In this document: positions 1 to 64,000 of the stretch, in pieces | Position numbering within the stretch: the stretch's first letter is position 1 | Layout of the letters: every line of letters starts with the position of its first letter | Virus record (IMG/VR): IMGVR_UViG_3300008266_000015 | DNA from: a virus | Direction: 5' to 3' (one strand) | DNA length: 64,000 nt | Translations under genes and position numbers: made by a program | The notes under the pieces: model-generated | Database searches by the model: none | Seen by the model: only the letters and a program-made list of their open reading frames with translations | What the model was told of the DNA's origin: nothing

Positions 1-1
1 T

Positions 2-130
2 ATTTACATAATTAAAGAAATATATAAAGAGATTAAAGAAAAAAGATGGAAAGATGTTATAATAACAATATTAAGTTATACTATATCTTTTTTATTTTTT
101 AATTGGATTTTTGAATTACATTGGATTTGA
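2..130 (+). CDS. 3' end of a small membrane protein (partial)
   Basis: Open frame IYIIKEIYKEIKEKRWKDVIITILSYTISFLFFNWIFELHWI* ending TGA at 128-130, with a hydrophobic stretch. Confidence 0.5.
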   Translation: MYIIKEIYKEIKEKRWKDVIITILSYTISFLFFNWIFELHWI

Positions 131-148
131 TAATTGTTATCTTTTTTA

Positions 149-156
149 ATATTTAT
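149..156 (+). promoter_or_regulatory. ATATTTAT candidate late-promoter motif (first of ~12 intergenic copies)
   Basis: Copies at 149, 2602, 11562, 23577, 26257, 29820, 30238, 30950 (variant), 35527, 55581, 56611, 58729; most lie shortly upstream of start codons of structural, homing-endonuclease, holin-like and leader-bearing genes. Confidence 0.55.
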
Positions 157-178
157 AATAAATAAATTAGTTTAAAAA

Positions 179-2596
179 ATGGCTACTCCAAGTCCTGATG
201 ATTTAAAAAACTTAAGAGAAGAAGCAGAATCTCTTGGTAGTATTTTAGATAATTATGTTGATAAAATTAAAGACAATGCCAAACTCATTGCCAGGATAAC
301 TGGTGATAGTGCTAAAGCTTATGATCCTCAGATAAGTAAAACTAAAAACTTAGCTAAAGAACTTCAAAAAGTTAGTGAAGAAACTTTATCTAATGCTAAA
401 GAAAGAGGAAATGTAGAAAAATCTCTTAATAGTATTCAAAAAGAATTATTAGCTAATCAAACAAAAAGAGAGGCTATTGCTAAAAGATTAACAACCGCTA
501 CCAGAGCAGAACAAAGAGTATTATTAGATATTTTAGATAGTTATGATGATGCAATTTTATCTTCTAAAGAATTAATTGAAAATACAAAATCCTTAGCTTC
601 TACTTTCATAGATATTGAACGTAATTTAGGAATCACAGGAGATATTTTAGAAGGAATCAATAAAATCCCAATTTTAAATAAATTTTTAGATGTAAAATCA
701 GCATTAGAAGCTTCAAATAAAGAAGCAGCATCGTTAACTGGAACCAGATGGTCAGTAATGGGAGCTGCTCTTAAATCATTAGGACAAAGCCTCAGAAAAA
801 ATTTATCTGATCCTTTAGTTATCATTGGTGTAACTATTAAACTATTCAAAGAACTAGTAAATCTGGGCCTTGCATTCAGTCAACGTACAGCTGACATAGC
901 AAGAAATTTAGGCATCAGTTCTTCAGAAGCCCAAATACTAAATCAAAGATTTTCAGATATAACTGCCTCAAGCAATAACTTACTATCCACACAAACCAAT
1001 TTATTAGAGGCTACTAATCAAATTAACGATAGATTTGGCACAAGCGCTATGCTTACTGAATCTATGTTAGAAGATCAAATTGATCTAACTAAAAAACTAG
1101 GACTTTCAGGTGAAGAAGCAGCAGCATTTGCTGAATATTCTCTTTTATCAGGTAAATCTCAGGAAGATATAGTTAATGCTATTGGAAAACAAAACAAAGG
1201 TTTATTAAATAATAAAAAAGTTATTCAAGCAGTAGCAAAAGTTGGAGGACAACTTAATGCTCAATATAAAGGAAATCCTGAATTAATAGCTAAAGCAGTA
1301 GTTCAAGCCCAAAAATTGGGAATGACTTTAGAAGACACTCAAGGAATTGCTAAAAGTTTACTTAATTTTGAAGAATCAATAGCAAATGAACTCTCAGCTG
1401 AACTAATAACAGGAATGGATTTAAATCTTGAAAAAGCTAGATATTTAGCTTTACAAGGAAAATCCGCAGAAGCCGCTGCTGAATTGATGAAGAATTTAGG
1501 ACCTAATGGTCTAAACAAATTCCAAAACATGAATGTCATCCAGCAAGAAGCATTGGCTGGAGCTTTGGGCATGAGTGCAGATCAATTAGCAGATTCTTTA
1601 AGAACACAACAAGCTATAAGTAAGTTAAGTGTTAAAGATAAACAAGCATACAAAGATGCAATTAAGGCTGCTCAAGAAAAAGGAGACTTTGATAAAGCAG
1701 CAGCTTTAGAAAAACAAATGAATCAAGGTAAAGAATTTGAATTAGCTAAAGTAAATTTAGATGCTCAACAAAAATTCAATGCTGCAGTAGATAAATTAAA
1801 AGGTTTATTAGCTTCAATAGTTGAAGGTCCATTAGGACAAATGGCTGAAACTATTGCTAACATGATTGCAGGAATTGCAAAAATCCCTGGAGTAAAGGAA
1901 ATACTAGGATATGCTGCTCCAATAGCCGCAGTACTAACTGGAGGAATGCTAGTTAGATCTTTAACTAAAGGAACTTCAATGAATCCCATGGTAGTTACAA
2001 TGGCCGGAGGTGGTGGAGGAGTATTAGGTGGGGGAGGTGCTGGAGGAAGTAGACCAACAGGATTAGGAAGAGTAGCAAGAGCATTTAGTAGAGGAGGAGT
2101 AGGAGGTGGAGGAAGAGCAATGGGTCGAATGTTAAAAAGTACTGTAAAAGGAGTAGGAGGAAAATTAGGAATACTAGGAGCACTCGGATCTTTAGGAATG
2201 GATATTGCTGAAGGAGGTATTAACATGGAATCAATAGGAAGGGCAGGACTATCAGGTTTAGGTTCAATAGCAGGAGGAGCATTAGGTTCTCTTATAGCTC
2301 CAGGTATCGGTACTATTGGTGGTGGTGTAGCAGGAGGCATGGCTGGAGATTTTCTAGCTAATAAAATATTTGGGGAAAGAGTTGAAATGGCCACCGGAGG
2401 TATAGTTACTAAACCTACTAACGCACTTGTTGGTGAAGCAGGTCCAGAAGCTGTAATTCCTTTATCAAAATTAATGAATGAATTTGTTGAAATGAAGAAG
2501 TATCTAGCTCAAATAGCAACCAAAGAGGGAAATATATACATGGGTCCTACTAAAGTAGGTACAGCAGTAACAGTTGGAACATATAAAACTCAATAA
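179..2596 (+). CDS. Tail tape measure protein
   Basis: 805 aa, Ala/Leu/Lys-rich helical, Gly-rich hydrophobic C-terminal region, MATGGIVTKPTNALVGEAGPEAVIPL motif typical of tape-measure C-termini; upstream of baseplate genes. Confidence 0.8.
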   Translation: MATPSPDDLKNLREEAESLGSILDNYVDKIKDNAKLIARITGDSAKAYDPQISKTKNLAKELQKVSEETLSNAKERGNVEKSLNSIQKELLANQTKREAIAKRLTTATRAEQRVLLDILDSYDDAILSSKELIENTKSLASTFIDIERNLGITGDILEGINKIPILNKFLDVKSALEASNKEAASLTGTRWSVMGAALKSLGQSLRKNLSDPLVIIGVTIKLFKELVNLGLAFSQRTADIARNLGISSSEAQILNQRFSDITASSNNLLSTQTNLLEATNQINDRFGTSAMLTESMLEDQIDLTKKLGLSGEEAAAFAEYSLLSGKSQEDIVNAIGKQNKGLLNNKKVIQAVAKVGGQLNAQYKGNPELIAKAVVQAQKLGMTLEDTQGIAKSLLNFEESIANELSAELITGMDLNLEKARYLALQGKSAEAAAELMKNLGPNGLNKFQNMNVIQQEALAGALGMSADQLADSLRTQQAISKLSVKDKQAYKDAIKAAQEKGDFDKAAALEKQMNQGKEFELAKVNLDAQQKFNAAVDKLKGLLASIVEGPLGQMAETIANMIAGIAKIPGVKEILGYAAPIAAVLTGGMLVRSLTKGTSMNPMVVTMAGGGGGVLGGGGAGGSRPTGLGRVARAFSRGGVGGGGRAMGRMLKSTVKGVGGKLGILGALGSLGMDIAEGGINMESIGRAGLSGLGSIAGGALGSLIAPGIGTIGGGVAGGMAGDFLANKIFGERVEMATGGIVTKPTNALVGEAGPEAVIPLSKLMNEFVEMKKYLAQIATKEGNIYMGPTKVGTAVTVGTYKTQ

Positions 2597-2623
2597 ACAC
2601 AATATTTATAACAAAAACAAATT

Positions 2624-2950
2624 ATGGGACTTTTAGATAAATTAACAATAGACGGTTCAACTTACTCATATGGTAATGGACAAACTCCAACAATAAACCC
2701 AGGAGCAACACAACAATCAAAATTACATGCTGATGGAAATACACCTGGATATTCATTAGATGGCTCTGATTTTTCAGAAGTAAATGCTGCATATCAAGCA
2801 TATAACGATGGTTTTAATAACAATTTACCTCAACCTTCACTATTGGATATTAATGGGGTATTACCAACAGGTCCATTAAGTGATCCAAGTGTTGGTTCAA
2901 TTAATAACACATTTTCTCAAGGACAATATCTTAACAACCTACCTGGTTAA
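2624..2950 (+). CDS. Small virion structural protein (hypothetical)
   Basis: Gly/Asn/Pro-rich, in tail module, preceded by ATATTTAT. Confidence 0.5.
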   Translation: MGLLDKLTIDGSTYSYGNGQTPTINPGATQQSKLHADGNTPGYSLDGSDFSEVNAAYQAYNDGFNNNLPQPSLLDINGVLPTGPLSDPSVGSINNTFSQGQYLNNLPG

Positions 2951-4857
2951 TGTCATTAATTAATCTTAAAACTAATCTTAAGTCTCTTAAGTTTGGGAAT
3001 GATCAATTTGATGGAGGTTCCTCAAACCAACCTTACATTCAAACTGAAATTCCTGAAGAACTTGGGGAATACGGCTTTCTAAACAAAGATTTTATCCTAA
3101 GAGGTGGAAGTAAAACCGTAACGGATTCACTTATAGATGTTAAGAGATTAGGCAAATATTTTACAGATACTAAGAATCCAAGTGGGTTTCTATTTATAGC
3201 AAAACAAAATTTACTTTCTAGAACAGCTGTCCGCACTCAAACTAGTGGATTGGTGAATGAAGGAATATATACTCCTTTAAGTACCTTAGCGCAAGCAGGA
3301 GGAGTAGCTTTTGGATTACATGTTAATAAACAAGGATTAAATCCATTTGCTTCAACAGGTCCTACCTCAGATAATGAGAATTTATATGGGGTTAAAGTAA
3401 CTCCCAATCAAAATACTTTAAGCAATAGATTAATCCAATTATACGGAACTAAATTTTTAACTCCCTCAAATTCAACTCCCAACTCTAGATTTTTGGGAAT
3501 GAATGATATAAGTACCGATCCTCAAATTCTTCTTTCATATGAAGGAGGACCAGGTTCTGAGTTAGGAATAGGTAAAACTAATATTAGATTATCTAATCCT
3601 ACTGTAAGAGTAAACGCTTTTATAGATATTACAGACCCTACAGTTAATTATTTAACATTAGGATATAGAGGACTTAATACTGCAACTAATAAAACCGCAG
3701 GAAATAAAAATCAATCAGTTAATCCTAATATTCTTGGTCAATTAGCCGAACTAGAAATTGCTGAAGATAACTTTCAATTAGATAACCCTAGACGTATTAA
3801 AGGATATGTTCCCGCACTCTACCAACAAGACTTTAGAGGTGGGTTAAGACAAGCAATCCAGTCTGAAGCTCAGAGTCAAACAACTCTTATGTCACTAGCT
3901 CCATCATATAATTATGGAAATAATCAAACCATAGAAAATAGAGTCAATTTAGGAGACCCAGGTAATTCCATTAATAAAAATGTATTTAGTTATGTTAGCG
4001 GGGCCAACGCAGATGATCCCTTAGTACCTTTAGGAGCCGCTTCTTTTAATTCATATGATAAAATAAATGCTCTTCCTATATATAGTAGTGAAATAGCTGG
4101 AATTAATCCAAATAATGTGGGAAATGATTTAGTCAAATTTAGAATTGGTGTTATAAATAATGACAATCCATCTACTCGAATTTATATCCATTTTAGAGCA
4201 TTCCTAGATCAAATTTCTGATCAATATACTTCAGATTGGGATCCAACCCAATATATTGGAAGAGGTGAAAAATTCTACACTTACAAGGGATTTGACAGAA
4301 AAGTTTCATTATCTTGGACAGTAGCAGCACAATCAAAAGCTGAATTGATTCCAATGTATAAAAAATTAAATTATCTAGCTTCAGTTTGCGCTCCAGATTA
4401 TAGTGCTAATGGATATATGAGAGGAAATATTGTTACATTAACTATAGGGGGATATTTTTATGAACAACCAGGTCTTATAACAGGATTTTCTTATGAAATG
4501 AATGAAGAAAATGCAACTTGGGAAATAGGAATTGATGATGGTAATCTAGATGCTCCTATTGATAGAGGTGGTATTGCTCAATCAGATTCTTCAGTTAAAG
4601 AGCTTCCCCATTTAATTAAGGTAACAGGATTTAATTTTATTCCAATCCATACATTTGTACCAAGACTACAACAAAATTCTTATGGTTTTGTAGATCCATC
4701 TGACCCAACACAAGATAATAATTTCTATGGTCCTGAAAAGTATATAGCTTTAAGTGCGGGTGAAAAAGATAATTATAGAATTCCAAGTATTTCATCATTA
4801 GAATCTAAAAATATTTCGCTTATTCCATATGAAACTCCTCCATTAACATTAAGATAA
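2950..4857 (+). CDS. Baseplate / tail-tube initiator-like protein
   Basis: C-terminal FRAFLDQISDQY..W....YIGRGEKFYTYKGFDRKVSLSW resembles tail-tube/baseplate (gp48/gp54-like) folds; position after tape measure. Confidence 0.6.
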   Translation: MSLINLKTNLKSLKFGNDQFDGGSSNQPYIQTEIPEELGEYGFLNKDFILRGGSKTVTDSLIDVKRLGKYFTDTKNPSGFLFIAKQNLLSRTAVRTQTSGLVNEGIYTPLSTLAQAGGVAFGLHVNKQGLNPFASTGPTSDNENLYGVKVTPNQNTLSNRLIQLYGTKFLTPSNSTPNSRFLGMNDISTDPQILLSYEGGPGSELGIGKTNIRLSNPTVRVNAFIDITDPTVNYLTLGYRGLNTATNKTAGNKNQSVNPNILGQLAELEIAEDNFQLDNPRRIKGYVPALYQQDFRGGLRQAIQSEAQSQTTLMSLAPSYNYGNNQTIENRVNLGDPGNSINKNVFSYVSGANADDPLVPLGAASFNSYDKINALPIYSSEIAGINPNNVGNDLVKFRIGVINNDNPSTRIYIHFRAFLDQISDQYTSDWDPTQYIGRGEKFYTYKGFDRKVSLSWTVAAQSKAELIPMYKKLNYLASVCAPDYSANGYMRGNIVTLTIGGYFYEQPGLITGFSYEMNEENATWEIGIDDGNLDAPIDRGGIAQSDSSVKELPHLIKVTGFNFIPIHTFVPRLQQNSYGFVDPSDPTQDNNFYGPEKYIALSAGEKDNYRIPSISSLESKNISLIPYETPPLTLR

Positions 4858-5184
4858 ATGAATCGTTATCAACCTATTCCAATCATTATTATTGATAAAA
4901 AACCAGTATACCAAACAACAAAGTATCCTGAAATTCCTTTATCTGATAATGATGCATATGTTTATACAACTCAAGGTGATAGATTTGATATATTAGCACA
5001 ACAATACTATGGAGATCAATCATTATGGTGGGTCATTTCTATTGCTAATACAGCAGTAGCAGGAACATCACTTCCAGCTGATCTACCTCAAGATTCATTA
5101 ATTATACCTGAAGGCAACCAAATCCGAATCCCAGCAAATTATGCGGATGTAATAAATAGTTTTAGAGTTTTAAATAATTTATAA
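4858..5184 (+). CDS. LysM-like baseplate wedge protein (gp53/tail X-like)
   Basis: TTQGDRFDILAQQYYGDQSLWWVISIAN ... GNQIRIP LysM-type signature. Confidence 0.8.
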   Translation: MNRYQPIPIIIIDKKPVYQTTKYPEIPLSDNDAYVYTTQGDRFDILAQQYYGDQSLWWVISIANTAVAGTSLPADLPQDSLIIPEGNQIRIPANYADVINSFRVLNNL

Positions 5185-5187
5185 GTT

Positions 5188-8097
5188 ATGAATATATTAG
5201 GTGAAGGTTTCCCTAAAGAAATAGTAGAACAGGTCGCCCAACGACAAAAAAGATTTGGATCTGGATATACTACAAATCGCGATCCTGAAGAAATAGTATA
5301 TTTAAATGCTAATACTTCTTGGGTAAAATTAATTTCATCAGTTGATGTTATAGATCAAAAAATTCTTCAAGACGAATCTTTAAAAAATGTTCAAGGAATA
5401 AAGGATAACAATCTTGCTAAAAAGTTTGTTTTGTTTAATGGAACCATAAATGAAGGTACTAATGAACAAAGAGCAGGTTTAACTCAAACCAATTCACCTT
5501 TAGGAGGTAATAATGCATACGGAATTGGAGGAACAGAATTTGGTTTACGCCCAATGATGGGTATTCAATCAGCAGAAATTAAACATGAAAATAGAGGATC
5601 AATTCGTAGAGCCACAGTAAAAATTAAAGCATTTAATCGAATTCAATTTGATATAATTGATGCTTTATACCTTAGATTAGGTTTTAGTGTGCTACTTGAA
5701 TGGGGACATTCAATGTATTATGACAACAATGGAATTCTACAAAAAGGCTCTGATATAAACAATAGTTTAGCAGATGATTTTTTAAAAGGAGGAATAACAT
5801 ACGATAAATTTCTTGATAAAATTCAAAAAAATCGAATCTCATCTAAAGGAAATTACGATGCAATGTTTGCTAAAGTTTCTAATATCCATTGGTCCTTCAA
5901 CCCAGATGGTAGTTATGATATTACTTTAGATTTAGTAAGTATTGGAGATATTATTGAATCTTTTAAAATTAATTCATTAACCAATTCTAACACATTCGGA
6001 AATATTACTCAGGATAGTTTATTCCCCAAAACAGTTATTGACGCTATTAATAAAAGTACTATAGGAAGATTTTTTTATACTATCTATGAAAATATGGGAA
6101 CATCTACTTCCTATTCTCTAGATGTAGCCACATATGGATTTACAACAGGAAAAGTTGATGCTATACAAATTGAATGGAAAAATATAGGACAGCAATATTA
6201 TATTAGATTAGGAACATTTCTACAATTCCTTCAAGAAAAAGTTATTTATCAATCTATTGTAGCTGATCAAAACGCTCCAATAATTAAATTTGATTATGAC
6301 ACAGATTCAAACTTAATGTATCTTGAAAATGATCTACAAGTTAGTATTGATCCTCAAATATGTATGGTAAATCGTACTTTGATATTAAATTCTATTGAAT
6401 TAAATTTTGCGGAACAAGGTGAAGACTTTGAAAGTCCTTTATTTACAGAAAATGTTTCATATGGGCAGATAATGAATATATATGTAAATGGATTATGGAT
6501 ATTAACTAAACTTAATGAATTAGTAGATTCAAATAATAATAAAGTAGTTTTAATTGATTTCTTAAGTACTATTTTATCTTCAATTAATAATTCATTAGGA
6601 GGAACAATTAATTTAGAACCTACTGTAGATGAAACTACAAATACTATAATAATTAGAGATGCAAATCCACTTCCTAACACTGAGGCTGTTATAAATAAAC
6701 TTAATGAATTAAAATATGGTATCTCAAATAAATATGCTAAATTTGATTTATATGGATATAATAAAGTTAATGGAGTAGGTAGTGCCTCATTTATAAAAGA
6801 TTTTTCATTTACTACAGAAATTTCCCCATCGTTATCTACAATGATTACAATTGGTGCCACAGCCAATAGTACTGTAGTAGGAGAAAATGCAACTGCATTT
6901 TCCAAATTTAATGCTGGTTTAAAAGATCGTTTTAAAGAACAAATAGTTCAATCCAAAGAAGAACTATACCAGGAAAGATTTGATGTATACCTTAAGTTAT
7001 TTCAAGATAAAAATGCATTAACCAATCAGTTTAAACAAGTATTTGCAGATTATGTGAGATATTTGATAGATTTATCTGAACAAAATTATAAATCAGATGC
7101 AGCCGAAACATATAGAGATACATTAACCAATATTATAACTTATCAACAACAACTTCGTCAAGTAATAGCTAATATAAATAATAAAAAAGCAGAACAAGAA
7201 GGTAAAAAGCCCATTCCCGCTTTTGCTCCAGGTACTGGTTTTATTCCATTTAATCTATCATTGACAATGGATGGTCTTTCAGGAATGAAAATATATAGTA
7301 AATTTCTAATTGACACTCAAGTTCTACCTGCTAACTATCCTGACAATGCTGAATTTTTGATTAAAAATATTGTACATAAAATTGAAAACAATAAATGGTT
7401 TACAACTTTAGAATCAATAGTTATTTCTAAAGGAAATACAGATGAGAGTGTGTATAAAAAAGACAAAAACCAAATCTCAGATTCTTCACCTACACCCCAA
7501 TCTCAACGTCAAAATACTCCTTCTACTCCCCTTGCTCCTGTAGCTAAAGGATCAGATGCGGATTTATGGAGTTTAGTAGCTATATGTGCTGCGGAAAGTT
7601 TTATACTATTAGATCCTCAAGGAGCAGCAGATGTTGCTCAATCTATCTATAATAGATTAAATGTGGGAGCATATGGTAAAAGTATAAAAGAAATTATAGT
7701 TGCTCCTGGTCAATACGAACCCGTATTTAGAAATAAAAATGATTGGGCTAAAATTAAAGATAGAAACACTGCTATTATAGCATACCAAAATTCTAAAAAA
7801 GTACCACTAGCTGATGCTACTTTAGCTATTGATGCTAGCTACAAAGCTATAACCAATCCAACTCTTAAAGCTAATTCTAGAAAGTTTGTAGGTTCTAGAA
7901 CCGAATTCTTGGCCTACAGGCCTAAAAATAAAGAAGCAGTAGGACCAGTTGAAAGACCTAAAATACTTAATAGTAAAGGTAAACTAATAGATACAAGTAA
8001 CGTATTTTTCTGGAACTACACAGGAAAAGCTAAATTATATAATGAAAATAGATTAGCAGCTCTTCCACCTCCATCTAATCTTCCACAATTAGCTTAA
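5188..8097 (+). CDS. Baseplate hub protein with C-terminal SleB-like cell-wall hydrolase
   Basis: Hub-like N-terminus (LLEWGH, FNPDGSYDITL); Pro/Ser/Thr linker; C-terminal ICAAES..AADVAQSIYNR..YGKSIKEIIVAPGQYEP Hydrolase_2 pattern. Confidence 0.65.
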   Translation: MNILGEGFPKEIVEQVAQRQKRFGSGYTTNRDPEEIVYLNANTSWVKLISSVDVIDQKILQDESLKNVQGIKDNNLAKKFVLFNGTINEGTNEQRAGLTQTNSPLGGNNAYGIGGTEFGLRPMMGIQSAEIKHENRGSIRRATVKIKAFNRIQFDIIDALYLRLGFSVLLEWGHSMYYDNNGILQKGSDINNSLADDFLKGGITYDKFLDKIQKNRISSKGNYDAMFAKVSNIHWSFNPDGSYDITLDLVSIGDIIESFKINSLTNSNTFGNITQDSLFPKTVIDAINKSTIGRFFYTIYENMGTSTSYSLDVATYGFTTGKVDAIQIEWKNIGQQYYIRLGTFLQFLQEKVIYQSIVADQNAPIIKFDYDTDSNLMYLENDLQVSIDPQICMVNRTLILNSIELNFAEQGEDFESPLFTENVSYGQIMNIYVNGLWILTKLNELVDSNNNKVVLIDFLSTILSSINNSLGGTINLEPTVDETTNTIIIRDANPLPNTEAVINKLNELKYGISNKYAKFDLYGYNKVNGVGSASFIKDFSFTTEISPSLSTMITIGATANSTVVGENATAFSKFNAGLKDRFKEQIVQSKEELYQERFDVYLKLFQDKNALTNQFKQVFADYVRYLIDLSEQNYKSDAAETYRDTLTNIITYQQQLRQVIANINNKKAEQEGKKPIPAFAPGTGFIPFNLSLTMDGLSGMKIYSKFLIDTQVLPANYPDNAEFLIKNIVHKIENNKWFTTLESIVISKGNTDESVYKKDKNQISDSSPTPQSQRQNTPSTPLAPVAKGSDADLWSLVAICAAESFILLDPQGAADVAQSIYNRLNVGAYGKSIKEIIVAPGQYEPVFRNKNDWAKIKDRNTAIIAYQNSKKVPLADATLAIDASYKAITNPTLKANSRKFVGSRTEFLAYRPKNKEAVGPVERPKILNSKGKLIDTSNVFFWNYTGKAKLYNENRLAALPPPSNLPQLA

Positions 8098-8104
8098 TTA
8101 TATT

Positions 8105-8710
8105 ATGTATTATCCATTATCTCAAATAACTTCCAATTTGTATACTAATGGTAGAGAATTTGCATATTTAAATACTAAACAACCATACATTGGATACTAT
8201 TGGAAAACCTCAGATGGAAAATTCTTCACAGGTAAAACTCCACAAGATACTCCCTCAGAAGAAATTATTGTATATACTCCTGAAACTAATATTGAAACCT
8301 CAGTAGCAATAAATGGAGATTCTTCTTATTATAATCAATTTGATTCTAATACTTTTAATTATTTAAATATAGTTTCCCCACCACCCCCTGCACTCCCCCC
8401 ACTTTATTCACCAACAATCCCAACTCAAAAAGAATATCAAATAGGAGAATATAGAAGATATTTTTGTAAAAAAACCAATGAAATCATTTATCTTGAAATA
8501 AATAAAGATACATACGATAAATTAGTAAATAAAGACTCAAAAATACTATACCAACTATATCAACCATTTAATTTACCTTGGCAGTTGACAGGAAATAAAT
8601 CTCAAGTATTTATAACAAACAAAAATATAACTGAGTTAACAAGTCAACAACAAAAACTACCAATGCTCTCAGAATATTTAAAAAACGATTTCACAAAATA
8701 TTATAAATAA
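8105..8710 (+). CDS. Hypothetical baseplate-region protein
   Basis: 201-aa ORF in tail module, overlapping the next start codon. Confidence 0.5.
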   Translation: MYYPLSQITSNLYTNGREFAYLNTKQPYIGYYWKTSDGKFFTGKTPQDTPSEEIIVYTPETNIETSVAINGDSSYYNQFDSNTFNYLNIVSPPPPALPPLYSPTIPTQKEYQIGEYRRYFCKKTNEIIYLEINKDTYDKLVNKDSKILYQLYQPFNLPWQLTGNKSQVFITNKNITELTSQQQKLPMLSEYLKNDFTKYYK

Positions 8711-9174
8711 TGGTAACTTCACAACAAGCATTAAAAAAATACGGCGATCCTAATTTATTAGCAACCCAAAATAAACATTTTATTACATGGAATGTACCTT
8801 TAGATATACAACAAGCATTTTCTCATGTTAGATTTAGTGCTGTTGGTATAATAGGTTTTCCTAAGAGAATTTTTGTAAATAAAGATTTACAAATACCTTT
8901 AGAAGCAGGTTTAAGAAATGTCATTACTAGAGGTTTTAGTAAAGAACTAAAAACATGGGATGGATGTTTTATTATAAGAAATAAAAGAGGTTTATCTTCA
9001 ATGAGTCTACACTCATGGGCTATCGCATTTGATGTTAATGCTTTTGAAAACCAATTAAACCAACAACCTAAACTATCAGCAGGATTTGTAAAATGTTTTA
9101 CAGATGTTGGTTTTGATTGGGGTGGTACTTGGACTAGAAAAGATGGAATGCATTTCCAATTAAGTAAAATATAA
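8710..9174 (+). CDS. Endolysin, peptidase M15 family (L-Ala-D-Glu peptidase-like)
   Basis: SLHSWAIAFD (SxHxxxxAxD) and WGGTW..KDGMHFQ zinc motifs. Confidence 0.85.
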   Translation: MVTSQQALKKYGDPNLLATQNKHFITWNVPLDIQQAFSHVRFSAVGIIGFPKRIFVNKDLQIPLEAGLRNVITRGFSKELKTWDGCFIIRNKRGLSSMSLHSWAIAFDVNAFENQLNQQPKLSAGFVKCFTDVGFDWGGTWTRKDGMHFQLSKI

Positions 9175-9176
9175 AA

Positions 9177-9257
9177 ATATACGGACTTAGGACCGTCTAT
9201 AGCTTCGGCTATGAAAACACCCCACGGAGTCGCTACCTAGGGTGTTTTCTCTTTTTT
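9177..9257 (+). ncRNA. Candidate structured RNA (three hairpins) ending in an intrinsic terminator
   Basis: ACGG-acttagga-CCGT (9181-9196); ATAGC-ttcg-GCTAT (9199-9212); GAAAACACCC..GGGTGTTTTC (9213-9249) then a T-tract; GC-rich island in an AT-rich genome. Confidence 0.5.
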
Positions 9258-9267
9258 ACTAAAAAAC

Positions 9268-9296
9268 TAGGATTCCATAAAGATAATTTTTATATT
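9268..9296 (+). promoter_or_regulatory. T(A/T)GG-N19-TATATT promoter (first of 14 exact copies)
   Basis: T(A/T)GG starts at 9268, 11652, 20206, 25127, 26961, 30491, 31620, 34487, 37712, 45485, 54041, 58146, 59284, 60113, each with exactly 19 nt to TATATT; TTGA variant at 35503; all just upstream of genes. Confidence 0.85.
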
Positions 9297-9316
9297 TACT
9301 ACAAATAAAAAAGGTT

Positions 9317-10597
9317 ATGTTTTATGTAGTGGAAACTAACGAACAGTTAGCAGAATTATTTTACAAAGGTTACAACAAAGTATTTATAGAGCCAATATAC
9401 TTTAATGACAACGTACATCCATCATTAAACCATGTATCTTTACTATATATTAAACCGTTAAACAACGATAAAGGGTATATTGTATGTCTTGATCACTCTG
9501 AGACATTATCATTGAATAAAACGCCTATAAACAATTTACTTGCTTCTTATGAGGAAATATATGTACGCGATAGAAAATCATTTATATATTTTTTTCCACT
9601 TAGAAATACCATAGATATTTCATTTGGTGTACCTGAATATACTGAGCCAAATACATCTGCTCATGATTTCTTTTATCAAAGACATGGAGATAAAGGAACA
9701 TTAAATACTATTATACCTGCTGTTAAGCATTATGAAAAATGTGAACTTATTTTTGATAAAATAAAACAACATTGTGTTAAACCCCATAATATAAAGTTTT
9801 ACAATAAATTAACTAGTGTATTTTTTTCAATTGAAAGAAACGGAATAAAAATTAATCCAAATGAATTTGAGAAATTTTTCGAACCAAACTGTAAATTATT
9901 TTCATTACAAGACAATGCAATATATACCCAATATAACTTGCATACTACCACTGGAAGACCTTCTAATAGCTTCAATGGTATTAATTTCGCGGCTTTAAAG
10001 AAAGAAGATGGGTGTAGAGAGGTATTTATTCCTGAAAATGACTATTTTGTTGAAATAGATATTAGTGCTTATCATCCAACATTAGCTGCCCAATTAGTAG
10101 AATATGATTTTGAAAATGAAACACCATATCAATATTTTGCTAGAGAAGCAAATATAGAAATTGATGAAGCAAAAATACTAATGTTTAGACAATTATATGG
10201 AGGAATATACAAAGAATATCAACATATACCTTATTTTCAATTAATCCAAAAACACATAGATAAATTATGGGAAATGTTTCAAACAGATGGATTCATAGAA
10301 TGTCCTATTTCTGGTCATAAATTAACTAAAGAAATAAAAGATTTAAATCCACAAAAATTATTTAATTATACACTCCAAAACTTGGAAACATCAACAAATG
10401 TTCTTATATTGTGGGATATTGTTAAGGTGTTGAAGAGTAAATCAACAAAGATTGTGTTATACACATATGATGCTATTTTGATTGATTATAATGAAGAAGA
10501 TAATATATTAGAGCAAATTAACCAAATATTTAAAAAATACAAATTAAAAACCAAAATGACAAAAGGCCATAATTATGGAAATATGTCAATAATATAA
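9317..10597 (+). CDS. Divergent family A DNA polymerase-like protein
   Basis: TTTGRPS, motif A EIDISAYHP, motif B AKILMFRQLYGG, motif C YTYDAILID; short (426 aa) with degenerate N-terminal domain. Confidence 0.75.
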   Translation: MFYVVETNEQLAELFYKGYNKVFIEPIYFNDNVHPSLNHVSLLYIKPLNNDKGYIVCLDHSETLSLNKTPINNLLASYEEIYVRDRKSFIYFFPLRNTIDISFGVPEYTEPNTSAHDFFYQRHGDKGTLNTIIPAVKHYEKCELIFDKIKQHCVKPHNIKFYNKLTSVFFSIERNGIKINPNEFEKFFEPNCKLFSLQDNAIYTQYNLHTTTGRPSNSFNGINFAALKKEDGCREVFIPENDYFVEIDISAYHPTLAAQLVEYDFENETPYQYFAREANIEIDEAKILMFRQLYGGIYKEYQHIPYFQLIQKHIDKLWEMFQTDGFIECPISGHKLTKEIKDLNPQKLFNYTLQNLETSTNVLILWDIVKVLKSKSTKIVLYTYDAILIDYNEEDNILEQINQIFKKYKLKTKMTKGHNYGNMSII

Positions 10598-10603
10598 TAA
10601 GTT

Positions 10604-11062
10604 ATGGAACTACTCGAGTTTGAACCCTCAGTTGATATGTATAATCGATATGATTATACTACTGAAAGTGACACTATGAATAATAGATTATTTGCTACAT
10701 TTACCCAACAAGACCACCTAGATGAATTGGTTTCCAATTTATCTACTACATACGATATTATGTACAATAAGATGTTTGTTTTATTTGTCAAGAGCACAAA
10801 CGAATATGTTATTACATATAATGTAGAGCAAGGAAATGTTAATGGCATCCCAGCTAATACAATATTAGTACATCGTAAAAAAGAATCAAATACATTATAT
10901 ACAATAAATGCATTAAATGATCTAATTAGAAAATTAAATGATGGGATTGCAGATCCATATTTTAAAGTAAATTGGTTAGATTATAAAAATTGTATTTTAT
11001 TAACTCAACATGGAGAAGTAAAACAACTTAATACAAAAATATACAAGATTATAGATTTATGA
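10604..11062 (+). CDS. Hypothetical protein in the replication module
   Basis: 152-aa ORF with AAGTTATG start context. Confidence 0.6.
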   Translation: MELLEFEPSVDMYNRYDYTTESDTMNNRLFATFTQQDHLDELVSNLSTTYDIMYNKMFVLFVKSTNEYVITYNVEQGNVNGIPANTILVHRKKESNTLYTINALNDLIRKLNDGIADPYFKVNWLDYKNCILLTQHGEVKQLNTKIYKIIDL

Positions 11063-11556
11063 TTAAATTAGTTGATTTATTAAAAGAGGTTCAATTGTCT
11101 TCAAAAGAACAAGACATACTTGATGATATTTTGTCATTAGATGAAGCTGTAGATTTTTCAAATGTTATGGATAAAGTAAAAAGTTATGTTAAAAAAGGAC
11201 TAATCACAGCTACTATTTTAGCTTCACTATTAAACAATAGTGCTTTTAGTCAAGAACAAAAAGATCAAATTAAAGATATAGTTAAAACTGAAAAACAAGT
11301 AGATAACGATATTTTAAGTTTTAAAGATTTCCAAAAACTAATAAAAAAAGAAGGATTCGAAACAACACCAGGAAGTATTCCCATTAATATGATCAAAGGA
11401 GTTGAAAATGTTAAGGTATATAGAGCAGTAGGTCAAACACAAGGCGCCGCTATGCAATCCGCAATGCAACAAGCTAAAAATCCTATTAAAAGTTTTAAAT
11501 TTAGTAGAAATGTAGGGGGCAATATTGAGGTTTTAATTGCTGTACCTTCTCAATAG
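11059..11556 (+). CDS. Hypothetical protein with MIKLxDLLKE leader and internal hydrophobic segment
   Basis: N-terminus resembles 29832 and 55597. Confidence 0.6.
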   Translation: MIKLVDLLKEVQLSSKEQDILDDILSLDEAVDFSNVMDKVKSYVKKGLITATILASLLNNSAFSQEQKDQIKDIVKTEKQVDNDILSFKDFQKLIKKEGFETTPGSIPINMIKGVENVKVYRAVGQTQGAAMQSAMQQAKNPIKSFKFSRNVGGNIEVLIAVPSQ

Positions 11557-11708
11557 TTCATATATTTATAATAAACCACATCAACGGTACAATTACACTA
11601 AGAACAACACTACAAATATAAAGGCATTCTAAGAGCTTTGATAGCTAAAACTAGGCCTCCAAAAAGAAAAGTAGTATATTAAATAGTAACAATAAAAACC
11701 AAATAAAG

Positions 11709-12557
11709 ATGGATTTAAAATCAATCAAAAACAAACTGAGTGCCTTACAGACATCCGGGCAGAAAAAAGAAAAAGTAGATTACTCAAAGTATCTATGGAA
11801 ACCAAAACAAGAAGGTAAATACCAAATTCGTATTGTTCCTTCTAAATTAGACAAAAACAACCCATTTAAAGAAGTTTTAGTACATTATGGATTTTCTAAA
11901 TTTCCATTGTATGCCCTTACTAATTGGGGCGAAAAAGATCCAATTGTAGAATTTACAAAACAGCTTGCTCAAACAGGCGACAAAGAAAATTGGAAATTAT
12001 CTAGAAAATTAGAACCAAAAATGCGTATATTCGCTCCAGTAATTGTACGTGGAGAAGAAGAAAAAGGTGTTCGCCTTTGGGAATTTGGTAAAGAAATTTA
12101 CATGCAATTGTTAGGTATTGCCGATGATGAAGATTATGGTGATTACACAGACATCAATGAAGGTCGTGACTTTACAGTTGAAGCAGTTATGGGTGATATT
12201 GGTGGTCGTCAAGGATTAAAATCATCAATTCGTATTAAACCAAAAACAACTCCATTAAGTACTAGTAAGCTTGATATTGAAGCATGGTTAGAAAACCAAC
12301 CAGATATCCTAGAGGTACAAAGTGCATATAAGATGACTTTTGATAAAATGAAAGAAACACTTCAGAATTTCCTCAATCCAGAAGATGAAAGTGATGAAGT
12401 TATTGATGAAGTAGAAGAGGAAGTGGAAACTCCTAAAAATGATTTACCTTGGGAGGATGAAAAACCAGCTAAATCAAGTAACTACGAGATTAAGACTCCC
12501 GTTAAAAAATCAAAAGCAGACAAATTCGAAGCTTTATTCGAAGAAGACGAAGACTAA
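11709..12557 (+). CDS. Single-stranded DNA-binding protein (T4 gp32-like)
   Basis: WKP..GKYQIRIVP, VRLWEFGKEIY, TDINEGRDF, very acidic C-terminal tail. Confidence 0.8.
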   Translation: MDLKSIKNKLSALQTSGQKKEKVDYSKYLWKPKQEGKYQIRIVPSKLDKNNPFKEVLVHYGFSKFPLYALTNWGEKDPIVEFTKQLAQTGDKENWKLSRKLEPKMRIFAPVIVRGEEEKGVRLWEFGKEIYMQLLGIADDEDYGDYTDINEGRDFTVEAVMGDIGGRQGLKSSIRIKPKTTPLSTSKLDIEAWLENQPDILEVQSAYKMTFDKMKETLQNFLNPEDESDEVIDEVEEEVETPKNDLPWEDEKPAKSSNYEIKTPVKKSKADKFEALFEEDED

Positions 12558-12574
12558 TATTTAAATAAAAAGTT

Positions 12575-13666
12575 ATGGCCAAGAAAAATAGTGAAAAAGA
12601 TTCACTAATGGAAGCAGTCTCTAAAGAACTTAAATCTAATTTTGATTTAAATAAATTTAAGGAGAAAAAATCATTAGGGGGCAATGTAAAATTTAAAGAA
12701 CAAGCATGGATTCCATTCTCATCGGCAATGCAAGAAGCACTATCGATCCCTGGAATAGCAATGGGTCATATCAATATAGTACGTGGTGCCAGTAATACGG
12801 GAAAAACCACCACGTCTATTGAGGCCGCAGTATCTGCTCAAAAAATGGGTATTTTACCTGTTCTCATCATTACAGAAATGAAACATAGTTGGGAGCACTG
12901 GCGAACAATGGGTTTCGAAATGAATGAAGTATTAGATAAAGATGGTAATATAGTAGATTATGATGGTTTTTTCATTTATAAAGATAGAGGTAAGTTAAGT
13001 TCAATTGAGGATGTAGCCGACTTTATGATTGATATATTAGATGAACAAGCCAAAGGAAATCTACCATACGATTTATTATTTCTATGGGATTCAGTAGGAT
13101 CAATTGCTTGTAGAATGAGTATTGAGCAAGGTAAAAACAACCCAATGTGGAATGCAGGAGCAATTGCAACTCAATTTGGTAACTTTATTAATCAGAGAAT
13201 TATTTTATCTCGTAAAGAGGAAAGTAAATATACTAATACATTCTTAATTATCAATAAAACAGGTGTTGCACCAGCAGAAGGTCCTATGGCTCGCCCTAGA
13301 ATGACCAACAAAGGAGGAAACACATTTTATTATGATGCTTCATTGTGTATCACATTTGGTAATATCACCAACAGTGGTACCTCAAAAATTAAAGCAACTA
13401 AAGATAAAAAAGATGTTGAATTTGCTTTACGAACAAAAGTATCATGTGATAAAAATCACGTAAATGGAATTACTACTAAAAATACTGTTATCAGTACAGT
13501 ACATGGTTTTATAGCTGATGATCCTAAAGAAGTTAATAAATATAAAAAGGAACATTCACATGAATGGGCCGATATTTTAGGTAAAGGAGAATATAAAACT
13601 GTTGAAGATAATTCCGAATGGGATGAAAAAGCAGATATTTCTGACATTGTAGAATCTGAAGATTAA
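12575..13666 (+). CDS. uvsX: RecA/UvsX-like recombinase
   Basis: Walker A GASNTGKTT, Walker B FLWDSVGS, KGGNTFYY. Confidence 0.85.
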   Translation: MAKKNSEKDSLMEAVSKELKSNFDLNKFKEKKSLGGNVKFKEQAWIPFSSAMQEALSIPGIAMGHINIVRGASNTGKTTTSIEAAVSAQKMGILPVLIITEMKHSWEHWRTMGFEMNEVLDKDGNIVDYDGFFIYKDRGKLSSIEDVADFMIDILDEQAKGNLPYDLLFLWDSVGSIACRMSIEQGKNNPMWNAGAIATQFGNFINQRIILSRKEESKYTNTFLIINKTGVAPAEGPMARPRMTNKGGNTFYYDASLCITFGNITNSGTSKIKATKDKKDVEFALRTKVSCDKNHVNGITTKNTVISTVHGFIADDPKEVNKYKKEHSHEWADILGKGEYKTVEDNSEWDEKADISDIVESED

Positions 13667-13672
13667 TAAGTT

Positions 13673-14719
13673 ATGAATAATAAAGATTTACTTAAACTCC
13701 TTGATAATGTCAAGGAAGAGCAACAACCGACCTCAGAAGAACATGGGGAGAGAATTCTAATTGTAGATGGTTTGAATCTATTTTTAAGAAATTTTGCAGT
13801 ACTTAATTATATAAACTCTGAAGGAACACATATCGGGGGTTTAGGTGGATTTTTACGTTCATTAGGTTCGTTAGTTAAACAATTAAAAATAACATCCGTA
13901 TACGTTGTATTCGATGGGGTAGGTTCTTCCATAAATCGGAAGAACTTACTACCAGAATACAAATCTGGAAGAAATGTTAATCGAGTTAATAAAAACTCGT
14001 TTAGTAATTTGGATCAAGAAAATGAATCAAAAACAAATCAAATTATCCATTTAATTCACTATCTTCAATGTTTACCTGTTAAAATTTTATCACTAGATGG
14101 AGTTGAAGCAGATGATATTATTGCGTTTTTAAGCAAAGAAATTACTAAAAATAAAAACAATAAAACATACATCATATCAGCAGATAATGATTTTGTTCAA
14201 TTAGTAAATGAGAATGTATCTATATACCGCTCAGTAGAAAAAGAATTTGTTACACCTCAATATGTTAAAGAAAAATATGGAGTACATCCCCATAATTTTC
14301 TTACATATAAAACAATAATGGGCGATAATTCAGATAAGGTTGGTGGAGTAAAAGGTTTAGGAAAAGGTAAACTACCAAAACTATTCCCAGAAATGTTGGG
14401 AGAAGAAATTGTTACTTTAGATGATGTATACAATATATGTGCTGAGCGATTTAAAGAGCATATTATATATTGCAAAGTAATTGAAGATTTTGAAAATTTA
14501 AAAAAAGCTCACAAGATTATGGATTTAAGTAATCCTATGTTGGATGAACAAGAAAGAGATTATATATTAGAGCAAGTTCAAGAATCTCCATATGAATTAG
14601 ATGCTGAAACGTTTTTAAGATTTTATCATAAAGATGGTTTAGGAAATGTTTTGAAAAATGTAGATTATTGGATTAGAGATAATTGGGGTACAATAAATAG
14701 ATATAATAAAATAAAATAA
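13673..14719 (+). CDS. 5'-3' exonuclease / RNase H (FEN-like)
   Basis: LIVDGLN, VFDG, YKSGR, EADDIIA, SADNDF, GDNSDKVGGVKGLG helix-hairpin-helix. Confidence 0.9.
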   Translation: MNNKDLLKLLDNVKEEQQPTSEEHGERILIVDGLNLFLRNFAVLNYINSEGTHIGGLGGFLRSLGSLVKQLKITSVYVVFDGVGSSINRKNLLPEYKSGRNVNRVNKNSFSNLDQENESKTNQIIHLIHYLQCLPVKILSLDGVEADDIIAFLSKEITKNKNNKTYIISADNDFVQLVNENVSIYRSVEKEFVTPQYVKEKYGVHPHNFLTYKTIMGDNSDKVGGVKGLGKGKLPKLFPEMLGEEIVTLDDVYNICAERFKEHIIYCKVIEDFENLKKAHKIMDLSNPMLDEQERDYILEQVQESPYELDAETFLRFYHKDGLGNVLKNVDYWIRDNWGTINRYNKIK

Positions 14720-14728
14720 ATAAAAGTT

Positions 14729-16105
14729 ATGACATTACAAAGTCTAGAAAGTTATGGAATTTCATTCCAAACTAAGGTAATATCAGCCTTACTAACTGAT
14801 AAACCATTCCTTCAAAATGTTAGTGATATCATTACGGATGAATATTTCAGTAATACAGCCCATAAATGGATTGTAAATGAGGTACTTCGGTATTACACAA
14901 AATACCATACCAATCCAACAATGGATGTTTTAAAAGTAGAATTGAAAAGAGTAGATAATGAAGTTCTACAACTATCCATTAAGGAACAATTAAAAGAAGC
15001 ATATCGTTCTTCAGATGAATCTGATTTGTCTTATGTTAAAGAGGAATTTACTAATTTCTGTAAAAACCAACAACTAAAAAGAGCGCTTTTAAATTCGGTT
15101 GATTTACTTAAAGCAGGAGATTATGATTCTATACGTACATTAGTTGATAGCGCTTTACGAGCAGGTCAAGACAAAAACATTGGCCATGAATACAACAAAG
15201 ATATCGAATCTCGATTTACTGAGGATGATAGAAATCCAATTCCCACTCCTTGGAAAACATTTAATGAAATGATTCAAGGTGGATTAGGAGGTGGTGATTT
15301 AGGATTAATATTTGGAAATCCAGGAGGAGGAAAATCATGGTGTTTGGTTGCCTTAGGAGCACATGCGGTACAATTAGGTTTTAATGTTATTCATTATACA
15401 TTAGAATTAGGTGAAACTTATGTAGGAAGACGATATGATGCTTTTTTCACAAATATTCCTGTTGATAAAATTATAAGGCATAGACCAGAAGTAGAACAAG
15501 CAATAAATGAATTACCAGGTAATATAATTGTACGTGAGTATCCAATGGGTAGAGCATCGATTTCAACTATTGAATCACATATTAAAAAGTGTATTGATTT
15601 AGATTTCAAACCAGATTTAATTATTATTGATTATATTGATCTTTTATCATCAAAAAGAACGAATCGTGAACGTAAAGATGAAATTGATGATATTTATACT
15701 AGCACAAAAGGATTAGCTAGAGAACTTAAACTCCCAATTTGGAGTGTTTCGCAAGTAAATCGAGCAGGTGCTAAGGATAACATTATTGAAGGCGATAAGG
15801 CAGCAGGTTCATATGATAAAATTATGATTGCTGATGTAGCTCTATCACTTTCAAGACAAAAGAAAGACAAAGTAAATGGAACAGGACGTTTTCACTTTAT
15901 GAAAAATAGATATGGAATGGATGGTATGTCATTTAATGCTGATGTAGATACATCAACTGGACATATTGAAATTTTAAATGAAATAAGTGAAGAAGAAGAA
16001 GAACAAATGGTAAAAAATAATAAATCGAATTCTAAATCAAACGGAGTAGTAGATGATTTAGATAGAGAATACTTAGCACAACAATTTTTCAAATTAAATA
16101 GTTAA
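14729..16105 (+). CDS. Replicative DnaB-like helicase (T4 gp41-like)
   Basis: GNPGGGKS Walker A, YTLEL, IIDYIDLL, SQVNR, KNRYG. Confidence 0.9.
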   Translation: MTLQSLESYGISFQTKVISALLTDKPFLQNVSDIITDEYFSNTAHKWIVNEVLRYYTKYHTNPTMDVLKVELKRVDNEVLQLSIKEQLKEAYRSSDESDLSYVKEEFTNFCKNQQLKRALLNSVDLLKAGDYDSIRTLVDSALRAGQDKNIGHEYNKDIESRFTEDDRNPIPTPWKTFNEMIQGGLGGGDLGLIFGNPGGGKSWCLVALGAHAVQLGFNVIHYTLELGETYVGRRYDAFFTNIPVDKIIRHRPEVEQAINELPGNIIVREYPMGRASISTIESHIKKCIDLDFKPDLIIIDYIDLLSSKRTNRERKDEIDDIYTSTKGLARELKLPIWSVSQVNRAGAKDNIIEGDKAAGSYDKIMIADVALSLSRQKKDKVNGTGRFHFMKNRYGMDGMSFNADVDTSTGHIEILNEISEEEEEQMVKNNKSNSKSNGVVDDLDREYLAQQFFKLNS

Positions 16106-16106
16106 C

Positions 16107-17057
16107 ATGATAACAGATCCTCGTATATTTTACAAACCTTTTGAATATGAAACAGCATTCGAATACTTTAAAACCCAACATCGGGGACATTGGCTTGCCG
16201 ATGAGGTCCCATTAGCTTCAGACTTAAATGATTGGAAATTAAAACTTAATGAATCTGAAAAAAATTTAATTGGAAATATTTTAAAATCTTTTGCCCAAAC
16301 TGAAGTACACGTAAACGACTACTGGTCAACAAAAGTATCGGCTTGGTTTCCTAAACCAGAAATACAAGCAATGGCCCGTGTATTTGCTGATTTTGAAAGC
16401 ATCCATGCTGAAGCATATGCTCGTTTAAATGAGGAATTAGGTTTAGATGATTTTGCTGCATTTATGGAAGATGAAACCTCTAAAAACAAAATCGAACGTT
16501 TAATTGAAGTACCAGGTGATACAATGGAGGAAAAAGCAATTTCACTTGCTATATTCTCAGCATTTACAGAAGGAGTAAATTTGTTTTCTTCATTTGCAAT
16601 TTTAATGTCTTTTCAACTACGTAATTTAATGAAAGGAACAGGTCAAATTGTAGAGTGGAGTGTTAGAGATGAATCATTACATTCGAAAGCAGGATGTTGG
16701 TTATTTAGAACATGGCTTCAAGAACAACCCGAATTAAATACTCCAGAACTAAGAGAACAAATTACAGAAGCATGCCAATTATCCGTTCAATTAGAATTTG
16801 ATTTTATTGACAAAGCATTTGAAATGGGAGATGTAGAGGGTTTAAATAAAAATCAGTTAAAAGCATTTATTAAAGCTCGTGCAAATGAGAAAATGATTGA
16901 ATTAGGATATAACGCTATATATAATGATATTGAACCTAATTTACTTAAACAAATGGAATGGTTTGGACATTTAACAAGTGGAAAAACACAACAGGATTTC
17001 TTTGCTGGAAGAGTAACTAATTATTCAAAATCAACAGCTGATTGGGATGACTTATAA
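16107..17057 (+). CDS. nrdB: Ribonucleotide reductase class I beta subunit
   Basis: ESIHAEAY, EGVNLFSSF, RDESLH diiron motifs; DFFAGRVTNY tail. Confidence 0.92.
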   Translation: MITDPRIFYKPFEYETAFEYFKTQHRGHWLADEVPLASDLNDWKLKLNESEKNLIGNILKSFAQTEVHVNDYWSTKVSAWFPKPEIQAMARVFADFESIHAEAYARLNEELGLDDFAAFMEDETSKNKIERLIEVPGDTMEEKAISLAIFSAFTEGVNLFSSFAILMSFQLRNLMKGTGQIVEWSVRDESLHSKAGCWLFRTWLQEQPELNTPELREQITEACQLSVQLEFDFIDKAFEMGDVEGLNKNQLKAFIKARANEKMIELGYNAIYNDIEPNLLKQMEWFGHLTSGKTQQDFFAGRVTNYSKSTADWDDL

Positions 17058-17081
17058 AAATATAAAATAAAAACAAATAAA

Positions 17082-17345
17082 ATGCCTATAAAACCACAAT
17101 CTATCAGATCAGGAGTTACTATTTATGTCAATGGTAAACAAGTCGATAAACCAGAAGTACTTGCATTAAGCAGTGAATGGAATGAAAGACAAGAAACATT
17201 ATTTAAAAAAACTCTTAAAGATGGAGGTGAAATAACTATTAAAGGAGTACATTTTAAAGTTATCCCACAAGAAAAAATACTAAATTACATTGGAGAAAAA
17301 GACCCAAAACATATTGTTATGCCTGGGGTTGATGATCGATTTTAA
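17082..17345 (+). CDS. Hypothetical protein
   Basis: 87-aa ORF between nrdB and nrdA. Confidence 0.6.
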   Translation: MPIKPQSIRSGVTIYVNGKQVDKPEVLALSSEWNERQETLFKKTLKDGGEITIKGVHFKVIPQEKILNYIGEKDPKHIVMPGVDDRF

Positions 17346-17387
17346 AAATACAAATAAAGTTGAAACAACAGATTCAGACATATTCAT

Positions 17388-17531
17388 ATGGGAGAAAATA
17401 TAGTACATAAAATTGAAATTCTTCAACTTATTGAATCTAAATATGGTATTGAAATAAAGGACGAAGAAGTAGAAAATATAATTACTTTTGAGGACCTAAT
17501 TGAATTAATAAAAATAAAACAAAATAAATGA
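17388..17531 (+). CDS. Acyl-carrier-protein-like miniprotein lacking the phosphopantetheine Ser
   Basis: MGENIVHKIEILQLIESKYGIEIKDEEVENIITFEDLIELIKIKQNK*; matches ACP helices II-IV; ATGA overlap with nrdA; not in supplied ORF track. Confidence 0.6.
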   Translation: MGENIVHKIEILQLIESKYGIEIKDEEVENIITFEDLIELIKIKQNK

Positions 17532-19252
17532 GCATACAAGTAGACACAACAAATTGGATTAAGGGTAAAGATTACCCAAATTGGATGGACGATATTGCAA
17601 TCAGCATGATTTCAAAAGGATATTTATTACCTGATGAAAATGTATTTAGAGCATATCATCGAGTAAGTAAATTTGCTGCCCGCCGTTTAAGACGTAAAGA
17701 TTTACAACCATTCTTTTACGAAGCAATTGTCAAAAATTGGCTATGCCTAGCTTCACCTGTACTATCAAATATGGGTACAGAACGTGGAATGCCTATTTCA
17801 TGTTTTGGAATTGATGTAGGTGATAGTATTGAAGGAATTGCTGATGCTAATTCAGAACTAATGCGTTTATCATCTCAAGGTGGTGGTGTTGGTATTGGTG
17901 TATCACGTATTAGAGGACGTGGTAAATCAATTAAAGACAATGGTGTAAGTGAAGGAGTAGTGCCTTGGTGTAAAATATATGACTCAACAATTTTAGCCAC
18001 TAATCAGGGTTCAGTTCGCAGAGGAGCAGCCTCTGTTAATCTAAGCATACATCATCCTGATATTGAAGAATTCATGAGTATTCGCAGACCAAAAGGAGAT
18101 GTGAATCGTCAATGTTTAAATCTACACCAATGTGTAGTAATTGATGACAAATTCATGGCTGATTTGGATAACAGAGATCCTAAAGCATTAAAATTATGGG
18201 GTGAAATACTTAAAACACGTTTGGAAACAGGCGAACCATATATTATGTTTGAAGATAATGTTAACAATGCAAATCCTGAAGCATATAAGAAAAACAACTT
18301 ACATGTTTCAATGACAAATATTTGTAGTGAAATTTCACTTTACACAGATGAATTACATTCATTTATTTGTTGTTTATCTTCATTGAATTTAGCACGTTGG
18401 GATGAATGGAAAAATTATAAATTTGAAAATGGAATGACATTACCTGAACTAGCATGTTGGTTTTTGGAAGGTGCATTACAAGAATTTATTGATAGAGCTA
18501 AAAATATTAAGTTCATGGAAAACACAGTTCGTTCTGCTACTAAAGGTAGAGCAATTGGGATTGGTGTTTTAGGATGGCATACTTATTTACAATCAAAAGG
18601 TCTACCATTTGTAGGTATTCAAGCAAGTGCTCAAACAAGAGTTATATCTGAATTTATTCAACAAGAAGCATTAAAAGCATCTCGTGAACAAGCAGAACTA
18701 TATGGAGAACCAGAATGGTGTAAAGGTACAGGTTTAAGACATACTCACCACTTAGCAATTGCTCCAACTGTTTCTAATGCTCATATTTCGGGCGGTGTTT
18801 CACCTTCAATTGAACCTATTCCTGCAAATGTTTACAATTTGAAAACAGCAAAAGGAGTATTTATTAAACGCAATAAAATTCTAGAGGATTTACTTACAAA
18901 AAAAGGATACAACATTGATAGCGTTTGGGAACAAATTCTAAAAGATCAAGGTTCAGTAATAGGTTTACCCGATTATATCTTAACTGATGAAGAAAAAGAA
19001 GTATTCTTGACATTCAAAGAAATTAATCAATTAGAAATTGTTCGTCAAAATGCTATTCGTCAAAAATATATTGATCAAGCAATTTCATTGAATTTATGTT
19101 TTGATCCAAATGATACTCCACGCTGGATTAGTCAAGTACATAAAGAAGCACATACCTCAGGAATTAAAACATTGTATTATTTAAGAACAGAATCTGTTTT
19201 AAGAGGAGATAATTTACAACGTTTAAGCGAGTGCATCAGTTGCGAAGGATAA
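17528..19252 (+). CDS. nrdA: Ribonucleotide reductase class I alpha subunit (no ATP cone)
   Basis: PISCF, GGGVG, TNICSE, AIAPT, KTLYY, C-terminal CISC. Confidence 0.93.
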   Translation: MSIQVDTTNWIKGKDYPNWMDDIAISMISKGYLLPDENVFRAYHRVSKFAARRLRRKDLQPFFYEAIVKNWLCLASPVLSNMGTERGMPISCFGIDVGDSIEGIADANSELMRLSSQGGGVGIGVSRIRGRGKSIKDNGVSEGVVPWCKIYDSTILATNQGSVRRGAASVNLSIHHPDIEEFMSIRRPKGDVNRQCLNLHQCVVIDDKFMADLDNRDPKALKLWGEILKTRLETGEPYIMFEDNVNNANPEAYKKNNLHVSMTNICSEISLYTDELHSFICCLSSLNLARWDEWKNYKFENGMTLPELACWFLEGALQEFIDRAKNIKFMENTVRSATKGRAIGIGVLGWHTYLQSKGLPFVGIQASAQTRVISEFIQQEALKASREQAELYGEPEWCKGTGLRHTHHLAIAPTVSNAHISGGVSPSIEPIPANVYNLKTAKGVFIKRNKILEDLLTKKGYNIDSVWEQILKDQGSVIGLPDYILTDEEKEVFLTFKEINQLEIVRQNAIRQKYIDQAISLNLCFDPNDTPRWISQVHKEAHTSGIKTLYYLRTESVLRGDNLQRLSECISCEG

Positions 19253-19255
19253 GTT

Positions 19256-20200
19256 ATGAAAAATATAAAACAATTAATACTACCCACCTTAATAGCACTC
19301 TCGGCTCTGTCCGTGAGTGCCTCGGCGGGTATATATTCAATTACTGGGTTATCTAAATTATTTGTAGGAGCTAGTATGGCAGTTATAGTAATGGCTGCTT
19401 CATTGGAGGTTTCTAAATTAGTTATTGCTTCATTTTTATATCAATATTGGTCTACAGTAAATAAAGTATTGAGAACTTATTTATCAATTGCTTTAGGAGT
19501 ATTAATATTAATTACCTCCGCAGGCATTTATGGCTTTCTAAGCAATGCATACCAGGAAACAGCCAATAAAGTAGGAGTTGTAGATAAAGAAACTCAAGTA
19601 TATAAGGTTAAAAAGGAACGATTCGAACAACAACTTGAAGATAGAAAACTTGAAAAAACCGGATTGACTAAAGATATAAGTGAGTTAAGAAACGCTCTAG
19701 CAACAGGAAGTACTACTCAATCAGTAGATAGAAAAACAGGACAGATTGTTACTACAGCAAATTCAGGCAATCGTAAAGCATTTGAATCCCAACTTAATTC
19801 AGCTATCAAAAGTAAAGATGCAATTGATGATGAAATAATAGCTTCAACCGATAGCATAACTGCTTTAGATATGAAGATATTGGAAATTGAGTCTAAAACT
19901 GAATTAGCAGGTGAACTAGGCCCACTTAAGTATATAGCTAAATTGACCGGATATCCAATGGATAAAATCATTAACTGGTTTATTTTACTAATTATATTGG
20001 TGTTTGATCCACTAGCAATCAGTTTAGTTATAGCGGCTAATTTTGCTTTTAATCAAATAAAAAATCCACAACCATTAGCAACATATGATGAGAAACCACC
20101 AGTGGTGGAACCCCCTCAACCAACTAAATCATGGTACAATTATATTCAACCCATCTTTAAACGAAAGAAATCTGATGAGGATGAAATAAAGACCTATTAA
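19256..20200 (+). CDS. Membrane protein with central coiled coil
   Basis: Three N-terminal hydrophobic helices, long coiled coil, C-terminal TM (LVFDPLAI). Confidence 0.6.
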   Translation: MKNIKQLILPTLIALSALSVSASAGIYSITGLSKLFVGASMAVIVMAASLEVSKLVIASFLYQYWSTVNKVLRTYLSIALGVLILITSAGIYGFLSNAYQETANKVGVVDKETQVYKVKKERFEQQLEDRKLEKTGLTKDISELRNALATGSTTQSVDRKTGQIVTTANSGNRKAFESQLNSAIKSKDAIDDEIIASTDSITALDMKILEIESKTELAGELGPLKYIAKLTGYPMDKIINWFILLIILVFDPLAISLVIAANFAFNQIKNPQPLATYDEKPPVVEPPQPTKSWYNYIQPIFKRKKSDEDEIKTY

Positions 20201-20253
20201 AGGACTAGGATTTCAAAATCCTCCTTTATATATTTATAGTACACAAAGAAGTT

Positions 20254-20784
20254 ATGGATAGGATAAATGAGTTTTTAAAAAAAGAATTTAATAGAACAGT
20301 AACTATTAAAGTCCCGGTTAGGGAAAAAAAGAAAATCAAAAACATGTATTATTGGTGGAGGCGATTCCCTATTCACAAAACGCTCTCCAATATGGCCCAT
20401 TATAAGGAAAAGATCAAAAATAAAGATTTTGATTATTCCCCATATTGGGCTCAAATTCAATACGAATACTACTGGATGGCTGAGGATATTTTGCATCTTC
20501 GTGATAATCACAGAGGTGGTAGGGATTCTTTATTTCAACTTGAGAGGGAAATTATTACTTCGTATAATCGAAGATTAAAAAAGTTATATGAGGATGCGGA
20601 TGTTGATGAGGCTAATCGTATTGAATACTTAAAAAAAGAACTAATACGTAATTTTGGAGGTGGTAAATATGATGCTCATGATTTTATTGATATGTTTGAA
20701 GGTACAATAGAGGAAGCATTTAGTGAATATCCAAAATGGTTAATTAATAAAAAATTAAATAAAATCTATGAAAATTTCGCATGA
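20254..20784 (+). CDS. Hypothetical protein
   Basis: First ORF after the promoter at 20206. Confidence 0.6.
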   Translation: MDRINEFLKKEFNRTVTIKVPVREKKKIKNMYYWWRRFPIHKTLSNMAHYKEKIKNKDFDYSPYWAQIQYEYYWMAEDILHLRDNHRGGRDSLFQLEREIITSYNRRLKKLYEDADVDEANRIEYLKKELIRNFGGGKYDAHDFIDMFEGTIEEAFSEYPKWLINKKLNKIYENFA

Positions 20785-21556
20785 GGTTCCATTGTGTTTA
20801 TTGGAACAAAGTTTACAATTCAACAATTACGATTACTGCTTGCCCCATTTAATGGATCAATATGAAGAATACAAGGACTTCTTTATGAGATCTAAAGAAA
20901 ATAAACGACACATTATGATGGACAATTCACTTCATGAATTAGGTATTCCTTATAGTGAAGATAGATTATTCTATTGGTTAGATGTTTTGCAACCTAATGA
21001 GTTTTTTGTACCTGATTTTTGGGAGGATCAAACACAATCAATTGTGTCTGCTAAGAGATGGATTCAATATCAAGAAAAATATCCTGATACAACATTTATA
21101 GCTGTAGTACAAGCAAAATCTATAAATGAAGCAATGATTTGTTATCAAATATACAAAGATTTAGGATATCAAAAAATAGCATTTAGTTATGGTGCTTCGT
21201 ACTATAATGAAGTACACCCACATGAGAACAAAGCAATAGGTAAAGCATTAGGTAGAATTGGAACTATAAGAAAAATGCGTGAATTAGGTATAATTCAAAA
21301 TAATGATAAAATTCATCTCCTTGGATGTTCAGTACCTCAAGAATTTGGATACCATAAAAATAGTTCATATATTGAATCAATTGATACCTCAAATCCAGTA
21401 ATGGCGGCTATTCAAGGATTAAAATATAGTACTTGGGGATTAAGTGAAAAACCAACAATAAACATGAATGAATGTTTTGAAATGCCATTAAGTGAAATTA
21501 ATATAGAATTAGTCAATTATAATGTTAAACAATTTAAACAAATAAACAGTCTATGA
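20768..21556 (+). CDS. TGT/DpdA-like guanine transglycosylase-fold protein (candidate 7-deazaguanine DNA insertase)
   Basis: MMDNS, PD, AVVQ, IHLLG, SIDTS motifs in TGT-barrel order; immediately upstream of queC/D/E/folE. Confidence 0.65.
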   Translation: MKISHEVPLCLLEQSLQFNNYDYCLPHLMDQYEEYKDFFMRSKENKRHIMMDNSLHELGIPYSEDRLFYWLDVLQPNEFFVPDFWEDQTQSIVSAKRWIQYQEKYPDTTFIAVVQAKSINEAMICYQIYKDLGYQKIAFSYGASYYNEVHPHENKAIGKALGRIGTIRKMRELGIIQNNDKIHLLGCSVPQEFGYHKNSSYIESIDTSNPVMAAIQGLKYSTWGLSEKPTINMNECFEMPLSEINIELVNYNVKQFKQINSL

Positions 21557-21810
21557 AACAAGAAGAATTCGTATCATTGTATGATTTTCTAGGAAAACCA
21601 GCAGGATCACAATTAGGAAAAGAAGTTTGGAATGTAGCTCAAGCTACCTCAGAACCAACAACAATTAAACAAGTTAGCAATCCAAAATATACTGGTAAAA
21701 TAGTAATGTATAGACCAGAATTTTTAAGGAAATATTTTAATGGTCTAACTAAAACTATTACCAATTATGAATTAACTAAAAACACTAATTATGAATCTCT
21801 CCCATTCTAA
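21553..21810 (+). CDS. Hypothetical protein
   Basis: 85-aa ORF overlapping both neighbours. Confidence 0.6.
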   Translation: MKQEEFVSLYDFLGKPAGSQLGKEVWNVAQATSEPTTIKQVSNPKYTGKIVMYRPEFLRKYFNGLTKTITNYELTKNTNYESLPF

Positions 21811-22741
21811 AAAACAAGCAGTCCTCTCATTAAGTGGAGGAATGGATAGTAGCACATTATTACTCCATTTATTAGCAAATGACTATGAGGTAACATGTTT
21901 AAGTTTTGACTATGGTCAAAAACATAAAGTTGAATTAGAGCGTGCTACTGATTTAGTACAATATATTAATCAATATTCTGAGTGGGAAGATTTAGGATAT
22001 TTTAGAAAAAATCTAAGTGAAGCTTTAAATACCACATCTGTTAAATATCCTAAAGTTAAACACCAAATTATTAAATTAGATGGTTTAGCACAGTTACTTA
22101 ATTCTTCATTAGTTGAAGGTGGAGCAGAGGTACCTGAAGGACATTATGCTGCTGAAAATATGAAAGAGACAGTAGTACCTAATCGTAATAAAATCTTTTC
22201 ATCAATTATTCAAGCAGTTGCATTATCAATTGCAGATAAAAAAAGTACTGAATGTTCTATTGCAATGGGGATCCATTCAGGTGATCATTCTATCTATCCT
22301 GATTGTAGACAAGATTTTAGAGATGCAGATTTTGATGCATTTATTATTGGAAATTGGGGAGCAGAAAATGTAAACGTTTATACACCTTATATGGATACTG
22401 ATAAATTTGGTATTTTACAAGATGGAGAAAAATGTTGCAAACAATTAGGTTTAGATTTTGATGAAGTATATAAACGTACTAACACAAGTTATAAGCCAAT
22501 TTATATTGAATATCCAATGGGATCTACTATGGAAGATATGAGAAATGGACCTGAAGGAACCTGGTACTCAGATTACAAATCAGCCTCTTCAGTAGAACGT
22601 ATTGAAGCATTTATTAAATTAGGTCGTCCTGATCCTGTGCTCTATGCTGATGAAACAGGTCCTGTAAGTTGGGAAACAGCTAGAATGTATGTAGAACAAG
22701 TAATATCAGAATACGCAAAAGAACAATTAAATATTAATTAA
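21791..22741 (+). CDS. queC: 7-cyano-7-deazaguanine synthase
   Basis: SLSGGMDS PP-loop, FDYGQKH, VPNRN, YPDCR. Confidence 0.9.
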   Translation: MNLSHSKKQAVLSLSGGMDSSTLLLHLLANDYEVTCLSFDYGQKHKVELERATDLVQYINQYSEWEDLGYFRKNLSEALNTTSVKYPKVKHQIIKLDGLAQLLNSSLVEGGAEVPEGHYAAENMKETVVPNRNKIFSSIIQAVALSIADKKSTECSIAMGIHSGDHSIYPDCRQDFRDADFDAFIIGNWGAENVNVYTPYMDTDKFGILQDGEKCCKQLGLDFDEVYKRTNTSYKPIYIEYPMGSTMEDMRNGPEGTWYSDYKSASSVERIEAFIKLGRPDPVLYADETGPVSWETARMYVEQVISEYAKEQLNIN

Positions 22742-22742
22742 A

Positions 22743-22994
22743 ATGAAACAAATTATCTATTTTAGCGCCGGATGGTGTACAGCATGTCAATCTATGAGTC
22801 CAATGGTTGATCAATTAAAACGAGAAAAAAATATTTCTGTAACAAAAATTGATACAGACTATGATGCGTCTTTTGTTGACAAGTACAATATTAGAAGTGT
22901 TCCAACTACTATTATTTTAGAAAATGATAATGAAGTTCGTCGCCACACCGGAGTATTAAGTTACCAACAATTAAACAATCTCATCAATGGGTAA
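22743..22994 (+). CDS. Thioredoxin
   Basis: WCTAC active site, IRSVPT cis-Pro motif. Confidence 0.9.
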   Translation: MKQIIYFSAGWCTACQSMSPMVDQLKREKNISVTKIDTDYDASFVDKYNIRSVPTTIILENDNEVRRHTGVLSYQQLNNLING

Positions 22995-23454
22995 ATTTCA
23001 ATCAACAAAATTATTTGATGGGTATTCAACAGTATTTCGTCAATGGAAAGCAGAAGGTACTCATTGTAAGTTCTTACATGGTTATGGAGTATCATTTAGA
23101 GTATGGTTTGAAGGTGAATTAGACGAACGCAATTGGGTATGGGACTTTGGAGGTATGAAACGTGCTAAAGGAACTATCGAAGGAATGAATCCTAAAGTGT
23201 GGATGGACCACATGTTTGATCATACTACAATTATAGCTGAGGATGATCCTCGTATTGAATTATTTAAAAAAATGGATAAAGAAGATCTTATTCAATTAAG
23301 AATTATACCAGCAACGGGAGCAGAACAATTTGCTAAATATATTTACGAAAAATTAAATACCTTTATTCAAGAGGAAACTGAAGGTAGAGTAAAAGTAACT
23401 CAAGTGGAATTCATGGAACACAGTAAAAATACAGCAATCTATAAAGAAAATTAA
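22987..23454 (+). CDS. queD: 6-carboxytetrahydropterin synthase
   Basis: HCKFLHGY, WVWDFG, FDHT, GAEQFA. Confidence 0.85.
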   Translation: MGKFQSTKLFDGYSTVFRQWKAEGTHCKFLHGYGVSFRVWFEGELDERNWVWDFGGMKRAKGTIEGMNPKVWMDHMFDHTTIIAEDDPRIELFKKMDKEDLIQLRIIPATGAEQFAKYIYEKLNTFIQEETEGRVKVTQVEFMEHSKNTAIYKEN

Positions 23455-23509
23455 TTATGTGGACATCAACTACAACATACGGAGATATAAAATTTAACTA
23501 TATTATAAA

Positions 23510-23560
23510 ATGAAAGACAAATTACTAATTAGTAGTGATTTCTATTCGATTAATCGATAA
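23510..23560 (+). pseudogene. queE: Orphaned original 5' end of queE
   Basis: MKDKLLISSDFYSINR*; LLISSDFY is identical to the N-terminus of queE at 24278. Confidence 0.8.
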
Positions 23561-23598
23561 AAAATGATATTCTATAATATTTATAATAAAGCAATATT

Positions 23599-24285
23599 AT
23601 GGAAAAACATTATGTTTATAAGATTACCAACTTAAAAAATAATAAAATATACATTGGTGTAAGAACCCATCCTAGTCCTGAATTAGATGAATATATGGGA
23701 AGCGGAACATGTATTCAAAATGTTATAAAAATTGAAGGTATTGAATATTTTAAAAAAGAAATTATTAAAACCTTTGATACAAGAGAAAAAGCAGAAAACT
23801 ATGAGTCTTCTTTATTAACAGAAGAATTTTGTAATAGTCCTGAAACATATAATATTCAAAGGACTAGTAATTTTAATGGAAAGATGCATGGTTTTAGAAA
23901 GGATATATGGTATGATTATTTTCAAGAAATTAGAGACAAATATACGAGTGGAGAAACATTGCCAAGTCTTGGAAAACAATATCATTGCGACAAAGGAACC
24001 ATCAGAATAATATGCTCAGATGTAAAAAGAACTAATTCTGAATCACAAAGGATAAGATTTGATAAATGTATAACATCAGGTGCTAGAGATTTAGAATTTG
24101 ATAAAGTTAATTTGGATATGTTATTAGATTTATATAATATTGAAAAATGGAGTGTAAATCGAATAGCTACTTATTTTAATAAAAGTTGCTCTTTTATAGA
24201 TAGAAGATTAAAAGAACATAATATAATAAAAAGAACAAGAAAAGAAAACAACGAAAAACCATTTAAACAAAGAAAAAATGACTAA
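23599..24285 (+). mobile_element. Free-standing GIY-YIG homing endonuclease inserted in the 5' end of queE
   Basis: YVYKITNLKNNKIYIG, YMGSG, E..YN; C-terminal HTH-like repeats; own ATATTTAT motif. Confidence 0.85.
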
Positions 24286-25105
24286 AAACACTCTCTTAAT
24301 ATCCTCAGATTTTTATACTTGTCAAGGCGAAGGTATAAGCACAGGTATTCCTTCATACTTCGTTCGTTTAGGAAACTGTAACTTAACATGCGGAATGTCA
24401 AGAGCATTCGCTAATAAACTTCTAAAAGAAGCATCATTAGAGGATGGGGAAATATTCAAAGGCGATTTAGAACTAGAAGGTAAAGCAACATGGACTTGTG
24501 ATAGTACATCTCAGTGGTTATGGAGAGGTGAAGAAAAAGACTTCCAATATCTAATTGATCAATGGAAAGAACAAGGCATCTATGAACATATTAAGAATGG
24601 TACTATCCATATTATTTGGACGGGTGGTGAACCTACAATTAAAGGACATCAAGAAGCTATTCGTAACTTTGCTAGATATTGGAGAGAATACGAAAGCACA
24701 TCAGTACTATTAGGTTTTAATGAAATAGAAACAAATGGTACTATTTACATTAAAGACGAACTGTGGTACACATTACACCAAATCAATTGTTCTCCTAAAT
24801 TATCTAATTCAGGAATGACTGAAAAACAACGTATTGTTCCTGCAGCCATTAAACGCATTATGGAGCACGATAACTATCAATTTAAGTTCGTTATTTCAAC
24901 TGAAGATGATGTTAAGGAAATATTCCATGACTTTATTGAGCCATTTAATATTCCACTTAAAAATATTGTTTGTATGCCAGGTTTAGATGATGTTGCTGAT
25001 TTTGAAGAACGTACTCGTTTTTGTTTAGAAATGGGAAAAAAATATATGTTTAGAGCCCTTACACGACTACATATAGCAGCCTGGAACAAAACGCTGAATG
25101 TGTAA
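24278..25105 (+). CDS. queE: 7-carboxy-7-deazaguanine synthase (radical SAM)
   Basis: FYTCQGEG, FVRLGNCNLTC...WTCDS, TGGEP, IETNGT, SPKL, KFV, RLH. Confidence 0.9.
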   Translation: MTKNTLLISSDFYTCQGEGISTGIPSYFVRLGNCNLTCGMSRAFANKLLKEASLEDGEIFKGDLELEGKATWTCDSTSQWLWRGEEKDFQYLIDQWKEQGIYEHIKNGTIHIIWTGGEPTIKGHQEAIRNFARYWREYESTSVLLGFNEIETNGTIYIKDELWYTLHQINCSPKLSNSGMTEKQRIVPAAIKRIMEHDNYQFKFVISTEDDVKEIFHDFIEPFNIPLKNIVCMPGLDDVADFEERTRFCLEMGKKYMFRALTRLHIAAWNKTLNV

Positions 25106-25185
25106 AACTTTTATAAATTCAAAAACTAGGATTTCAAGATTTTATTTTATATATTTAACTTAAATAAATTTAAACAACTAAGGTT

Positions 25186-25590
25186 ATGAAAAAATTAAAA
25201 ATTCACGCAAAATGGGCTTATTTACGTTACAAAAGCCGCATGAAGAATTCATATGGTGGAAAACGAGAACTAGATGCTAATGAACAACTAATCAAAAGTG
25301 TTGTAGTAAGGATTGCATCAAATCCAAAAAATTCTATTTTAGTATCTCCTATTTCAAACCACATTCATATTCAAACTGAGGACAAAAACTATGCAGTGAT
25401 TTTATCTGAAAATAGAGTTAAAATTGCTAATCACAAAATATTCATCGAAACATCACTTGATCCGTTTTTCTGTAAAATGTTATATAGTATTGCATTTAAA
25501 TATGTAGAAAAATATCGTCAAGCAGTAGATAAAACAACTAGTGAGAACGAAATAAACGGATTAAATTCTATTCTAAATCAATTAAATTAA
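25186..25590 (+). CDS. Hypothetical protein
   Basis: 134-aa ORF behind the promoter at 25127. Confidence 0.6.
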   Translation: MKKLKIHAKWAYLRYKSRMKNSYGGKRELDANEQLIKSVVVRIASNPKNSILVSPISNHIHIQTEDKNYAVILSENRVKIANHKIFIETSLDPFFCKMLYSIAFKYVEKYRQAVDKTTSENEINGLNSILNQLN

Positions 25591-25591
25591 A

Positions 25592-26209
25592 ATGAAATAT
25601 ATTCAAAAAGCAAACGAAAATACTCCTCGCACACCAGAGGAGATCGAAAAAATGATTACAGAAGCATCTGTACATTATGGTGCATTTTTAAAATCAATGG
25701 GATTTGATCATACTGCTGATCCACAAACTATTGATACACCTCGTCGTGTAGCTAAAGCATGGTTAAAAGATCTAGTACTAGGTTCAATTACTGAAGAACC
25801 ATCAATGACTGTATTCCCTAATGAGGAAAACTATGATGGAGTAGTAATTCAAACAGGTATTCCAGTTATTAGTATGTGTGCACATCACAATCTTCCATTT
25901 ACAGGATATGCATCTGTTGCATATGTACCTGGAGAAAAAATTGTTGGTTTAAGTAAATTAAACCGTGTAGTAGATTGGTTTGCTCGTCGTCCACAAATGC
26001 AAGAATCATTAACACAACAAATTCATGGTTTTTTAGCTAATAAATTGGATTGCAAATCAGTAGCAGTTAGTATTGCCTCTAAACATATGTGTTGTTCAAA
26101 TCGTGGTATTAAACATCCTACCTCTACAATGTGTACTAACAAATTTAGTGGTGTATTTATGGAGCCTGGGAATCTAATTCGTGAAGAATTTGGTCCGGAG
26201 TTTAATTAA
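25592..26209 (+). CDS. folE: GTP cyclohydrolase I
   Basis: TPRRVAK, SMCAHHNLPF, GLSKLNR, RRPQMQE, HMCCSNRG. Confidence 0.93.
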   Translation: MKYIQKANENTPRTPEEIEKMITEASVHYGAFLKSMGFDHTADPQTIDTPRRVAKAWLKDLVLGSITEEPSMTVFPNEENYDGVVIQTGIPVISMCAHHNLPFTGYASVAYVPGEKIVGLSKLNRVVDWFARRPQMQESLTQQIHGFLANKLDCKSVAVSIASKHMCCSNRGIKHPTSTMCTNKFSGVFMEPGNLIREEFGPEFN

Positions 26210-26217
26210 GATAAAAA

Positions 26218-26241
26218 AGGCTATAACGAAAGTTATAGCCT
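26218..26241. terminator. Hairpin after folE (probable terminator)
   Basis: AGGCTATAAC-gaaa-GTTATAGCCT perfect 10-bp stem, A-tract upstream, T-rich downstream. Confidence 0.7.
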
Positions 26242-26287
26242 ATCTATATTTTTACAATATTTATTATCGCCAAACAAAAATATTGCG

Positions 26288-26959
26288 ATGATAAATACTA
26301 CAAAAATATACCTAGTAACTAATTGTTATGGAAATTCTAATAAAGTTTATATAGGTAAAACTAAAAATTCTCGAGAAGCTGACCATAAACGATCCTTTGG
26401 CTCTCATATAATATATACTTATATTGATGAAATAAATTCTTTAGATCATAAAGATTGGGAGCCATTAGAAACATATTGGATAGAACAGTTTAAACAATGG
26501 GGGTTTGAAGTATTAAATGAAAATAAGGGTGGAGGAGGTCCTATAACTCATTCTGAAATGGTAAGAGATAAAATGAAAGGGCCTAAACCTTATTTATTTA
26601 AATCTATACTTCAATATAGTTTAGAAGGAAATTTTATTAAAGAATGGTTAAGTATTAATGAAGCAGCTTTGTTTCTTAATAAAAAATCAGGAGCAGCCAT
26701 AATAGAAAATTGTTCTCAAAAAAGAAAATCAGCTTATGGATTTATATGGAGATATAAAGAAAATCCTTTAGAAAAAAACTTCATATATAAAAAAGATAAA
26801 TACACTAAACCTGTTCTACAATATGATTTGCAAATGAATTTTATTAAGGAATGGCCAAGTCTATCTGAAGCTAAAAAATATACAATTGGAGATATCCAGG
26901 CATGTTGTAGTGGAAAACAGCAGACAGCAGGAAAATATATTTGGAGATTTAAAAATTAA
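26288..26959 (+). mobile_element. GIY-YIG homing endonuclease with two NUMOD1-type repeats
   Basis: KIYLVTN..KVYIGKT, E..WI, NENKGGGG; repeated ILQYSLEGNFIKEW.S..EA / VLQYDLQMNFIKEW.S..EA ... A.G.IWR. Confidence 0.85.
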
Positions 26960-27017
26960 ATTGGGATTACAAAATTTTCTTTTTATATTTAGATTAAATA
27001 AAAGGTTATAATTAATT

Positions 27018-27215
27018 ATGAAATACAGATTAGGTTTTTTGTTTCACAGAATTATATACGATAATTGGTCGTGGGAGTGTACTATCTTACCATCACTACG
27101 CGTTGAACGAAATAAGTATAGCTTTATTTCTACTGGTGTACACGGAGACTGGTGGGCACTATATATAAACTTTCTATTTTGGGACTTTGGAATAAAAATA
27201 TATCAAGATTATTAA
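27018..27215 (+). CDS. Small aromatic-rich protein (paralog of 27735)
   Basis: Shares CT.LPS, FI.TGV.G, FLFW.FGI..YQDY with 27735. Confidence 0.65.
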   Translation: MKYRLGFLFHRIIYDNWSWECTILPSLRVERNKYSFISTGVHGDWWALYINFLFWDFGIKIYQDY

Positions 27216-27216
27216 T

Positions 27217-27483
27217 ATGAAAAAAATACTAACAGTAATAGGTTTGCTTGCATTACTAACTTCATGCCAATATGATAGGGGTGATATACCACATCCACCT
27301 ACAGATTTTATAGAAATCCACGGCAAGGTATATAAGATAATGTCTATTGTACCTTGTGATGGATGTAGCAGCATGTGGATTATGTATCCCAAAGATAGCC
27401 TCGACAGTCAACCTCAGGTTATAAAATACGATGTAAAACAAGGTAAACAAACAATAAATCAAACAGTAATTAAAGTAGACTAA
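27217..27483 (+). CDS. Lipoprotein
   Basis: MKK + hydrophobic core + lipobox LTSC; internal CDGC. Confidence 0.7.
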   Translation: MKKILTVIGLLALLTSCQYDRGDIPHPPTDFIEIHGKVYKIMSIVPCDGCSSMWIMYPKDSLDSQPQVIKYDVKQGKQTINQTVIKVD

Positions 27484-27484
27484 T

Positions 27485-27733
27485 ATGGGAAAAATAATTT
27501 TAGAATTTGATGCGCTTGAAGACGCACAAGATGCAAGAACAGCATTAGATGGTTGGAAGTGGAAAATGGCTATGTGGGATTTAGATCAATTACTACGTAG
27601 TACAACCAAACATGGAGTTAGTTTACTTGATCCCAAAAAGGAAGCCTCAAGTGAGGAAATAGAAGTGGCTTATAAAATTCGTGATGAAATACGAGAAATG
27701 CTTACTAGCTCAGGTTTAAACTTAGAAGACTAA
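27485..27733 (+). CDS. Hypothetical protein
   Basis: 82-aa ORF tightly packed in the operon. Confidence 0.6.
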   Translation: MGKIILEFDALEDAQDARTALDGWKWKMAMWDLDQLLRSTTKHGVSLLDPKKEASSEEIEVAYKIRDEIREMLTSSGLNLED

Positions 27734-27734
27734 T

Positions 27735-27932
27735 ATGAAATACAAACTCAGGACATACTATACCAACAATATACGAGGTTGGTTCATTCAGTGTACTTTA
27801 TTACCAAGCATCACTATTACTCACAATAAACAAAACTTTATTGAAACTGGTGTTTATGGTAAATCATGGACTCTTTCCTTTGAGTTTTTATTTTGGAGTT
27901 TTGGAATAACTTTATATCAAGATTATGAATAA
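27735..27932 (+). CDS. Small aromatic-rich protein (paralog of 27018)
   Basis: See 27018. Confidence 0.65.
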   Translation: MKYKLRTYYTNNIRGWFIQCTLLPSITITHNKQNFIETGVYGKSWTLSFEFLFWSFGITLYQDYE

Positions 27933-28039
27933 AGAAACACTATACTCAGAAATTGAATATCTAATCATTCAATGGAGTAATGATGGAACCAAAACTGCAG
28001 GTTCTCTTACTAGAGAAATAATGAAAACAATAGAAAGTT

Positions 28040-28243
28040 ATGAAAATAATAGTTGAAACAGAAGAACTAAAGCAGGAGATTCTTAAACAGAGCGAATACA
28101 TACACAATTTCTTAATCAATAAAGATGATGTTAAGAATCTTGGTAAAGATTGGTTAATAGGTCTTGATTCAGATAAGGCTGGAATATTGATGCATTTATA
28201 TATGGCACCACAAATAATTGAAGTAAATGAACAACCTAGATAA
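28040..28243 (+). CDS. Hypothetical protein
   Basis: 67-aa ORF with AAGTTATG start context. Confidence 0.55.
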   Translation: MKIIVETEELKQEILKQSEYIHNFLINKDDVKNLGKDWLIGLDSDKAGILMHLYMAPQIIEVNEQPR

Positions 28244-29627
28244 AACATACACAGCACTCCTTCAAGACATATTAGATAATGGAGTAGAAAAGAAAGATAG
28301 AACTGGAACTGGAACTATCTCAGTTTTTGGTAGACAAATCCGTCATAAAATGAGTGAAGGTTTTCCACTACTTACAACCAAGAAGATGGCTTGGAAAACT
28401 ATGGTGACTGAATTACTATGGTTTTTAAGAGGTGATACAAATATTAAGTATCTTGTTGATAACGATACTTCTATATGGAACGGAGATGCCTATAAAAATT
28501 ACCTAAAGAAAAGAACATTTGCAAATAAGGATAATGTAAGAGAACCGGTTACATTAGAAAATGGTATGACTGGTGAAAGATCAAGACAATTCACTCAAGA
28601 AGAGTTCATCAACCGTATCAAAACCGATGATGAGTTTGCTAAAAAGTGGGGTGAATTAGGACCGATTTATGGTAAGCAATGGAGAAGTTGGAAAGGATTT
28701 CATGAAGGACAACATGACATATTAAAAGTAATTGAGGGTATTGAAAAACATAAAGATTACTTAGAAGGTATAGATCAAATTTTTAATCTAATCTATAACC
28801 TTAAAACAAATCCAGACTCAAGACGATTAATGGTTTCGGCTTGGAATGTAGGTGAATTGGGTTCAATGGTTCTTCCACCTTGTCACTATGGATTTCAAGT
28901 TTATACAAGAGAGTTGAGTTTGCAAGAAAGAAATGATTATTATACTTCTCATTATTTGGGATTAGATTGTGAAACACATGAAGAACTAGATAAACTAGGT
29001 GATATTCCAAAACGAGCAATCTCATTAATGTGGAATCAACGTTCAGTAGATACATTCTTAGGTTTACCATTCAACATTGCATCTTATGGGTTATTACTTA
29101 CAATGATTGCAGATGAAGTAAATATGGTACCTGATGAATTGATTGGAAACTTAGGTGATGTACACCTTTATAGTAACCATGTTGAACAAGCAAAAGAACA
29201 GATTGGAAGAGAACCATATCCACTACCAACAGTACACGTTAGAGATGGTATATTCTGTTCCTCAATTAATGATGTCGTTTTAGAAAACTATCAATCACAC
29301 CCAACAATTAAAGCACCTTTATCAAATAAAGAAAATCCAACTTCAAAACTAACATATGATGAGTGGATGGAACAAATATGGACATCTCGTATAACAAATT
29401 TTAAAAATCAAAACTTAATAGAACGAGAAATAGATTTTAAAAAAACACTAACAGACATTAGTACAAGATTACCAACAGTCCAATATGATAATGGAGATAT
29501 TTCAGACATTGGAAATGAAATTGGATACACAATTGGGTCAATATTAGAAAATATGACACAAGAGGAAATAGGTGATTTTATTAGAGGATTTAGACACGGA
29601 GTAAGTTTAACAAACGGAACACATTAA
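28227..29627 (+). CDS. thyA: Thymidylate synthase with insertions and a 99-aa C-terminal extension
   Basis: DRTGTGT, FPLLTTKK, ELLWFL, GPIYGKQWR, PDSRR, LPPCH, QRSVD.FLGLPFN, HLY.NH, HPTIKAPLSN. Confidence 0.92.
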   Translation: MNNLDKTYTALLQDILDNGVEKKDRTGTGTISVFGRQIRHKMSEGFPLLTTKKMAWKTMVTELLWFLRGDTNIKYLVDNDTSIWNGDAYKNYLKKRTFANKDNVREPVTLENGMTGERSRQFTQEEFINRIKTDDEFAKKWGELGPIYGKQWRSWKGFHEGQHDILKVIEGIEKHKDYLEGIDQIFNLIYNLKTNPDSRRLMVSAWNVGELGSMVLPPCHYGFQVYTRELSLQERNDYYTSHYLGLDCETHEELDKLGDIPKRAISLMWNQRSVDTFLGLPFNIASYGLLLTMIADEVNMVPDELIGNLGDVHLYSNHVEQAKEQIGREPYPLPTVHVRDGIFCSSINDVVLENYQSHPTIKAPLSNKENPTSKLTYDEWMEQIWTSRITNFKNQNLIEREIDFKKTLTDISTRLPTVQYDNGDISDIGNEIGYTIGSILENMTQEEIGDFIRGFRHGVSLTNGTH

Positions 29628-29644
29628 ATATAACCAATAAAGTT

Positions 29645-29806
29645 ATGAAAAGACCAAGCGCAGAAAAACATTTTATAGTAAGTCTAGTTAAGTCCCTTAC
29701 TCGAATCATCGGATGTGGTTTATTAATTGGAGGCCTATATCAACCTGCAGGTATTGTACTGCTAATCGGTGAAATACTTGGAGTTGTAGAAGAATTGGTA
29801 GATTAA
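29645..29806 (+). CDS. Small membrane protein
   Basis: MKRPSAEKHFIVSLVKSLTRIIGCGLLIGGLYQPAGIVLLIGEILGVVEELVD*; AAGTTATG start; below ORF-track cutoff. Confidence 0.6.
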   Translation: MKRPSAEKHFIVSLVKSLTRIIGCGLLIGGLYQPAGIVLLIGEILGVVEELVD

Positions 29807-29831
29807 ACCACTCATCTCCATATTTATTAGC

Positions 29832-30215
29832 ATGATATTACTAATTGATCTACTAAGAGAAGACATTACGGCTGCTGATGTGAATCGTATACTAAAACGT
29901 ACGGGTGATGAACAAGATTTGTACGAACCGGATTGGGAAGAGTTTACACCTGAAGTATGTAATACTGGATTTTGTGATATATTTGCTGAAAAATTTAGAG
30001 AAGAATATCCAGGTGCTGAATTATGGGGAACCGATTGGGGTACAAAAGAATCACCATTTGGGCATGTGTGGATAAAATATAAAAATCTATATTATGATGC
30101 TGAAACATCTAACGGAGTTGAAGATTGGAAAAACATTCCATTTATCCAACGGGTATATAATACTAGAAAAAAATACCCAGATGATATAACCCGATTAGAC
30201 ACACTCAACCATTAA
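29832..30215 (+). CDS. Leader-bearing protein with putative Cys-His-Asp (transglutaminase/papain-like) domain
   Basis: MILLIDLLRE leader; GFCDIFA, GHVWI, YYDAE. Confidence 0.55.
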   Translation: MILLIDLLREDITAADVNRILKRTGDEQDLYEPDWEEFTPEVCNTGFCDIFAEKFREEYPGAELWGTDWGTKESPFGHVWIKYKNLYYDAETSNGVEDWKNIPFIQRVYNTRKKYPDDITRLDTLNH

Positions 30216-30259
30216 ATCACCTTTATCAAATTAATTCATATTTATATCAAAACATCGAT

Positions 30260-30502
30260 ATGAGCATGCTAAAAAATTACTGGGCCCCAACTCCAAAAAA
30301 ATGGAAAAAAATTGGAGACGCATTATTAGCAACATCTACTGTTATTACAGTAGGGGGAATGCTAAACTTTGAGAATCTCAAAGAAATATTTACCCTAGCA
30401 CAAATCAGATGGATAACTATTGCTCCAATGATTTTAGGTGTGATTGGAAAGTTTCTAACAAATTTCTTTAAAGATCCTGAAACTCCAAATTTGGAAGACT
30501 AA
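30260..30502 (+). CDS. Holin-like two-TM protein
   Basis: PTPKKWKK followed by two hydrophobic helices; ATATTTAT upstream. Confidence 0.5.
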   Translation: MSMLKNYWAPTPKKWKKIGDALLATSTVITVGGMLNFENLKEIFTLAQIRWITIAPMILGVIGKFLTNFFKDPETPNLED

Positions 30503-30525
30503 AAAATATATTGTATATTAAAGTT

Positions 30526-30945
30526 ATGGAAAACGAAAATTATGTACCATTTGTCTCCGAGGTAGAGACATTTAACGAAACAATGGGGAAACCCAATACC
30601 TATACACCAAATATTCCCGAAAGAAAGGAATGGGAATTTGTATACAATTTTATTCTTGAGGAATTAGAGGAATACAAACACGCCTGTGAAAGGAATGGGG
30701 TTATGCTTCATGGTTTAAAAAACCAATTCATGGATGCTTATGCTGAGGTACAAGCCTCAAATATGTCTAAAGCTTGTAAAACAGAAGAGGAAGCAATTGC
30801 TACTTGTGAAAGTGAAGCAAAGCGTATTGGTGAGGAAACACATTATGAAAAAGTAGGAGAATACTATATTGTATATAGAACTCGAGATCGAAAAGTACTT
30901 AAATCAATTAATTACTTTAGACCAAATTTAAAGAAATTTTTGTAA
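30526..30945 (+). CDS. MazG/DR2231-like nucleoside triphosphate pyrophosphohydrolase, apparently internally deleted
   Basis: V.TFN..MG, EELEEY, EVQASNMSK, KVLKS..YFRP; the expected D.VE..DAL.D..YV segment is absent; ATG at 30526 preferred over TTG at 30511. Confidence 0.7.
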   Translation: MENENYVPFVSEVETFNETMGKPNTYTPNIPERKEWEFVYNFILEELEEYKHACERNGVMLHGLKNQFMDAYAEVQASNMSKACKTEEEAIATCESEAKRIGEETHYEKVGEYYIVYRTRDRKVLKSINYFRPNLKKFL

Positions 30946-30965
30946 ATTATTATTTATAATAAAAA

Positions 30966-31346
30966 ATGAAAAAATCTGAACTTAAACAAATTATTAAGGA
31001 AGAAATATCTAAGGTATTAAATGAAAATAAGTATCAAGTAGTATTTATTTCTTATAGTGATGAAGAAGTTCCATATACTGAACAATATTTTGGTTCTTAT
31101 GAAGAAGCAAGTGCATGGGTAGATGGATACGAAGCATATGAATATGAAGAAGTTTGGAACTCAGCATCTCAAGATTATGAACAGGAAAAAGTTTTTAATT
31201 ACTATAACCCTCAAGATAAACAAATCTACTCAGGGTATGATATAAAACAAATGGAAAATCTTTCAGAATCTCAACAACTTCAATCATTAGAACAACAAGC
31301 TAAAGACTTTGTTTCAAAATATGGTAAAGTTAAAGTAAAAATATGA
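30966..31346 (+). CDS. MKKSEL-leader protein
   Basis: MKKSELKQIIKEEISKVLNE N-terminus shared with 56762, 57108, 57631. Confidence 0.7.
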   Translation: MKKSELKQIIKEEISKVLNENKYQVVFISYSDEEVPYTEQYFGSYEEASAWVDGYEAYEYEEVWNSASQDYEQEKVFNYYNPQDKQIYSGYDIKQMENLSESQQLQSLEQQAKDFVSKYGKVKVKI

Positions 31347-31609
31347 ACAACTTTGACCGAATTAGAGCTTTAGATAAATTACTAGAGAAAGCATTTGAAG
31401 AATTAAATAATATTAATCCTGAAGAAACAGATAAAAATGTTGCTTTGACTAACTTGATTAAAGGGTTTAAAAAGACACATGATAATATCCATTTTGATTT
31501 ACTAGATTCATATTATGAATTACAAAATCCAAATATCGAAGAAAAAATAATAGAACGCTTAGAAGGATTAGTCAAATTAATGCGTATATTTGTAGAATTT
31601 GAAAAATAA
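31343..31609 (+). CDS. Hypothetical protein
   Basis: 88-aa helical ORF, ATGA overlap. Confidence 0.55.
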   Translation: MNNFDRIRALDKLLEKAFEELNNINPEETDKNVALTNLIKGFKKTHDNIHFDLLDSYYELQNPNIEEKIIERLEGLVKLMRIFVEFEK

Positions 31610-31615
31610 ATTAAT

Positions 31616-31640
31616 AGGCTTGGATTTCCAAGCCTTTTTT
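31616..31640 (+). terminator. Intrinsic terminator overlapping a promoter upstream element
   Basis: AGGCTTGG-attt-CCAAGCCT followed by a T-tract; TTGG at 31620 is the promoter element. Confidence 0.75.
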
Positions 31641-31661
31641 CTTATATTAAAAATAAAAGTT

Positions 31662-31901
31662 ATGGCTAAAACATACATTCATGTTAACCAACATTATATA
31701 AGATCTAATAAAACAAAAGGAACCAATCTACCAGTAATTACTATTAAACAAGGTAAAACTAATACTTATTGTAATGAGGTAGAAATATTGGGCCCAAGTA
31801 AAATAATTTATGGAGGAGCAGGATGTGATGTAAAACCAATATTAAGTTGTGGAGCAAGAGTAGTTATTGAAACTGAAAGTGAAATAAGAATTATTAAATA
31901 A
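31662..31901 (+). CDS. Conserved phage hypothetical protein
   Basis: IHVNQH.IR.N, VITIK, EVEILGPS, LSCGARV; ATG at 31662 in AAGTTATG context. Confidence 0.65.
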   Translation: MAKTYIHVNQHYIRSNKTKGTNLPVITIKQGKTNTYCNEVEILGPSKIIYGGAGCDVKPILSCGARVVIETESEIRIIK

Positions 31902-31906
31902 AAGTT

Positions 31907-34489
31907 ATGTATCAATCAATTTATTATGATTTTTCTGATTACACATATCATTTGAGGGACGACAAAACAGGTTGGACCCAATTTCAATTTCAACCTACAT
32001 ACTGGAAACGTATTGATGAATGGGACGAAGGTGCTCAACCTGTATTAACAGGAGGATATGCAGTGCCCACTAAAAAATATAGTAAGGACGATCCTAATTT
32101 ATTAGAAAAGGATATCAATAAAGAATTACTTGTATTGAGGGAACTTTACTATAAATTTGATGATGTTGTTCCTTCATTCCACAATATAGTTTATCTCGAT
32201 ATCGAGATTGAAATGGGTGGAGCACTTACACCAGAATATATTAAAGCAGCCCCAATGCCTCTTACCTCCATTGCTTTAATAGATATGACCACTAAAACAA
32301 AAATATGTTTTATTGTGGATAAAAGTAAGGAAATACAAGAATACAATCAAGATGGTAAACATATTATTCCTTGTGGTTCAGAAAAAGAATTAATTAAACG
32401 ATTCCTAGATAAATTTGAGGAACTAGACCCAACCATTATTATAGGATGGAATAGTGCATATTTTGATATCCCTTACCTATACTTCAGACTTATAAAAATA
32501 GTAGGTGAAAATGAGGTAAAAAGAATGTCTCCAATTAGAAAAGTTGATTTCTCAGAATTTGCTGGTGAAATGCGGGTTAAAATTGGTGGTGTTAATCACT
32601 TAGATTATATGTTGCTTCATAAAAAATACATTATGAAGGAAGAACCCTCATATAAGTTAGGAGAAATTGGAACTAAATATGTTAAATTAGGTAAGATTGA
32701 ATATGAAGGTAATTTAAATACGTTGTTTAAAAACGATTTAAATGCGTTTATAGAGTACAATTTACGAGACGTTGAAATCATTGAAAAATTAGAAGAAAAG
32801 CTTAAATTCATTGAATTAACGGTAATGATTTCACATATCTGTAACATACCTTATGAAAGTATTTACTACAACACAGTAATGAATGAAGGTGCTATATTAA
32901 AGCACCTAAGACGTGAGGGTATTATTTCACCAAACAAACCTACTACTCACAATCCCATATTAAAAAATACTAAAGAAAGCTATGCTGGAGGATACTTACT
33001 AGAACCAATTCCAGGTCTATACTTTGACGTAATTGATTTGGATTTTACTTCTCTATATCCTTCAATCATTAAATCATTGAATTTAGGTATTGAAACATTA
33101 GTGGGTCGCATTAAAGTAGATAACAATCCAACTTATGAGCAAAACCATTCATTAGAAAAACTTAAGGAACGCGACCCCAATGAAGTCATTACTATTGAAA
33201 AGGTAAACAAAACCAATTACACACTTAGATCCGCAACCATCAAAATAGGGGATCTAGTTAATTTAATTGAGAAAAACGAATACGCAGTTGCTGCCTCAGG
33301 AGCTATGTTTAGGACTGATGAAAAAAGTGTAGTTGCTAGTATTCTAGAGGGATGGTTCGAAAAACGAGAACACTATCGTGGTTTAAAGAAAACAGCAGGT
33401 AAAGCCGAAGATTGGGCAAACTATAAATTGTACGATTTGTTCCAACATGCATTTAAAATCTTACAGAACGCAATGTACGGTACATTTGCTATTAATGGAT
33501 GGAGGTACACTGATGGGCATTTAATTTGTAGTGCTGCTATTACAAACAGCGGACAACGTTTAACTCAAGAGTCAATTGAATTTGTAAACAACAAAATCAA
33601 TACTGAAATAAAGCAAGAAAAACAAAACATATGCATTTCAGATACAGATTCACTTTATATAGTACTAGGAGACCTATTAAACCATAGATATCCAAATTGT
33701 TCACCTGAGGAAAAAAACGACAAAATACTATTGTTGGCTCAGGAAATACAAAACGAATCTAATCACTATCTAGATGAATTAAGTAAACGTTTATTCAATA
33801 CTGATTCCCACTACTTTCAATTAAAGCAAGAAGTAATTTGTGCAGGTGTACTTACAACAGGTAAACGTAGATATGCAATGTATGTTACTAATAAGGAAGG
33901 TGTTGATGTAGAGGAATTGGATATGAAAGGACTTGAATTAATGAAGTCCAATATGAATAAATTATTTAAGAAATTTGGAGAGGATTTTATTAAAAATGTA
34001 TTGTTTGGTAAACCAAAATCTGAAATAGACAATGATATAGTTGATTTCTACAAAACACTAAAAACACTAGATCCTAAAAAATTAGGTAAACCAACAGGTG
34101 TAAAACAAATCCATAACTATCACATACCAGCAATGGCTGGAGACATGTTTAGTAGATTTAGAATTAAAGCACCAGCAAACACTAAAGCCGCTGTTCGCTA
34201 TAACGATTTACTTAGGTTTAAAAAACTAGATAAAAAATATGAATCAATTATTGAAGGCGATAAAATATTTATTGTTAACTTAAAACAAAATCCATACAAT
34301 CTAGAAACAATTGGCCTACCAAATGCTCAAGTACCATTAGAAATTGAGGAATTTGTTAAAACCTATATTGATGTTGAGGAAATATTTGATTCATTGTTAG
34401 CAAATAAATTAAAGTCATTGTATCTTGATCTTTCTTGGGATTTTCCTCCCTTGAATCCAAATGTAAACAAATTCTTTGCATTTAATTAG
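31907..34489 (+). CDS. Family B DNA polymerase (T4 gp43-like)
   Basis: Exo DIEIE, WNSAYFDIPY, YNLRDV; Pol DFTSLYPS, KILQNAMYG, SDTDS, KRRY, KGLE. Confidence 0.95.
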   Translation: MYQSIYYDFSDYTYHLRDDKTGWTQFQFQPTYWKRIDEWDEGAQPVLTGGYAVPTKKYSKDDPNLLEKDINKELLVLRELYYKFDDVVPSFHNIVYLDIEIEMGGALTPEYIKAAPMPLTSIALIDMTTKTKICFIVDKSKEIQEYNQDGKHIIPCGSEKELIKRFLDKFEELDPTIIIGWNSAYFDIPYLYFRLIKIVGENEVKRMSPIRKVDFSEFAGEMRVKIGGVNHLDYMLLHKKYIMKEEPSYKLGEIGTKYVKLGKIEYEGNLNTLFKNDLNAFIEYNLRDVEIIEKLEEKLKFIELTVMISHICNIPYESIYYNTVMNEGAILKHLRREGIISPNKPTTHNPILKNTKESYAGGYLLEPIPGLYFDVIDLDFTSLYPSIIKSLNLGIETLVGRIKVDNNPTYEQNHSLEKLKERDPNEVITIEKVNKTNYTLRSATIKIGDLVNLIEKNEYAVAASGAMFRTDEKSVVASILEGWFEKREHYRGLKKTAGKAEDWANYKLYDLFQHAFKILQNAMYGTFAINGWRYTDGHLICSAAITNSGQRLTQESIEFVNNKINTEIKQEKQNICISDTDSLYIVLGDLLNHRYPNCSPEEKNDKILLLAQEIQNESNHYLDELSKRLFNTDSHYFQLKQEVICAGVLTTGKRRYAMYVTNKEGVDVEELDMKGLELMKSNMNKLFKKFGEDFIKNVLFGKPKSEIDNDIVDFYKTLKTLDPKKLGKPTGVKQIHNYHIPAMAGDMFSRFRIKAPANTKAAVRYNDLLRFKKLDKKYESIIEGDKIFIVNLKQNPYNLETIGLPNAQVPLEIEEFVKTYIDVEEIFDSLLANKLKSLYLDLSWDFPPLNPNVNKFFAFN

Positions 34490-34534
34490 GATTTCAAAAC
34501 CATCTTTTATATATTCAAACAAAATAAAAGTTAT

Positions 34535-35302
34535 ATGTTTTTAATAAATAAATTTGAACTACAAGCAGTTATTAACAAATACTATATTGGTGGTCTAATT
34601 GAAGCTGTCAAATGGGAAATCAAAGACAAACAATTAAATATCAAATTCACAGCACCAACTAAAGAAATGTTAGGTGAGGTAATACACACCAAATTCAATT
34701 TAGAGGATTCAAATATTGGTATTTCAAACACATCTCAATTAATTAAATTAATCAATATTACTAATGGGGATGTGATATTGCAATTTCTAAAATCGGGTAG
34801 AGTATTTACTAAATTAATTGTTTCTGATAACCAGTTTACCACTAACTATACATTAGCAGATATACTAACAATTAATAAATCAGGAACATATAATGGTTCT
34901 CAAGAGTTCCATTTAGAAGCATCATTAGATAAGGAAATAATTACTGCCTTAATTAAAGCTAAATCAGCACTAGATGATAGTTCAACTGTTATGTTAAAAT
35001 CAAACATTAGTTTAGATAACGAATTTCAACTTGAATTGATATTTGGGGGAGATATTGAATACTCAAATAAAGTATCTTATTATATTCCTAACATTACACA
35101 GAAAAATGTTCCTAAAGAATTCATGGGTTCATTTTCAGAATACAAAATCGGATTTAACTCTGATTTATTAAAAGACATTTTAAGCGTTAATAAAGACGCC
35201 GATGAATCTAAATTATACATTAATCTAGATGGGTTAATGAAATTAGAATTTATATCAGAAAACATTAAATCAACATATTATATAGTTCAAAAAGATGTTT
35301 AA
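34535..35302 (+). CDS. Sliding clamp (gp45/PCNA-like)
   Basis: Size, position directly after PolB, two-domain beta-rich pattern ending STYYIV. Confidence 0.65.
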   Translation: MFLINKFELQAVINKYYIGGLIEAVKWEIKDKQLNIKFTAPTKEMLGEVIHTKFNLEDSNIGISNTSQLIKLINITNGDVILQFLKSGRVFTKLIVSDNQFTTNYTLADILTINKSGTYNGSQEFHLEASLDKEIITALIKAKSALDDSSTVMLKSNISLDNEFQLELIFGGDIEYSNKVSYYIPNITQKNVPKEFMGSFSEYKIGFNSDLLKDILSVNKDADESKLYINLDGLMKLEFISENIKSTYYIVQKDV

Positions 35303-35525
35303 TATTACAAAACAAGTATTCAACCATAATGATGCGCTTTATATCCTTAAGCGACATATTAAAGAATCTACAATACCTGAAGATCAGGTTCAAAGTTACA
35401 AAAAATATTTAGGATGTGATACAGTCTTAAAAAAAGATGGTGTGTATTATTTTGTAAATAAAATAGAAGAAGCACAGATTGTTGAAGATAAATATCTTCA
35501 ACTTGAATTACCCCTAGAATTTTAG
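35295..35525 (+). CDS. Hypothetical protein
   Basis: 76-aa ORF. Confidence 0.55.
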   Translation: MFNITKQVFNHNDALYILKRHIKESTIPEDQVQSYKKYLGCDTVLKKDGVYYFVNKIEEAQIVEDKYLQLELPLEF

Positions 35526-35556
35526 TATATTTATAATAAACAAATAAAAAAGTTAT

Positions 35557-35847
35557 ATGAAATTAGAAGCAGTTTTTAACAGCATCATTGTCAAACCTCA
35601 AGAAGAGGAAGAAACCACCTACGGCTCAATAGTTGTACCTGATTTAGGAAAAGAGAAAGGTCTACGAGGTACTATTACATCTGTAGGACCAGGATACTAC
35701 TCAGCCACAGGAACATTTGTTGATTCATCTCTTAGAGTAGGTCAAAAAGTTATTTTACCTCCAATTGGTCCTGTCAAAATTGAAAACGAAGGAGAGGAAT
35801 ATTGGTCATGTAGTGAAAATCAAGTGCTAGCCATTATCACAGAGTAA
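35557..35847 (+). CDS. groES: Co-chaperonin GroES
   Basis: IIVKP, TTYGSIVVPD mobile loop, G.I.SVGPG, VGQKV, ENQVLAII. Confidence 0.9.
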   Translation: MKLEAVFNSIIVKPQEEEETTYGSIVVPDLGKEKGLRGTITSVGPGYYSATGTFVDSSLRVGQKVILPPIGPVKIENEGEEYWSCSENQVLAIITE

Positions 35848-35850
35848 ATT

Positions 35851-36030
35851 ATGGATAAGTCTAAAGAAGTAGAATTAGTATCTGCTATTCTAAAAAACTA
35901 CCTTACTGTTCAAAAACATATTGGTGAAATAGATGTACTTCCCAAAATGTACCACCCAACAGAAGATCAAGTGAATATCCCATTGTTAATGAATGGTAAA
36001 AAATTAGTTGTAGAAATTAAAACAGTTTAA
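35851..36030 (+). CDS. Small hypothetical protein between groES and groEL
   Basis: 59-aa ORF MDKSKEVELVSAILKNY...KKLVVEIKTV* filling the gap exactly. Confidence 0.55.
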   Translation: MDKSKEVELVSAILKNYLTVQKHIGEIDVLPKMYHPTEDQVNIPLLMNGKKLVVEIKTV

Positions 36031-36035
36031 AATAA

Positions 36036-37670
<1,635 letters not shown>

Positions 37671-37678
37671 TATATTAA

Positions 37679-37706
37679 TCTGGAGATCGATTTTTCGGTC
37701 TCCAGA
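37679..37706 (+). terminator. Hairpin after groEL
   Basis: TCTGGAGATCGA-tttt-TCGGTCTCCAGA (12 bp with one G-U). Confidence 0.7.
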
Positions 37707-37753
37707 ATTATTAGGATTCCAAAATCCTAAATTGTATATTAAAAATAAAAGTT

Positions 37754-38005
37754 ATGAGATTTATAGTTGGATTATTTAAATTACTGGAGGGACTAATGTT
37801 GTTCTATTTAGTTTTTTGGCTTTTAGGATGGTACATCAAAGGACATTTCGGTAAATACTTCATTTTCTTTTGGCTATATTCAGCACTCTGTGTATTTTTA
37901 TATTTTAATCATCAACAAAAATTGAAAGACTCAATCGATCCTAGATCAGGACAAGAGATATGGACTGAAAGCATGAAGGATTATGATGCGGTAAGAGGTT
38001 ATTAA
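37754..38005 (+). CDS. Small two-TM membrane protein
   Basis: Two hydrophobic helices. Confidence 0.6.
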   Translation: MRFIVGLFKLLEGLMLFYLVFWLLGWYIKGHFGKYFIFFWLYSALCVFLYFNHQQKLKDSIDPRSGQEIWTESMKDYDAVRGY

Positions 38006-38022
38006 TATTAAAAATTAAAGTT

Positions 38023-38385
38023 ATGAAATTAAAAGATAAAGTTGTTGTTAAATCTGGTGATAGATTATTTGAAGGTTTAATTGAAAAGATAGATTGGGAT
38101 ATTGACCAAAATATATATTTAGTAAATAATGAATGGTTTTGTCAATCTGAGATTACTTTAAAAAAAGGAATAGAAATAATTCAAGTAACTACCCCAAAAT
38201 TTGAATATGATGGTAAAGAATTATATGTTGAAGACAAGATGTATAAAAACCTAAATCAATTTCAAGACGATATTAATGAGTATGAACAGAAAGGTGCTAC
38301 CAAATGTTTTTTTTACACATTAAAAACAACACATGAATCAAATTTAGGCACGATATATTGGGTTAGATGTAAATTTACTAAATAA
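38023..38385 (+). CDS. Hypothetical protein
   Basis: 120-aa ORF, AAGTTATG start. Confidence 0.55.
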   Translation: MKLKDKVVVKSGDRLFEGLIEKIDWDIDQNIYLVNNEWFCQSEITLKKGIEIIQVTTPKFEYDGKELYVEDKMYKNLNQFQDDINEYEQKGATKCFFYTLKTTHESNLGTIYWVRCKFTK

Positions 38386-38401
38386 TAAAAACAAATAAGT
38401 T

Positions 38402-39322
38402 ATGTCAAAAAAGTTACACACGATTTTAAACGAGCGCTATCGTCCTGATACTCTAGAAGGATATATCTGTAAAGACGAATACAAAGCAAAATTTCAGGAG
38501 TTCATTGATCAACAAGATATTCCACACTTACTATTTGCTGGAAAACCAGGTGCAGGTAAAACAACATTAGCTAAAATATTAGTTAAAAATATTGATTGTG
38601 ACTATCTATATGTTAATGCAACTGATGAACGTTCAATGGATGTTATGCGAGATAAAGTAGGAGCATTTGCCGCCGCTGGTTCATTCAAGCCGCTTAAAAT
38701 AGTGATATTGGATGAGGCCACTCATATCCTACAAGCTTCCCAAGTTATCTTGTTAAACATGATGGAAACATATAGTTTAACTACTCGTTTTATATTAACA
38801 GGTAACTATCCAGAACGTTTAATTGAACCACTTAGAAGTAGATGTCAGGAATTTGATCTATCTCCTCCATCTAAAAAAATAGTAGCAGAACACATTGATA
38901 CTATTTTAACTACAGAAGGTATTGAACACTCAATAGAGGATGTAGTTACAATTATTAAAAAATTCTATCCTGATTTTCGCAAAATCATTAACAACTGTCA
39001 AAAATATACTGTTGATAATGTTTTAACACTTGATAAATCAATAGATTCAACTGATGACTATAAGGAAAAAGTAGTTGCTGAATTAAAAACACCTTCATCC
39101 AAATCATTTAACAACATTAGACAAATAATAGCAAATACTGATTTAGATGACTTTGGAGATCTATATAGATTTTTATATGATCAAATAGGTGAGTATGCTA
39201 AAGGAAATGAAGGTATGGTTATTATTATTTTAGAGGAATATCTGTACCATTCAACATTTCGTTTAGATAAAGAAATCAACTTAGCAGCCTGTATAAGTAA
39301 AATTTTAGAAACAATTAAATAA
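38402..39322 (+). CDS. Clamp loader ATPase subunit (gp44/RFC-like)
   Basis: ERYRP, GKPGAGKTT, NATDER, ILDEA, LRSRC, PDFRK. Confidence 0.92.
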   Translation: MSKKLHTILNERYRPDTLEGYICKDEYKAKFQEFIDQQDIPHLLFAGKPGAGKTTLAKILVKNIDCDYLYVNATDERSMDVMRDKVGAFAAAGSFKPLKIVILDEATHILQASQVILLNMMETYSLTTRFILTGNYPERLIEPLRSRCQEFDLSPPSKKIVAEHIDTILTTEGIEHSIEDVVTIIKKFYPDFRKIINNCQKYTVDNVLTLDKSIDSTDDYKEKVVAELKTPSSKSFNNIRQIIANTDLDDFGDLYRFLYDQIGEYAKGNEGMVIIILEEYLYHSTFRLDKEINLAACISKILETIK

Positions 39323-39326
39323 AATT

Positions 39327-39686
39327 ATGAAAAAAGAATTTATACCCTACGAACAAGCATTAGCTTTAAAAGAATTAGGATTTGATGAACCTTGTTTTGG
39401 TTATTTTAGTTATGAAGAATTGGTAATAGAGGGAAGATATAAAAACTCAGAACATGGACGTTCTATTTCAGCACCATTATACCAACAAGCATTTAGATGG
39501 TTTAGAGAGAAGTATCAACTTTTACATTCGATTACTGAGTATAATAAAGATGGTTCTTTAATTACTAAAATTTATCAGAATAAAATAGTAGTATTTGAAA
39601 ATATGATGAACTTTGACATTACTGAATACGAAGAAGCAGAACTTGCTTGCCTTAATAAACTAATTGAAATAACTAAAATTAAATAA
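39327..39686 (+). CDS. Phage hypothetical protein
   Basis: EFIPYEQALALKELGFDEPC ... APLYQQAFRWFREK ... YEEAELACL. Confidence 0.65.
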   Translation: MKKEFIPYEQALALKELGFDEPCFGYFSYEELVIEGRYKNSEHGRSISAPLYQQAFRWFREKYQLLHSITEYNKDGSLITKIYQNKIVVFENMMNFDITEYEEAELACLNKLIEITKIK

Positions 39687-39688
39687 AT

Positions 39689-39934
39689 ATGCAAGAACAA
39701 ATGAAGATGAATGTGGACATCAAACAAACCACACCGATTAAATCCGAAGAAGGAAATCAAGTATTTCAAGAAGCAGTAATTCTACGTAAAGCAAGTAAGT
39801 TTTTAGTAGGTACAAGCGAAGATGCCGTTATTCCTATTCCAGTATTCATTGATATAAAAACCAACAAAATCGTAATTGAGTTGCTTCCTAAAGAGCTTCG
39901 TGAAGAGTATGAAGAATACAACAAAACAGCCTAA
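39689..39934 (+). CDS. Hypothetical protein
   Basis: 81-aa ORF. Confidence 0.6.
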   Translation: MQEQMKMNVDIKQTTPIKSEEGNQVFQEAVILRKASKFLVGTSEDAVIPIPVFIDIKTNKIVIELLPKELREEYEEYNKTA

Positions 39935-40352
39935 ATCGTTCACAATATTTGACTTTGTAAAAGCAATTATTGATACTAAACAGGATTGGGATACATTTAC
40001 ACCTGAACAAAAGAAATCATTCAATAATTATATGATTCATAAGTTTCTATCTATGAATCCTAAATATATTGAAATTGTTAACTACATTCAGGGACTAAAT
40101 TTTAAGGACAGTCAAAAACTATATGAGGTATATTGTTTTATGATTCCAAAATCTAAAAACACTTATTCACCTTATATTAAGTCAAATACTAAAAAAGCAT
40201 CTCCTGAAGCAGCTCAACACGTAGCTGAATATTTTGAATGTTCACTTACTGAAGCAGAAGAATATATTAATTTGACTGATACAAAATGGTTAGAAAATAT
40301 CTTAACTGTTAAGGGAATAGATGAAAAGGAAATTAAAAAATTATTAAAATGA
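39909..40352 (+). CDS. Clamp loader small subunit (gp62-like)
   Basis: FDFVKAI, YMIHKFLSM, VAEYFECS..EAEEY pattern; near the gp44 homolog; ATG at 39909. Confidence 0.7.
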   Translation: MKNTTKQPKSFTIFDFVKAIIDTKQDWDTFTPEQKKSFNNYMIHKFLSMNPKYIEIVNYIQGLNFKDSQKLYEVYCFMIPKSKNTYSPYIKSNTKKASPEAAQHVAEYFECSLTEAEEYINLTDTKWLENILTVKGIDEKEIKKLLK

Positions 40353-40558
40353 GTTACACTCCAGATTCAATTGTCCAAACAATTATAGACAAATTTATTG
40401 CGCGAGCCGAAATGGGTGAAAAAAAGTATGGTGTTACTTTAGATCGTGAAGATTTACCAATTGAAGATTACATCAATCATGCTCTAGAAGAACATATGGA
40501 TGCTATTCTATATCTTCAAAAAGTAAAAACCATGCTTGAACAATATAAAAATGGCTAA
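40349..40558 (+). CDS. Small all-alpha NTP-pyrophosphatase-like protein
   Basis: R...G.KKYG.TL, HALEEHMDAILY. Confidence 0.5.
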   Translation: MSYTPDSIVQTIIDKFIARAEMGEKKYGVTLDREDLPIEDYINHALEEHMDAILYLQKVKTMLEQYKNG

Positions 40559-41504
40559 AAAAACCATCCCATCTATTGTTAAGCAAATTAGAAATTTCAA
40601 ACCACAAGAAATTAACTATGCTTTTCAAAAGAGTATTTCATATTCTCAAATGTCAATGTATTTGTCGTGCCCTAAAAAATGGGCACTCCAATATAGAGAT
40701 GGACATAAAATATATTCCCCATCAATTAATATGACTTTTGGAACAGCAATCCATGAAACTGTACAAAACTATCTTCAAGTAATGTATGAAGAAAATGGAG
40801 CAGCAGCCGATGAAATTAATTTGGAAGAATATTTTGAAGATCGTTTTAGAGAAAACTACTCCAAAGAATATCAATCTAACAAAAAACAACATTTCAGCAA
40901 CCCTGAGGAAATGAGGGAATTTTTTGAAGATGGAATAGCTATTTTAGAATTTATTAAGAAAAAACGCAACGGATATTTTACTAAAAAGGGAAATTATTTA
41001 GTTGGAATCGAAATACCAATAGTAATTTCACCAAATAAACGTTATAATAACGTTTTATTCAACGGGTTTATCGATTTAGTAATATACCATGAACCAACTA
41101 ATACCTTCACTATTTATGACATTAAAACATCAGGTAGAGGTTGGGGAGATAAGGAAAAAAAAGACGAAATTAAACAATTTCAAGTTCTATTTTATAAATC
41201 GTTCTTTAGTGAACAATTTGGAGTACCTGAAGACAATATTGAAGTTCAATTTTTTATATTGAAACGTAAAATATGGGAGAAAAGTGATTTTCCTCAAAAA
41301 CGTATTCAAGAATTCATTCCTGCTCAAGGAAAAATCAAACTAAAAAAATCTAAAGCTGCATTAGAGACATTCATAGAAAGTGTGTTTAATTTAGATGGAA
41401 CATATAAATCTACCGAACATCTAGCCATACCTAGTAAATCAAACTGCATGTATTGTCCATACAAAACTAAAAAGGATCTTTGCTCACAAGCAGTTTTATC
41501 TTAA
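40551..41504 (+). CDS. PD-(D/E)XK nuclease, Cas4/RecB-like
   Basis: ISYSQ..Y..CP, FGTAIHE, GFIDL, DIKTS, Q...Y, C-terminal CMYCPY...C. Confidence 0.85.
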   Translation: MAKKTIPSIVKQIRNFKPQEINYAFQKSISYSQMSMYLSCPKKWALQYRDGHKIYSPSINMTFGTAIHETVQNYLQVMYEENGAAADEINLEEYFEDRFRENYSKEYQSNKKQHFSNPEEMREFFEDGIAILEFIKKKRNGYFTKKGNYLVGIEIPIVISPNKRYNNVLFNGFIDLVIYHEPTNTFTIYDIKTSGRGWGDKEKKDEIKQFQVLFYKSFFSEQFGVPEDNIEVQFFILKRKIWEKSDFPQKRIQEFIPAQGKIKLKKSKAALETFIESVFNLDGTYKSTEHLAIPSKSNCMYCPYKTKKDLCSQAVLS

Positions 41505-41536
41505 AATCGTATATATGTATATACAAATATGTAGTT

Positions 41537-41731
41537 ATGGCTAAAGAAGAAGGTACCCAGCTTACATCTGTAAAAGTAGATAAAGATCTATTTGATGTCT
41601 TTAAAATAGAGTGCGTAAAGCGAAAATTTACTTTAAATAAGCTTGTCAATCGAACAATTGATTTGTATCTTAGCAATCCAGAGTTTAGAAAACAGCTCAC
41701 CAATTACCATAATCCAAAAATCAAAGAATAA
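41537..41731 (+). CDS. Ribbon-helix-helix DNA-binding protein
   Basis: LTSVKVDKDLFDVFKIECVKRKFTLNKLVNRTIDLYL strand-helix-helix pattern; ATG at 41537. Confidence 0.65.
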   Translation: MAKEEGTQLTSVKVDKDLFDVFKIECVKRKFTLNKLVNRTIDLYLSNPEFRKQLTNYHNPKIKE

Positions 41732-41750
41732 ACAATCAAAAACAGTTTTT

Positions 41751-43187
41751 ATGAATTCAAGTTTTGCTTATTTACCTCAGAAAGAGCGTAAAAAAATCCT
41801 ATTAATTTGTGATGATATTCGAGTACATTCCGGAGTAGCTACTGTTGCTCGTGAAATGGTACTCAATACTTGTCAACATTTTAATTGGGTACAGGTTGCA
41901 GGAGCAATCAATCATCCTGAAAAAGGAAAAAAATTAGATATCTCTCAAGATACTAATACCAACACAGGTTTAACAGATGCTTCTGTTCAAATTTATCCTG
42001 TTGATGGATATGGAGATGCTAATCTAATTAGACAACTCATTAAAATTGAAAAACCAGATGCTATCTTTTTAATTACAGATCCTAGATACTTCATGTGGTT
42101 GTTTCAAATTGAAAACGAGATTCGTCGTACGATGCCCATTGTATATCTAAATATTTGGGACGACTATCCAGCACCAATGTACAATCGTCCGTACTACGAA
42201 GCATGTGATGCTCTATTAGGTATTTCCAAACAAACAGTTAATATTAATAAATTAGTATTAGGCGATAAAGCAAAGGACAAGTTAATTGAGTACGTTCCTC
42301 ATGGTTTAAATCATGATATTTTTAAACCAATTGATAACACAGATTCTGAATTTACTGAATTTAAAAAACAATTATTTGGTGGTAGAGAATTTGATTTTGT
42401 ATTGTTCTTTAATTCAAGAAATATTCGACGTAAACAAATTCCAGATACATTAGTGGCATATAAATACTTTATTGATTCACTATCAGAAGAAAAAGCAAAG
42501 AAATGTGCGTTTGTACTTCATACTCAAGTAGTTGACGATAATGGAACAGATTTAGGAGCAGTATGTGAATTTTTATTTGATAACAATCCTAAATACAACA
42601 TTATTTTTTCTCAAAACCCATTACCACCAAATAAAATGAATTATTTGTATAATGCATCTGATGTCCAAATTCTATTAACATCAAATGAAGGTTGGGGTCT
42701 ATCATTAACTGAAGCACTATTAACAGGAAAAATGATTATCGCAAACGTAACTGGTGGAATGCAGGATCAAATGCGTTTTGTTAGAGATGGTAAATGGATG
42801 GAAGTAGATGCTGATTTCCCATCAAACCATAATGGTACTTATAAAGAACATGGAGAATGGGCTTTACCTGTTTACCCAACTAACAGATCAATTCAAGGTT
42901 CCCCAATTACTCCTTATATTTGGGATGATAGATGTACTTCAGAAGATGCAGCCGCTCGAATTAAAGAAGCATATGAAATGTCTAAAGAAGAACGTACACA
43001 ACGTGGTTTAAAAGGTAGAGAATGGGCACTTGGAGATGAAGCAGGATTCACAGGTGAGAAAATGGGACAAAGAATTATTCAAAATTTAGATACTTTGTTT
43101 TCAACTTGGAAACCTAGAAAAAATTATGAACTTATCAACACCAAAAATACAGAAAAAAGAGTTTTAAACCATAAATTAGTTTATTGA
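41751..43187 (+). CDS. Glycosyltransferase, GT4-like (GT-B)
   Basis: SGVATVA, PHG, RNIRRK, YNASD, EGWGLSLTEA; ATG at 41751. Confidence 0.85.
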   Translation: MNSSFAYLPQKERKKILLICDDIRVHSGVATVAREMVLNTCQHFNWVQVAGAINHPEKGKKLDISQDTNTNTGLTDASVQIYPVDGYGDANLIRQLIKIEKPDAIFLITDPRYFMWLFQIENEIRRTMPIVYLNIWDDYPAPMYNRPYYEACDALLGISKQTVNINKLVLGDKAKDKLIEYVPHGLNHDIFKPIDNTDSEFTEFKKQLFGGREFDFVLFFNSRNIRRKQIPDTLVAYKYFIDSLSEEKAKKCAFVLHTQVVDDNGTDLGAVCEFLFDNNPKYNIIFSQNPLPPNKMNYLYNASDVQILLTSNEGWGLSLTEALLTGKMIIANVTGGMQDQMRFVRDGKWMEVDADFPSNHNGTYKEHGEWALPVYPTNRSIQGSPITPYIWDDRCTSEDAAARIKEAYEMSKEERTQRGLKGREWALGDEAGFTGEKMGQRIIQNLDTLFSTWKPRKNYELINTKNTEKRVLNHKLVY

Positions 43188-43188
43188 T

Positions 43189-43719
43189 ATGAGTAGATTT
43201 GATAATAAAAGATGGATAGAACTATCTTTCATAGATGATTGTAAAATTTTAAACAAATACACCATACAAGAATATTACAACAGAGCAAATCAAGGACTAT
43301 ATGAATTTCTTGATCCTGGATTGTCTTATGAATATGAGGAAGTTGATAGATCTCAAGGGCAAAAATTGTGGGTTGTTGAAAAAATAGGAGACGACCCTCA
43401 ATTTTTAGTTACTTTAAAAACAACTAAGTCTGATGAATATTTTATTTTAGATTTTTATTTTTATGAAACAGGAATGAAAAAAAATAGAGCACTAGAAGGA
43501 GAAAATTACTTAGATACCTTATGTAAAATTGTAAAAGATAATATAGTTCCTTATTTTATCAAATCACCAATGAAAACTCTATATTTTACAGCATACACTG
43601 AAGATGGAGCAGGTAATGCCAGAAAAAAGGCATTTACTCGAATAGTAGATAAATTTTTTGATAAAAATAAATTTAACATTAAAATAAACGGATACGAATT
43701 TTTAATAAATAAAAAATAA
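43189..43719 (+). CDS. Hypothetical protein (paralog of 55597)
   Basis: E..DP..SY.Y.E, DT.CKI..D, C-terminal LINK. Confidence 0.6.
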   Translation: MSRFDNKRWIELSFIDDCKILNKYTIQEYYNRANQGLYEFLDPGLSYEYEEVDRSQGQKLWVVEKIGDDPQFLVTLKTTKSDEYFILDFYFYETGMKKNRALEGENYLDTLCKIVKDNIVPYFIKSPMKTLYFTAYTEDGAGNARKKAFTRIVDKFFDKNKFNIKINGYEFLINKK

Positions 43720-43722
43720 ATT

Positions 43723-45021
43723 ATGAGCAAAAATAGTTGTGTAATATACGCACCAGTAGATACCCTTTCAGGCTACGGAAGTCGCAGTCGCGACACAGTA
43801 AAATCAATCATTGAATTGAAAAAAGAAGAATGGGATATTAAAATTATTCCATGCAGTTGGGGAAATACTCCAAACGGATTTATTGATGAAAACCCAGAAT
43901 GGCAGTTTTTAACTCCACATTTTATCAATGGACAACTTACCTCCCAACCAGATATTTTTATTTGGATTACAGTACCAAGTGAGTTCCAAAAAGTAGGTAA
44001 ATACAATATTGGTATTACCGCAGGACTGGAAACCACTATTGTACCAGGAGATTGGGTTGAAGGAGTAAATAGAATGGATTTAGTATTAGTATCCTCAGAA
44101 CACTCTAAAAAAGCATTTTTGAATTCTAAATTCCAAAAAATGAATGAGAAAACAAAACAGGTTGAAGGTACTATAGAGGTAACAACACCAATAGAGGTAT
44201 TATTTGAAGGTATTGATACAAACATCTACAAATATCTAGATAAACCAAATACAGAAATTGGTGCATTAAATACAATCCCTGAGGATTTTGCTTACCTGTT
44301 TGTAGGACACTGGCTACCAGGAGATTTAGGAGAAGATCGTAAAAATGTAGGTTTATTAATTAAAGCGTTTTTTGAATTATTTAAAAATAAGAAAAATGCT
44401 CCCGCATTAATTTTAAAAACCTCCATTATTGGACCTTCTTACATGGACAGAGATGAGGTATTAAAGCGCATTAAGATGATTAGATCAACGGTTAATTCAA
44501 CGGATCTACCGAATGTATACCTACTACATGGAGAATTTTCTGATGAAGAAATGAATGAAATCTATAATCATCCTAAAGTAAAAGCAATGGTTAGTTTAAC
44601 TAAAGGGGAGGGATTTGGTAGACCATTACTAGAATTCACTCAAAGTAAAAAACCAATAATTACCACAAATTGGAGTGGACATTTAGATTTTCTAAATACA
44701 GGATTTACAACATTGATTCCAGGTACATTAACAAATGTTCATCCAAGTGCTGCTAACAATATGTTATTAAAAGAAGCACAATGGTTCTCTCCTGATACAG
44801 GTAGAGTAGGACATTATTTAAAAGATGTATTTGAAAACTACAAAGACTATGTTGATGGAGGAAAACGTCAAGCATATCATTCAAAACAGAATTTCTCATT
44901 TGAAAAAATGACTGAAAAACTAGCTGAATATTTAACACGTGTTCCTGAGTTTCCAAAACAGATGCAATTAAAACTTCCACAATTAAAGAAAATTGAATTA
45001 CCAAAACTACAAAAAGTATAA
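43723..45021 (+). CDS. Glycosyltransferase, GT4-like (GT-B)
   Basis: SGYG, DRKNV, GEGFGRPLLE, TNWSGHLDF. Confidence 0.85.
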   Translation: MSKNSCVIYAPVDTLSGYGSRSRDTVKSIIELKKEEWDIKIIPCSWGNTPNGFIDENPEWQFLTPHFINGQLTSQPDIFIWITVPSEFQKVGKYNIGITAGLETTIVPGDWVEGVNRMDLVLVSSEHSKKAFLNSKFQKMNEKTKQVEGTIEVTTPIEVLFEGIDTNIYKYLDKPNTEIGALNTIPEDFAYLFVGHWLPGDLGEDRKNVGLLIKAFFELFKNKKNAPALILKTSIIGPSYMDRDEVLKRIKMIRSTVNSTDLPNVYLLHGEFSDEEMNEIYNHPKVKAMVSLTKGEGFGRPLLEFTQSKKPIITTNWSGHLDFLNTGFTTLIPGTLTNVHPSAANNMLLKEAQWFSPDTGRVGHYLKDVFENYKDYVDGGKRQAYHSKQNFSFEKMTEKLAEYLTRVPEFPKQMQLKLPQLKKIELPKLQKV

Positions 45022-45024
45022 AAA

Positions 45025-45483
45025 ATGACAGACAATTTAAATGTATGCCCTTGTGGGAAATCAGATGCATGTTACACAATAGAAAACTCCCCTACTATTA
45101 AAACATACTCATGTTTTGGATGTGGTTATACAACCAATTCATTAATGAAAGAGGGTGAAGAATTCTACGAACAACAACTAGAGGTACTACCTGAATTATA
45201 TAAAGATGTAATGTTTGAAGATGCAAATGGTTTAAAATGGATGCCTACTACTATCAATATTCCTATTCAAGGAATGGTGTTCTATAATGGAACTAATACC
45301 CAAGATGCTAAATGGGCTGGAGTTAAGGCAGTAGAGGTAACAGAGGAAGAAAAAGAAAAATATCCAATCAAAGGAAAACCAGGCCAGTATTATACTCATA
45401 GAATGGATATGTTAACTATGAAACCATTTGAAAAGTATGAATTTATTGACGCCTTAGAATATATAGGAATTTTACCAGAGTAA
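45025..45483 (+). CDS. Hypothetical protein with N-terminal Zn ribbon
   Basis: CPC...C ... CFGCG. Confidence 0.6.
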   Translation: MTDNLNVCPCGKSDACYTIENSPTIKTYSCFGCGYTTNSLMKEGEEFYEQQLEVLPELYKDVMFEDANGLKWMPTTINIPIQGMVFYNGTNTQDAKWAGVKAVEVTEEEKEKYPIKGKPGQYYTHRMDMLTMKPFEKYEFIDALEYIGILPE

Positions 45484-45532
45484 CTAGGATTTCAAAAGAA
45501 TCTTCTGTATATTTAAAATAAAAAAACAAGTT

Positions 45533-46159
45533 ATGAAAATCTCTTATGCAATCACAGTGTGTGATGAAGCAGTTGAAATCCAACGTTTAGTTAATTTTTT
45601 ACTTACACATAAACGAGTAGAAGATCAGATAGTAGTATTATTTGATGAATCAAAAAATTGTACTGCTGTAGAAGAATACTTAAGATCTCATTCAATAAAT
45701 GGGGAATTTAGTTGGCATAAAGGAAAATTTGAAGGACACTTTGCAGACTGGAAAAATAAACTAACATCATTCTGTACAGGGGACTATGTTTTTCAAATTG
45801 ATGCTGACGAGATTCCGAATCTTTATCTAATTCAACAACTCCCAATAATACTAGAAACAAACTTTGTAGAGGTAGATGTACTACTAGTACCAAGGATTAA
45901 TACAGTAGAAGGTTTAACACCACAGCATATTCAAAAATGGGGATGGAATGTAAACGATAAAGGATGGATAAACTATCCCGACTACCAATGGAGAATATAC
46001 AGAAGAGATGGGAGTATTAGATGGAAGAATAAAGTACACGAAGTTTTAGAAGGACAAATGCATTATTCAACTTTACCAATGGATGAGGAGTACTGTCTTT
46101 ATCATGATAAACAAATAGAAAGACAAGAAAAACAAAACAATTATTATAATACACTATGA
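45533..46159 (+). CDS. Glycosyltransferase family 2
   Basis: ISYAITVCDE, F...KN, QIDADE (DxD), PDYQWR, VHE. Confidence 0.85.
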   Translation: MKISYAITVCDEAVEIQRLVNFLLTHKRVEDQIVVLFDESKNCTAVEEYLRSHSINGEFSWHKGKFEGHFADWKNKLTSFCTGDYVFQIDADEIPNLYLIQQLPIILETNFVEVDVLLVPRINTVEGLTPQHIQKWGWNVNDKGWINYPDYQWRIYRRDGSIRWKNKVHEVLEGQMHYSTLPMDEEYCLYHDKQIERQEKQNNYYNTL

Positions 46160-46560
46160 ACCAAAGAAAATATTTGCCTACATTAAGTGAATTAATTGAT
46201 CGTTTATCAATTACACAATTAAAAGAAGTATTCATTACAGAACATAAAGCAGAATATGCTGCTGAAATAGCAGACATAGTTCATGATATCCAGTTACATT
46301 TGGAAGAAAGCAAAGAACCAATTACCGCTGAAACAATTAGAGCTATTGTAGTATTATCTCAAATGAATCTCCATATTTGGCATAACGAATCAAATGTTAG
46401 AAGTGGAAAATCAGGCCCAAATGCATTAGCATTGACCCATGGTCTAAATGGTATTCGTAACACTGCTAAAAACCAAATCCAAGAAATAATGGGTGGAAGA
46501 AAAGACTATAAAATTGATTGTTTAGCGGCTGATTTTAAAGATTGGGAAATATCATGGTAA
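46156..46560 (+). CDS. Helical protein typical of glycan clusters (DUF4254-like)
   Basis: ELIDRLSI.QLK, N..IWH.E, N..R...KN.I. Confidence 0.55.
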   Translation: MNQRKYLPTLSELIDRLSITQLKEVFITEHKAEYAAEIADIVHDIQLHLEESKEPITAETIRAIVVLSQMNLHIWHNESNVRSGKSGPNALALTHGLNGIRNTAKNQIQEIMGGRKDYKIDCLAADFKDWEISW

Positions 46561-46943
46561 AAGTATGGGTAAATGGTTCATTCGATGTTTTACATATAGG
46601 ACACATAAAATTACTTGAATATGCTAGTACATTAGGAAGTGTTAAGGTAGGAATTGATACCAATAAAAGAATTAAAAAAATTAAAGGTGAAAATAGACCA
46701 TTTAATTCACTTTCTGATAGAGTAGAATTTTTACGCTCTATAAAACATGTTGATAGTGTTGATATATTTGATACAACTGAACAACTAATTGATCTTATTA
46801 AGCAATACCAACCAGATTATATGGTTATAGGAAGTGATTATAAAGATAAACCAATTATAGGTTCCGAATATATAAAAGAGATTGTATATTTCGATAGAAT
46901 AAAAGATAAATCAACAACTAATATACTGAACTATGGAAAGTAA
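46554..46943 (+). CDS. Cytidylyltransferase-family nucleotidyltransferase (HldE/RfaE domain II-like)
   Basis: NGSFDVLHIGH, KGENRP, GSDY, STT; ATG at 46554. Confidence 0.85.
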   Translation: MVKVWVNGSFDVLHIGHIKLLEYASTLGSVKVGIDTNKRIKKIKGENRPFNSLSDRVEFLRSIKHVDSVDIFDTTEQLIDLIKQYQPDYMVIGSDYKDKPIIGSEYIKEIVYFDRIKDKSTTNILNYGK

Positions 46944-47319
46944 ATATATCAAACCCCATGTTTGTGAAGGATGTAAGGTTCCTAAGGGATGGGGTGAAGA
47001 ATTGATCATTGAAAATAATGAAAAGTATTGTGGTAAATTACTTATCTTTAAAAAAGGATGCAAATTTAGTATGCATTACCATATGATCAAAGATGAAACA
47101 TGGTATGTTGATAAAGGAACATTTATCTATAGATGGATCGATACTGAAACAGCTGAAACCATAGAACAAACTCTTAAACCAGGAGATATAGTAAGACAAA
47201 GACCTGGACAACCCCACCAATTAGAAGCACTAGAAGATGGGGTTATATTTGAAATTTCAACCCAACATTTTGACTCTGATTCATACCGAGTATGGAAAGG
47301 AGACAGTCAAACAAAATAA
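46933..47319 (+). CDS. Cupin sugar isomerase-like protein
   Basis: KGWG.E, SMHYH..KDETW, PGQPH, EIST.H.D.DSYR. Confidence 0.8.
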   Translation: MESKYIKPHVCEGCKVPKGWGEELIIENNEKYCGKLLIFKKGCKFSMHYHMIKDETWYVDKGTFIYRWIDTETAETIEQTLKPGDIVRQRPGQPHQLEALEDGVIFEISTQHFDSDSYRVWKGDSQTK

Positions 47320-47327
47320 AAATAAAT

Positions 47328-48551
47328 ATGGATAATCCACAAATATTTTCTCTAGCAGAAAACCAATATACTTCAGATTATGAAGTAATTTTAAATCTAG
47401 GTACTCAACCCTGGGCTAATAATTTTATATCTTTAGATCAAATAGGAAAAGAACCTACTTACCCACTACAATTAGTTTACTGTAATAAATCTGAATTATT
47501 ACAGCTAAGTTATTTTGTCCCTAAAGAGACAATGTTTAAAAACCACACATATATTTCCGGTACTACCAGAACATTATTAAACCATTTTTATAAGTTAGCC
47601 AAAGAAAATACTGAACAATATAACTTAGATACCGAAAACGATATTATCCTAGATATAGGAGGAAACGATGGCTCACAATTAGATCAATATCAAAAATTAG
47701 GATTTAAAAAAACAATAAATTTTGAATCTGCTAATAACATTTGTGAATTATCTATTCAGAAAGGAATAAATACTATTAATGATTTTTTTAATGAAAAAAA
47801 TGTTAAAAAATATTTGGAACCTAACAGTATTAAATTAATAAATGCATCAGGTGTATTTTTTCATTTAGAAGAATTGGATAGTGTTATAAAAGGTATAAAT
47901 TATTGTCTTTCTGAGGATGGGGTATTTGTAGTACAATGTATGTACGCTGGAGCAATGATGGATAATTTAAATTATGATACCATTTACCATGAACATCTAT
48001 GCTATTACACATTAAATAGTTTAAATAAATTACTACTTAAATATGATTTACATTTAGAAGATGCTCATTTTGATGAAATACATAGTGGAAGTATAATTTG
48101 TAAATTTAGAAAAAATAAATTTCCTTTAACTCCAAGAACATTAGATTTGATAGAGCTAGATAAAAAATATACATTATCCTCATTCAAAAATTTCAGTAAC
48201 CAAATTCAGGAAAATAGATACGAATTAAAAAATCTTTTAATTGAATTAAAAAATAAAGGAAAAGTTGTATATGGGTATGGAGCTCCTGTTAAAGGTAATA
48301 CATTATTAAATTATGCCGAAATAGATAATACCTTAATTAAAAAGATAGTAGAAGTTAATCCTCATAAAATAGGAACATATACTCCTGGCTCACATATTCC
48401 TGTAGAGCAAGAACAAGAAAATGACACTCCAGACTATTATTTAATGTTGTCTCATAATTTTGAAAAGGAATTAATTGAAAAAAATAAACACATAATAGAA
48501 AATGGAACTAAATTTATTATCCCATTCCCAAAAATAAAAATAATCCAATAA
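47328..48551 (+). CDS. NDP-sugar C-methyltransferase-like protein
   Basis: LG.QP.AN.F, YPL.L, DIGGNDG, YHEHLCYY, HSGS, YGAPVKGNTLLN, GSHIP, FIIPFP. Confidence 0.85.
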   Translation: MDNPQIFSLAENQYTSDYEVILNLGTQPWANNFISLDQIGKEPTYPLQLVYCNKSELLQLSYFVPKETMFKNHTYISGTTRTLLNHFYKLAKENTEQYNLDTENDIILDIGGNDGSQLDQYQKLGFKKTINFESANNICELSIQKGINTINDFFNEKNVKKYLEPNSIKLINASGVFFHLEELDSVIKGINYCLSEDGVFVVQCMYAGAMMDNLNYDTIYHEHLCYYTLNSLNKLLLKYDLHLEDAHFDEIHSGSIICKFRKNKFPLTPRTLDLIELDKKYTLSSFKNFSNQIQENRYELKNLLIELKNKGKVVYGYGAPVKGNTLLNYAEIDNTLIKKIVEVNPHKIGTYTPGSHIPVEQEQENDTPDYYLMLSHNFEKELIEKNKHIIENGTKFIIPFPKIKIIQ

Positions 48552-48552
48552 T

Positions 48553-49443
48553 ATGAAAATTTTTTCTAAAAACTCAATAGCTCAAGAAAGATTTGAGTTT
48601 CATATAGATGTTAATTGTGAAAAATACAAAAACAAACCAATTTCTATATTTAATGATTGGCCTGCAAATTCATTTGAATTAAGTGAAAATCCTATTAATA
48701 TTATTATATTAAATGAACCTAACGAAATTTTTGGGTTAGTTGATTGGACCATATATAACCAAAATGGTTTTAGTTTAATTCTTTCTCAATGGGATAAAAT
48801 TCATCAAAATTGTTCTAACTCTATATTATTTGTTCATGGTGAAACTAATTTGGATAGAGAATATATTGAGAGTTATAAAATTAATCCTGAAAGAAATTAT
48901 GAAGTAACTTTTCTAAGTGGCATATTGGAAATGCTTCCTGGCCATAGGTTGAGACAAAGAGTTTTAAGTAAGGAATCTGAAATTGTAATTCCTCATAAAT
49001 TTTGGAAAACATTAGATGATTTTGATCCTAGAGGACAACGCCCTGGATATTTTGAAGTAAAAATGACTAAATGGGGTAACCCAATTGAAGGCGAAGGAAA
49101 AAAACAAGTTTGGGATAGACATTCTATGTTTCATGTAGCTATAGAAAGTAAAAAAGAAATTAATTACTTTGCTGATAAAATTTTAGATTGCTTTGCAACC
49201 AAAACCTTACCTATATATTATGGCTCTCATAACATATCAGAGTTTGGATATGATGAAAAAGGAATAATTCGATTTGATAATGAAGATGAATTAGTTGAAA
49301 TACTAAATAATCTAACCCCAGAAGATTACTATAGTAGATTAGAAGCTATAGAAAATAACTATGAAGCAGTTCAGAAATATGGTTTTTTCTTTCCTAGAGT
49401 AGAAGAATTTTTAGATGAATTAATAAAATTAAATGATCTATGA
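48553..49443 (+). CDS. GT10 fucosyltransferase-like protein
   Basis: FHVAIES....YFADKILDCF...TLPIYYG. Confidence 0.7.
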   Translation: MKIFSKNSIAQERFEFHIDVNCEKYKNKPISIFNDWPANSFELSENPINIIILNEPNEIFGLVDWTIYNQNGFSLILSQWDKIHQNCSNSILFVHGETNLDREYIESYKINPERNYEVTFLSGILEMLPGHRLRQRVLSKESEIVIPHKFWKTLDDFDPRGQRPGYFEVKMTKWGNPIEGEGKKQVWDRHSMFHVAIESKKEINYFADKILDCFATKTLPIYYGSHNISEFGYDEKGIIRFDNEDELVEILNNLTPEDYYSRLEAIENNYEAVQKYGFFFPRVEEFLDELIKLNDL

Positions 49444-50192
49444 AAGTATTAATTATAGGAGATAGCTGCGAAGATCATTATATATATTGCTCATCAGAAA
49501 GATTCTGTCCTGATGCTCCGGTTCCTGTATTAAACCCTGTTAAAAAAATTAAATCTATGGGTATGGCAGGCAATGTTGCTGATAATATTAGATCATTAGG
49601 AGCTGAGGTAGACATACTATCAAACATTGAAAAGATTAAAAAAATAAGATATGTTCATGAAAGAACAAATCACATGTTCATTAGAATAGATGAAGGAGAA
49701 GATAAAATAAATAGATGTTTGTTTGGTAATATAGACTGGAATCAGTATGATGCTATTATAATTAGTGATTATTGTAAAGGATTCTTAGTAGAGGAAGATA
49801 TTGATTATATTTCTAAACAACATCCTTTAACGTTTTTAGATACCAAAAAACAATTAGGTTCGTTTGCTGATAATATCACATTTATAAAAATAAATGATAT
49901 TGAGTATAATAAGACTAAATTATCTATAACACCAATTTTAGAAGAAAAACTTATAATAACTTTAGGTTCTAAAGGGGCTACATACAAAGAAAATACATAT
50001 ATTGTAGATGAAGTTGATGTTAGAGATACAAGCGGAGCAGGTGATACTTTTTTAGCAGGATTAGCGTATGGTTATATTAAAACGAAAGATATAGATATAG
50101 CAATTAAATTAGCAAATGATTGCGCTAGTCAAGTAGTACAGAAAAAAGGAACAGCAAAAATAAATAAAAACAAATTAAAATATGAAATATAA
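49440..50192 (+). CDS. PfkB-family sugar kinase (HldE/RfaE domain I-like)
   Basis: IGDSCED.Y, R.CPDAPVPV, GMAGNV, ISDYCKG, DTSGAGDTF. Confidence 0.85.
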   Translation: MKVLIIGDSCEDHYIYCSSERFCPDAPVPVLNPVKKIKSMGMAGNVADNIRSLGAEVDILSNIEKIKKIRYVHERTNHMFIRIDEGEDKINRCLFGNIDWNQYDAIIISDYCKGFLVEEDIDYISKQHPLTFLDTKKQLGSFADNITFIKINDIEYNKTKLSITPILEEKLIITLGSKGATYKENTYIVDEVDVRDTSGAGDTFLAGLAYGYIKTKDIDIAIKLANDCASQVVQKKGTAKINKNKLKYEI

Positions 50193-50703
50193 ATTTAGCG
50201 AAAAATTATCTGAAATAGCTATTATTCAGCCAGATGTATTCTATGATTTTAGAGGTGAATATATTGAAACATGGAATGTTGAGAACTATAAAGTATTCAA
50301 TAAAGGTAATATTGAGTTTAAACAGGATGATGTCAGTGTATCAAATAAACATACATTAAGAGGACTACATGGTGATTTTGAAACTTGGAAATTAGTTCAA
50401 TGCATTTATGGTTCTTTACTACAGGTAGTAGTAGATATGAGACCAGATAGCAAAACTTATCTTCAATATGATATGTTTTCTATTACTGATAAAAACAGGT
50501 CTCAAATTCTTATCCCACCTGGATTTGCTAATGGTCATTTGGTAATGAGTGAAATTGGAGTTTTTTCTTATAAACAATCTACATTGTATACCGGGGTAAA
50601 TGCTCAATTTACTGTAAAATGGAATGATCCTAAGATTGATATTCCTTGGCCTATTGAAAATCCTATATTATCTTCAAGAGATAAAAATGCTAAATTAATA
50701 TGA
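50182..50703 (+). CDS. rmlC: dTDP-4-dehydrorhamnose 3,5-epimerase family
   Basis: D.RGEY.E, LRGLH, KLVQC, VDMR, IPPGFANGH, WNDP..WP, SSRD. Confidence 0.88.
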   Translation: MKYKFSEKLSEIAIIQPDVFYDFRGEYIETWNVENYKVFNKGNIEFKQDDVSVSNKHTLRGLHGDFETWKLVQCIYGSLLQVVVDMRPDSKTYLQYDMFSITDKNRSQILIPPGFANGHLVMSEIGVFSYKQSTLYTGVNAQFTVKWNDPKIDIPWPIENPILSSRDKNAKLI

Positions 50704-51638
50704 AAAAAGTTCTAATCACAGGAGGAGCAGGTTACTTAGGCTCAGTTTTAACAGAGGTATTATTAAATAAAGGATACCAAGTAACAGTTTTAGATAATTT
50801 AACCTACAAACAAGTATCAGTATCTCCATTCAGCTATAATAAAAATTTTAATTTTATTTTAGGAGATGTTACTATTGAATCAACTCTAAAACCATTAGTT
50901 GAATCACATGATATTATTATTCCTTTAGCAGCTATAGTAGGGATGCCAGCTTGTAAAGCTCAACCTGAATTAACAGTAAAGGTTAATTATGAGCAAGTTA
51001 AAAATATTACTGAATGGATGACTAAGGAACAAAAGTTGATTATTCCAAACACTAATAGCCAATATGGTTCATCAACTGAAATTATTACTGAGGATAGTCC
51101 ATTTAAACCACTTTCGTTATATGCTGAAACAAAATGTGATGCTGAAAAAGCAGTATTAGATTCAGGTAATGGTATCGTATTAAGATTAGCAACAGTATTT
51201 GGTATGTCTTATAGAATGAGAATGGATTTACTAGTTAATGATTTTGTATATAAAGCGTTAACCGATGGTTATTTGGTATTGTTTGAAAGTCATTTTATTC
51301 GCAATTATATCCACATTAGAGACGTAGCTAATACATTTCTTTTCATGATTGAAAACTATAAAACATGTAACAATAATGCTTTTAATGTAGGTTTAACCTC
51401 AGCTAACTGTACTAAATTAGAATTAGTTCAGACTATCCAAAAATATGTTCCTGATTTGGTTATTGTTGAAAATAACTTCAAACAAGATTTTGATCAAAGA
51501 AACTATATGGTTTCAAATGAAAAATTAGAATCTAAAGGATGGAAACCTGAATTTAGTTTAGAAGATGGAATTCAAGAATTAATTAAGGGATATCAATTAA
51601 TTAAAAAATATAATAATAAAAACTTTACAAATCTATAA
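50700..51638 (+). CDS. NAD-dependent epimerase/dehydratase
   Basis: TGGAGYLGS, YAETK, RLATVFG. Confidence 0.88.
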   Translation: MKKVLITGGAGYLGSVLTEVLLNKGYQVTVLDNLTYKQVSVSPFSYNKNFNFILGDVTIESTLKPLVESHDIIIPLAAIVGMPACKAQPELTVKVNYEQVKNITEWMTKEQKLIIPNTNSQYGSSTEIITEDSPFKPLSLYAETKCDAEKAVLDSGNGIVLRLATVFGMSYRMRMDLLVNDFVYKALTDGYLVLFESHFIRNYIHIRDVANTFLFMIENYKTCNNNAFNVGLTSANCTKLELVQTIQKYVPDLVIVENNFKQDFDQRNYMVSNEKLESKGWKPEFSLEDGIQELIKGYQLIKKYNNKNFTNL

Positions 51639-51640
51639 AA

Positions 51641-52306
51641 ATGGAAAACCTAAAACTAAAAACCGATTTCCCAATAGCATATGAATCACCAGATCATTTA
51701 ATGCCTTGGGGTACTATGAGAGATAATTCAACCAACCCTTCCTTTATTCAGGAAGTTCAAGATTTTTTTAAATCAAATTACGATTTAGATAAAATTAAAT
51801 TTATGGACCTAGGTTGTTCAGGAGGACAATTAGCTGTAGATTTCTATAAAAAAGGAAATATAGCTGTTGGATTAGAGGGAAGCGATTATAGTGTTAAACA
51901 TCAAAGAGCTAATTGGCCCGAATATCATGATAAAATGCTATTCACTTGCGATGCATCTAAACCATATACTGTACTTCTAAATGATGAACAATATAAGTGT
52001 AATATGATAACAGCTTGGGAGGTTATTGAACATATTCATCCTGATACCTTAAATATGTTTTTTACTAATATTTCTAATCACCTAGAAAATCATGGTGTTT
52101 TTGTAGGGTCAATCTCAACAAATGTAGAAATTATTGATGGTCATGTTTTACACCAAGCCGTATTCTCAGAAGTAGACTGGTATAAGAATTTTTCAAAGTT
52201 TTTAGAAGGAACTAATCTTGTTTTATATAAATACCCATTTGAACACGTTGTAAGAGGTGATGCAGGTTCATTTCATGTCTTACTTAGAAAAGAAGTAAAT
52301 GAATAA
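51641..52306 (+). CDS. Class I SAM-dependent methyltransferase
   Basis: MDLGCSGG, GLEGS, WEVIEHI. Confidence 0.85.
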   Translation: MENLKLKTDFPIAYESPDHLMPWGTMRDNSTNPSFIQEVQDFFKSNYDLDKIKFMDLGCSGGQLAVDFYKKGNIAVGLEGSDYSVKHQRANWPEYHDKMLFTCDASKPYTVLLNDEQYKCNMITAWEVIEHIHPDTLNMFFTNISNHLENHGVFVGSISTNVEIIDGHVLHQAVFSEVDWYKNFSKFLEGTNLVLYKYPFEHVVRGDAGSFHVLLRKEVNE

Positions 52307-53180
52307 TATATTAATAACTGGAGCAACCGGTTTTGTTGGTAAACATTTATCTAAAACTTTAAAAACCCAAAATGATAATATTGTAGAATTAAATTCTAAA
52401 AATTTTAATTCAATTTGGGACTATAAAGAGAAATTTGATTATATTATCCACCTAGCTGTCAAAACAGCAGCAGGTGGATACTGCCAAAATCATCCCGGGG
52501 AACAATACCTAATCAATTCAGATATTAATAATACAATATTAAAGTATTGGAAAGAGTATCAACCACAAGCTAAAATGATTACATTTGGATCGTCATGTGG
52601 ATACGATAAAAATAATGTTAAAACTGAAGACAATTATTTAAAAGGTGAGACTGAACCAGGATATGAAGCTTATGGAGCAATAAAGCGTAATTTATTAGTT
52701 GGTTTACAATCACTAAAAAAAGAATATAATATGGAATACTCTTATTTGATTCCATCTGTATTTTATGGACCTGAATATGATTTAGATGATAAACATTTTA
52801 TATTTGATTTAATTAGAAAAATAGTAAATGCTAAAAACGGAGGAGATAAAGTAATACTTTGGGGTACTGGAGACCAAACTCGCGAGTTAATTTATATCAA
52901 TGATGCAGTTGATATTATTATTAAATCAATGTCTTGGAATAAACATACAGTTAATTTATCCTCAGGTAAAAGTCATTCAATTAAAGAATATGCTCAAATA
53001 ATTTGTGATGTTGTAGGATATGATTCTAATTTAATAGAATGGGATACTACTGCTTTTGTTGGTTCTCCAAATAAAAAATTAATCAATACTCATTTACAAG
53101 ATTATAATTTTACTTCATTAAAAGAAGGATTAATAGAAACAATTAAATATTATGAAAATAGGAGTAGTAGTAGTAAATAG
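52299..53180 (+). CDS. GDP-L-fucose synthase-like extended SDR
   Basis: TGATGFVG, GSSCGY, YGAIK, WGTGDQTRE.IY..D. Confidence 0.8.
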   Translation: MNNILITGATGFVGKHLSKTLKTQNDNIVELNSKNFNSIWDYKEKFDYIIHLAVKTAAGGYCQNHPGEQYLINSDINNTILKYWKEYQPQAKMITFGSSCGYDKNNVKTEDNYLKGETEPGYEAYGAIKRNLLVGLQSLKKEYNMEYSYLIPSVFYGPEYDLDDKHFIFDLIRKIVNAKNGGDKVILWGTGDQTRELIYINDAVDIIIKSMSWNKHTVNLSSGKSHSIKEYAQIICDVVGYDSNLIEWDTTAFVGSPNKKLINTHLQDYNFTSLKEGLIETIKYYENRSSSSK

Positions 53181-54036
53181 AAATGACGGATATAAAGATT
53201 TTGAAAGAGGAATTATCCATTTTAAATCAATGTTAGATACTTTTGATGAAGTAACTTATATTGACTGGAACTCTCCCTCAGGATCTTTCTTATGGGAAAT
53301 TAAAGATGAATTACCTAAAACAGGTAAAATCAAACACTTTATAATTCCCCCAGAAATTGTTTCCCAAATTATTGTTGATCCTAGAGCTCAACAATGTAAT
53401 GAGGGATTAAGTAGAAATATAGGAATTAGAAGAAGTGATTGTGATTGGGTAGTATCAACTAATATAGATATTATTCCTCCAAAACGTGAAGATTTAATTA
53501 AAACTATAGAAAAGTTAGATTCTAAAACTTTTTATACTATTTCAAGACGTGAAGCACCAAAGGAATTAGTATACAAATATGGTCACAAAGATTGGAAATC
53601 CCTTCAAGATGAATTATATCTTACTATACCTGAAAGGCATTTTCCAGCTATGGTAACTCCTAATGACCATTATAGTTTAATTAACTGCTGTGGAGATTTT
53701 CAATTAGCTCATAAAGATGTATGGAATACTATAAAAGGATTTGAAGAATCAATGACATACGCTTGCTTTATAGATACCAATATCCAGAAAAAAGCGGTAT
53801 TAAATAAATTCAATTTACAAGCCCTATATAATCCACCTCTATTCCATATGGAACATGGAGCATATTATACTAAAGAAGATGGTACTAGAGTATCAGATCC
53901 TAATCATAAAGGAGCATATACTGGTGATACTAAAGCATATAATGATGCCGGAAAATGGGTAGAATACTTCCAACAATCAGAAAATGATGAAGATTGGGGT
54001 CTTTCAACTATAGAAATTGAATTTGAAACAATTTAA
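53152..54036 (+). CDS. GT-A fold glycosyltransferase-like protein
   Basis: RND.Y, IDWNS, RNIGIRR, TNIDII, GDFQL, GFEE, HMEH. Confidence 0.7.
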   Translation: MKIGVVVVNRNDGYKDFERGIIHFKSMLDTFDEVTYIDWNSPSGSFLWEIKDELPKTGKIKHFIIPPEIVSQIIVDPRAQQCNEGLSRNIGIRRSDCDWVVSTNIDIIPPKREDLIKTIEKLDSKTFYTISRREAPKELVYKYGHKDWKSLQDELYLTIPERHFPAMVTPNDHYSLINCCGDFQLAHKDVWNTIKGFEESMTYACFIDTNIQKKAVLNKFNLQALYNPPLFHMEHGAYYTKEDGTRVSDPNHKGAYTGDTKAYNDAGKWVEYFQQSENDEDWGLSTIEIEFETI

Positions 54037-54084
54037 AAATTAGGATTTCAAAATCTTTAATTGTATATTTAAATAAAAAAGAAT

Positions 54085-54252
54085 ATGTTAAACTTTATAC
54101 GATATTTTTATTACTCAAAAGTTGATTCAACTAAAGAGCCAATAGATAGAATAGTAGCAATAGATTACGATACGGCTCTCGAATACTTCGCAGAACGTAA
54201 ACAAATGAACCCATATGAATTTTTGAAAATATATGAAATTAAATCTGAATAA
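54085..54252 (+). CDS. Small hypothetical protein
   Basis: 55-aa ORF MLNFIRYFYYSKVDS...YEIKSE* directly after the promoter at 54041. Confidence 0.55.
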   Translation: MLNFIRYFYYSKVDSTKEPIDRIVAIDYDTALEYFAERKQMNPYEFLKIYEIKSE

Positions 54253-54643
54253 TTTTGGGAAACGATTAAAACTAATCAAACGTACCAAAAAATCAAAAGA
54301 AATCTCTGAATCAGATTTATTTGTTGAGTCAATTGGAACGATGGATCATTGTTGGGATCGTTCTAATAAGCTTTATGGAACGTTTGGATTAAATACTCTA
54401 GAGTATGAGGAAAGCTATTATCAAATTATTGAAAATCTCCTATTAATCAAATATGGATATTGGAAAACAGAAATTATATTATGGTATGTGTTTGGGAGAA
54501 AAGATGAAGAGGAAAATGTCCATCCACTTATAGTACAACATGTTGGAAAAGAAGAAGAAGAGGTATTTATTACCACACCACTTGAGTTGTGGAATTTTTT
54601 AGTTAAAGTAGAAGAACAAAAAGATAAAGATGAAAATGAATAA
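54233..54643 (+). CDS. Hypothetical protein
   Basis: 136-aa ORF. Confidence 0.6.
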   Translation: MKLNLNNFGKRLKLIKRTKKSKEISESDLFVESIGTMDHCWDRSNKLYGTFGLNTLEYEESYYQIIENLLLIKYGYWKTEIILWYVFGRKDEEENVHPLIVQHVGKEEEEVFITTPLELWNFLVKVEEQKDKDENE

Positions 54644-54929
54644 GTTATGTATAGGGTGTGGAGAACCAATTCATCCAAAACGTTTGGAGATACTCCCAAA
54701 CGCAATCAGATGTGTTGCTTGTTCAACCACTGGTAAAAAAGCAGCAATTACAGTTACTAAAGGTGAGGGAGACCATACCTATAACGAAACTGTTATTATG
54801 GATAGAGAAGAATTTAATAAAATCCAGGAAATGGAATTTAAAATCCATGGTAAACGTAAAGACTCTATCTCACATCCCGATGAGGATGCAAGTGAAGAAG
54901 CAACAGATACAACCCCAATTGCAGAATAA
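54630..54929 (+). CDS. DksA/TraR-type C4 zinc-finger protein
   Basis: CIGCGEPIHPKRLEILPNAIRCVAC. Confidence 0.85.
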   Translation: MKMNKLCIGCGEPIHPKRLEILPNAIRCVACSTTGKKAAITVTKGEGDHTYNETVIMDREEFNKIQEMEFKIHGKRKDSISHPDEDASEEATDTTPIAE

Positions 54930-55579
54930 TGGGTAAGAGAAAAGATTTAACCAAAGAACAAATATTGTTGGCGATGCGCAACACGAAATCGAATCGTGCC
55001 GCAGCACGTTACCTAAACTGTTCATACATTCACTACAAAACGTGGGCTAAACGCTACCATGAATTTGAAGGTGGTAGATCGTTGTTTGAAGTGCACTTGA
55101 ACCAACGAGGAGTAGGTATTCCTAAATTCTTAGGTGGAGTACGTGGACGTAAAAGTAAATGGGATATACTAGATGTCATTGAAGGTAGAATATCAGTAAA
55201 CCACTTCAAACCAGGAGAAATTAAAGATAAAATGGTTGATGCTGGACTTTTAAAAGAGGAATGTGATATGTGTGGATTTCAAGAACGCAGAGTAAGAGAT
55301 TATAAAATACCACTTATATTGAATTTTAGAGACAATAACTCTAACCACTACAATTTTGGAAATGTTCGTTTTTTATGTTATAATTGTTATTTTCTAAACA
55401 TTGGAAATATCTTTAACAATCAAGATATTAAACAATTAGAAACACACACTCCAACACGTGGAACTAGTGACGAGATAGATTTTCAATTAGATGATTATCA
55501 ACTAAAACAACTAGAGAAACTAGGATTGTTTCAGCCTCCAAAACCAGATGATGGAAGTGAGTTTATTTCAAGAATTTGA
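54929..55579 (+). CDS. HTH + degenerate HNH zinc-finger protein
   Basis: N-terminal SNRAAARYLNCSY HTH; CDMCG ... LNFRDNNSNHYNFGNVRFLCYNCY. Confidence 0.65.
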   Translation: MGKRKDLTKEQILLAMRNTKSNRAAARYLNCSYIHYKTWAKRYHEFEGGRSLFEVHLNQRGVGIPKFLGGVRGRKSKWDILDVIEGRISVNHFKPGEIKDKMVDAGLLKEECDMCGFQERRVRDYKIPLILNFRDNNSNHYNFGNVRFLCYNCYFLNIGNIFNNQDIKQLETHTPTRGTSDEIDFQLDDYQLKQLEKLGLFQPPKPDDGSEFISRI

Positions 55580-55596
55580 AATATTTATAAACAAAA

Positions 55597-56133
55597 ATGA
55601 TTAAATTGAAAGAGATATTAGACGAAATCATATTGGACGATTTGATAAAAAGACCAGATATGATATTAATATCTGAGGAGGTTTCTTCATTTCAAGAATT
55701 AGCAGATCCTGATTTTTCATATAAATACAATGAGATAAAACCAAATGTTTGGAGATTCAATGATAGATTTGGAAATACACTTGAGGTTCAATTCCTCCCA
55801 AATGTTAAAGAATTTGAATCTTATTACATAATGCAAAATACCAAGGGGAAAGAAGTAAAGATATTTGATTATGATACTAATAAAGACTACCTAGATCCCA
55901 CATCATTTCAGGGTGGTTCAGATGAGCATCGTTCAGATACAATATGTAAAATACTATTAGATGAGGTTCTTCCTGAATATCTTCTAAATGAAAAACCTTC
56001 AATTGTGAAACTTCATCCTTTAAATGATTATAGATATAAAATATTTATGAAATGTGCCGAGGTATGTAAAGAAAGACATCCAAATATTGAAATTAAACCT
56101 CTAGGAAGAGATATTTACCTAATAAATAAATAA
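55597..56133 (+). CDS. MIKL-leader protein (paralog of 43189)
   Basis: MIKLKEILDE leader; ATATTTAT at 55581. Confidence 0.6.
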   Translation: MIKLKEILDEIILDDLIKRPDMILISEEVSSFQELADPDFSYKYNEIKPNVWRFNDRFGNTLEVQFLPNVKEFESYYIMQNTKGKEVKIFDYDTNKDYLDPTSFQGGSDEHRSDTICKILLDEVLPEYLLNEKPSIVKLHPLNDYRYKIFMKCAEVCKERHPNIEIKPLGRDIYLINK

Positions 56134-56135
56134 AA

Positions 56136-56294
56136 ATGGCTAAGCATAAAAAACATGACTCTTTAGTTAAAGACTATGAAGCACAAAAAGCCAAACATTT
56201 AGAAAAACTTGCTTCCCAAATGTTGAAGCAAGATGAAAAAATGCAAAAACTAAAAGAAAAAAATATTAATAACGATTTCCTAAAACTATTTTAA
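56136..56294 (+). CDS. Small basic helical protein
   Basis: 52-aa ORF MAKHKKHDSLVKDYE...FLKLF*. Confidence 0.55.
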   Translation: MAKHKKHDSLVKDYEAQKAKHLEKLASQMLKQDEKMQKLKEKNINNDFLKLF

Positions 56295-56298
56295 AAAT

Positions 56299-56604
56299 AT
56301 GAAACCAACAATATTTAAAGTAAACACACTTGAGGAATTTCAGGAAATGGTTGATAAAAAGGACTTTAGTATATCTAAAGCGGTAGTAGATTCAATTTTA
56401 GGGAACTTAAAAACGCGTAAAAAGAATGTTCATATGCTTTCTGTAAAATGTATTGAGGAAAATACTATATTTGATATAACGCTTGAAAAAGTTAATTTTG
56501 CGGATACTTTAAAACAAAACTTAACATATTTTGAAAAACATGAAATGTTTGAAGAATGCGTTAAGATAAATGATGCAATTGCACAGTTAAGTAAGAGTAA
56601 ATAG
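56299..56604 (+). CDS. Hypothetical protein with UVR-like C-terminal helix
   Basis: YFEKHEMFEECVKINDAI. Confidence 0.55.
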   Translation: MKPTIFKVNTLEEFQEMVDKKDFSISKAVVDSILGNLKTRKKNVHMLSVKCIEENTIFDITLEKVNFADTLKQNLTYFEKHEMFEECVKINDAIAQLSKSK

Positions 56605-56624
56605 CTCGCCATATTTATTATAAA

Positions 56625-56765
56625 ATGGCAAAGACAAAAGAATCCTCTTCAAAACTATTAAGCAAAACAAAAATTAAACGTCCTGGTGTACATAGCAAGA
56701 AAAAAACCAGTTCTCTAAAATCAAGCAAAAATTATAAAAAATTGTATAACGCTCAAGGAAAATGA
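56625..56765 (+). CDS. Small very basic protein
   Basis: MAKTKESSSKTIKQNKIKRPGVHSKKKTSSLKSSKNYKKLYNAQGK*; ATATTTAT at 56611; ATGA overlap with 56762. Confidence 0.65.
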   Translation: MAKTKESSSKLLSKTKIKRPGVHSKKKTSSLKSSKNYKKLYNAQGK

Positions 56766-56803
56766 AAAAATCGGAATTGAAACAAATCATTAAGGAGGAA
56801 ATC
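56762..56803 (+). repeat. Dispersed ~42-bp coding repeat (leader) at 30966, 56762, 57108, 57631; partial at 58878
   Basis: atgaaaaaatcNgaaYtNMaacaRMtYatYaaRgaRgaaat; differences mostly synonymous. Confidence 0.8.
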
Positions 56804-57106
56804 ACTAAAGCACTAACAGAAATAGAAAATAGTGAAGACTATTCAGATTTAGTTTATAAAGATATGTGGGAGGATTTACTTACATGGGCTAAATCTAATA
56901 GAACTTCTACAAGAAAGGATGCCAAATATCCAAGTTTAAAAAAACAAGAAGAATATTTATTCTCTATTGCACCAACGTATGGTGTTGATGTTAACATGTT
57001 AAAAAAAGCACTAAAACAATACGATGCAATCCATAACAGAACATACGGTATGATTCCTGGTGGACTAACGTGGCAAGAATGGGTTGATGCTAAAATAAGC
57101 AAATAA
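56762..57106 (+). CDS. MKKSEL-leader protein
   Basis: MKKSELKQIIKEEITKALTE. Confidence 0.7.
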   Translation: MKKSELKQIIKEEITKALTEIENSEDYSDLVYKDMWEDLLTWAKSNRTSTRKDAKYPSLKKQEEYLFSIAPTYGVDVNMLKKALKQYDAIHNRTYGMIPGGLTWQEWVDAKISK

Positions 57107-57107
57107 A

Positions 57108-57629
57108 ATGAAAAAATCTGAACTGAAACAGATCATTAAGGAGGAAATTGAAAAAGCACTATCTAGTACCCCATCAATTGAATTAAATACTTCTTTTCTT
57201 CAATCCCAAGATGATTTTGAAAGGGGAGGAGATACAGGATATACGGTATGGAAACCTGAATTTAAAAATGGTTTAAAAGCCAACCAACAAAATTTTAAAT
57301 CCTCAGGTAAACCAGCTATCCCAGTTCAAAGAGTAAAATTTGAAATGATAGATACTATGAGTGATAGAGGGGAAGATATATCTTACATTAATGTTAAGTT
57401 TAAAAAACCATTAAATGAAATCTTTATTGATTTAGATGATTACGATCCTGAAGAATTTGGTGTAGAAGATTTTGAGAAATTTGATGAAATAGTTGATTCT
57501 AAACAAAACCCAACATTACAAGATGTTTCTGGATTAATTGATTTGAAAAATAAAAATCTCAGTTTTTATGGTTGTTATGTTTTAGATATCAAACCAAACG
57601 AGATAGTTAAAATTACAAAAGAAAATTAA
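57108..57629 (+). CDS. MKKSEL-leader protein
   Basis: MKKSELKQIIKEEIEKALS. Confidence 0.7.
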   Translation: MKKSELKQIIKEEIEKALSSTPSIELNTSFLQSQDDFERGGDTGYTVWKPEFKNGLKANQQNFKSSGKPAIPVQRVKFEMIDTMSDRGEDISYINVKFKKPLNEIFIDLDDYDPEEFGVEDFEKFDEIVDSKQNPTLQDVSGLIDLKNKNLSFYGCYVLDIKPNEIVKITKEN

Positions 57630-57630
57630 A

Positions 57631-58140
57631 ATGAAAAAATCTGAACTACAACAACTTATCAAAGAGGAAATATTAGCTGAGGTTAAAAAAGATAAATCTG
57701 GTTTACCATTCGCTCTAGCAGCAAATATCGAGAAATACGGTTCACCACGCACCCCAAAAGGAGCTAAGCCAACTGACTTTACTAAAAAACAAGAAAAAAG
57801 TGTAAAGAAAACAGCTGAAAAACTTAAGAAATCTATTTCCGAAAACAAAGACAACTACATGTTTTTCCAAAACCTTAAGACAATTAAAGATGCTGTAGAT
57901 GAAATGTTATCACTTGACCCATCAATGGTGGATATAATTTTATCTGATGGACACGACTGGGCTAACGACCATATTGCAACATCAAAAGACGATGTTGAAG
58001 AGGTTAAAAATTTCCTCACATCTAAAAGAGTCGTAGCAGAAAAACTTAAAGGCGGACAAAAGAAACTAGACGTGGCTGAACCAAAAGGGAAAATCACGGC
58101 TGCGGATTTTAAGGCTCTGCAAGCAATGAAGAAAAAATAG
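57631..58140 (+). CDS. MKKSEL-leader protein, modular
   Basis: MKKSELQQLIKEEILAE; C-terminal QKKLDVAEPKGKITAADF EF-hand-like motif. Confidence 0.7.
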   Translation: MKKSELQQLIKEEILAEVKKDKSGLPFALAANIEKYGSPRTPKGAKPTDFTKKQEKSVKKTAEKLKKSISENKDNYMFFQNLKTIKDAVDEMLSLDPSMVDIILSDGHDWANDHIATSKDDVEEVKNFLTSKRVVAEKLKGGQKKLDVAEPKGKITAADFKALQAMKKK

Positions 58141-58166
58141 AGGACTAGGAATACAAGTCCTCTTTT
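58140..58166 (+). terminator. Terminator hairpin overlapping a promoter
   Basis: GAGGACT-aggaataca-AGTCCTC then TTTT; TAGG at 58146. Confidence 0.65.
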
Positions 58167-58199
58167 CTTATATTTAATCAACTTAAAAAACAAAAGGTT

Positions 58200-58718
58200 A
58201 TGAACGTAATAGAAAATACAGAAATCTTCCCACCACGCAAACGTTTCGTGGATGTTGAAGAAAAATTTACCAAATACATCATTGGTGGTCGTGTATTACC
58301 AGTAACGTACTTTGAAGACCCATCAATTCATTTCACATTAAAAGCAGTATACCAACCAGGAGATAAAAGAACATTTCCTAATGGTGGTTTTGAAGTGTAT
58401 GGTCCTGAGGGTAGTGTGTTTAACTATGAATTAGATCAATTAGTAATGCATCCATTTCATTATAGAATGATGAATTATTTTTCTAAAGCACAAAACATTG
58501 TTAAAGAAAAAGTAACTACAGGTGTAAAAGGTAGACGGGGACGTCCACGTAAAGACCCAAGCGAATTAAAAACGCAAGCAGTGTATGTACCAACTGGTGG
58601 AACGCGTGGACGCAAACCAATGGACCCTGCACTTAAAGCATTGAAAGAAGCTGAAAAAGCAGAACGTGCTTTACTAAGCAATGGAAGACGCGGACGTCCA
58701 AAAAAAGTAGTCTCTTAG
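58200..58718 (+). CDS. AT-hook DNA-binding protein
   Basis: RRGRPRK, RGRKP, RRGRPKK. Confidence 0.7.
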   Translation: MNVIENTEIFPPRKRFVDVEEKFTKYIIGGRVLPVTYFEDPSIHFTLKAVYQPGDKRTFPNGGFEVYGPEGSVFNYELDQLVMHPFHYRMMNYFSKAQNIVKEKVTTGVKGRRGRPRKDPSELKTQAVYVPTGGTRGRKPMDPALKALKEAEKAERALLSNGRRGRPKKVVS

Positions 58719-58726
58719 GAGACTAC
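58707..58726. terminator. Hairpin at the end of the AT-hook gene
   Basis: GTAGTCTC-ttag-GAGACTAC perfect 8-bp stem just before ATATTTAT. Confidence 0.55.
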
Positions 58727-58754
58727 ACATATTTATAATAAAATATTTGTTACT

Positions 58755-59267
58755 ATGAAATTTACAAATTCTTGGAAATCATTCAATAAACAACACGATA
58801 AAATTAGAATCGTAGTTCGTATAGCATCTTTAACATTACTCGAAATTAATGTCGATATTTCTTCGAAACTATATAAATTTATCAAAGAGGAAATCCAAAA
58901 CGTTCTAAGCGAAATTGATCCTGTCCAACAAGGATTTGACGCTGCTATGAAAAGAGCAGGTGTTGAACCAAGTGCTAGTGGGAGAAATACCCAACAATCA
59001 GAAGAATGGTTTCAAGGAAGAAGAGCATACGAGGCTGATCTAAAATCGGGTAAACAAACAAAAAACCCATATACTGAACCCGAAAATTTTACTGGTAGAT
59101 CACAAAGAACCGATACATTTGCTGAGCGCAGTAAAAAAGCAAAAGAATGGACATTAGGATACGCAACAGCTATGAAACGCAATCCACCTCCATCTACCCA
59201 ATCCAAACAACCAGATCTTTCTTCATACTATGCAGAGAAAGGATCCGGTGGATACACAGGAGATTAA
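58755..59267 (+). CDS. Apparent fusion protein: short N-terminal ORF + truncated IKEEI leader + RMF-like domain
   Basis: Internal FIKEEIQNVLSE; WFQGRRAY..NPY..WTLGY..AM. Confidence 0.55.
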   Translation: MKFTNSWKSFNKQHDKIRIVVRIASLTLLEINVDISSKLYKFIKEEIQNVLSEIDPVQQGFDAAMKRAGVEPSASGRNTQQSEEWFQGRRAYEADLKSGKQTKNPYTEPENFTGRSQRTDTFAERSKKAKEWTLGYATAMKRNPPPSTQSKQPDLSSYYAEKGSGGYTGD

Positions 59268-59277
59268 AATTTAAATT

Positions 59278-59305
59278 GAGGGCTTGGGTTACCAAGCTCT
59301 CTTTT
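59278..59305 (+). terminator. Terminator hairpin overlapping a promoter
   Basis: GAGGGCTTGG-gtta-CCAAGCTCTC then TTTT; TTGG at 59284. Confidence 0.7.
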
Positions 59306-59330
59306 GTATATTAAATAAAAATTAAAGGTT

Positions 59331-59624
59331 ATGAGTAAAAGAGGTAGACCAATAGAAACCAAACCAGAGGAACAATCCACTAAATTTACTAGAGAATATA
59401 TCTCCCCAGAAAAAGTAAAACAAGTTTGGACCTATGATCTAAATAAATTTAAAAGAGGCCCTATATCGGTAGATATTCACTATCCAACTAATTATGTCTC
59501 GTTAGAGGAGGAGGAAGAAAAACTTCCTATCTCAAAACGCAAATACCTAAATCCAAATACAGGTAAATGGGTAGCATATCAACGTGCTTGTGCATTAGGT
59601 TTAATTGAAAAGAAAAATAAATAA
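59331..59624 (+). CDS. Hypothetical protein with N-terminal AT-hook
   Basis: MSKRGRP. Confidence 0.6.
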   Translation: MSKRGRPIETKPEEQSTKFTREYISPEKVKQVWTYDLNKFKRGPISVDIHYPTNYVSLEEEEEKLPISKRKYLNPNTGKWVAYQRACALGLIEKKNK

Positions 59625-59627
59625 GTT

Positions 59628-59900
59628 ATGAAAAAAACAGGACAAATGACCACACTGTGGTTAAAAGCAAAAGAACTAATTAAAGAAAACAATCCAGAAA
59701 AAGTAGAACAACTATCTGAACTATTGGAATGGGGTATCTTATGTTTGGCTAAAGCACATTTAGAGGACGGAATTACAGACGACAAAACACTAATGGAAGG
59801 TGTTAAAAAGGAAACCTGGCACGAACGCTTCTGGATTGCAATGGAAAACTATGTTTGGCCTACCTATCCCGACTATGAGGAAAATTGGAAATGTAATTAG
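59628..59900 (+). CDS. Hypothetical protein
   Basis: 90-aa ORF, AAGTTATG start. Confidence 0.6.
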   Translation: MKKTGQMTTLWLKAKELIKENNPEKVEQLSELLEWGILCLAKAHLEDGITDDKTLMEGVKKETWHERFWIAMENYVWPTYPDYEENWKCN

Positions 59901-59902
59901 TT

Positions 59903-60115
59903 ATGAGTAAAAAACATAAAATGCTAGATTGGGAGGTTGAAGAACCTCAATACATTGTGTTCAATCAACACGCCCATGTTTTTATTGGTTTAATTAATGG
60001 TTGGCCTAATTTCTCAAACAATATTGAGGATGCTAAACCACTTAAAGGCCAGGAAAAATTCCAAACATTAAAGAGATATTCAAAGATGGATTTAGAACAA
60101 GAATTCATAGATTAG
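59903..60115 (+). CDS. Hypothetical protein
   Basis: 70-aa ORF. Confidence 0.55.
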   Translation: MSKKHKMLDWEVEEPQYIVFNQHAHVFIGLINGWPNFSNNIEDAKPLKGQEKFQTLKRYSKMDLEQEFID

Positions 60116-60149
60116 GAATACATTATAAATTTTTGTATATTTAAGAATT

Positions 60150-60449
60150 ATGAGTGAGAAAGAAGGACAAACAGAAAAATTAATCTATGATTTTAATACA
60201 GCAAACTGTTGTGAGGTACAATTACCTAATGAGGAATGGTATCGAGTTACACCTCGTGAGTTTAGATCATCCTCCCGACCACGCCGTATTTTAAAAAAAC
60301 AAGAATATGAGGAATACATTGGTCCAATTTATTATTATGGCACAAACCAAAAAGTAAAAGACAACCAAATATACAAAATAGGATTACTGTTTATTAACGA
60401 AATAGACACAAGAAACTCATCAACAAACAAAAAATATGGTAGAATATGA
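60150..60449 (+). CDS. Hypothetical protein
   Basis: 99-aa ORF behind the promoter at 60113. Confidence 0.6.
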   Translation: MSEKEGQTEKLIYDFNTANCCEVQLPNEEWYRVTPREFRSSSRPRRILKKQEYEEYIGPIYYYGTNQKVKDNQIYKIGLLFINEIDTRNSSTNKKYGRI

Positions 60450-60873
60450 AACGTTTATTAAGGATGAATTAAAAAAACATAAAATCAGAGTACATAAATG
60501 GGGAAAATATGATGAAAACGAAACATACTGGGCTTATTTTAATTCAAGAAGAGTATACATACCTGTCCCTGAATGTAGTTATTCATTGCTATTATCATTA
60601 CATGAAATAGGACATCTAGTAATGGGAAACCACATATATGGACATATAGCTGAATACAAAGCGGAAATGTGGGCAATTAAAACCGCATTTGAAAAATTCA
60701 ATATAAAAAATGAGGAATATGAATCTACAGGAAGAAACTATATTTATGAAAATATATTAGAGGATATATTAGTTAGGAAAATGGAGATTGATGAAATTCC
60801 TAAACCAATAATGAAATGGGTAAGAACAACACCAACTAAAATTAGAAAAAGTATAATTAAATATAAACTATGA
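60436..60873 (+). CDS. HEXXH zinc metallopeptidase-like protein (ImmA/IrrE-like)
   Basis: LHEIGHL followed by EYKAEMWA. Confidence 0.7.
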   Translation: MVEYETFIKDELKKHKIRVHKWGKYDENETYWAYFNSRRVYIPVPECSYSLLLSLHEIGHLVMGNHIYGHIAEYKAEMWAIKTAFEKFNIKNEEYESTGRNYIYENILEDILVRKMEIDEIPKPIMKWVRTTPTKIRKSIIKYKL

Positions 60874-61451
60874 AACAATATCAACCATTACAAATCCCAA
60901 ATGATAGCGCCTGGGATAGAAAAACATGGCGTTCATATACACCTATTTGGTTTAATAGATTTATAGAAGGTATTCGAAATATTATTATTTGGATTCCTAC
61001 AATTTATAAAAACAAAGACTGGGACCATCGTTATATCTATGATATACTTGAATTTAAGTTATTACAACAACGTAATTACTTAGTTAAAGCAAATAGACAT
61101 ACAGGTATTCCTGAAACAAACTACTATATTACAATTTGTTTAAATTTAATTCAGCGAATTAAAGATGATTACTACGGATGTGAATATTTTGATTATCATG
61201 AAGTTAATCATGAATTTATTCCAGTTAAAGATGAAAATTTTTCTACATTAGAAACAACAACAGTTTGGGAAAATTATGATGTGTATTTATCTATGTATCC
61301 TTTACAAGTTAAAAAATTATTAAAAAAAGATCCTGAATTGGAAGAGGATAAACATAGATTATGTTTACTTGTAGGTAGAGAAAATGAACAGCGTGCTCAA
61401 TCATTGTTATTTAAAATACTAAATAATAAAATAAACCACTGGTGGGATTAA
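60870..61451 (+). CDS. Phage hypothetical protein
   Basis: W.P.I.K.KDWD, C-terminal HWWD. Confidence 0.6.
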   Translation: MKQYQPLQIPNDSAWDRKTWRSYTPIWFNRFIEGIRNIIIWIPTIYKNKDWDHRYIYDILEFKLLQQRNYLVKANRHTGIPETNYYITICLNLIQRIKDDYYGCEYFDYHEVNHEFIPVKDENFSTLETTTVWENYDVYLSMYPLQVKKLLKKDPELEEDKHRLCLLVGRENEQRAQSLLFKILNNKINHWWD

Positions 61452-61475
61452 TAAATAAATTAAAAAATAAAAATT

Positions 61476-61733
61476 ATGCCTTACATTAACGTAGATATTG
61501 ATGATACTGTCCAAGTAAATCTAGATATTAATGATTTTCTTGATAATTGTGATGATGAAGATATTAAAAATATAATCGAGTATTTAAGAGAAGATGGACA
61601 TCTAATATATAAAGATTTAACTGAAAATATAACTGAAATAGATAAATTTTTATTTAAAATAGCAGATGCTCAAATTCAATTAACCACAGAAGAAGAAATA
61701 ATAATTAAAAACATAGCAACTAGACTTGTATAA
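61476..61733 (+). CDS. Acidic hypothetical protein
   Basis: 85-aa ORF. Confidence 0.55.
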   Translation: MPYINVDIDDTVQVNLDINDFLDNCDDEDIKNIIEYLREDGHLIYKDLTENITEIDKFLFKIADAQIQLTTEEEIIIKNIATRLV

Positions 61734-63087
61734 AATTATATTATTAGCTTTATTTACTACCAAACTATATTGCCAAATACCAGGCCCAACAACAAATTGG
61801 TATTTTGGAGTTAATGCTGGCATTACTTTCAATAGTGGTATCCCTATTGCTTTAACAAATGGTGCTTTAATTACAACAGAAGGGGTAGCCACTATATCAG
61901 ATAATTCAGGAAATTTACTTTTTTATACAGATGGAGTTACAGTTTACAACAGAATCCATAATGTAATGACTAATGGAACAGGATTGTTTGGACATGCTTC
62001 TTCTACACAATCCGCCATTATTGTTCAAAAACCAGGTTCAACAAACATATATTATATTTTTACTTCCACTATTGATGCTGGTTCAAATGGAATATGTTAT
62101 TCAATAGTAGACATGAATTTAAGTGCAGGATTTGGAGCAGTTACTATTAAAAACACTTTTTTATATGCTCCCTCTTGTGAAAAACTATGTGCAATTAGAC
62201 ATTGCAACAATGTAGATATTTGGGTAGTATCTCATGACTGGAATTCAAATGTATTTAGAGTATGGTCTGTAAATAGTTTAGGAGTAGGAACCACACAAAT
62301 ATGGTCATCAGCAGGCATTGTCCCAACAGGTATTGTTCAAAGTGCTTATGGTCAATTAAAAGCAAGTTCAGATGGAAAAAAACTAGCCGCATGTTATTAT
62401 GGTTTTACTGGAGGTGGAATTAATAGATTACAAATATATGATTTTAATAATTCCACAGGCGTTGTTTCTAATGCTATTACTTTAGCAACAGATGTTGGTT
62501 TATATGGATGTGAATTTTCTCCTGATAATAAATTATTATATGCCTCTACAAACCAAGGATTGCTACTACAGTTTAATCTATGTTCAACACCCGTCTCTAG
62601 ATACGTTGTTTCAAACAATGGACCATTTATTGGATCGCTTCAAATAGGACCTGATAGAAAAATATATGTTGCTAGAAATCAAACAAGCTTATCAGTAATA
62701 AACAACCCAAATATTGTTGGTGTGGGTTGTGGTTTTTCCGATTTATCCGTTTCATTAGCAGGAAGAGCAGGAAGAATGGGTTTACCTAACTTTGCATCCT
62801 ACTATTCTACTCCACAATTTGTACTTTCAAATCCAACAATAAATTGTACTACTGCTTTATTTAGTGTTCCTCCTAATATAACTAATTGCTCTAATTCAAC
62901 AACTTATACTTACTTATGGAATTTTGGAGATGGAAATATCTCTTCTAATCCAAATCCATCTCACACATATTTATCACCAGGAACTTATATTGTTACTTTA
63001 CAAATAATAGAAACCTGTTTTACAATAACAATAAACAAAACAATAACAATTACAAACGGAATAACAACCTCAGTCTTTACTAACTAA
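61726..63087 (+). CDS. Secreted beta-propeller + PKD-domain protein of Bacteroidota type
   Basis: TTG start, signal peptide KLYC|Q; NWYFG.NAG..F, EG.ATISD..GNLLFYTDG, SSTQSAIIV.KPG, YGCEFSPD, LQIGPD.KIY, GLPNF; PKD YLWNFGDG....NPSHTY..PGTY.VTL. Confidence 0.8.
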   Translation: MYKIILLALFTTKLYCQIPGPTTNWYFGVNAGITFNSGIPIALTNGALITTEGVATISDNSGNLLFYTDGVTVYNRIHNVMTNGTGLFGHASSTQSAIIVQKPGSTNIYYIFTSTIDAGSNGICYSIVDMNLSAGFGAVTIKNTFLYAPSCEKLCAIRHCNNVDIWVVSHDWNSNVFRVWSVNSLGVGTTQIWSSAGIVPTGIVQSAYGQLKASSDGKKLAACYYGFTGGGINRLQIYDFNNSTGVVSNAITLATDVGLYGCEFSPDNKLLYASTNQGLLLQFNLCSTPVSRYVVSNNGPFIGSLQIGPDRKIYVARNQTSLSVINNPNIVGVGCGFSDLSVSLAGRAGRMGLPNFASYYSTPQFVLSNPTINCTTALFSVPPNITNCSNSTTYTYLWNFGDGNISSNPNPSHTYLSPGTYIVTLQIIETCFTITINKTITITNGITTSVFTN

Positions 63088-63092
63088 ATTTT

Positions 63093-63659
63093 ATGAAAAA
63101 ATACATCTTTACATTGATTTTAATATTAATTACTTTAATATTATCGGCTCAAGTCCCAACACCAAACCCTGCTAATAATACTTCTAACTGTATAAATGAT
63201 GTTCAAGTATATGGAGATCAAGTAATAGATCCATTAGCTACATATTCATTTACAATTGCTCCTGCTATTCCATTTACCTCTATTTCTAATGGAGATCAAA
63301 TCCAAGTAACATGGACTACACCTGGGGTATACATTATTACAATTACAGAAACAGTGGGAATATGTTCATCAACCTCACAAGCAACTATAAATGTATTGCC
63401 TCCAACTATACCATTGGTTATTACAGATGCAATATGTGTTGGTAATGGAACAATTACTTTAACTTCTACCCCATTAGGTACATCCCCTATATTTAGTGGA
63501 ACAGGAGTAACAGGAAATACATTTGATGCAACTGGTTTAGCCCCAGGAGTATATCCAATTACTTTCACTTCCACTGATGCAAATGGATGCCCAATGACGG
63601 GAAATGGTTCAATTACTATTACTCCTCCACCACCCCCACCAACTATTTTTACTAACTAA
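63093..63659 (+). CDS. Secreted Ig/PKD-like repeat protein
   Basis: Signal peptide LSA|Q; VTWTTPGVY, FSGTGVTGNTFD....PGVYPITF..TDANGC; ends PPTIFTN. Confidence 0.75.
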   Translation: MKKYIFTLILILITLILSAQVPTPNPANNTSNCINDVQVYGDQVIDPLATYSFTIAPAIPFTSISNGDQIQVTWTTPGVYIITITETVGICSSTSQATINVLPPTIPLVITDAICVGNGTITLTSTPLGTSPIFSGTGVTGNTFDATGLAPGVYPITFTSTDANGCPMTGNGSITITPPPPPPTIFTN

Positions 63660-63661
63660 AA

Positions 63662-64000
63662 ATGTTAAATAAAACAATAATCATATTTTTATATATTTTT
63701 GTTTTAAATGTTTTATTAATTAAAGCACAGCCTCAAATAATTAGCTTGTGTGATACCTCTCCTATCTATAAAAAATATTGGATAGAATCAATACCGGGAT
63801 ACGATAATGTTTGGTCTATATATCCTGAGGTAGAATATCAACTTCAACTCGACAATACAATAGTGGTTCAATGGATAAATTCAGGAACATATACTATAGT
63901 TGCTCAATATGTTAGTGAGAATTGTAATAGCAAAAGTGAACTCCAGATACAAATAGAAGAATGTCCTGATGTTTTTATTTATATTCCAAATAGTTTTACC
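63662..64000 (+). CDS. Secreted protein with start of T9SS type-B (CHU_C / gliding-motility-associated) C-terminal domain (partial)
   Basis: Open to window end: MLNKTIIIFLYIFVLNVLLIKA|QPQ...VQWINSGTYTI...IEECPDVFIYIPNSFT. Confidence 0.7.
   Translation, partial: MLNKTIIIFLYIFVLNVLLIKAQPQIISLCDTSPIYKKYWIESIPGYDNVWSIYPEVEYQLQLDNTIVVQWINSGTYTIVAQYVSENCNSKSELQIQIEECPDVFIYIPNSFT

Follow-up and report, generated by a model that had tools for sequence, protein, structure and literature searches.

A SegE-like homing endonuclease gene in phage queE that probably brings its own substitute gene start

Introduction

Selfish endonuclease genes usually spare their hosts in one of four ways: they lie between genes, they reside in introns or inteins, they leave a gene in two working parts, or, as in T4 gene 60, they are crossed by a ribosome hop. 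In the 64,000-nt stretch of viral DNA analyzed here (the window; IMG/VR record IMGVR_UViG_3300008266_000015), a GIY-YIG homing endonuclease gene (HEG) lies directly upstream of queE and is itself preceded by a short open reading frame (ORF) that repeats the first residues of QueE. The phage is uncultured. The locus raises the question of how a phage gene stays whole when an endonuclease gene has been inserted into it. A first-pass annotation had proposed that the endonuclease split queE and supplied a synonymously recoded replacement 5' end, with no need for an intron. Here, we examine this proposal against related metagenomic loci, which are referred to by handles such as L001.

Results

The locus consists of the following features, given in window coordinates.

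22987..23454, plus strand: queD, 6-pyruvoyl-tetrahydropterin synthase family, the left neighbor (PF01242, E 2e-15), L001-like
23510..23560, plus strand: stub ORF MKDKLLISSDFYSINR followed by a stop (ATG at 23510, TAA at 23558-23560), reading MKDKLLISSDFYS, then INR and the stop
23546..23557, no strand: left junction of the cassette, TCG/ATTAATCGA, with a perfect 12-nt palindrome, TCGATTAATCGA, across the join
23577..23587, plus strand: promoter-like motif ATATTTATAAT, 12 nt 5' of the endonuclease ATG
23599..24285, plus strand: free-standing SegE-like GIY-YIG HEG, short form, 228 amino acids
24278..25105, plus strand: intact queE, 7-carboxy-7-deazaguanine synthase family, 275 amino acids, starting MTKNTLLISSDFYTCQGEG

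The stub upstream of the endonuclease gene and the queE restart overlapping its stop were both found where the first-pass annotation had read them. Positions 23510-23548 (codons 1 to 13) of the stub are derived from queE and are followed by three element-encoded codons and the stop. The residues LLISSDFY are thus encoded twice, as TTA CTA ATT AGT AGT GAT TTC TAT in the stub and as CTC TTA ATA TCC TCA GAT TTT TAT in queE, and codon comparison confirmed that six of these eight codons differ. The divergence of the replacement start therefore stands, but synonymous recoding does not describe it: any two relatives also differ at about six of the eight LLISSDFY codons, which is ordinary divergence between phage alleles, and the new start also carries S-to-T and V-to-C changes. 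Only about half of the stub bases match the window's own replacement start, while 37 of 39 match the queE start of the HEG-free locus L001 by direct reading, with the upstream DNA also matching (88% nucleotide identity over 22900-23547). Because the stub and the DNA upstream of it are collinear with queD-queE of L001 up to 23547, and because homologous stubs are present in other endonuclease loci (L026, L079, L082, L007, and L050), the repeat is not a chance resemblance. Nor is the arrangement an assembly artifact, since it was assembled from at least five independent samples at 98.8 to 99.96% identity.

As had been predicted, relatives lacking the endonuclease carry an uninterrupted gene start. 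L001 and L049 read MKDKLLISSDFYSVQGEG without a break, and collinearity between L001 and the window extends from queD across the stub as far as 23547, resuming at 24308. The duplication is confined to HEG loci; it was present in 0 of about 50 HEG-free relatives. Among the HEG loci, the stub is intact in the window, L026/L070, L079, and L082, frameshifted in L007/L078, and cut to approximately 15 nt in L010, L029, L076, L080, L071, L074, L075, and L077, a series that fits neutral decay. A second stub layer, ending 7 to 9 nt further on, at FYSVQ(G), was seen in L029/L030, L076, and L080. These features mark the stub as a relic, a dead leftover of a queE 5' end. Consequently, the earlier view that the endonuclease split queE holds for the insertion inside the gene, but the locus does not comprise two working parts. 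Since queE stays intact in relatives while the stub decays, splicing is neither needed nor plausible, and an Rfam search of 22000-27500 at E <= 1 found no intron or relevant RNA, with only a chance MicC hit elsewhere; the claim that no intron is required was thereby upheld.

The gene downstream of the endonuclease is a complete queE. Its ATG lies inside the last HEG codons (ATGACTAA), giving an 8-nt overlap with the HEG stop, and queE abuts or overlaps the HEG stop in 13/13 loci (-20 to +4 nt); it is plausible that queE translation is coupled to the HEG through this overlap. The product matched PHROG 2076 (E 2e-39), its N terminus aligns with the solved QueE structures 4NJG (FYTLQGEG) and 6NHL, and more than 4000 QueE homologues are of equal length. 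NCBIfam QueE models matched below their equivalog cut-offs and a Pfam search of the product gave no match, placing the window QueE in a divergent viral clade. Assignment to QueE, a radical-SAM family, is indicated by the FY[ST]xQGEG motif and by the neighboring queC, queD, and folE genes. The closest QueE proteins of cultured phages are only about 33% identical, and when 50,697 phage records were searched with the region by megablast, none matched.

In its short form, the HEG product comprises a catalytic domain and two HTH-like modules. It scored 31.1 bits against PF19835 SegE_GIY-YIG (Pfam cut-off, 25) and 20.4 bits against PF01541, slightly under the cut-off of 22.6, and it matched PHROG 314, "homing endonuclease" (E 5e-26). 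By these curated profiles, it is identified as a free-standing Seg-like GIY-YIG homing endonuclease. An NCBIfam "group I intron endonuclease" model matched weakly (20.8 bits versus a cut-off of 56), and the gene does not classify as a group I intron-encoded endonuclease. Since a PDB sequence search with the HEG profile gave only a weak tandem-HTH match (2LVS; E 0.013), fold comparison was needed to reveal a likeness to I-TevI. In an AF2 model (pLDDT, 79 overall and 87 to 94 in the N-domain), the N-domain was matched by Foldseek to I-TevI (1LN0/1MK0) with a probability of 1.00 and a TM score (by target) of 0.62 to 0.67, at a root mean square deviation of 3.2 to 4.5 A and a full-length E-value of only 0.04. 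The modeled enzyme accordingly has the I-TevI catalytic-domain fold (GIY-YIG fold). All of 14 homologues share residues Y5, Y18, G20, R22, and N85, and almost all share E75; a residue-by-residue equivalence with I-TevI is presumed. The HEG dN/dS ratio is 0.12 to 0.35, and the short form is kept at 70 to 85% amino acid identity in five lineages (dN/dS, 0.13 to 0.23), indicating purifying selection. Collectively, the dN/dS values, the predicted fold, and the conserved residues suggest that the enzyme is probably catalytically active. A third, C-terminal HTH-like module, present in the long forms of L026, L007, and L029, is missing from the window HEG, so that specificity or activity could differ between the two forms.

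Thirteen metagenomic loci with homologous endonuclease genes (51 to 98% amino acid identity) share a single insertion point in queE, after codon 13 and within the conserved FY[ST]xQGEG substrate-binding motif. The junction TTCTAT TCG/ATTAATCGA (or TTCTAT TGA/ATTAATCGAG) lies 5' of every one of these genes, as does ATATTTAT[AT]ATAAA, and neither was ever seen at HEG-free loci. The palindrome TCGATTAATCGA, half of which is built from target sequence, occurs once in the window, is kept in all loci with this endonuclease family, and is absent from HEG-free loci. The motif ATATTTATAAT, conserved before all homologous endonuclease genes, may act as a promoter. Exact copies number five in the window, and each lies on the coding strand shortly 5' of an ATG; this placement is suggestive of promoter function, and copies with one mismatch show no clear enrichment (27 in the window versus 19.7 expected from shuffles). 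A scan for sigma-70 promoters and terminators, which is uninformative in this phage without Shine-Dalgarno sequences, returned fewer promoter-like sites than shuffled controls and no terminator.

Compared with its relatives, the window is a mosaic around this locus. Two further features were delimited here.

24250..24336, plus strand: replacement module, the HEG tail and queE codons 1 to 20, delimited by sliding-window identity and alignment, ~95% identical to L010
24278..24622, plus strand: exchange tract relative to the near-isogenic HEG-free L129, with 57 mismatches in 345 nt, the first of queE

The window is L001-like up to 23547, L026-like over ~23548-24250, L010-like over ~24250-24336, and L001-like again from ~24369; from 24623, it matches L129, with no more mismatches inside queE. 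Outside the replacement module, identity to L010 drops to approximately 77%, showing a divergent queE 5' end that, judged by these identities, travels together with the HEG. This bears out the earlier proposal that the endonuclease brings its own queE start and so restores a full-length gene. The HEG body is 97 to 100% identical at the nucleotide level to that of L026, in surroundings otherwise 75 to 86% identical; for the same pair, the HEGs are 99% and the queE bodies 75% identical. An excess of HEG over queE identity was likewise found for L080/L029 (96 versus 81%), L076/L078 (88 versus 77%), L076/L079 (86 versus 77%), and the window and L071 (84 versus 74%).

Two natural pairs of near-identical genomes differ by the endonuclease. 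From 24678 to ~28878, the window and L129 are separated by one substitution and one 21-nt indel, and the L129 sample also yielded L133, a contig carrying the window's stub and junction. Samples containing both variants include ERZ27248034. Similarly, identity between HEG-free L016 and L026 is 96.8% as far as the first stub codons, 78% through the whole of queE, and again 96.7% downstream. Both pairs present a presence/absence polymorphism with flanking exchange, and the identity excess together with a near-isogenic HEG-free variant in one sample points to recent movement of the HEG. The window and L129 also differ 5' of queE in queD allele and gene order; hence, a single, simple homing event in an L129-like genome need not account for the window. 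Three candidate readings of these tracts were rejected. The stub is not the former 5' end of an L129-like backbone, as the stub, queD, and queE positions 24369 to ~24500 are all L001-like. A second cluster of mismatches between the window and L129, beside a second endonuclease gene, is not a conversion tract but a single 21-nt in-frame indel in folE. Assignment of the L026 stub to a single donor failed, this stub being itself mosaic.

The codons at the insertion point were compared among alleles as the presumed target.

24311..24322, plus strand: variant presumed target codons, FYTC, where the HEG-free consensus is FYSV

Alleles other than FYSV were found in 11 of 12 HEG-adjacent cases and in at most 11 of 49 HEG-free cases (Fisher P = 1.6e-5, uncorrected for ancestry). 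The carrier variants were FYTC, FFSV, FFSC, FYSC, and FYSI, with the V-to-C change occurring only in alleles adjoining this endonuclease. The HEG of L082 lies beside a consensus FYSV allele, and HEG-free L008 and L020 carry FFSV; the changes are thus neither necessary nor sufficient markers. Furthermore, an unrelated I-TevI-like endonuclease occupies the same queE codon with its own stub in L050/L051. The junction positions and the carrier variants are indirect evidence of site-specific cleavage here. The changes in the substitute start probably make carriers immune, and destruction of the cleavage site by the replacement start, as first proposed, is plausible.

Discussion

We consider it highly probable that a mobile HEG entered queE after codon 13, that the gene was restored by a substitute start, and that the old start was left as the stub. 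On this model, the HEG would be a free-standing gene with its own promoter-like motif, placed inside queE after the Phe-Tyr-Ser codons, and the 3' end of the cassette would hold a substitute queE start that is complete, belongs to a divergent foreign allele (MTKNTLLISSDFYTC...), and continues in frame into the rest; because of this start, the cassette would be harmless. The enzyme would cut HEG-free queE alleles at or near TCN GTN CAA GG, and the break would be repaired from a cassette-bearing genome, with the part of queE 3' of the cut as right homology arm and the stub, or any shared upstream DNA, as the putative left arm. Repair would copy in the HEG together with the substitute start and a length of queE that varies. 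Divergence between the stub and the substitute start would make it unlikely that these repeats recombine and so delete the cassette.

More tentatively, the stub may be more than debris, although we regard the following three proposals, taken jointly, as rather doubtful. With queE sequence on both sides, the cassette could be a self-contained homing unit, and such a portable unit would spread among phages with unrelated genes 5' of queE. The stacked stubs may reflect repeated one-sided repair, their ends recording the cut: the first layer ends TCG/ and the second CAAG/G, which fits an I-TevI-like CNNNG cleavage motif. I-TevI represses its own promoter, and by analogy the palindrome might be a putative operator at which the HTH-bearing endonuclease represses its promoter.

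Other explanations of the locus were weighed against the proposed insertion with a substitute start. The cassette might have arrived as proposed and the short-form HEG since have become inactive, retargeted, or domesticated, being kept by linkage only. The missing C-terminal module and the mostly old, decayed stubs of relatives would agree with this; conservation of the short form under low dN/dS in five lineages, its near identity to the L026 HEG amid diverged surroundings, and the near-isogenic HEG-free variant in the same sample argue otherwise, and we judge this unlikely. Less likely still, indeed very improbable, is an ordinary intergenic endonuclease with its target elsewhere, the stub stemming from unrelated illegitimate recombination during a phage block swap. 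T4-type endonucleases can cut far from their own genes (PMC2988022), and the gene 5' of queE is hypervariable among relatives, implying frequent recombination there. However, one identical junction is common to 13/13 loci, the second stub layer ends only 7 to 9 nt further on, L050/L051 have an unrelated endonuclease with a stub of its own at this codon, and the carrier variants cluster in exactly the FYSV codons.

We give almost no credence to a rejoining of stub and queE by a group I intron, other splicing, or ribosomal bypass, with the internal ATG as a false start. GIY-YIG endonucleases are frequently intron encoded, and the weak NCBIfam match would accord with this, but the Rfam search yielded zero introns, the joined product would contain LLISSDFY twice, and the downstream ORF begins at an ATG of its own, with a full N terminus that aligns with solved QueE and thousands of homologues. 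Moreover, relatives with frameshifted or deleted stubs have an intact queE.

If the proposed insertion with a substitute start is correct, the locus documents another way for phage endonuclease genes to spare the host, by replacing a gene start, and provides a well-documented phage case of a strategy described mostly in fungal mitochondria. The evidence is replicated in nature: there are 13 related loci, two natural carrier/non-carrier pairs, stubs in layers, and an unrelated endonuclease that occupies this very codon. The queE FYSVQGEG codons become a concrete predicted target, together with putatively immune alleles, for an uncharacterized SegE-like tandem-HTH enzyme. Endonuclease-associated recombination would also shuffle a 7-deazaguanine DNA-modification module among freshwater phages, in agreement with the recognition of nuclease genes as markers of genetic-exchange boundaries (PMC10448857). 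In annotation, a short ORF repeating the beginning of the gene two places downstream should be taken as a homing scar, and the true queE start is to be placed within the final HEG codons.

Among known systems, the free-standing T4 endonucleases SegB, SegE, SegF, SegG, and MobE perform intronless homing (reviewed in PMC2988022). The window resembles them in its GIY-YIG SegE-like enzyme with its own promoter (here a promoter-like motif), in the presence/absence polymorphism among related phages, and in co-conversion of flanking markers; one-sided microhomology-mediated repair has been documented when one flank is without homology (Parker et al. 1999, as related in PMC2988022). Whereas the usual location of Seg and Mob genes is intergenic (PMC2988022), the junction here is inside the target ORF, and a substitute gene start belongs to the transferred unit. 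In Aeromonas phage Aeh1, mobE splits nrdA (Friedrich et al. 2007; PMC3045599), likewise a conserved phage metabolic gene whose function is kept; there, neither piece can be spared and the two assemble at the protein level (PMC3045599), while the 13-codon stub here is dispensable and, in relatives, decaying. As the stub repeats residues of the full-length downstream ORF and is frameshifted or deleted in relatives, the window does not represent genes-in-pieces of the mobE/nrdA or mobA/gene 39-60 kind.

By analogy, the closest counterparts are the T4 MobA element and the C-terminus replacement by mORFs in fungal mitochondria. The MobA element consists of mobA and the gene 60 bypass cassette in a T4-like topoisomerase gene, as reported by Bonocora et al. 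2011 and described in bioRxiv 10.1101/2022.08.31.505936. According to that description, it shares with the window a free-standing endonuclease inside a conserved ORF, a divergent copy of the cut-site region (homR of MobA, 67 to 81% identity), a downstream ORF whose start overlaps the endonuclease ORF, and occasional exchange of the endonuclease for another family, as in L050. In the same account, MobA divides its gene so that two functional, tail-extended polypeptides are made, requires a 50-nt translational bypass, and has lost the parental copy, whereas here one full-length protein is restored, no recoding is needed, and the parental copy is left as a stub. mORFs replace gene ends in atp6 of Allomyces macrogynus (Paquin et al. 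1994, as cited in PMC3630166) and in atp6, atp9, cox2, and nad3 of Glomus, the atp9 endonuclease being a GIY-YIG enzyme (PMC3630166). As in those cases, an endonuclease gene lies within a protein-coding gene, a foreign, divergent duplicate of the gene end keeps the ORF whole, and the native end survives as a relic that resembles relatives more than it does the duplicate (PMC3630166). By its sequence arrangement, the window locus is a gene-end replacement cassette of the mORF type, in mirror image: the 5' rather than the 3' end is replaced, the endonuclease stands alone, 5' of the restored gene and not fused to it in frame, the host is a bacteriophage, and the relic, which retains its native start signals, can yield no more than a 16-residue peptide. 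Because the 5' end is affected, we regard the locus as an analogue of the fungal mORFs and not as a member of the same element family.

Organization of the queE locus

The window is AT-rich (GC, 30.6%) DNA of an uncultured phage, and nearly all of its genes lie on the + strand. A 7-deazaguanine (preQ0) cluster surrounds the stub, the endonuclease gene, and queE.

20768: 262-aa open reading frame (ORF), PHROG 19058, no Pfam match
21791-22741: queC
22743-22994: thioredoxin
22987-23454: queD
23510-23560: stub ORF (relic queE 5' end), MKDKLLISSDFYS, then INR and a stop
23599-24285: GIY-YIG homing endonuclease gene (HEG)
24278-25105: queE, beginning MTKNTLLISSDFYTCQGEG
Between queE and folE: 134-aa ORF
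25592-26209: folE
26288-26959: second endonuclease gene, NUMOD1 domain, 3' of folE

The queE ATG lies within ATGACTAA, eight bases ahead of the end of the HEG ORF. This anatomy is as the first-pass annotation described it: a stub, the HEG, and an overlapping queE start, with six of eight LLISSDFY codons differing between the two copies. The arrangement was found in at least five independent assemblies, which rules out an assembly error, and the feature is real. The second endonuclease gene is free-standing (223 aa, NUMOD1, GIY-YIG-like N terminus) and is also present in L129, an ENA contig without the HEG. A small protein without family assignment, carrying the motif SLYD[YF]LG.xAG..LGK, shifts place within the cluster: it lies between the 262-aa ORF and queC in the window (21553-21810), appears fused to queD in L129 (3-647) and L064, and is encoded directly upstream of queE in L002, L004, L017-L019, L021, L054, L055, and L062.

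A Shine-Dalgarno-like motif precedes only 1 of the 62 ORFs of at least 120 aa in the window; starts instead follow A-rich leaders, many with the context AAGTTATG. Since this phage does not use Shine-Dalgarno motifs and A-rich leaders are usual, the A-rich stretch ahead of the new queE ATG is ordinary start context, and the proposed translational coupling of queE to the HEG would be possible but not required. The sequence ATATTTATAAT, probably a promoter element of the phage, occurs in five exact copies, each a short distance ahead of an ATG on the coding strand; the second endonuclease gene has a one-mismatch copy (26257-26267) ahead of it.

The stub is a genuine queE start

The window was compared with 69 IMG/VR loci whose QueE proteins are 63 to 87% identical to its own; more than 4,000 QueE homologues of equal length were present in the protein collection. 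The homologues in L064 and L065 (4001 to ~4770) lack about 30 residues relative to the window's protein (query residues ~133-166). In the HEG-free locus L001, queD is followed after a 58-nt gap by queE, starting MKDKLLISSDFYSVQGEG. The window is 88% identical to L001 over 22900-23547, spanning queD, the spacer, and the stub; identity reaches 93 to 97% across the last 150 nt before 23547, and the alignment restarts at 24308. Within the stub, 37 of the 39 queE-derived bases match L001. The contiguous stub-queE sequence predicted for endonuclease-free relatives is thus present in L001 and in L049, which has the same QueE N terminus, while a second queE start was found in none of roughly 50 relatives without the endonuclease. 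Splicing or bypass is excluded as far as sequence allows: no Rfam intron family matches at E <= 1, the downstream queE is complete, and the decayed stubs of relatives count against it.

The window is a mosaic. It resembles L001 up to 23547, the HEG-bearing locus L026 (97 to 100%) from the left junction, where the queE-derived bases of the stub meet the inserted cassette, to ~24250, and a second HEG-bearing locus, L010 (~95%), from ~24250 to 24336. The L010-like tract covers the last HEG codons and queE codons 1-20, bearing out the proposal that a replacement queE start is carried with the endonuclease. Resemblance to L001 returns from ~24369, and from 24623 the window matches L129 with no further mismatch within queE. 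Both the stub and the queE sequence just past the converted start resemble L001. An L001-like queE was therefore the most likely site of homing by the cassette (HEG plus substitute start), and the whole block would later have recombined into an L129-like backbone. The description of the new start as synonymously recoded holds in that six of eight codons differ, but the recoding is nothing special: arbitrary pairs of endonuclease-free relatives differ at about six of the same eight codons, since synonymous change is close to saturated (dS about 1). The replacement start is simply a foreign allele.

A shared left junction and altered residues at the presumed target site

A homologue search with the HEG returned 13 loci with a homologue (51 to 98% amino acid identity) directly upstream of queE. 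All 13 share the left junction (slash), TTC TAT TCG/ATTAATCGA or TTC TAT TGA/ATTAATCGAG, followed by ATATTTAT[AT]ATAAA and the HEG ATG; this signature was absent from every locus without the endonuclease. The queE start overlaps or abuts the HEG stop in 13/13 (range, -20 to +4 nt). To the left of the junction, the queE remnant is complete in the window, L026/L070, L079, and L082, carries an internal deletion and a frameshift in L007/L078, and is reduced to ~15 nt or less in L010/L073, L029, L076, L080, L071/72, L074, L075, and L077, as expected if one old insertion spread and left a relic that is under no selection. Across the junction, window positions 23546-23557 form a perfect 12-nt palindrome, TCGATTAATCGA. 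It has no second copy in the window, is conserved throughout the endonuclease family, and may represent an operator or a scar of repair.

The special feature of the replacement start is instead an amino acid change beside the junction. DFYSV is found in 38 of 49 distinct endonuclease-free alleles, none of which has the V-to-C change, whereas HEG-adjacent alleles read FYTC, FFSC, FYSC, FFSV, or FYSI, with FYSV only in L082 (Fisher P = 1.6e-5, uncorrected for shared ancestry). The variant positions are tolerant in QueE, and a solved Burkholderia QueE has FYTLQGEG at the corresponding motif. We infer that the variants confer resistance to cutting. The endonuclease-free loci L008 and L020 (queE at ~4001) have FFSV and a 5' end very similar to that of long-form cassettes; these may be resistant alleles that remained when an endonuclease was lost, or when conversion did not deliver one.

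Evidence that the cassette has moved between related phages

The endonuclease region of the window (23513-24273) is 97.6% identical to L026 at the nucleotide level, compared with 85% for the adjoining queD and 75% for queE. HEG identity also exceeds queE identity in the pairs L080/L029, L076/L078, L076/L079, and window/L071. Two further pairs make the boundaries of exchange visible. From 24678 to ~28878, one substitution and one 21-nt indel are all that separate L129, whose queE starts MSAINPNKLLISSDFYSVQGEG, from the window; 57 mismatches are concentrated in 24278-24622. As L133, a contig from the same sample as L129, has the window's queD, stub, and junction, carrier and noncarrier variants coexist. 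The 21-nt indel is in frame (~26190, near the folE C terminus): the window lacks seven residues, LHAIAKN, present in L129 and in L131/L135, which are otherwise nearly identical to it over this stretch. L016, without the endonuclease (gene order queD, orf106, queE), shares 96.8% identity with L026 as far as the opening few codons of the L026 stub; the two diverge across the rest of the stub, the HEG, and all of queE (78%) and return to 96.7% beyond queE. The left crossover therefore lies inside the queE 5' homology, a position that would be expected if the stub serves as a left homology arm.

The HEG product has a SegE-type GIY-YIG domain by Pfam and belongs to a homing endonuclease family in PHROGs. 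In an AlphaFold model from 14 homologues (pLDDT, 79), the N-terminal domain matches the I-TevI catalytic domain (probability, 1.0; TM score, 0.62 to 0.67 by target), and the remainder consists of tandem helix-turn-helix (HTH)-like modules. Residues Y5, Y18, G20, R22, and N85 are invariant and E75 nearly so. A short class (227 to 229 aa; window, L010, L071, L074, L077) and a long class (280 to 316 aa) with an additional HTH-like module are both conserved. That the short form is a fossil, no longer mobile, is disfavored both by the near-identity of the window's endonuclease to that of L026 and by purifying selection (dN/dS, 0.12 to 0.35 in all comparisons).

The queE 5' end is a recurrent landing site

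In L029/L030, L076, and L080, a second complete stub lies ~600 nt farther upstream and ends FYSVQ(G)/, 7 to 9 nt past the first junction (L029, 1440-1500; L030; L076, ~2283; L080, ~2279). These second-layer stubs look like nested insertions at one site; one or two small ORFs without assigned function lie between them and the HEG's short remnant. In L050 (2203-3010) and L051, the same queE position is occupied by an unrelated gene of I-TevI-like GIY-YIG type that carries NUMOD1/NUMOD3 motifs; the stub ahead of it, MKDKLLISSDFY plus a stop, is identical to L001 at 36/36 nt. The junction there, TTCTATTGAATTA, is similar to the one in the SegE-like family, and either a swap of endonucleases inside the cassette or a separate invasion could explain the arrangement. 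In L085 (2998-4589), a 270-aa distant HEG relative (37% identity) abuts queE of a different clade, overlapping the QueE start (MSKLKRIEDYNKILPIVEVYSAVQSEG...) by ATGA; the association therefore reaches beyond the window's queE family. Collectively, these cases mark the queE 5' end as a recurrent landing site. With the junction ends on either side of it, TCN GTN CAA GG is the likely cut region. I-TevI prefers to cleave at CNNNG, which CAAG/G would fit, a lead only.

Comparison with known systems

Overall, the interpretation of the first-pass annotation is supported, with two refinements: the new start is an ordinary foreign allele, and the amino acid changes lie beside the junction. In a literature search of incomplete coverage, we found no published description of 5'-end replacement with a relic stub in phage or of an endonuclease in queE. 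The locus is of interest mainly as a natural record of homing into an ORF without an intron, replicated to an unusual degree. In fungal mitochondria, mORF cassettes replace the C terminus of a gene and leave the native C terminus as a relic matching close relatives (PMC3630166); the window is the mirror image of this design, with the 5' end replaced. In Allomyces atp6, the replacement gene end is likewise a foreign allele. One-sided, microhomology-mediated repair is documented for T4 intron homing (Parker et al. 1999, as summarized in PMC2988022). The T4 MobA element also carries a divergent homologue of the region that is cut, and its endonuclease family is likewise swapped on occasion (bioRxiv 10.1101/2022.08.31.505936).

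Follow-up and report, generated by a model that had tools for sequence, protein, structure and literature searches.

Recurrent N-terminal leaders on unrelated proteins of uncultured T4-like phages: probable capsid-targeting propeptides resembling scaffold and core termini

Leader genes in the window

The window, that is, the whole 64-kb stretch that was read (64,000 nt), was taken from IMG/VR record IMGVR_UViG_3300008266_000015, an uncultured T4-like phage of a large marine and freshwater lineage whose hosts are probably Bacteroidota. Eight of its genes carried leaders of two types, and the following features were relevant to the analysis.

11059..11556, + strand: o11059, class-2 leader protein, 165 aa, leader MIKLVDLLKE
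24278-25105: QueE-like gene
29832..30215, + strand: o29832, class-2-like leader protein, 127 aa, leader MILLIDLLRE, with ATATTTATTA at 29820-29829
30950..30959, + strand: TTATTTATAA, variant of the putative late-promoter motif, ending 6 nt before o30966
30966..31346, + strand: o30966, class-1 leader protein, 126 aa, leader MKKSELKQIIKEEISKVLNE (residues 1-20, nt 30966-31025)
55597..56133, + strand: o55597, class-2 leader protein, 178 aa, leader MIKLKEILDE, with ATATTTATAA at 55581-55590
56611..56620, + strand: ATATTTATTA, putative late-promoter motif heading the operon 56625-58140
56625..56765, + strand: very basic conserved 46-aa protein, first gene of the leader operon, no Pfam family
56762..57106, + strand: o56762, class-1 leader protein, 114 aa, leader MKKSELKQIIKEEITKALTE
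57108..57629, + strand: o57108, class-1 leader protein, 173 aa, leader MKKSELKQIIKEEIEKALSS
57631..58140, + strand: o57631, class-1 leader protein built as a chain of modules, 169 aa, leader ending in ILAE at residue 17
58729..58738, + strand: ATATTTATAA, putative late-promoter motif, ending 16 nt before o58755
58755..59267, + strand: o58755, 170 aa, with a 41-aa N-terminal extension followed by a degenerate internal leader

The initial annotation had listed four ORFs starting with MKKSEL(K/Q)Q(I/L)IKEEI (30966, 56762, 57108, and 57631; class 1), a fifth with a remnant of that leader, and three of the type MI(K/L)LxxLLxE (11059, 29832, and 55597; class 2), and all eight were found again. The remnant, FIKEEIQNVLSE, was located inside ORF 58755-59267 at residues 42-53 (nt 58878-58913), and a leader HMM and a regular expression run over the window in six frames returned no further copy. 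Class 1 was the most prominent tag in the window.

Both tags showed the spacing hydrophobic-x-x-hydrophobic-hydrophobic-x-Glu: MIKLxDLLKE (10 residues) has it once, and MKKSELKQIIKEEIxKVLxE (20 residues) has it twice. The L-x-E leader ends described earlier (VLNE, ALTE, ILAE, VLSE, LLKE, LLRE, and ILDE) were present in seven of the eight window leaders, the exception being o57108, which reads ALSS at residues 17-20, has no E20, and retains just the I-K-E of residues 10-12. The bodies behind the leaders were mutually unrelated, as had been claimed (lowest pairwise BLASTP E value, 0.04), and Pfam and PHROGs gave no family for any of the eight cargos; the body of o30966, for example, was acidic, rich in Tyr, and without a known family. 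At the DNA level, similarity among the window leader genes began at the ATG and stopped about 45 nt further on, with no shared DNA found upstream of the ATGs compared. Differences within the leader DNA were chiefly synonymous, again in line with the initial annotation, each pair having 4 to 5 synonymous versus 1 to 3 nonsynonymous codons among the first 15.

Leader genes 56762, 57108, and 57631 formed one tight operon behind the motif-bearing gene 56625, which shares its last 4 nt with o56762 (successive gaps of -4, 1, and 1 nt). o30966 was an insertion at a slot upstream of the polymerase gene and was missing from most relatives, with an ortholog in locus L020. Orthologs of o57108 were present in L050 and L111. 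No homolog of o56762 was found in G005, a relative with a polymerase 83% identical to that of the window, or in the cultured relative Flavobacterium phage immuto (vB_FspM_immuto), which has all tag classes. Candidate tagged ORFs in immuto (NC_055915; host, Flavobacterium sp. LMO8) are 24569-24994 (leader MIKLIDLLTE), 25061-25456 and 111675-112139 (leaders ending in AGIITE), 112261-112575 (leader MRLLELLRE), and 102294-102869, 113188-113946, and 1803-2318 (leaders ending in LINE). In G005, the gene at the position matching o58755 started with MKKSELKELVKEQLFKALLE.

Distribution of the tags in related phages

A scan of relatives, as the initial annotation had proposed, placed the leader at the N-terminal end of well over 100 mutually unrelated proteins, and matching termini were seen on scaffold and core proteins. 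Class-1 and class-2 tags were widespread in uncultured T4-like phages, with >118 and >120 IMG/VR loci, respectively, and 197 tagged proteins fell into at least 118 unrelated clusters. The leader motif was 5-fold enriched at N-termini over internal windows (P = 1e-10 in G005, 2e-4 in the window, and 2.5e-7 in immuto). The leader string gave no match in the literature, and a tblastn search of isolate phages with a 21-aa leader gave none either, the query probably being too short or filtered.

Class-1 conservation was judged at positions that the search pattern had left unfixed. Among the matches listed, which comprised 98 distinct IMG/VR leaders, M1 was conserved in 88, L18 in 76, and E20 in 75, and K2, K3, S4, K16, and V/I17 were likewise conserved; conservation stopped right after E20, that is, at L-x-E. 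In 596 Gb of cellular genomes, the class-1 pattern matched five times, once at an N-terminus, and this single N-terminal match probably sits on a mis-binned contig (31% GC). For the class-2 pattern, which is short, a gene-start test was used as the cellular control in place of a raw count. Among the matches listed, 86% of viral class-2 matches were true starts, each being the opening ATG of an ORF no shorter than 50 aa, and had D/N at residue 6, whereas 8% of the cellular ones were true starts and showed no D/N preference there. Both tags are virus-specific and essentially absent from cellular genomes. In total, the interchangeable tags fall into at least three classes and probably four, with lengths of 10, 20, about 22, and about 24 residues.

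The leader slot was hyperplastic, holding three, two, one, or no leader genes in four relatives. Loci of this kind sometimes adjoin homing endonucleases.

Cargo exchange, modules, and cargo families

Exchange of tags was seen in four cargo families. When the 197 tagged proteins were clustered, three cargo families were found behind both class-1 and class-2 tags. A fourth case was provided by o11059, the cargo of which is 51% identical to an immuto protein with a different 24-aa leader, the alignment beginning exactly at L-x-E.

In o57631, the leader is followed by a basic module, KSGLPFALAAN...KLKKSISE, ending at residue 71 and then by a helical core, NYMFFQNL. This core was also found behind MIKLASLLKE (L275) and without any leader in a megaphage, and the family numbered 951 homologs. 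Its junctions carried [LIVM]xE before the core in 112 of 119 cases, before the basic module in 94 of 94, and after it in 100 of 100, with the P2 position free; these sites could partly have been inherited together with the modules. Residues 3-20 of o57631 were helical in a low-confidence AF2 model (pLDDT, 64; pTM, 0.28).

These patterns bear on the view that the tag persists as the end of a portable recombination or expression cassette, a homology patch or an A-rich translation start, the peptide itself having no role. Shuffling of T-even ip genes is believed to run via their conserved ends, and an ATG AAA AAA start is a favorable initiation context; both points, together with the hyperplastic loci and the homing endonucleases beside some of them, fit such a cassette. 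The leader DNA, however, varies mostly at synonymous positions while the peptide is kept, the copies were found with a degenerate back-translated pattern and not with a fixed DNA word, conservation covers 20 residues including the distal L-x-E, and the same cargo occurs behind different tags. A cassette without peptide function is therefore very unlikely, although the tags may well undergo recombination as a side effect.

The tagged cargos were folded domains of 50 to 400 aa, most of them single-domain, and nearly all of the at least 118 clusters lacked a Pfam family. Among 196 tagged proteins, the recognizable families in Pfam included Zeta-toxin-like kinases (11 proteins) and ART-PolyVal (2 proteins), and MuF was absent from the families listed in these scans. 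Zeta-toxin-like kinase and ART families have already been tied to virion delivery (PMC5512222). In L103, a Tox-ART-HYD1 match fell below the Pfam cutoff (21.2 versus 25 bits) and is a hint only. Some class-2 cargos were ordinary nucleotide-metabolism enzymes (NT5C and RNase T) with no obvious need for packaging.

Short conserved leaders can also be recognition sequences for a modifying enzyme, as in RiPP-like systems with a radical-SAM/SPASM maturase, and a QueE-like gene does lie in the window (24278-25105). Yet SPASM was detected in none of five complete tag-bearing genomes, whereas the control was positive in 8 of 14 reference genomes. Radical_SAM was detected in only two of the five, as QueE-sized proteins beside QueC and QueD, and the folded cargos are not short core peptides. 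On the SPASM result and the cargo sizes, the maturase reading was set aside as extremely unlikely.

Prohead protease and scaffold and core termini

The window contains no head genes, and the link between the tags and a prohead protease therefore rests on relatives. Each of the nine complete genomes with tags encoded a Peptidase_S77 (gp21-type) protease, as did 6 of 14 fragments. Because most genomes in this size range belong to T4-like phages, the co-occurrence lacks a true negative control. The G005 head module contained portal, protease, and major capsid protein genes according to PHROGs.

In T4, the gp21 site L/I-x-E has been defined by experiment, and residues 4 and 7 of the capsid-targeting sequence (CTS) serve in targeting and residues 8 and 10 in processing (PMC9026906). 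Class-2 leaders show L4, L/I7, L8, and E10 at these positions, and class 1 contains the T4 CTS spacing twice, shifted (L6, I9, I10, and E12; I14, V17, L18, and E20).

Likeness to the termini of scaffold and core proteins was seen in several forms (the arrow marks the putative cut). The scaffold C-terminal tail, ...I(S/T)E↓xxxxxxRMQKLAGIIK, was found in 83 cases and lay next to the protease gene in 34 of 47 testable ones. A class-3 tag found outside the window, MKKQILSEEFxRMQKLAGIITE↓ (23 cases), equals this tail, and an L/I-x-E motif was present in all 23 leaders. In G005, LAFGK stands in both the scaffold tail and the class-3 tags, a hint that the two may co-vary. In one subclade, the scaffold N-terminus, MATNRDLLKE↓AIADAK, resembles MIKLxDLLKE; the broader proposal that (D/N)LLKE stands at every scaffold start was rejected, since the largest scaffold subgroup reads DLFKQ. 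Protease N-termini in these phages read MKSLLIE↓T, as T4 gp21 reads ..QLLIE↓T, and T4 gp22 (MLKEQLIAE↓A) resembles the T4 CTS (MKTYQEFIAE). Counterparts of class 1 among core proteins were loose only, namely, MKTLQxQYxLIKE↓GKG and immuto gp072, MKKSQIVKAVQEVLEE↓M. It is possible, and is suggested here tentatively, that scaffold mimicry is what loads the cargo, at least three to four interchangeable tags copying terminal peptides of scaffold and core proteins, RMQKLAGII among them, as an address label bounded by a protease site.

The same likeness raises the alternative that tagged proteins do enter the prohead but serve there as assembly or core components that are degraded or inert, with size determination, DNA condensation, and space filling as candidate roles, and are not injected effectors. 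T4 gp22, gp67, and gp68 have similar propeptides and are cut up and expelled (PMC9026906), small head-module proteins of this clade (the p173 family and immuto gp072) bear such propeptides, the o57631 family has a Lys-rich module, and the 46-aa basic protein heads the o57631 operon. Assembly factors would not, however, be expected to behave as these genes do, which are accessory and differ among close relatives, or to comprise at least 118 unrelated cargo clusters, and Zeta-toxin-like kinases and ADP-ribosyltransferases would find no substrate in a capsid. A purely structural role is accordingly considered unlikely.

Promoter-like motif upstream of leader genes

That most leader genes sit behind a promoter-like motif had also been proposed, and this held for seven of the eight window genes, four directly and three more via the operon. 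The exception was o11059, which has no late motif upstream and the start of which overlaps the end of gene 10604-11062. [AT]TATTTAT occurred within 60 nt upstream of four of the eight leader genes versus 8 of the 85 other window genes (P = 0.009). In G005, the association of motif and leader was not significant, either per gene (P = 0.22) or by crude operons (P = 0.26). GroES, the tape-measure gene, and genes for head and tail also had ATATTTATWA ahead of them; the motif is a putative late promoter, judged by the genes that stand behind it.

Strict conservation of the tag across divergent phages implies a conserved partner of some kind, so it was also considered that the tag is a helix binding a common partner with no role in the capsid. 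Candidate partners are a phage or host chaperone, an adaptor for degradation or timing, and a multi-enzyme or replication compartment. Besides the conservation itself, the nucleotide-metabolism cargos (NT5C, RNase T, and P-loop kinases), the phage's own GroEL and GroES, and the lack of a late motif at o11059 are consistent with such a partner. That view nevertheless leaves unexplained why conservation stops at L/I-x-E in every tag class, why the motif is retained at module junctions, why the tags match scaffold termini bordered by the same motif, and why the promoter motif of structural genes precedes most tagged genes. A partner outside the capsid is thus improbable, about as much so as the purely structural role.

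Proposed mechanism

The shared N-termini are probably T4-style capsid-targeting propeptides that mimic the ends of scaffold or core proteins and that the prohead protease cuts off. The T4-type capsid tag proposed in the initial annotation agreed with every computational prediction derived from it, namely, the distribution, the L-x-E end, the S77 protease, the core termini, and the promoter-like motif in the window, all of which are comparisons of sequence. A search for a virion proteome of the clade or of immuto found none. The tags most likely bring unrelated small proteins into the capsid, from which these would be injected together with the DNA, like the T4 internal proteins.

For tag binding, cleavage, cargo packaging, and ejection, we infer the following course. 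Tagged genes would be transcribed from the type of promoter used by structural genes. The tag would form a short amphipathic helix resembling the phage's own scaffold and core termini, and by virtue of this resemblance the tagged protein is proposed to coassemble into the prohead core. The S77 protease would then cut after the Glu of L/I-x-Glu, freeing the cargo inside the head, and the freed cargo would leave with the DNA at infection. Tags act as interchangeable modules on accessory genes, which form a large set with rapid turnover, and in some cargos several modules follow one another with this cutting motif at their junctions.

Comparison with known systems

The concept is already known from the capsid-targeting-sequence and internal-protein system of T4 (PMC9026906, PMC3012670); the novelty lies in the tags themselves, in how many there are, and in the range of cargo. 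T4 IPI, IPII, IPIII, and Alt likewise carry a short N-terminal tag on unrelated proteins, MKTYQEFIAE, which ends in L/I-x-E and is removed by gp21. Class 2 and the T4 CTS both have hydrophobic residues at 4, 7, and 8 and Glu at 10, an ADP-ribosyltransferase is among the cargo types in both systems (Alt in T4), both have an S77 protease with LLIE↓T at its own N-terminus (here seen in relatives), and in T4, too, the tag resembles the scaffold N-terminus (gp22 ..QLIAE↓A and CTS ..EFIAE↓A). No homology of the leaders to the T4 CTS was detectable beyond this pattern, with only E10 identical, and since only the pattern is common to both, the tags are classed as a T4-like variant and not as the same tag. 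T4 has three internal proteins and Alt, whereas at least 118 cargo clusters and at least three tag classes were found here. Unlike in T4, the C-terminal tail of the scaffold recurs as one of the tags, several modules are strung together in some cargos, the host is probably a member of the Bacteroidota, and the system is known from sequence alone.

The T-even ip loci are polymorphic, with diverse internal proteins that have only the CTS in common (cited in PMC3012670). In both cases the loci are hyperplastic and close relatives hold different cargo behind one leader; the present genes differ in being scattered over several loci, within early-type regions, and in having several leader classes.

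In the giant phages phiKZ, 201phi2-1, and SPN3US, ejection or inner-body proteins are cut by gp21-like proteases at S/A-x-E (PMC9026906). Many head-internal proteins of these phages are cut after Glu at several sites each, which resembles the chains of the o57631 family (PMC9026906). P3 is S/A in the giant phages versus L/I here, and a single portable N-terminal tag on inner-body proteins was not reported in the literature compared.

For polyvalent and MuF-fused effectors, travel in the virion and early action on the host have been predicted (Iyer et al. 2017, PMC5512222). They include the same families as the cargos described above (polyvalent-type ART and zeta-toxin-like kinase). Their delivery relies on fusion to MuF or portal-associated domains or on giant multidomain proteins, whereas a removable tag of 10 to 24 residues on single-domain proteins is proposed here.

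Short terminal peptides decide the contents of HK97-fold shells in other systems as well. The coat-binding peptides of scaffolds (P22) and the cargo-loading peptides of encapsulins sit at the C-terminus and are not cleaved off by a protease; the equality of the class-3 tag with the scaffold tail suggests an analogy with them.

Implications

If this reading is correct, a tag of this kind would get any protein or chain of modules packaged, set free, and injected, and the match between tags and scaffold termini would suggest how a CTS works and why cleavage frees the cargo. The tags would also be candidates for packaging foreign proteins in Bacteroidota phages. If the tags load heads, they would provide a sequence-only filter for proteins injected before gene expression, the class to which T4 IPI, Alt, and similar factors for anti-restriction and host takeover belong. 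Such a filter would pick hundreds of injected effector families straight from metagenomes, and it would serve an abundant uncultured lineage in which almost all genes of this kind are orphans.

Leader peptides in the window

As the initial annotation had proposed, otherwise unrelated proteins in the window share an N-terminal leader. The first 14 residues are identical in type across four ORFs (class 1, MKKSEL(K/Q)Q(I/L)IKEEI; o30966, o56762, o57108, and o57631, named by start coordinate), the second half of the leader was found internally in a fifth (o58755), and three further ORFs (o11059, o29832, and o55597) start with a 10-residue MIKLxxLLxE-type peptide (class 2). The protein bodies behind these leaders, the cargos, show no relationship. 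Similarity between the leader DNAs begins at the ATG, and codon differences are mostly synonymous, as had also been noted; this synonymous drift contradicts a purely DNA-level role. The leader genes belong to the accessory gene set: most relatives lack the o30966 insertion, and the slot after a conserved 46-aa basic protein holds three, two, one, or no leader genes in four relatives. This extremely basic, Lys/Ser-rich protein (56625-56765, + strand) opens the leader-gene operon in the window and in the relatives G005, G024, and G025 and could be a DNA-condensing internal peptide.

The window, from a distant T4-like phage, has a GC content of ~30% and 93 called genes, every one of them on the + strand; these include genes for a gp32-type SSB, GroES/GroEL, QueC/QueD, and thymidylate synthase.

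Features of the window
179-2596, + strand, tape-measure protein
21791-22741, + strand, QueC, first gene of a 7-deazaguanine pathway (21791-25105)
22987-23454, + strand, QueD/PTPS
23599-24285, + strand, GIY-YIG homing endonuclease splitting this pathway, preceded by a late-type motif
24278-25105, + strand, QueE-like protein, no Pfam match at 1e-3
27018-27215 and 27735-27932, + strand, 65-aa paralogs (MKYRLGFLFHRIIYDNW.. and MKYKLRTYYTNNIRGW..) around two small genes, of which one encodes a lipoprotein-like signal peptide
28227-29627, + strand, thymidylate synthase, 466 aa
31907-34489, + strand, gp43-type DNA polymerase, ~30% identical to cyanomyovirus gp43
35557-37670, + strand, GroES and GroEL, directly behind a ATATTTATAA motif
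61726-63659, + strand, 3' end of the window, two proteins bearing N-terminal signal peptides; one of them also has a C-terminal PKD domain

A total of 78 IMG/VR loci carried a polymerase 54 to 93% identical to that of the window, among them the complete genome G005 (159,934 bp; polymerase, 83% identical). Matches to the 93 window proteins numbered 48 in G005 (median identity, 61%) and 38 in the cultured Flavobacterium phage vB_FspM_immuto (NC_055915.1; median identity, 44%), in which 7-deazaguanine DNA is known (PMC10516641). The 265-position Pfam profile of thymidylate synthase covers residues 6 to 366, so that the enzyme carries roughly 100 inserted residues and a 100-aa C-terminal extension. 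The protein pair at 61726-63659 is a possible secreted or surface module in the style of Bacteroidota.

Promoter-like motifs

The motif ATATTTATWA occurred 12 times in the window versus 4.6 expected, with 11 of the 12 on the coding strand. It lies upstream of the tape-measure gene, gene 2624, the SSB gene, two homing endonuclease genes, and GroES, and also upstream of leader genes, directly or via the operon; the G005 copies lie ahead of head and tail genes. The proposed association of the motif with leader genes reached significance in the window (P = 0.009) and fell short of it in G005. The position of GroES/GroEL behind ATATTTATAA fits a late role in capsid-protein folding, like that of T4 gp31. 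A second repeated intergenic element, TAGGAWTHC..TATATTTAA, in which TATATATTTA/TGTATATTAAA follows TAGGAWTHC at a distance of ~15 nt, had 14 sites versus 4.3 expected. It lies ahead of genes of replication type and small genes of early type and is probably an early or middle promoter distinct from ATATTTATWA. The non-leader genes interspersed among the leader genes are preceded by this element.

Sites of the TAGGAWTHC element in the window
9268-9306
20206-20244
25127-25165
34487-34525
37712-37750
45485-45523
54041-54079
58146
60113

Distribution of the leaders

A back-translated pattern for ELKQ(I/L/M)IKEEI matched at least 118 IMG/VR stretches, and in nearly all listed viral matches the motif lay four residues past the start Met. 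Although the pattern left them free, the flanking residues were conserved as well (MKKS on the N-terminal side and x-K-(V/I)-L-x-E on the C-terminal side), and conservation dropped sharply past E20; the class-1 unit therefore comprises 20 residues and ends in L-x-E. Among the matches listed, 84 full-length proteins fell into 67 unrelated cargo clusters, so that the many variable cargos anticipated for relatives were indeed found, on a count of at least 67. The same pattern had five matches in 596 Gb of cellular genomes, four of which fall by chance inside high-GC genes. The remaining, N-terminal match is a canonical leader gene on a 114,848-bp contig (CBFHZN010000003.1; GC, 31%) binned into an actinobacterial (Microbacteriaceae) MAG, where a phage contig has almost certainly been misplaced.

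The class-2 pattern MIKLxxLLKE matched at least 120 viral stretches; because it is short and matches cellular DNA too, viral and cellular matches were compared by behavior. Among the matches listed, 86% of the viral but 8% of the cellular ones were true ORF starts, and residue 6 was D or N in 67% of the viral ones and without preference in the cellular ones.

Link to the head protease and scaffold

T4 gp21 cleaves after L/I-x-E, and the T4 capsid targeting sequence (CTS) comprises IPIII residues 1 to 10, in which targeting depends on residues 4 and 7 and processing on residues 8 and 10 (PMC9026906). The gp21-type Peptidase_S77 was present in all nine complete genomes bearing either tag and in 6 of 14 fragments. 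Genomes of this size are mostly those of T4-like phages, so that the co-occurrence has no proper negative control. In G001, a 299-kb IMG/VR genome with at least six leader genes, the S77 domain lies inside a 570-aa protein, and the gene directly downstream encodes a 78-aa protein headed by a canonical class-1 leader (L123:1874-2110).

The gene order in the G005 head module is portal, three unknown proteins, protease, scaffold, and capsid protein. Across nine genomes, with arrows marking putative cuts, the protease begins MK(Q/S)(I/L)L(I/V)E↓T, like T4 gp21 (MNEPQLLIE↓T); the protein upstream of it begins MKTLQxQYxLIKE↓GKG; the scaffold of this sub-clade begins MA(T/N)NR(D/N)LLKE↓AIADAK; and a small core protein contains ..KRLKE↓(M/I)SATG. 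Relative to internal windows, N-termini were enriched ~5-fold for the pattern hydrophobic-x-x-hydrophobic-hydrophobic-x-E, placed so that it ends no later than residue 22 (P = 1e-10 in G005, 2e-4 in the window, and 2.5e-7 in immuto).

Outside the window, the motif MQKLAGI marks a third tag and was found both as a leader, MKKQILSEEFxRMQKLAGI(I/L)(T/S)E↓, at the N-terminus of 23 small proteins and as a tail that forms the very C-terminus of 83 proteins (220 to 590 aa). The larger, tailed proteins are scaffolds. They lie directly downstream of the protease, whose GELDHP motif was found upstream in 34 of 47 testable cases, and L120, L121, G005, and immuto gp067 confirm the position. Just ahead of the tail, [LIVM]xE occurs in 77 of 83, mostly 7 residues before MQK, so that in both settings the protease motif separates the peptide from the remaining protein. 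One cargo tag is thus a copy of a scaffold terminal peptide, and leader-type peptides do occur in scaffold proteins, as had been predicted. Class 2 likewise resembles the sub-clade scaffold N-terminus; this resemblance is specific to the sub-clade, since the largest scaffold subgroup begins DLFKQ. T4 follows the same logic at the other terminus (gp22, MLKEQLIAE↓A; CTS, MKTYQEFIAE↓A). The G005 tail is unusual (..RMRELAFGKK) and a G005 cargo protein begins MNNQFENMQKLAFGKVLIKE↓, which hints that scaffold tail and cargo tag co-vary. Immuto gp067 (L579:4995-6236), annotated "DNA polymerase phi-like protein," is the prohead scaffold, judged by its termini and by where its gene lies, with the protease on one side and the major capsid protein on the other.

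Exchangeable tags and modular cargos

When both classes were pooled, 197 proteins among the matches listed formed 118 cargo clusters, and three cargo families (ART-like, the o57631 family, and a third of unknown function) occurred behind both tags. A 642-kb megaphage has the o57631 core with no leader of this kind. Window o11059 (MIKLVDLLKE) and an immuto protein with a different 24-residue start (MENFDLKKFLVENRLT..LINE) share 51% identity, in an alignment that starts at both L-x-E motifs. The peptide MENFDLKKFLVENKLT.NSK.L.E may be a fourth leader class; it was seen on at least four immuto proteins (including L580:1803-2318, L585:3806-4354, and L585:17631-18931) and at L193; one of these immuto proteins has the same cargo as o11059. 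Among 951 homologs of o57631, the shortest join the 20-residue leader straight to an NYMFFQNL core, and longer ones have a basic module inserted, along with assorted others. In 120 members, [LIVM]-x-E with a variable middle residue occurred at each junction type (112/119, 94/94, and 100/100).

A partner of the tag other than the capsid is improbable, as it would account for neither the L/I-x-E boundary, nor this junction rule, nor the match of tags to scaffold termini. A radical-SAM/SPASM maturase was also considered and found no support: among five complete tag-bearing genomes, SPASM was found in none and Radical_SAM in two, where it was QueE-like. All tag classes are present in phage immuto, for which a virion proteome was sought and not found.

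Nearly none of the cargos could be assigned to a family. Pfam matches among the class-2 cargos listed were Zeta_toxin (n = 11; best E = 1e-17) and ART-PolyVal (n = 2; E = 1e-27), with AAA_33, NT5C, RNase_T, GNAT, and hydrolases as further families. ARTs of polyvalent proteins have been predicted to be packaged and injected like T4 Alt, and zeta-toxin-like kinases fused to MuF have been noted in phages (Iyer et al. 2017; PMC5512222); the metabolic enzymes among the cargos fit less well. In Pelagibacter phage HTVC008M (106562-107224), a Zeta-like kinase cargo homolog begins MIPFILKE↓G; this shorter peptide also ends in L-x-E, and similar tagging may thus extend to Kyanoviridae. We infer all of the steps from tag binding through injection. 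The leaders most likely constitute a T4-style capsid-targeting and protease-release system in which the tags are new, multiple, and interchangeable and the cargo pool is very large.

Follow-up and report, generated by a model that had tools for sequence, protein, structure and literature searches.

A split three-gene cassette for adhesin-like exported proteins in a large lake phage of Bacteroidota

Why would a phage encode three small exported proteins in a row, and how might these relate to the surface of the cell in which they are made? The question is raised by the IMG/VR record IMGVR_UViG_3300008266_000015, from which we analyzed one stretch of 64,000 nt (hereafter the window). Its source is a large lake phage of Bacteroidota, and at its 3' end three consecutive ORFs on the + strand encode the proteins p1, p2 and p3 (Table 1). 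A preliminary description made from the sequence alone had taken these ORFs for a phage cassette of surface proteins of a type IX secretion system (T9SS).

Layout and phage ownership of the cassette

At the N-terminus of each of the three ORF products is a Sec signal peptide, and Gln comes directly after it, in agreement with the earlier account and at the coordinates given there. The N-terminus of p1 reads M-YKIILLALFTTKLYC and then Gln (C/Q, where the slash marks the predicted cleavage site; signal peptide ~residues 1-16), the predicted signal peptide of p2 ends in LILSA/Q, and that of p3, MLNKTIIIFLYIFVLNVLLIKA/Q (ending in LLIKA/Q), is identical in P0133, a 201-aa metagenomic protein. These signal peptides were assigned by inspection, with the helix that the structure models show at the N-terminus as a further guide. 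All three proteins have the Gln directly after the cleavage site that characterizes signal peptidase I substrates in Bacteroidetes (the Q-rule, PMC5837995), and this +1 Gln, after the hydrophobic core, is retained in the examined orthologues of the p1, p2 and p3 families. Together with the T9SS tag discussed below, the Q-rule signal peptides uphold the proposed assignment of the host to Bacteroidota.

Table 1. Positions of the cassette genes and of a linked ORF in the window
Feature	Position (nt)	Strand	Description
p1, predicted exported head piece	61726..63087	+	ORF, 453 aa, TTG start
p2, predicted exported shaft piece	63093..63659	+	ORF, 188 aa
p3, predicted carrier piece	63662..64000, open at the window edge	+	ORF, N-terminal 113 of ~201 aa
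99-aa cytoplasmic-looking ORF	60150..60449	+	Cassette-linked neighbour by BLASTP

The start codon of p1 overlaps the stop codon of an upstream 85-aa ORF by 8 nt. Scans for sigma-70 promoters and terminators near the cassette gave nothing above shuffled sequences, the sole terminator-like site upstream being at 59278-59301. The candidate promoter motif ATATTTAT was rejected, as its number in the window (24) is close to that expected by chance (23.4). The 99-aa ORF lies upstream of the cassette in the window and in the related loci L087 and L181, and directly downstream of p3 in the loci L001 and L090 (BLASTP identities of 69%, 59%, 49% and 40%, respectively); it travels with the cassette and is a linked neighbour rather than a proven component.

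Among the predicted products of the window are a tape-measure protein, DnaB, RNR, thymidylate synthase, PolB and GroEL, all encoded on one strand. That the last 2.3 kb of the window are host chromosome beside a prophage, or the product of a chimeric assembly join, might be argued from the p1 family, which elsewhere is characteristic of surface proteins of bacteria, and from a change in GC and AT skew at ~62 kb. We consider this explanation very improbable. L087 has the same gene order as the window between 58719 and 64000, with nucleotide identities of 77-80% on either side of the junction, and L181, a 174.7-kb IMG/VR contig, has ORFs homologous to 60150, 60436 and 61476 of the window, and after them p1, p2 and p3. 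The junction is thus found in independently assembled relatives that are 20-30% diverged, and the divergence is equal on both sides. Further, the cassette is followed by phage-type genes in L181, L183, L001 and L090, its codon usage is phage-like (RSCU r 0.915, compared to a median of 0.908 for the other phage genes), and the skew change is accounted for by amino-acid composition, since the cassette proteins are rich in Thr, Ser, Gly and Pro and poor in Lys and Glu. Among 185,579 species genomes, no bacterial homologue of p1 comes closer than 49% identity.

The cassette genes are under purifying selection, with dN/dS values of 0.13-0.28 (0.235 for p1 and 0.278 for p2, both against L087) and dS values similar to those of the neighbouring phage genes. 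Junction synteny in L087 and L181, codon usage and selection all confirm the preliminary description in its attribution of the cassette to the phage; the host chromosome or chimeric join that it had named as counter-evidence is contradicted by the recurrent junction and by the phage-type genes after the relatives' cassettes. Its statement that composition is unchanged holds for GC (0.32 versus 0.31), GC3 (0.15) and codon usage, but not for GC and AT skew. Among GenBank phages, neither a megablast search with positions 58000-64000 nor a tblastn search with p1 yielded a match, and p1 is also missing from two huge phages in GenBank, LR745206.1 and LR756502.1; p1 homologues are present on contigs of 634-642 kb.

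The three proteins and their single-chain counterparts

The AF2 model of p1 (pLDDT 81) is a seven-bladed β-propeller with a PKD domain, which is also detected as a PKD_4 match (E 5.7e-12, ~residues 380-445), and the best match of the model in the PDB is 1L0Q, a tandem of YVTN propeller and PKD. p1 is 77% identical to its counterpart in L087 and 72% to that in L181. No T9SS sorting domain was found in p1, whose C-terminus is the short tail TSVFTN. Standalone p1 proteins group in one clade (SH-like support 97) that branches from within the fused bacterial proteins, and p1 stops exactly where the fused homologues have their inter-domain linker.

p2 was modelled as two Ig-like β-sandwiches (AF2, pLDDT 91) and also has a Pro-rich linker and a C-terminal tail, TIFTN. 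It, too, gave no sorting domain, and its matches to PKD and Por_Secre_tail were sub-threshold only. It superposes best on Ig-like pieces from the shaft of GhpA, which forms the grappling hook, a T9SS-related surface filament, of the Bacteroidota bacterium Aureispira (9FLS, 9FLY; TM 0.51-0.58, 20-24% identity). GhpA is a giant single chain, and the likeness is confined to the domain fold. The 63 homologues of p2 are mostly 179-196 aa long, the majority exactly 188, and no standalone p2 orthologue was found in 401 sampled Bacteroidota genomes.

p3 consists of a signal peptide and a single small Ig-like domain, in which three Cys are conserved, followed by a predicted type-B sorting domain that begins with IPNSFT. 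Since the window portion, which ends in CPDVFIYIPNSFT, contains only the first 5 residues of this domain, the domain itself is not visible there. It is visible in P0133, which is 90% identical to p3 over 113 of 113 window residues and continues with PNGDNVND; here the sorting domain extends from ~residue 107 to the C-terminus (residue 201), ending in GKILLIK, and has a precomputed PF13585 assignment. P0133 therefore combines an N-terminal Sec signal peptide with a sorting domain at the extreme C-terminus, and the CHU_C domain that had been predicted to follow IPNSFT is present in it. The HMM comparison proposed along with that prediction, run on orthologues, gave scores above the curated cutoffs: PF13585 matched the p3 orthologue of L087 with E 9.7e-17 and 61.3 bits (cutoff 27), and TIGR04131 matched three further orthologues (P0122, P0128, P0137) with 50.6-53.9 bits (cutoff 35). 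The family alignment has the invariant core P..F.PN..ND...RWG...W.G, and the diverged sorting domain of p3 in L001 and L090 did not score with either model. The sequence of this 90%-identical orthologue, in which the domain lies beyond the stretch covered by the window, supports p3 as a genuine type-B T9SS cargo. Three T9SS-type surface proteins, as had been proposed, is an overstatement, because neither p1 nor p2 has a sorting domain; the proposal stands for p3.

Comparison with single-chain type-B adhesins, such as SprB of Flavobacterium johnsoniae, suggests how the three proteins belong together. The L088 adhesin, a 2620-aa protein with 22 SprB repeats and a CHU_C domain in a bacterial gene context, matches p1 over residues 1-~450 (57% identity), p2 over residues 534-633 (39%) and p3 over residues 2500-2610 (39%). 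The L008 adhesin, which also carries SprB repeats, shows the same collinear pattern, and p2 is 39-41% identical to the internal Ig repeats of these two fused adhesins. By these alignments, p1, p2 and p3 are collinear with one SprB-type adhesin and correspond to its head, shaft and tail, a relation that the preliminary description had missed, so that the cassette resembles a small adhesin divided where its domains meet. It has in common with these single-chain adhesins the Sec signal peptide, the N-terminal propeller and PKD head, the Ig-like shaft repeats, the last Ig-like domain with CHU_C and the order of these parts. The phage version differs from SprB-type adhesins in that it is phage-encoded, comprises three separately exported proteins of ~840 aa in total instead of thousands, contains no SprB repeats and, judged by its relatives, has no adjacent sprF-like gene. 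PF13573, the SprB repeat family, matched none of p1, p2 and p3, and its repeats are present in a one-piece phage protein of the locus L227; the cassette is thus related to SprB-repeat adhesins but lies outside the repeat family. A search for the same split cassette in sampled bacterial genomes led to standalone p1-like genes (three in tandem in G129), which lack p2 and p3 partners and were therefore discarded as candidates.

Distribution in related phages

Relatives of p3, searched in IMG/VR with a query alignment headed by full-length p3, occur in at least 547 stretches, mostly from relatives of the phage studied here. Of the 80 best loci, 76 share further features with the window, in most cases phage core genes (thymidylate synthase, tape measure, PolB) or other cassette members. 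The same search with an alignment headed by the window-cut p3 returned nothing, as did IMG/VR searches with window ORF 60870 or P0121 as single queries, and an exact 42-mer taken from the end of the window had no match there either. The cassette is widespread across a clade of uncultured phages, a fact that the preliminary description had missed. p3 is its only universally conserved member and occurs without p1 as well, and exported proteins without a sorting domain are encoded next to 30 of the 39 small p3-like genes.

As is typical of phage accessory ('moron'-type) genes, the cassette is flanked by phage genes and its position varies among relatives. It lies among replication-region genes ~4 kb upstream of PolB in L194, has the order p2-p3-p1 in L198 and is found ~1.3 kb upstream of a gene for a tail-fibre-like repeat protein in L001 and L090, while L227 and its relatives encode a one-piece SprB-repeat/CHU_C protein between tail genes and the tape-measure gene. 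For L001, PHROGs recognized no cassette protein and only a few of the neighbours.

Cassette members without a sorting domain have lineage-specific C-terminal tails in common. The two main classes, xYT[ND] and xH[ND], are never mixed within one cassette, and orthologous p1 proteins bear the tail class of their own cassette; compared to TSVFTN and TIFTN here, PIxH[ND] occurs in other lineages, and NLQ/QID, SDN and YKQ in still others. We looked for co-variation between the tails and the residues that open the p3 sorting domain and found none. The likeness of the tails within a cassette could also stem from homogenized repeat boundaries of an ancestral adhesin, not from selection.

A proposed route to the host surface and its alternatives

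The partners of type-B sorting domains are cognate PorP/SprF shuttles, and one orphan shuttle is common to orphan cargo (PMC12618676); PorP-like proteins anchor type-B cargo (PMC9143113). A PorP/SprF partner had been expected next to the cassette, an expectation that the relatives do not bear out. No PorP/SprF gene adjoins the cassette in L181 or L183, and downstream of p3 the loci L181, L183, L001 and L090 have small phage ORFs or encode a fibre-like protein or other exported proteins. In the L001 contig (21 kb) and in LR745206.1 and LR756502.1, two huge phages that carry 3-4 CHU_C proteins each, PF11751 gave no match, compared to 8 matches in a Flavobacterium genome scanned as control. An adjacent cognate PorP/SprF gene is usual for type-B cargo, yet optional, and its absence beside the relatives' cassettes suggests that p3 is an orphan cargo, which would need a host shuttle. 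The orphan type-B cargo proteins Fjoh_1123 and Fjoh_1720 as well as Fjoh_4934 of F. johnsoniae, served by the orphan shuttle Fjoh_1677 (PMC12618676), likewise have no adjoining PorP/SprF gene, with the difference that the shuttle of p3 would come from another genome, that of the host.

We think it fairly likely that the three genes constitute a split adhesin cassette, through which an infected Bacteroidota cell would display a phage-made, adhesin-like surface structure by means of its own T9SS. In the infected cell, p1, p2 and p3 would each be made and carried across the inner membrane by Sec, and cleavage by signal peptidase I would leave Gln at their N-termini. As a putative minimal type-B cargo, with one Ig-like domain and a CHU_C/TIGR04131 sorting domain, p3 would pass through the host SprA translocon to a PorP/SprF-like shuttle and be kept on the cell surface. 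This shuttle would be the host's, since none is encoded beside the cassette in the relatives examined, and the route is modelled on the behaviour of orphan type-B cargo in F. johnsoniae. p1 and p2 would join p3 non-covalently, probably via their short conserved C-terminal tails, one sorting domain thereby serving three proteins. Such a structure could compete with native type-B adhesins for the shuttle, and adhesion, gliding or phage adsorption could be altered as a consequence. More tentatively, the tails might be plug-in peptides that dock onto the next piece, e.g. as an added β-strand, with assembly in the periplasm and with T9SS export and anchoring of the complex by a single type-B sorting domain. 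We found no precedent in the literature for T9SS co-export of a non-covalent complex or for piggy-back modular assembly.

Another role would be that p3 alone acts as a decoy or plug, an abundant minimal type-B cargo that saturates the host PorP/SprF-like shuttle and blocks display of the native adhesin. p1 and p2 would then be proteins in their own right, periplasmic or released, and unattached to p3. The universal conservation of p3, also without p1, would fit this, as would the lack of a shuttle gene in the phage cassettes examined and the cross-talk between cargo-shuttle pairs whose sorting domains are similar (PMC12618676). In F. johnsoniae, moreover, an over-produced fusion of sfGFP to a type-B sorting domain was secreted only when the cognate shuttle was co-produced (PMC12618676), which suggests that shuttle supply limits secretion. 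Native type-B adhesins are frequent phage receptors as well as the gliding adhesins. We nevertheless consider a mere decoy unlikely: p1 and p2 are kept beside p3 in many lineages under purifying selection, the collinearity with a single adhesin suggests one structure, and the shared tails would go unexplained.

Propeller, PKD and Ig-like domains are also common in phage fibres and decoration proteins, as seen in BFVD matches, and the three proteins might accordingly be part of the virion or associated with it, the CHU_C-like domain being re-used as a structural or binding module instead of a secretion signal. The proximity of the cassette to a tail-fibre-like gene in L001 and L090 and the location of the L227-type one-piece protein among tail genes point in the same direction. 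However, classical cleavable signal peptides with Gln at +1 are kept in all three proteins and in the one-piece forms across many lineages, which would take the proteins away from the cytoplasm, the site of virion assembly. The sorting domain also keeps its invariant type-B core and exceeds the curated cutoffs, and in the window the cassette lies among small non-structural ORFs, ~57 kb from the tape-measure gene. Genes for exported proteins inside structural operons have a precedent in lom and bor of lambda, and we regard a virion role as quite improbable.

Moron and superinfection-exclusion proteins of other phages, which act in the envelope and alter the surface of infected or lysogenic cells, include Lom and Bor of lambda, Llp of T5 and Imm and Sp of T4. 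The cassette proteins have no sequence or fold relationship to these and would take a different export route; the likeness lies in the predicted change of the cell surface. Closer in kind is 'Cryophage', a phage of an FCB-group host with genes for T9SS-sorted proteins, whose authors propose a hijack of the host system with a possible role in competition or superinfection (Bellas et al. 2020, PMC7468147). This is the one report of phage T9SS cargo that we found in the searchable literature, and it describes itself as a unique occurrence. Its cargo has type-A domains (PorV/PorU pathway) on enzymes and a PA14 protein, whereas here a type-B domain is found on a minimal Ig-like carrier, in a split cassette and across hundreds of viral contigs.

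With its ~75-residue Ig-like domain and sorting domain, p3 would be a natural minimal type-B cargo, and the cassette a natural experiment in cargo recognition by the PorP/SprF shuttle. Assembly of an adhesin in trans, if true, would be a new principle for the T9SS, and if the tails do act as plug-in peptides, this would entail piggy-back export and modular assembly, with phages exchanging heads on a shared carrier. The purposes that had been suggested for the cassette, superinfection exclusion, adhesion, gliding and grazing avoidance, are hypothetical. In Bacteroidota, adhesins displayed by the T9SS have a central part in gliding, attachment and phage adsorption, SprB and RemA being thought to serve as phage receptors (PMC9804748). 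If our reading is correct, infected lake cells may stick, move or adsorb other phages unlike uninfected ones.

Domain composition of the cassette

At the right end of the window lie three closely spaced ORFs, p1, p2 and p3 (see table), the first of which starts with a TTG codon overlapping the stop of the preceding 85-aa ORF by 8 nt. Each has a Sec-type signal peptide, in which a basic stretch and a hydrophobic core lead to a small residue followed by glutamine at position +1, as noted in the preliminary description. The β-propeller and PKD domain proposed there for p1 are seen in a structure model built from 30 homologues (pLDDT 81), with the PKD domain also matched by HMM (E 5.7e-12); its best match among solved structures is 1L0Q, in which the YVTN propeller and the PKD domain of an archaeal surface-layer protein stand in tandem. 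HMM matches of p2 were all sub-threshold. Its model is confident (pLDDT 91) and consists of two Ig-like sandwiches, in agreement with the fold suggested earlier, and superimposes best onto the shaft of Aureispira's grappling-hook protein, GhpA (TM 0.51-0.58).

The type-B sorting domain of the T9SS (type IX secretion system) had been recognised in p3 from a motif of which only five residues precede the end of the window. It is seen in the orthologues, not in the window itself. The metagenomic protein P0133 (201 aa) is 90% identical across all 113 window residues of p3, including the whole signal peptide, and beyond the equivalent of the window's end reads on with PNGDNVND to a C-terminal GKILLIK. 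The p3 orthologue in L087, a contig related to the window, matches PF13585 (CHU_C) with an E-value of 9.7e-17, three orthologues match TIGR04131 with 51-54 bits (cutoff 35), and the invariant type-B core is retained across the family alignment. The orthologues thus settle p3 as a type-B sorting domain protein.

Coordinates of the cassette and of related features
Feature	Sequence	Coordinates	Strand	Length
p1	window	61726-63087	+	453 aa
p2	window	63093-63659	+	188 aa
p3	window	63662 to window edge	+	113 aa, open at edge
GroEL-type chaperonin	window	36039-37670
Small ORFs with common leader	window	56762-59267
Same leader	L087	268-1088
Same leader	L001	723-1202
Same leader	L227	5532-5900
ORF accompanying cassette	window	60150-60449		99 aa
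One-piece protein	L227	3054-5510
Exported protein 3' of cassette	L181	7066-7836
Exported protein 3' of cassette	L181	9664-10566
Standalone head genes	L274 (G129:C1)	4991-11104		473-512 aa
CHU_C locus L167	LR745206.1	25768-27963
CHU_C locus L168	LR756502.1	514378-519387

Phage ownership and spread

The window comes from a large phage. All its ORFs of at least 250 aa are on the forward strand, and it encodes a tape-measure protein, a DnaB-like helicase, ribonucleotide reductase, thymidylate synthase, GroEL and a family-B DNA polymerase (PolB), the last with 32% identity to that of Microcystis phage Mel-JY01. We found no close relative among 50,697 GenBank phage records. The chaperonin (PHROG 5725, E 6e-150) lies in the replication/metabolism region. 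Several unrelated small ORFs have a leader of about 14 residues in common (MKKSELKQIIKEEI-like), which is seen again in diverged relatives and is therefore conserved rather than a local duplication.

The cassette is phage DNA. L087, a 5.3-kb lake-metagenome contig, is collinear with window positions 58719-64000 gene by gene (56-87% protein identity), and the synteny runs unbroken across the junction of phage genes and cassette, with 77-80% nucleotide identity on both sides. L181, drawn from a 174.7-kb IMG/VR contig, has homologues of the window ORFs at 60150, 60436 and 61476, followed by p1 (72%), p2 (71%) and p3. Codon usage in the cassette is indistinguishable from that of the remaining phage genes (GC3 0.15; RSCU correlation 0.915, the median of the other genes being 0.908); GC and AT skew shift at the cassette because its proteins contain much Thr, Ser, Gly and Pro and little Lys and Glu. 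In comparison with L087, dN/dS is 0.235 for p1, 0.278 for p2 and 0.135 for p3, and 0.15-0.38 for the neighbouring phage genes at similar dS. Synteny, codon usage and dN/dS together bear out the earlier assignment of the cassette to the phage.

Downstream of p3, the related loci L181, L183, L001 and L090 contain small phage ORFs, a fibre-like protein and more exported proteins. One of those in L181 ends with LIYDLSGRVIGVK, resembling a type-A sorting domain without a Pfam match, and another has a PKD domain. A 99-aa ORF accompanies the cassette in every relative seen, on varying sides: the window, L087 and L181 have it 5' of the cassette, L001 and L090 immediately 3' of p3. In these last two, a small membrane protein with four helices comes next.

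When IMG/VR was scanned with aligned p3 proteins of full length, relatives turned up in at least 547 viral stretches. Among the best 80 loci, 76 have more in common with the window than p3, mostly phage core genes (thymidylate synthase, tape measure, PolB) and in some cases other cassette members alone. The 65 distinct p3-like genes comprise 39 small ones, 30 of them adjoined by exported proteins without a sorting domain, and 26 one-piece genes of about 650-820 aa. Location and gene order differ between relatives: the L194 cassette lies amid replication-region genes, about 4 kb 5' of PolB, and L198 has the order p2-p3-p1. The one-piece protein of L227, which adjoins tail genes, combines SprB repeats, a PKD-like domain and CHU_C (Pfam). 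Exported one-piece proteins, about 735-820 aa long and with an N-terminal ...YSQYCP.LGPDQ, occur in L227, L235, L237, L238, L241, L243, L258, L205 and L200 (the Pfam scan covered L227), and in several contigs their gene lies between the tail genes and the tape-measure gene. The huge phages LR745206.1 and LR756502.1 (635 and 642 kb), whose GenBank records are unannotated, have 3-4 genes each for proteins with a signal peptide and a terminal CHU_C (type-B) sorting domain.

Relationship to bacterial adhesins

The p1 family is large, with a best match of 49% identity across 185,579 species genomes. Its head domain was found in 73 of 401 sampled Bacteroidota genomes at no more than 48% identity, nearly always as the N-terminal start of a far longer open frame, and at their C-terminus these long proteins carry a T9SS sorting domain, either of type B (L011, L008, L088) or of type A (L007). 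The nearest bacterial relative, a 2620-aa protein with 22 SprB repeats and CHU_C in ordinary bacterial gene surroundings (L088), is 57% identical to p1 in its N-terminal part, and 39% identical to p2 over residues 534-633 and to p3 over residues 2500-2610; the L008 protein is collinear in the same way. The end of p1 coincides exactly with the linker before the next Cys-initiated domain of the fused proteins. In an unrooted FastTree of 97 head domains, which includes several long rows, standalone forms constitute a supported clade (SH-like 97) nested within the fused forms from bacteria, its nearest neighbour being the L088 type. The 401 genomes contained no standalone p2 orthologue, only weak matches to Ig repeats in the interior of giant proteins. 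Given the collinearity, the position of the p1 end and the nested clade, the cassette reads as an SprB-type adhesin of which a head, a short shaft and a carrier are left, with cuts at the domain boundaries yielding three proteins that are exported separately.

On a bacterial chromosome (L274), three tandem standalone propeller-head genes with 30-33% identity to p1 are interspersed with genes for two exported proteins, which are about 245-250 aa long and end in IN(V/I)LF(I/V)(V/I)K. As neither p2 nor p3 is present there, this may be another kind of split arrangement.

Assembly and possible roles at the cell surface

Type-B cargo is usually adjoined by the gene for its cognate PorP/SprF shuttle, which holds it on the surface (PMC12618676, PMC9143113), and such a partner had been expected here. 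It was not found: PF11751 had no matches in the L001 contig, LR745206.1 or LR756502.1 (eight in a Flavobacterium control genome), and no PorP/SprF gene adjoins the cassette in L181 or L183. We therefore liken p3 to the orphan cargo of F. johnsoniae, whose shuttle is encoded elsewhere (PMC12618676), with the difference that the shuttle of p3 would be the host's. Under the Q-rule (PMC5837995), p1-p3 would leave the cytoplasm via Sec; p3 would then pass through the T9SS and be anchored on a host PorP/SprF-like protein, and p1 and p2 would attach to p3.

Cassette members without a sorting domain tend toward one C-terminal tail class per cassette. The tails of p1 and p2 are TSVFTN and TIFTN, and the class xYT[ND] comprises the window, L087, L181, L183, L184 and L189; 15 cassettes are purely xH[ND], typically PIxHN; L001 and L090 have NLQ/QI[DN], L194 has SDN, and L192 and many p1 proteins have YKQ. 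The two main classes, xYT[ND] and xH[ND], are mixed in no cassette, and p1 orthologues and unrelated partner proteins alike follow the class of their own cassette; some additional neighbours are without such tails. Tails do not vary in step with the first residues of the p3 sorting domain. A common class fits one shared docking partner, but the likeness could also be inherited from homogenised repeat boundaries of the ancestral adhesin.

Among other explanations, p3 by itself might be a decoy that titrates a host shuttle, which we consider unlikely. A role of the proteins in the virion is less probable still, as their signal peptides are conserved, and an origin of the cassette from host DNA or a chimeric join, contradicted by the synteny, is barely conceivable.

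In the literature that we searched, neither type-B T9SS cargo encoded by a phage nor SprB-like genes in phages were described. Bellas et al. (2020) described cargo in one phage as a unique occurrence (PMC7468147), but of type A, whereas the cassette carries type B; Matrishin et al. (2023) reported Q-rule proteins in Porphyromonas phages (PMC10367356). The T9SS adhesins SprB and RemA are thought to serve as phage receptors, and mutants impaired in the T9SS or in gliding are resistant to many flavobacterial phages (PMC9804748). A surface structure formed by the cassette would alter the infected cell, and since T9SS adhesins are likely receptors, its most attractive purpose would be to mask or displace a receptor, providing superinfection exclusion and shielding progeny from debris; changed adhesion or gliding is equally open as a purpose.
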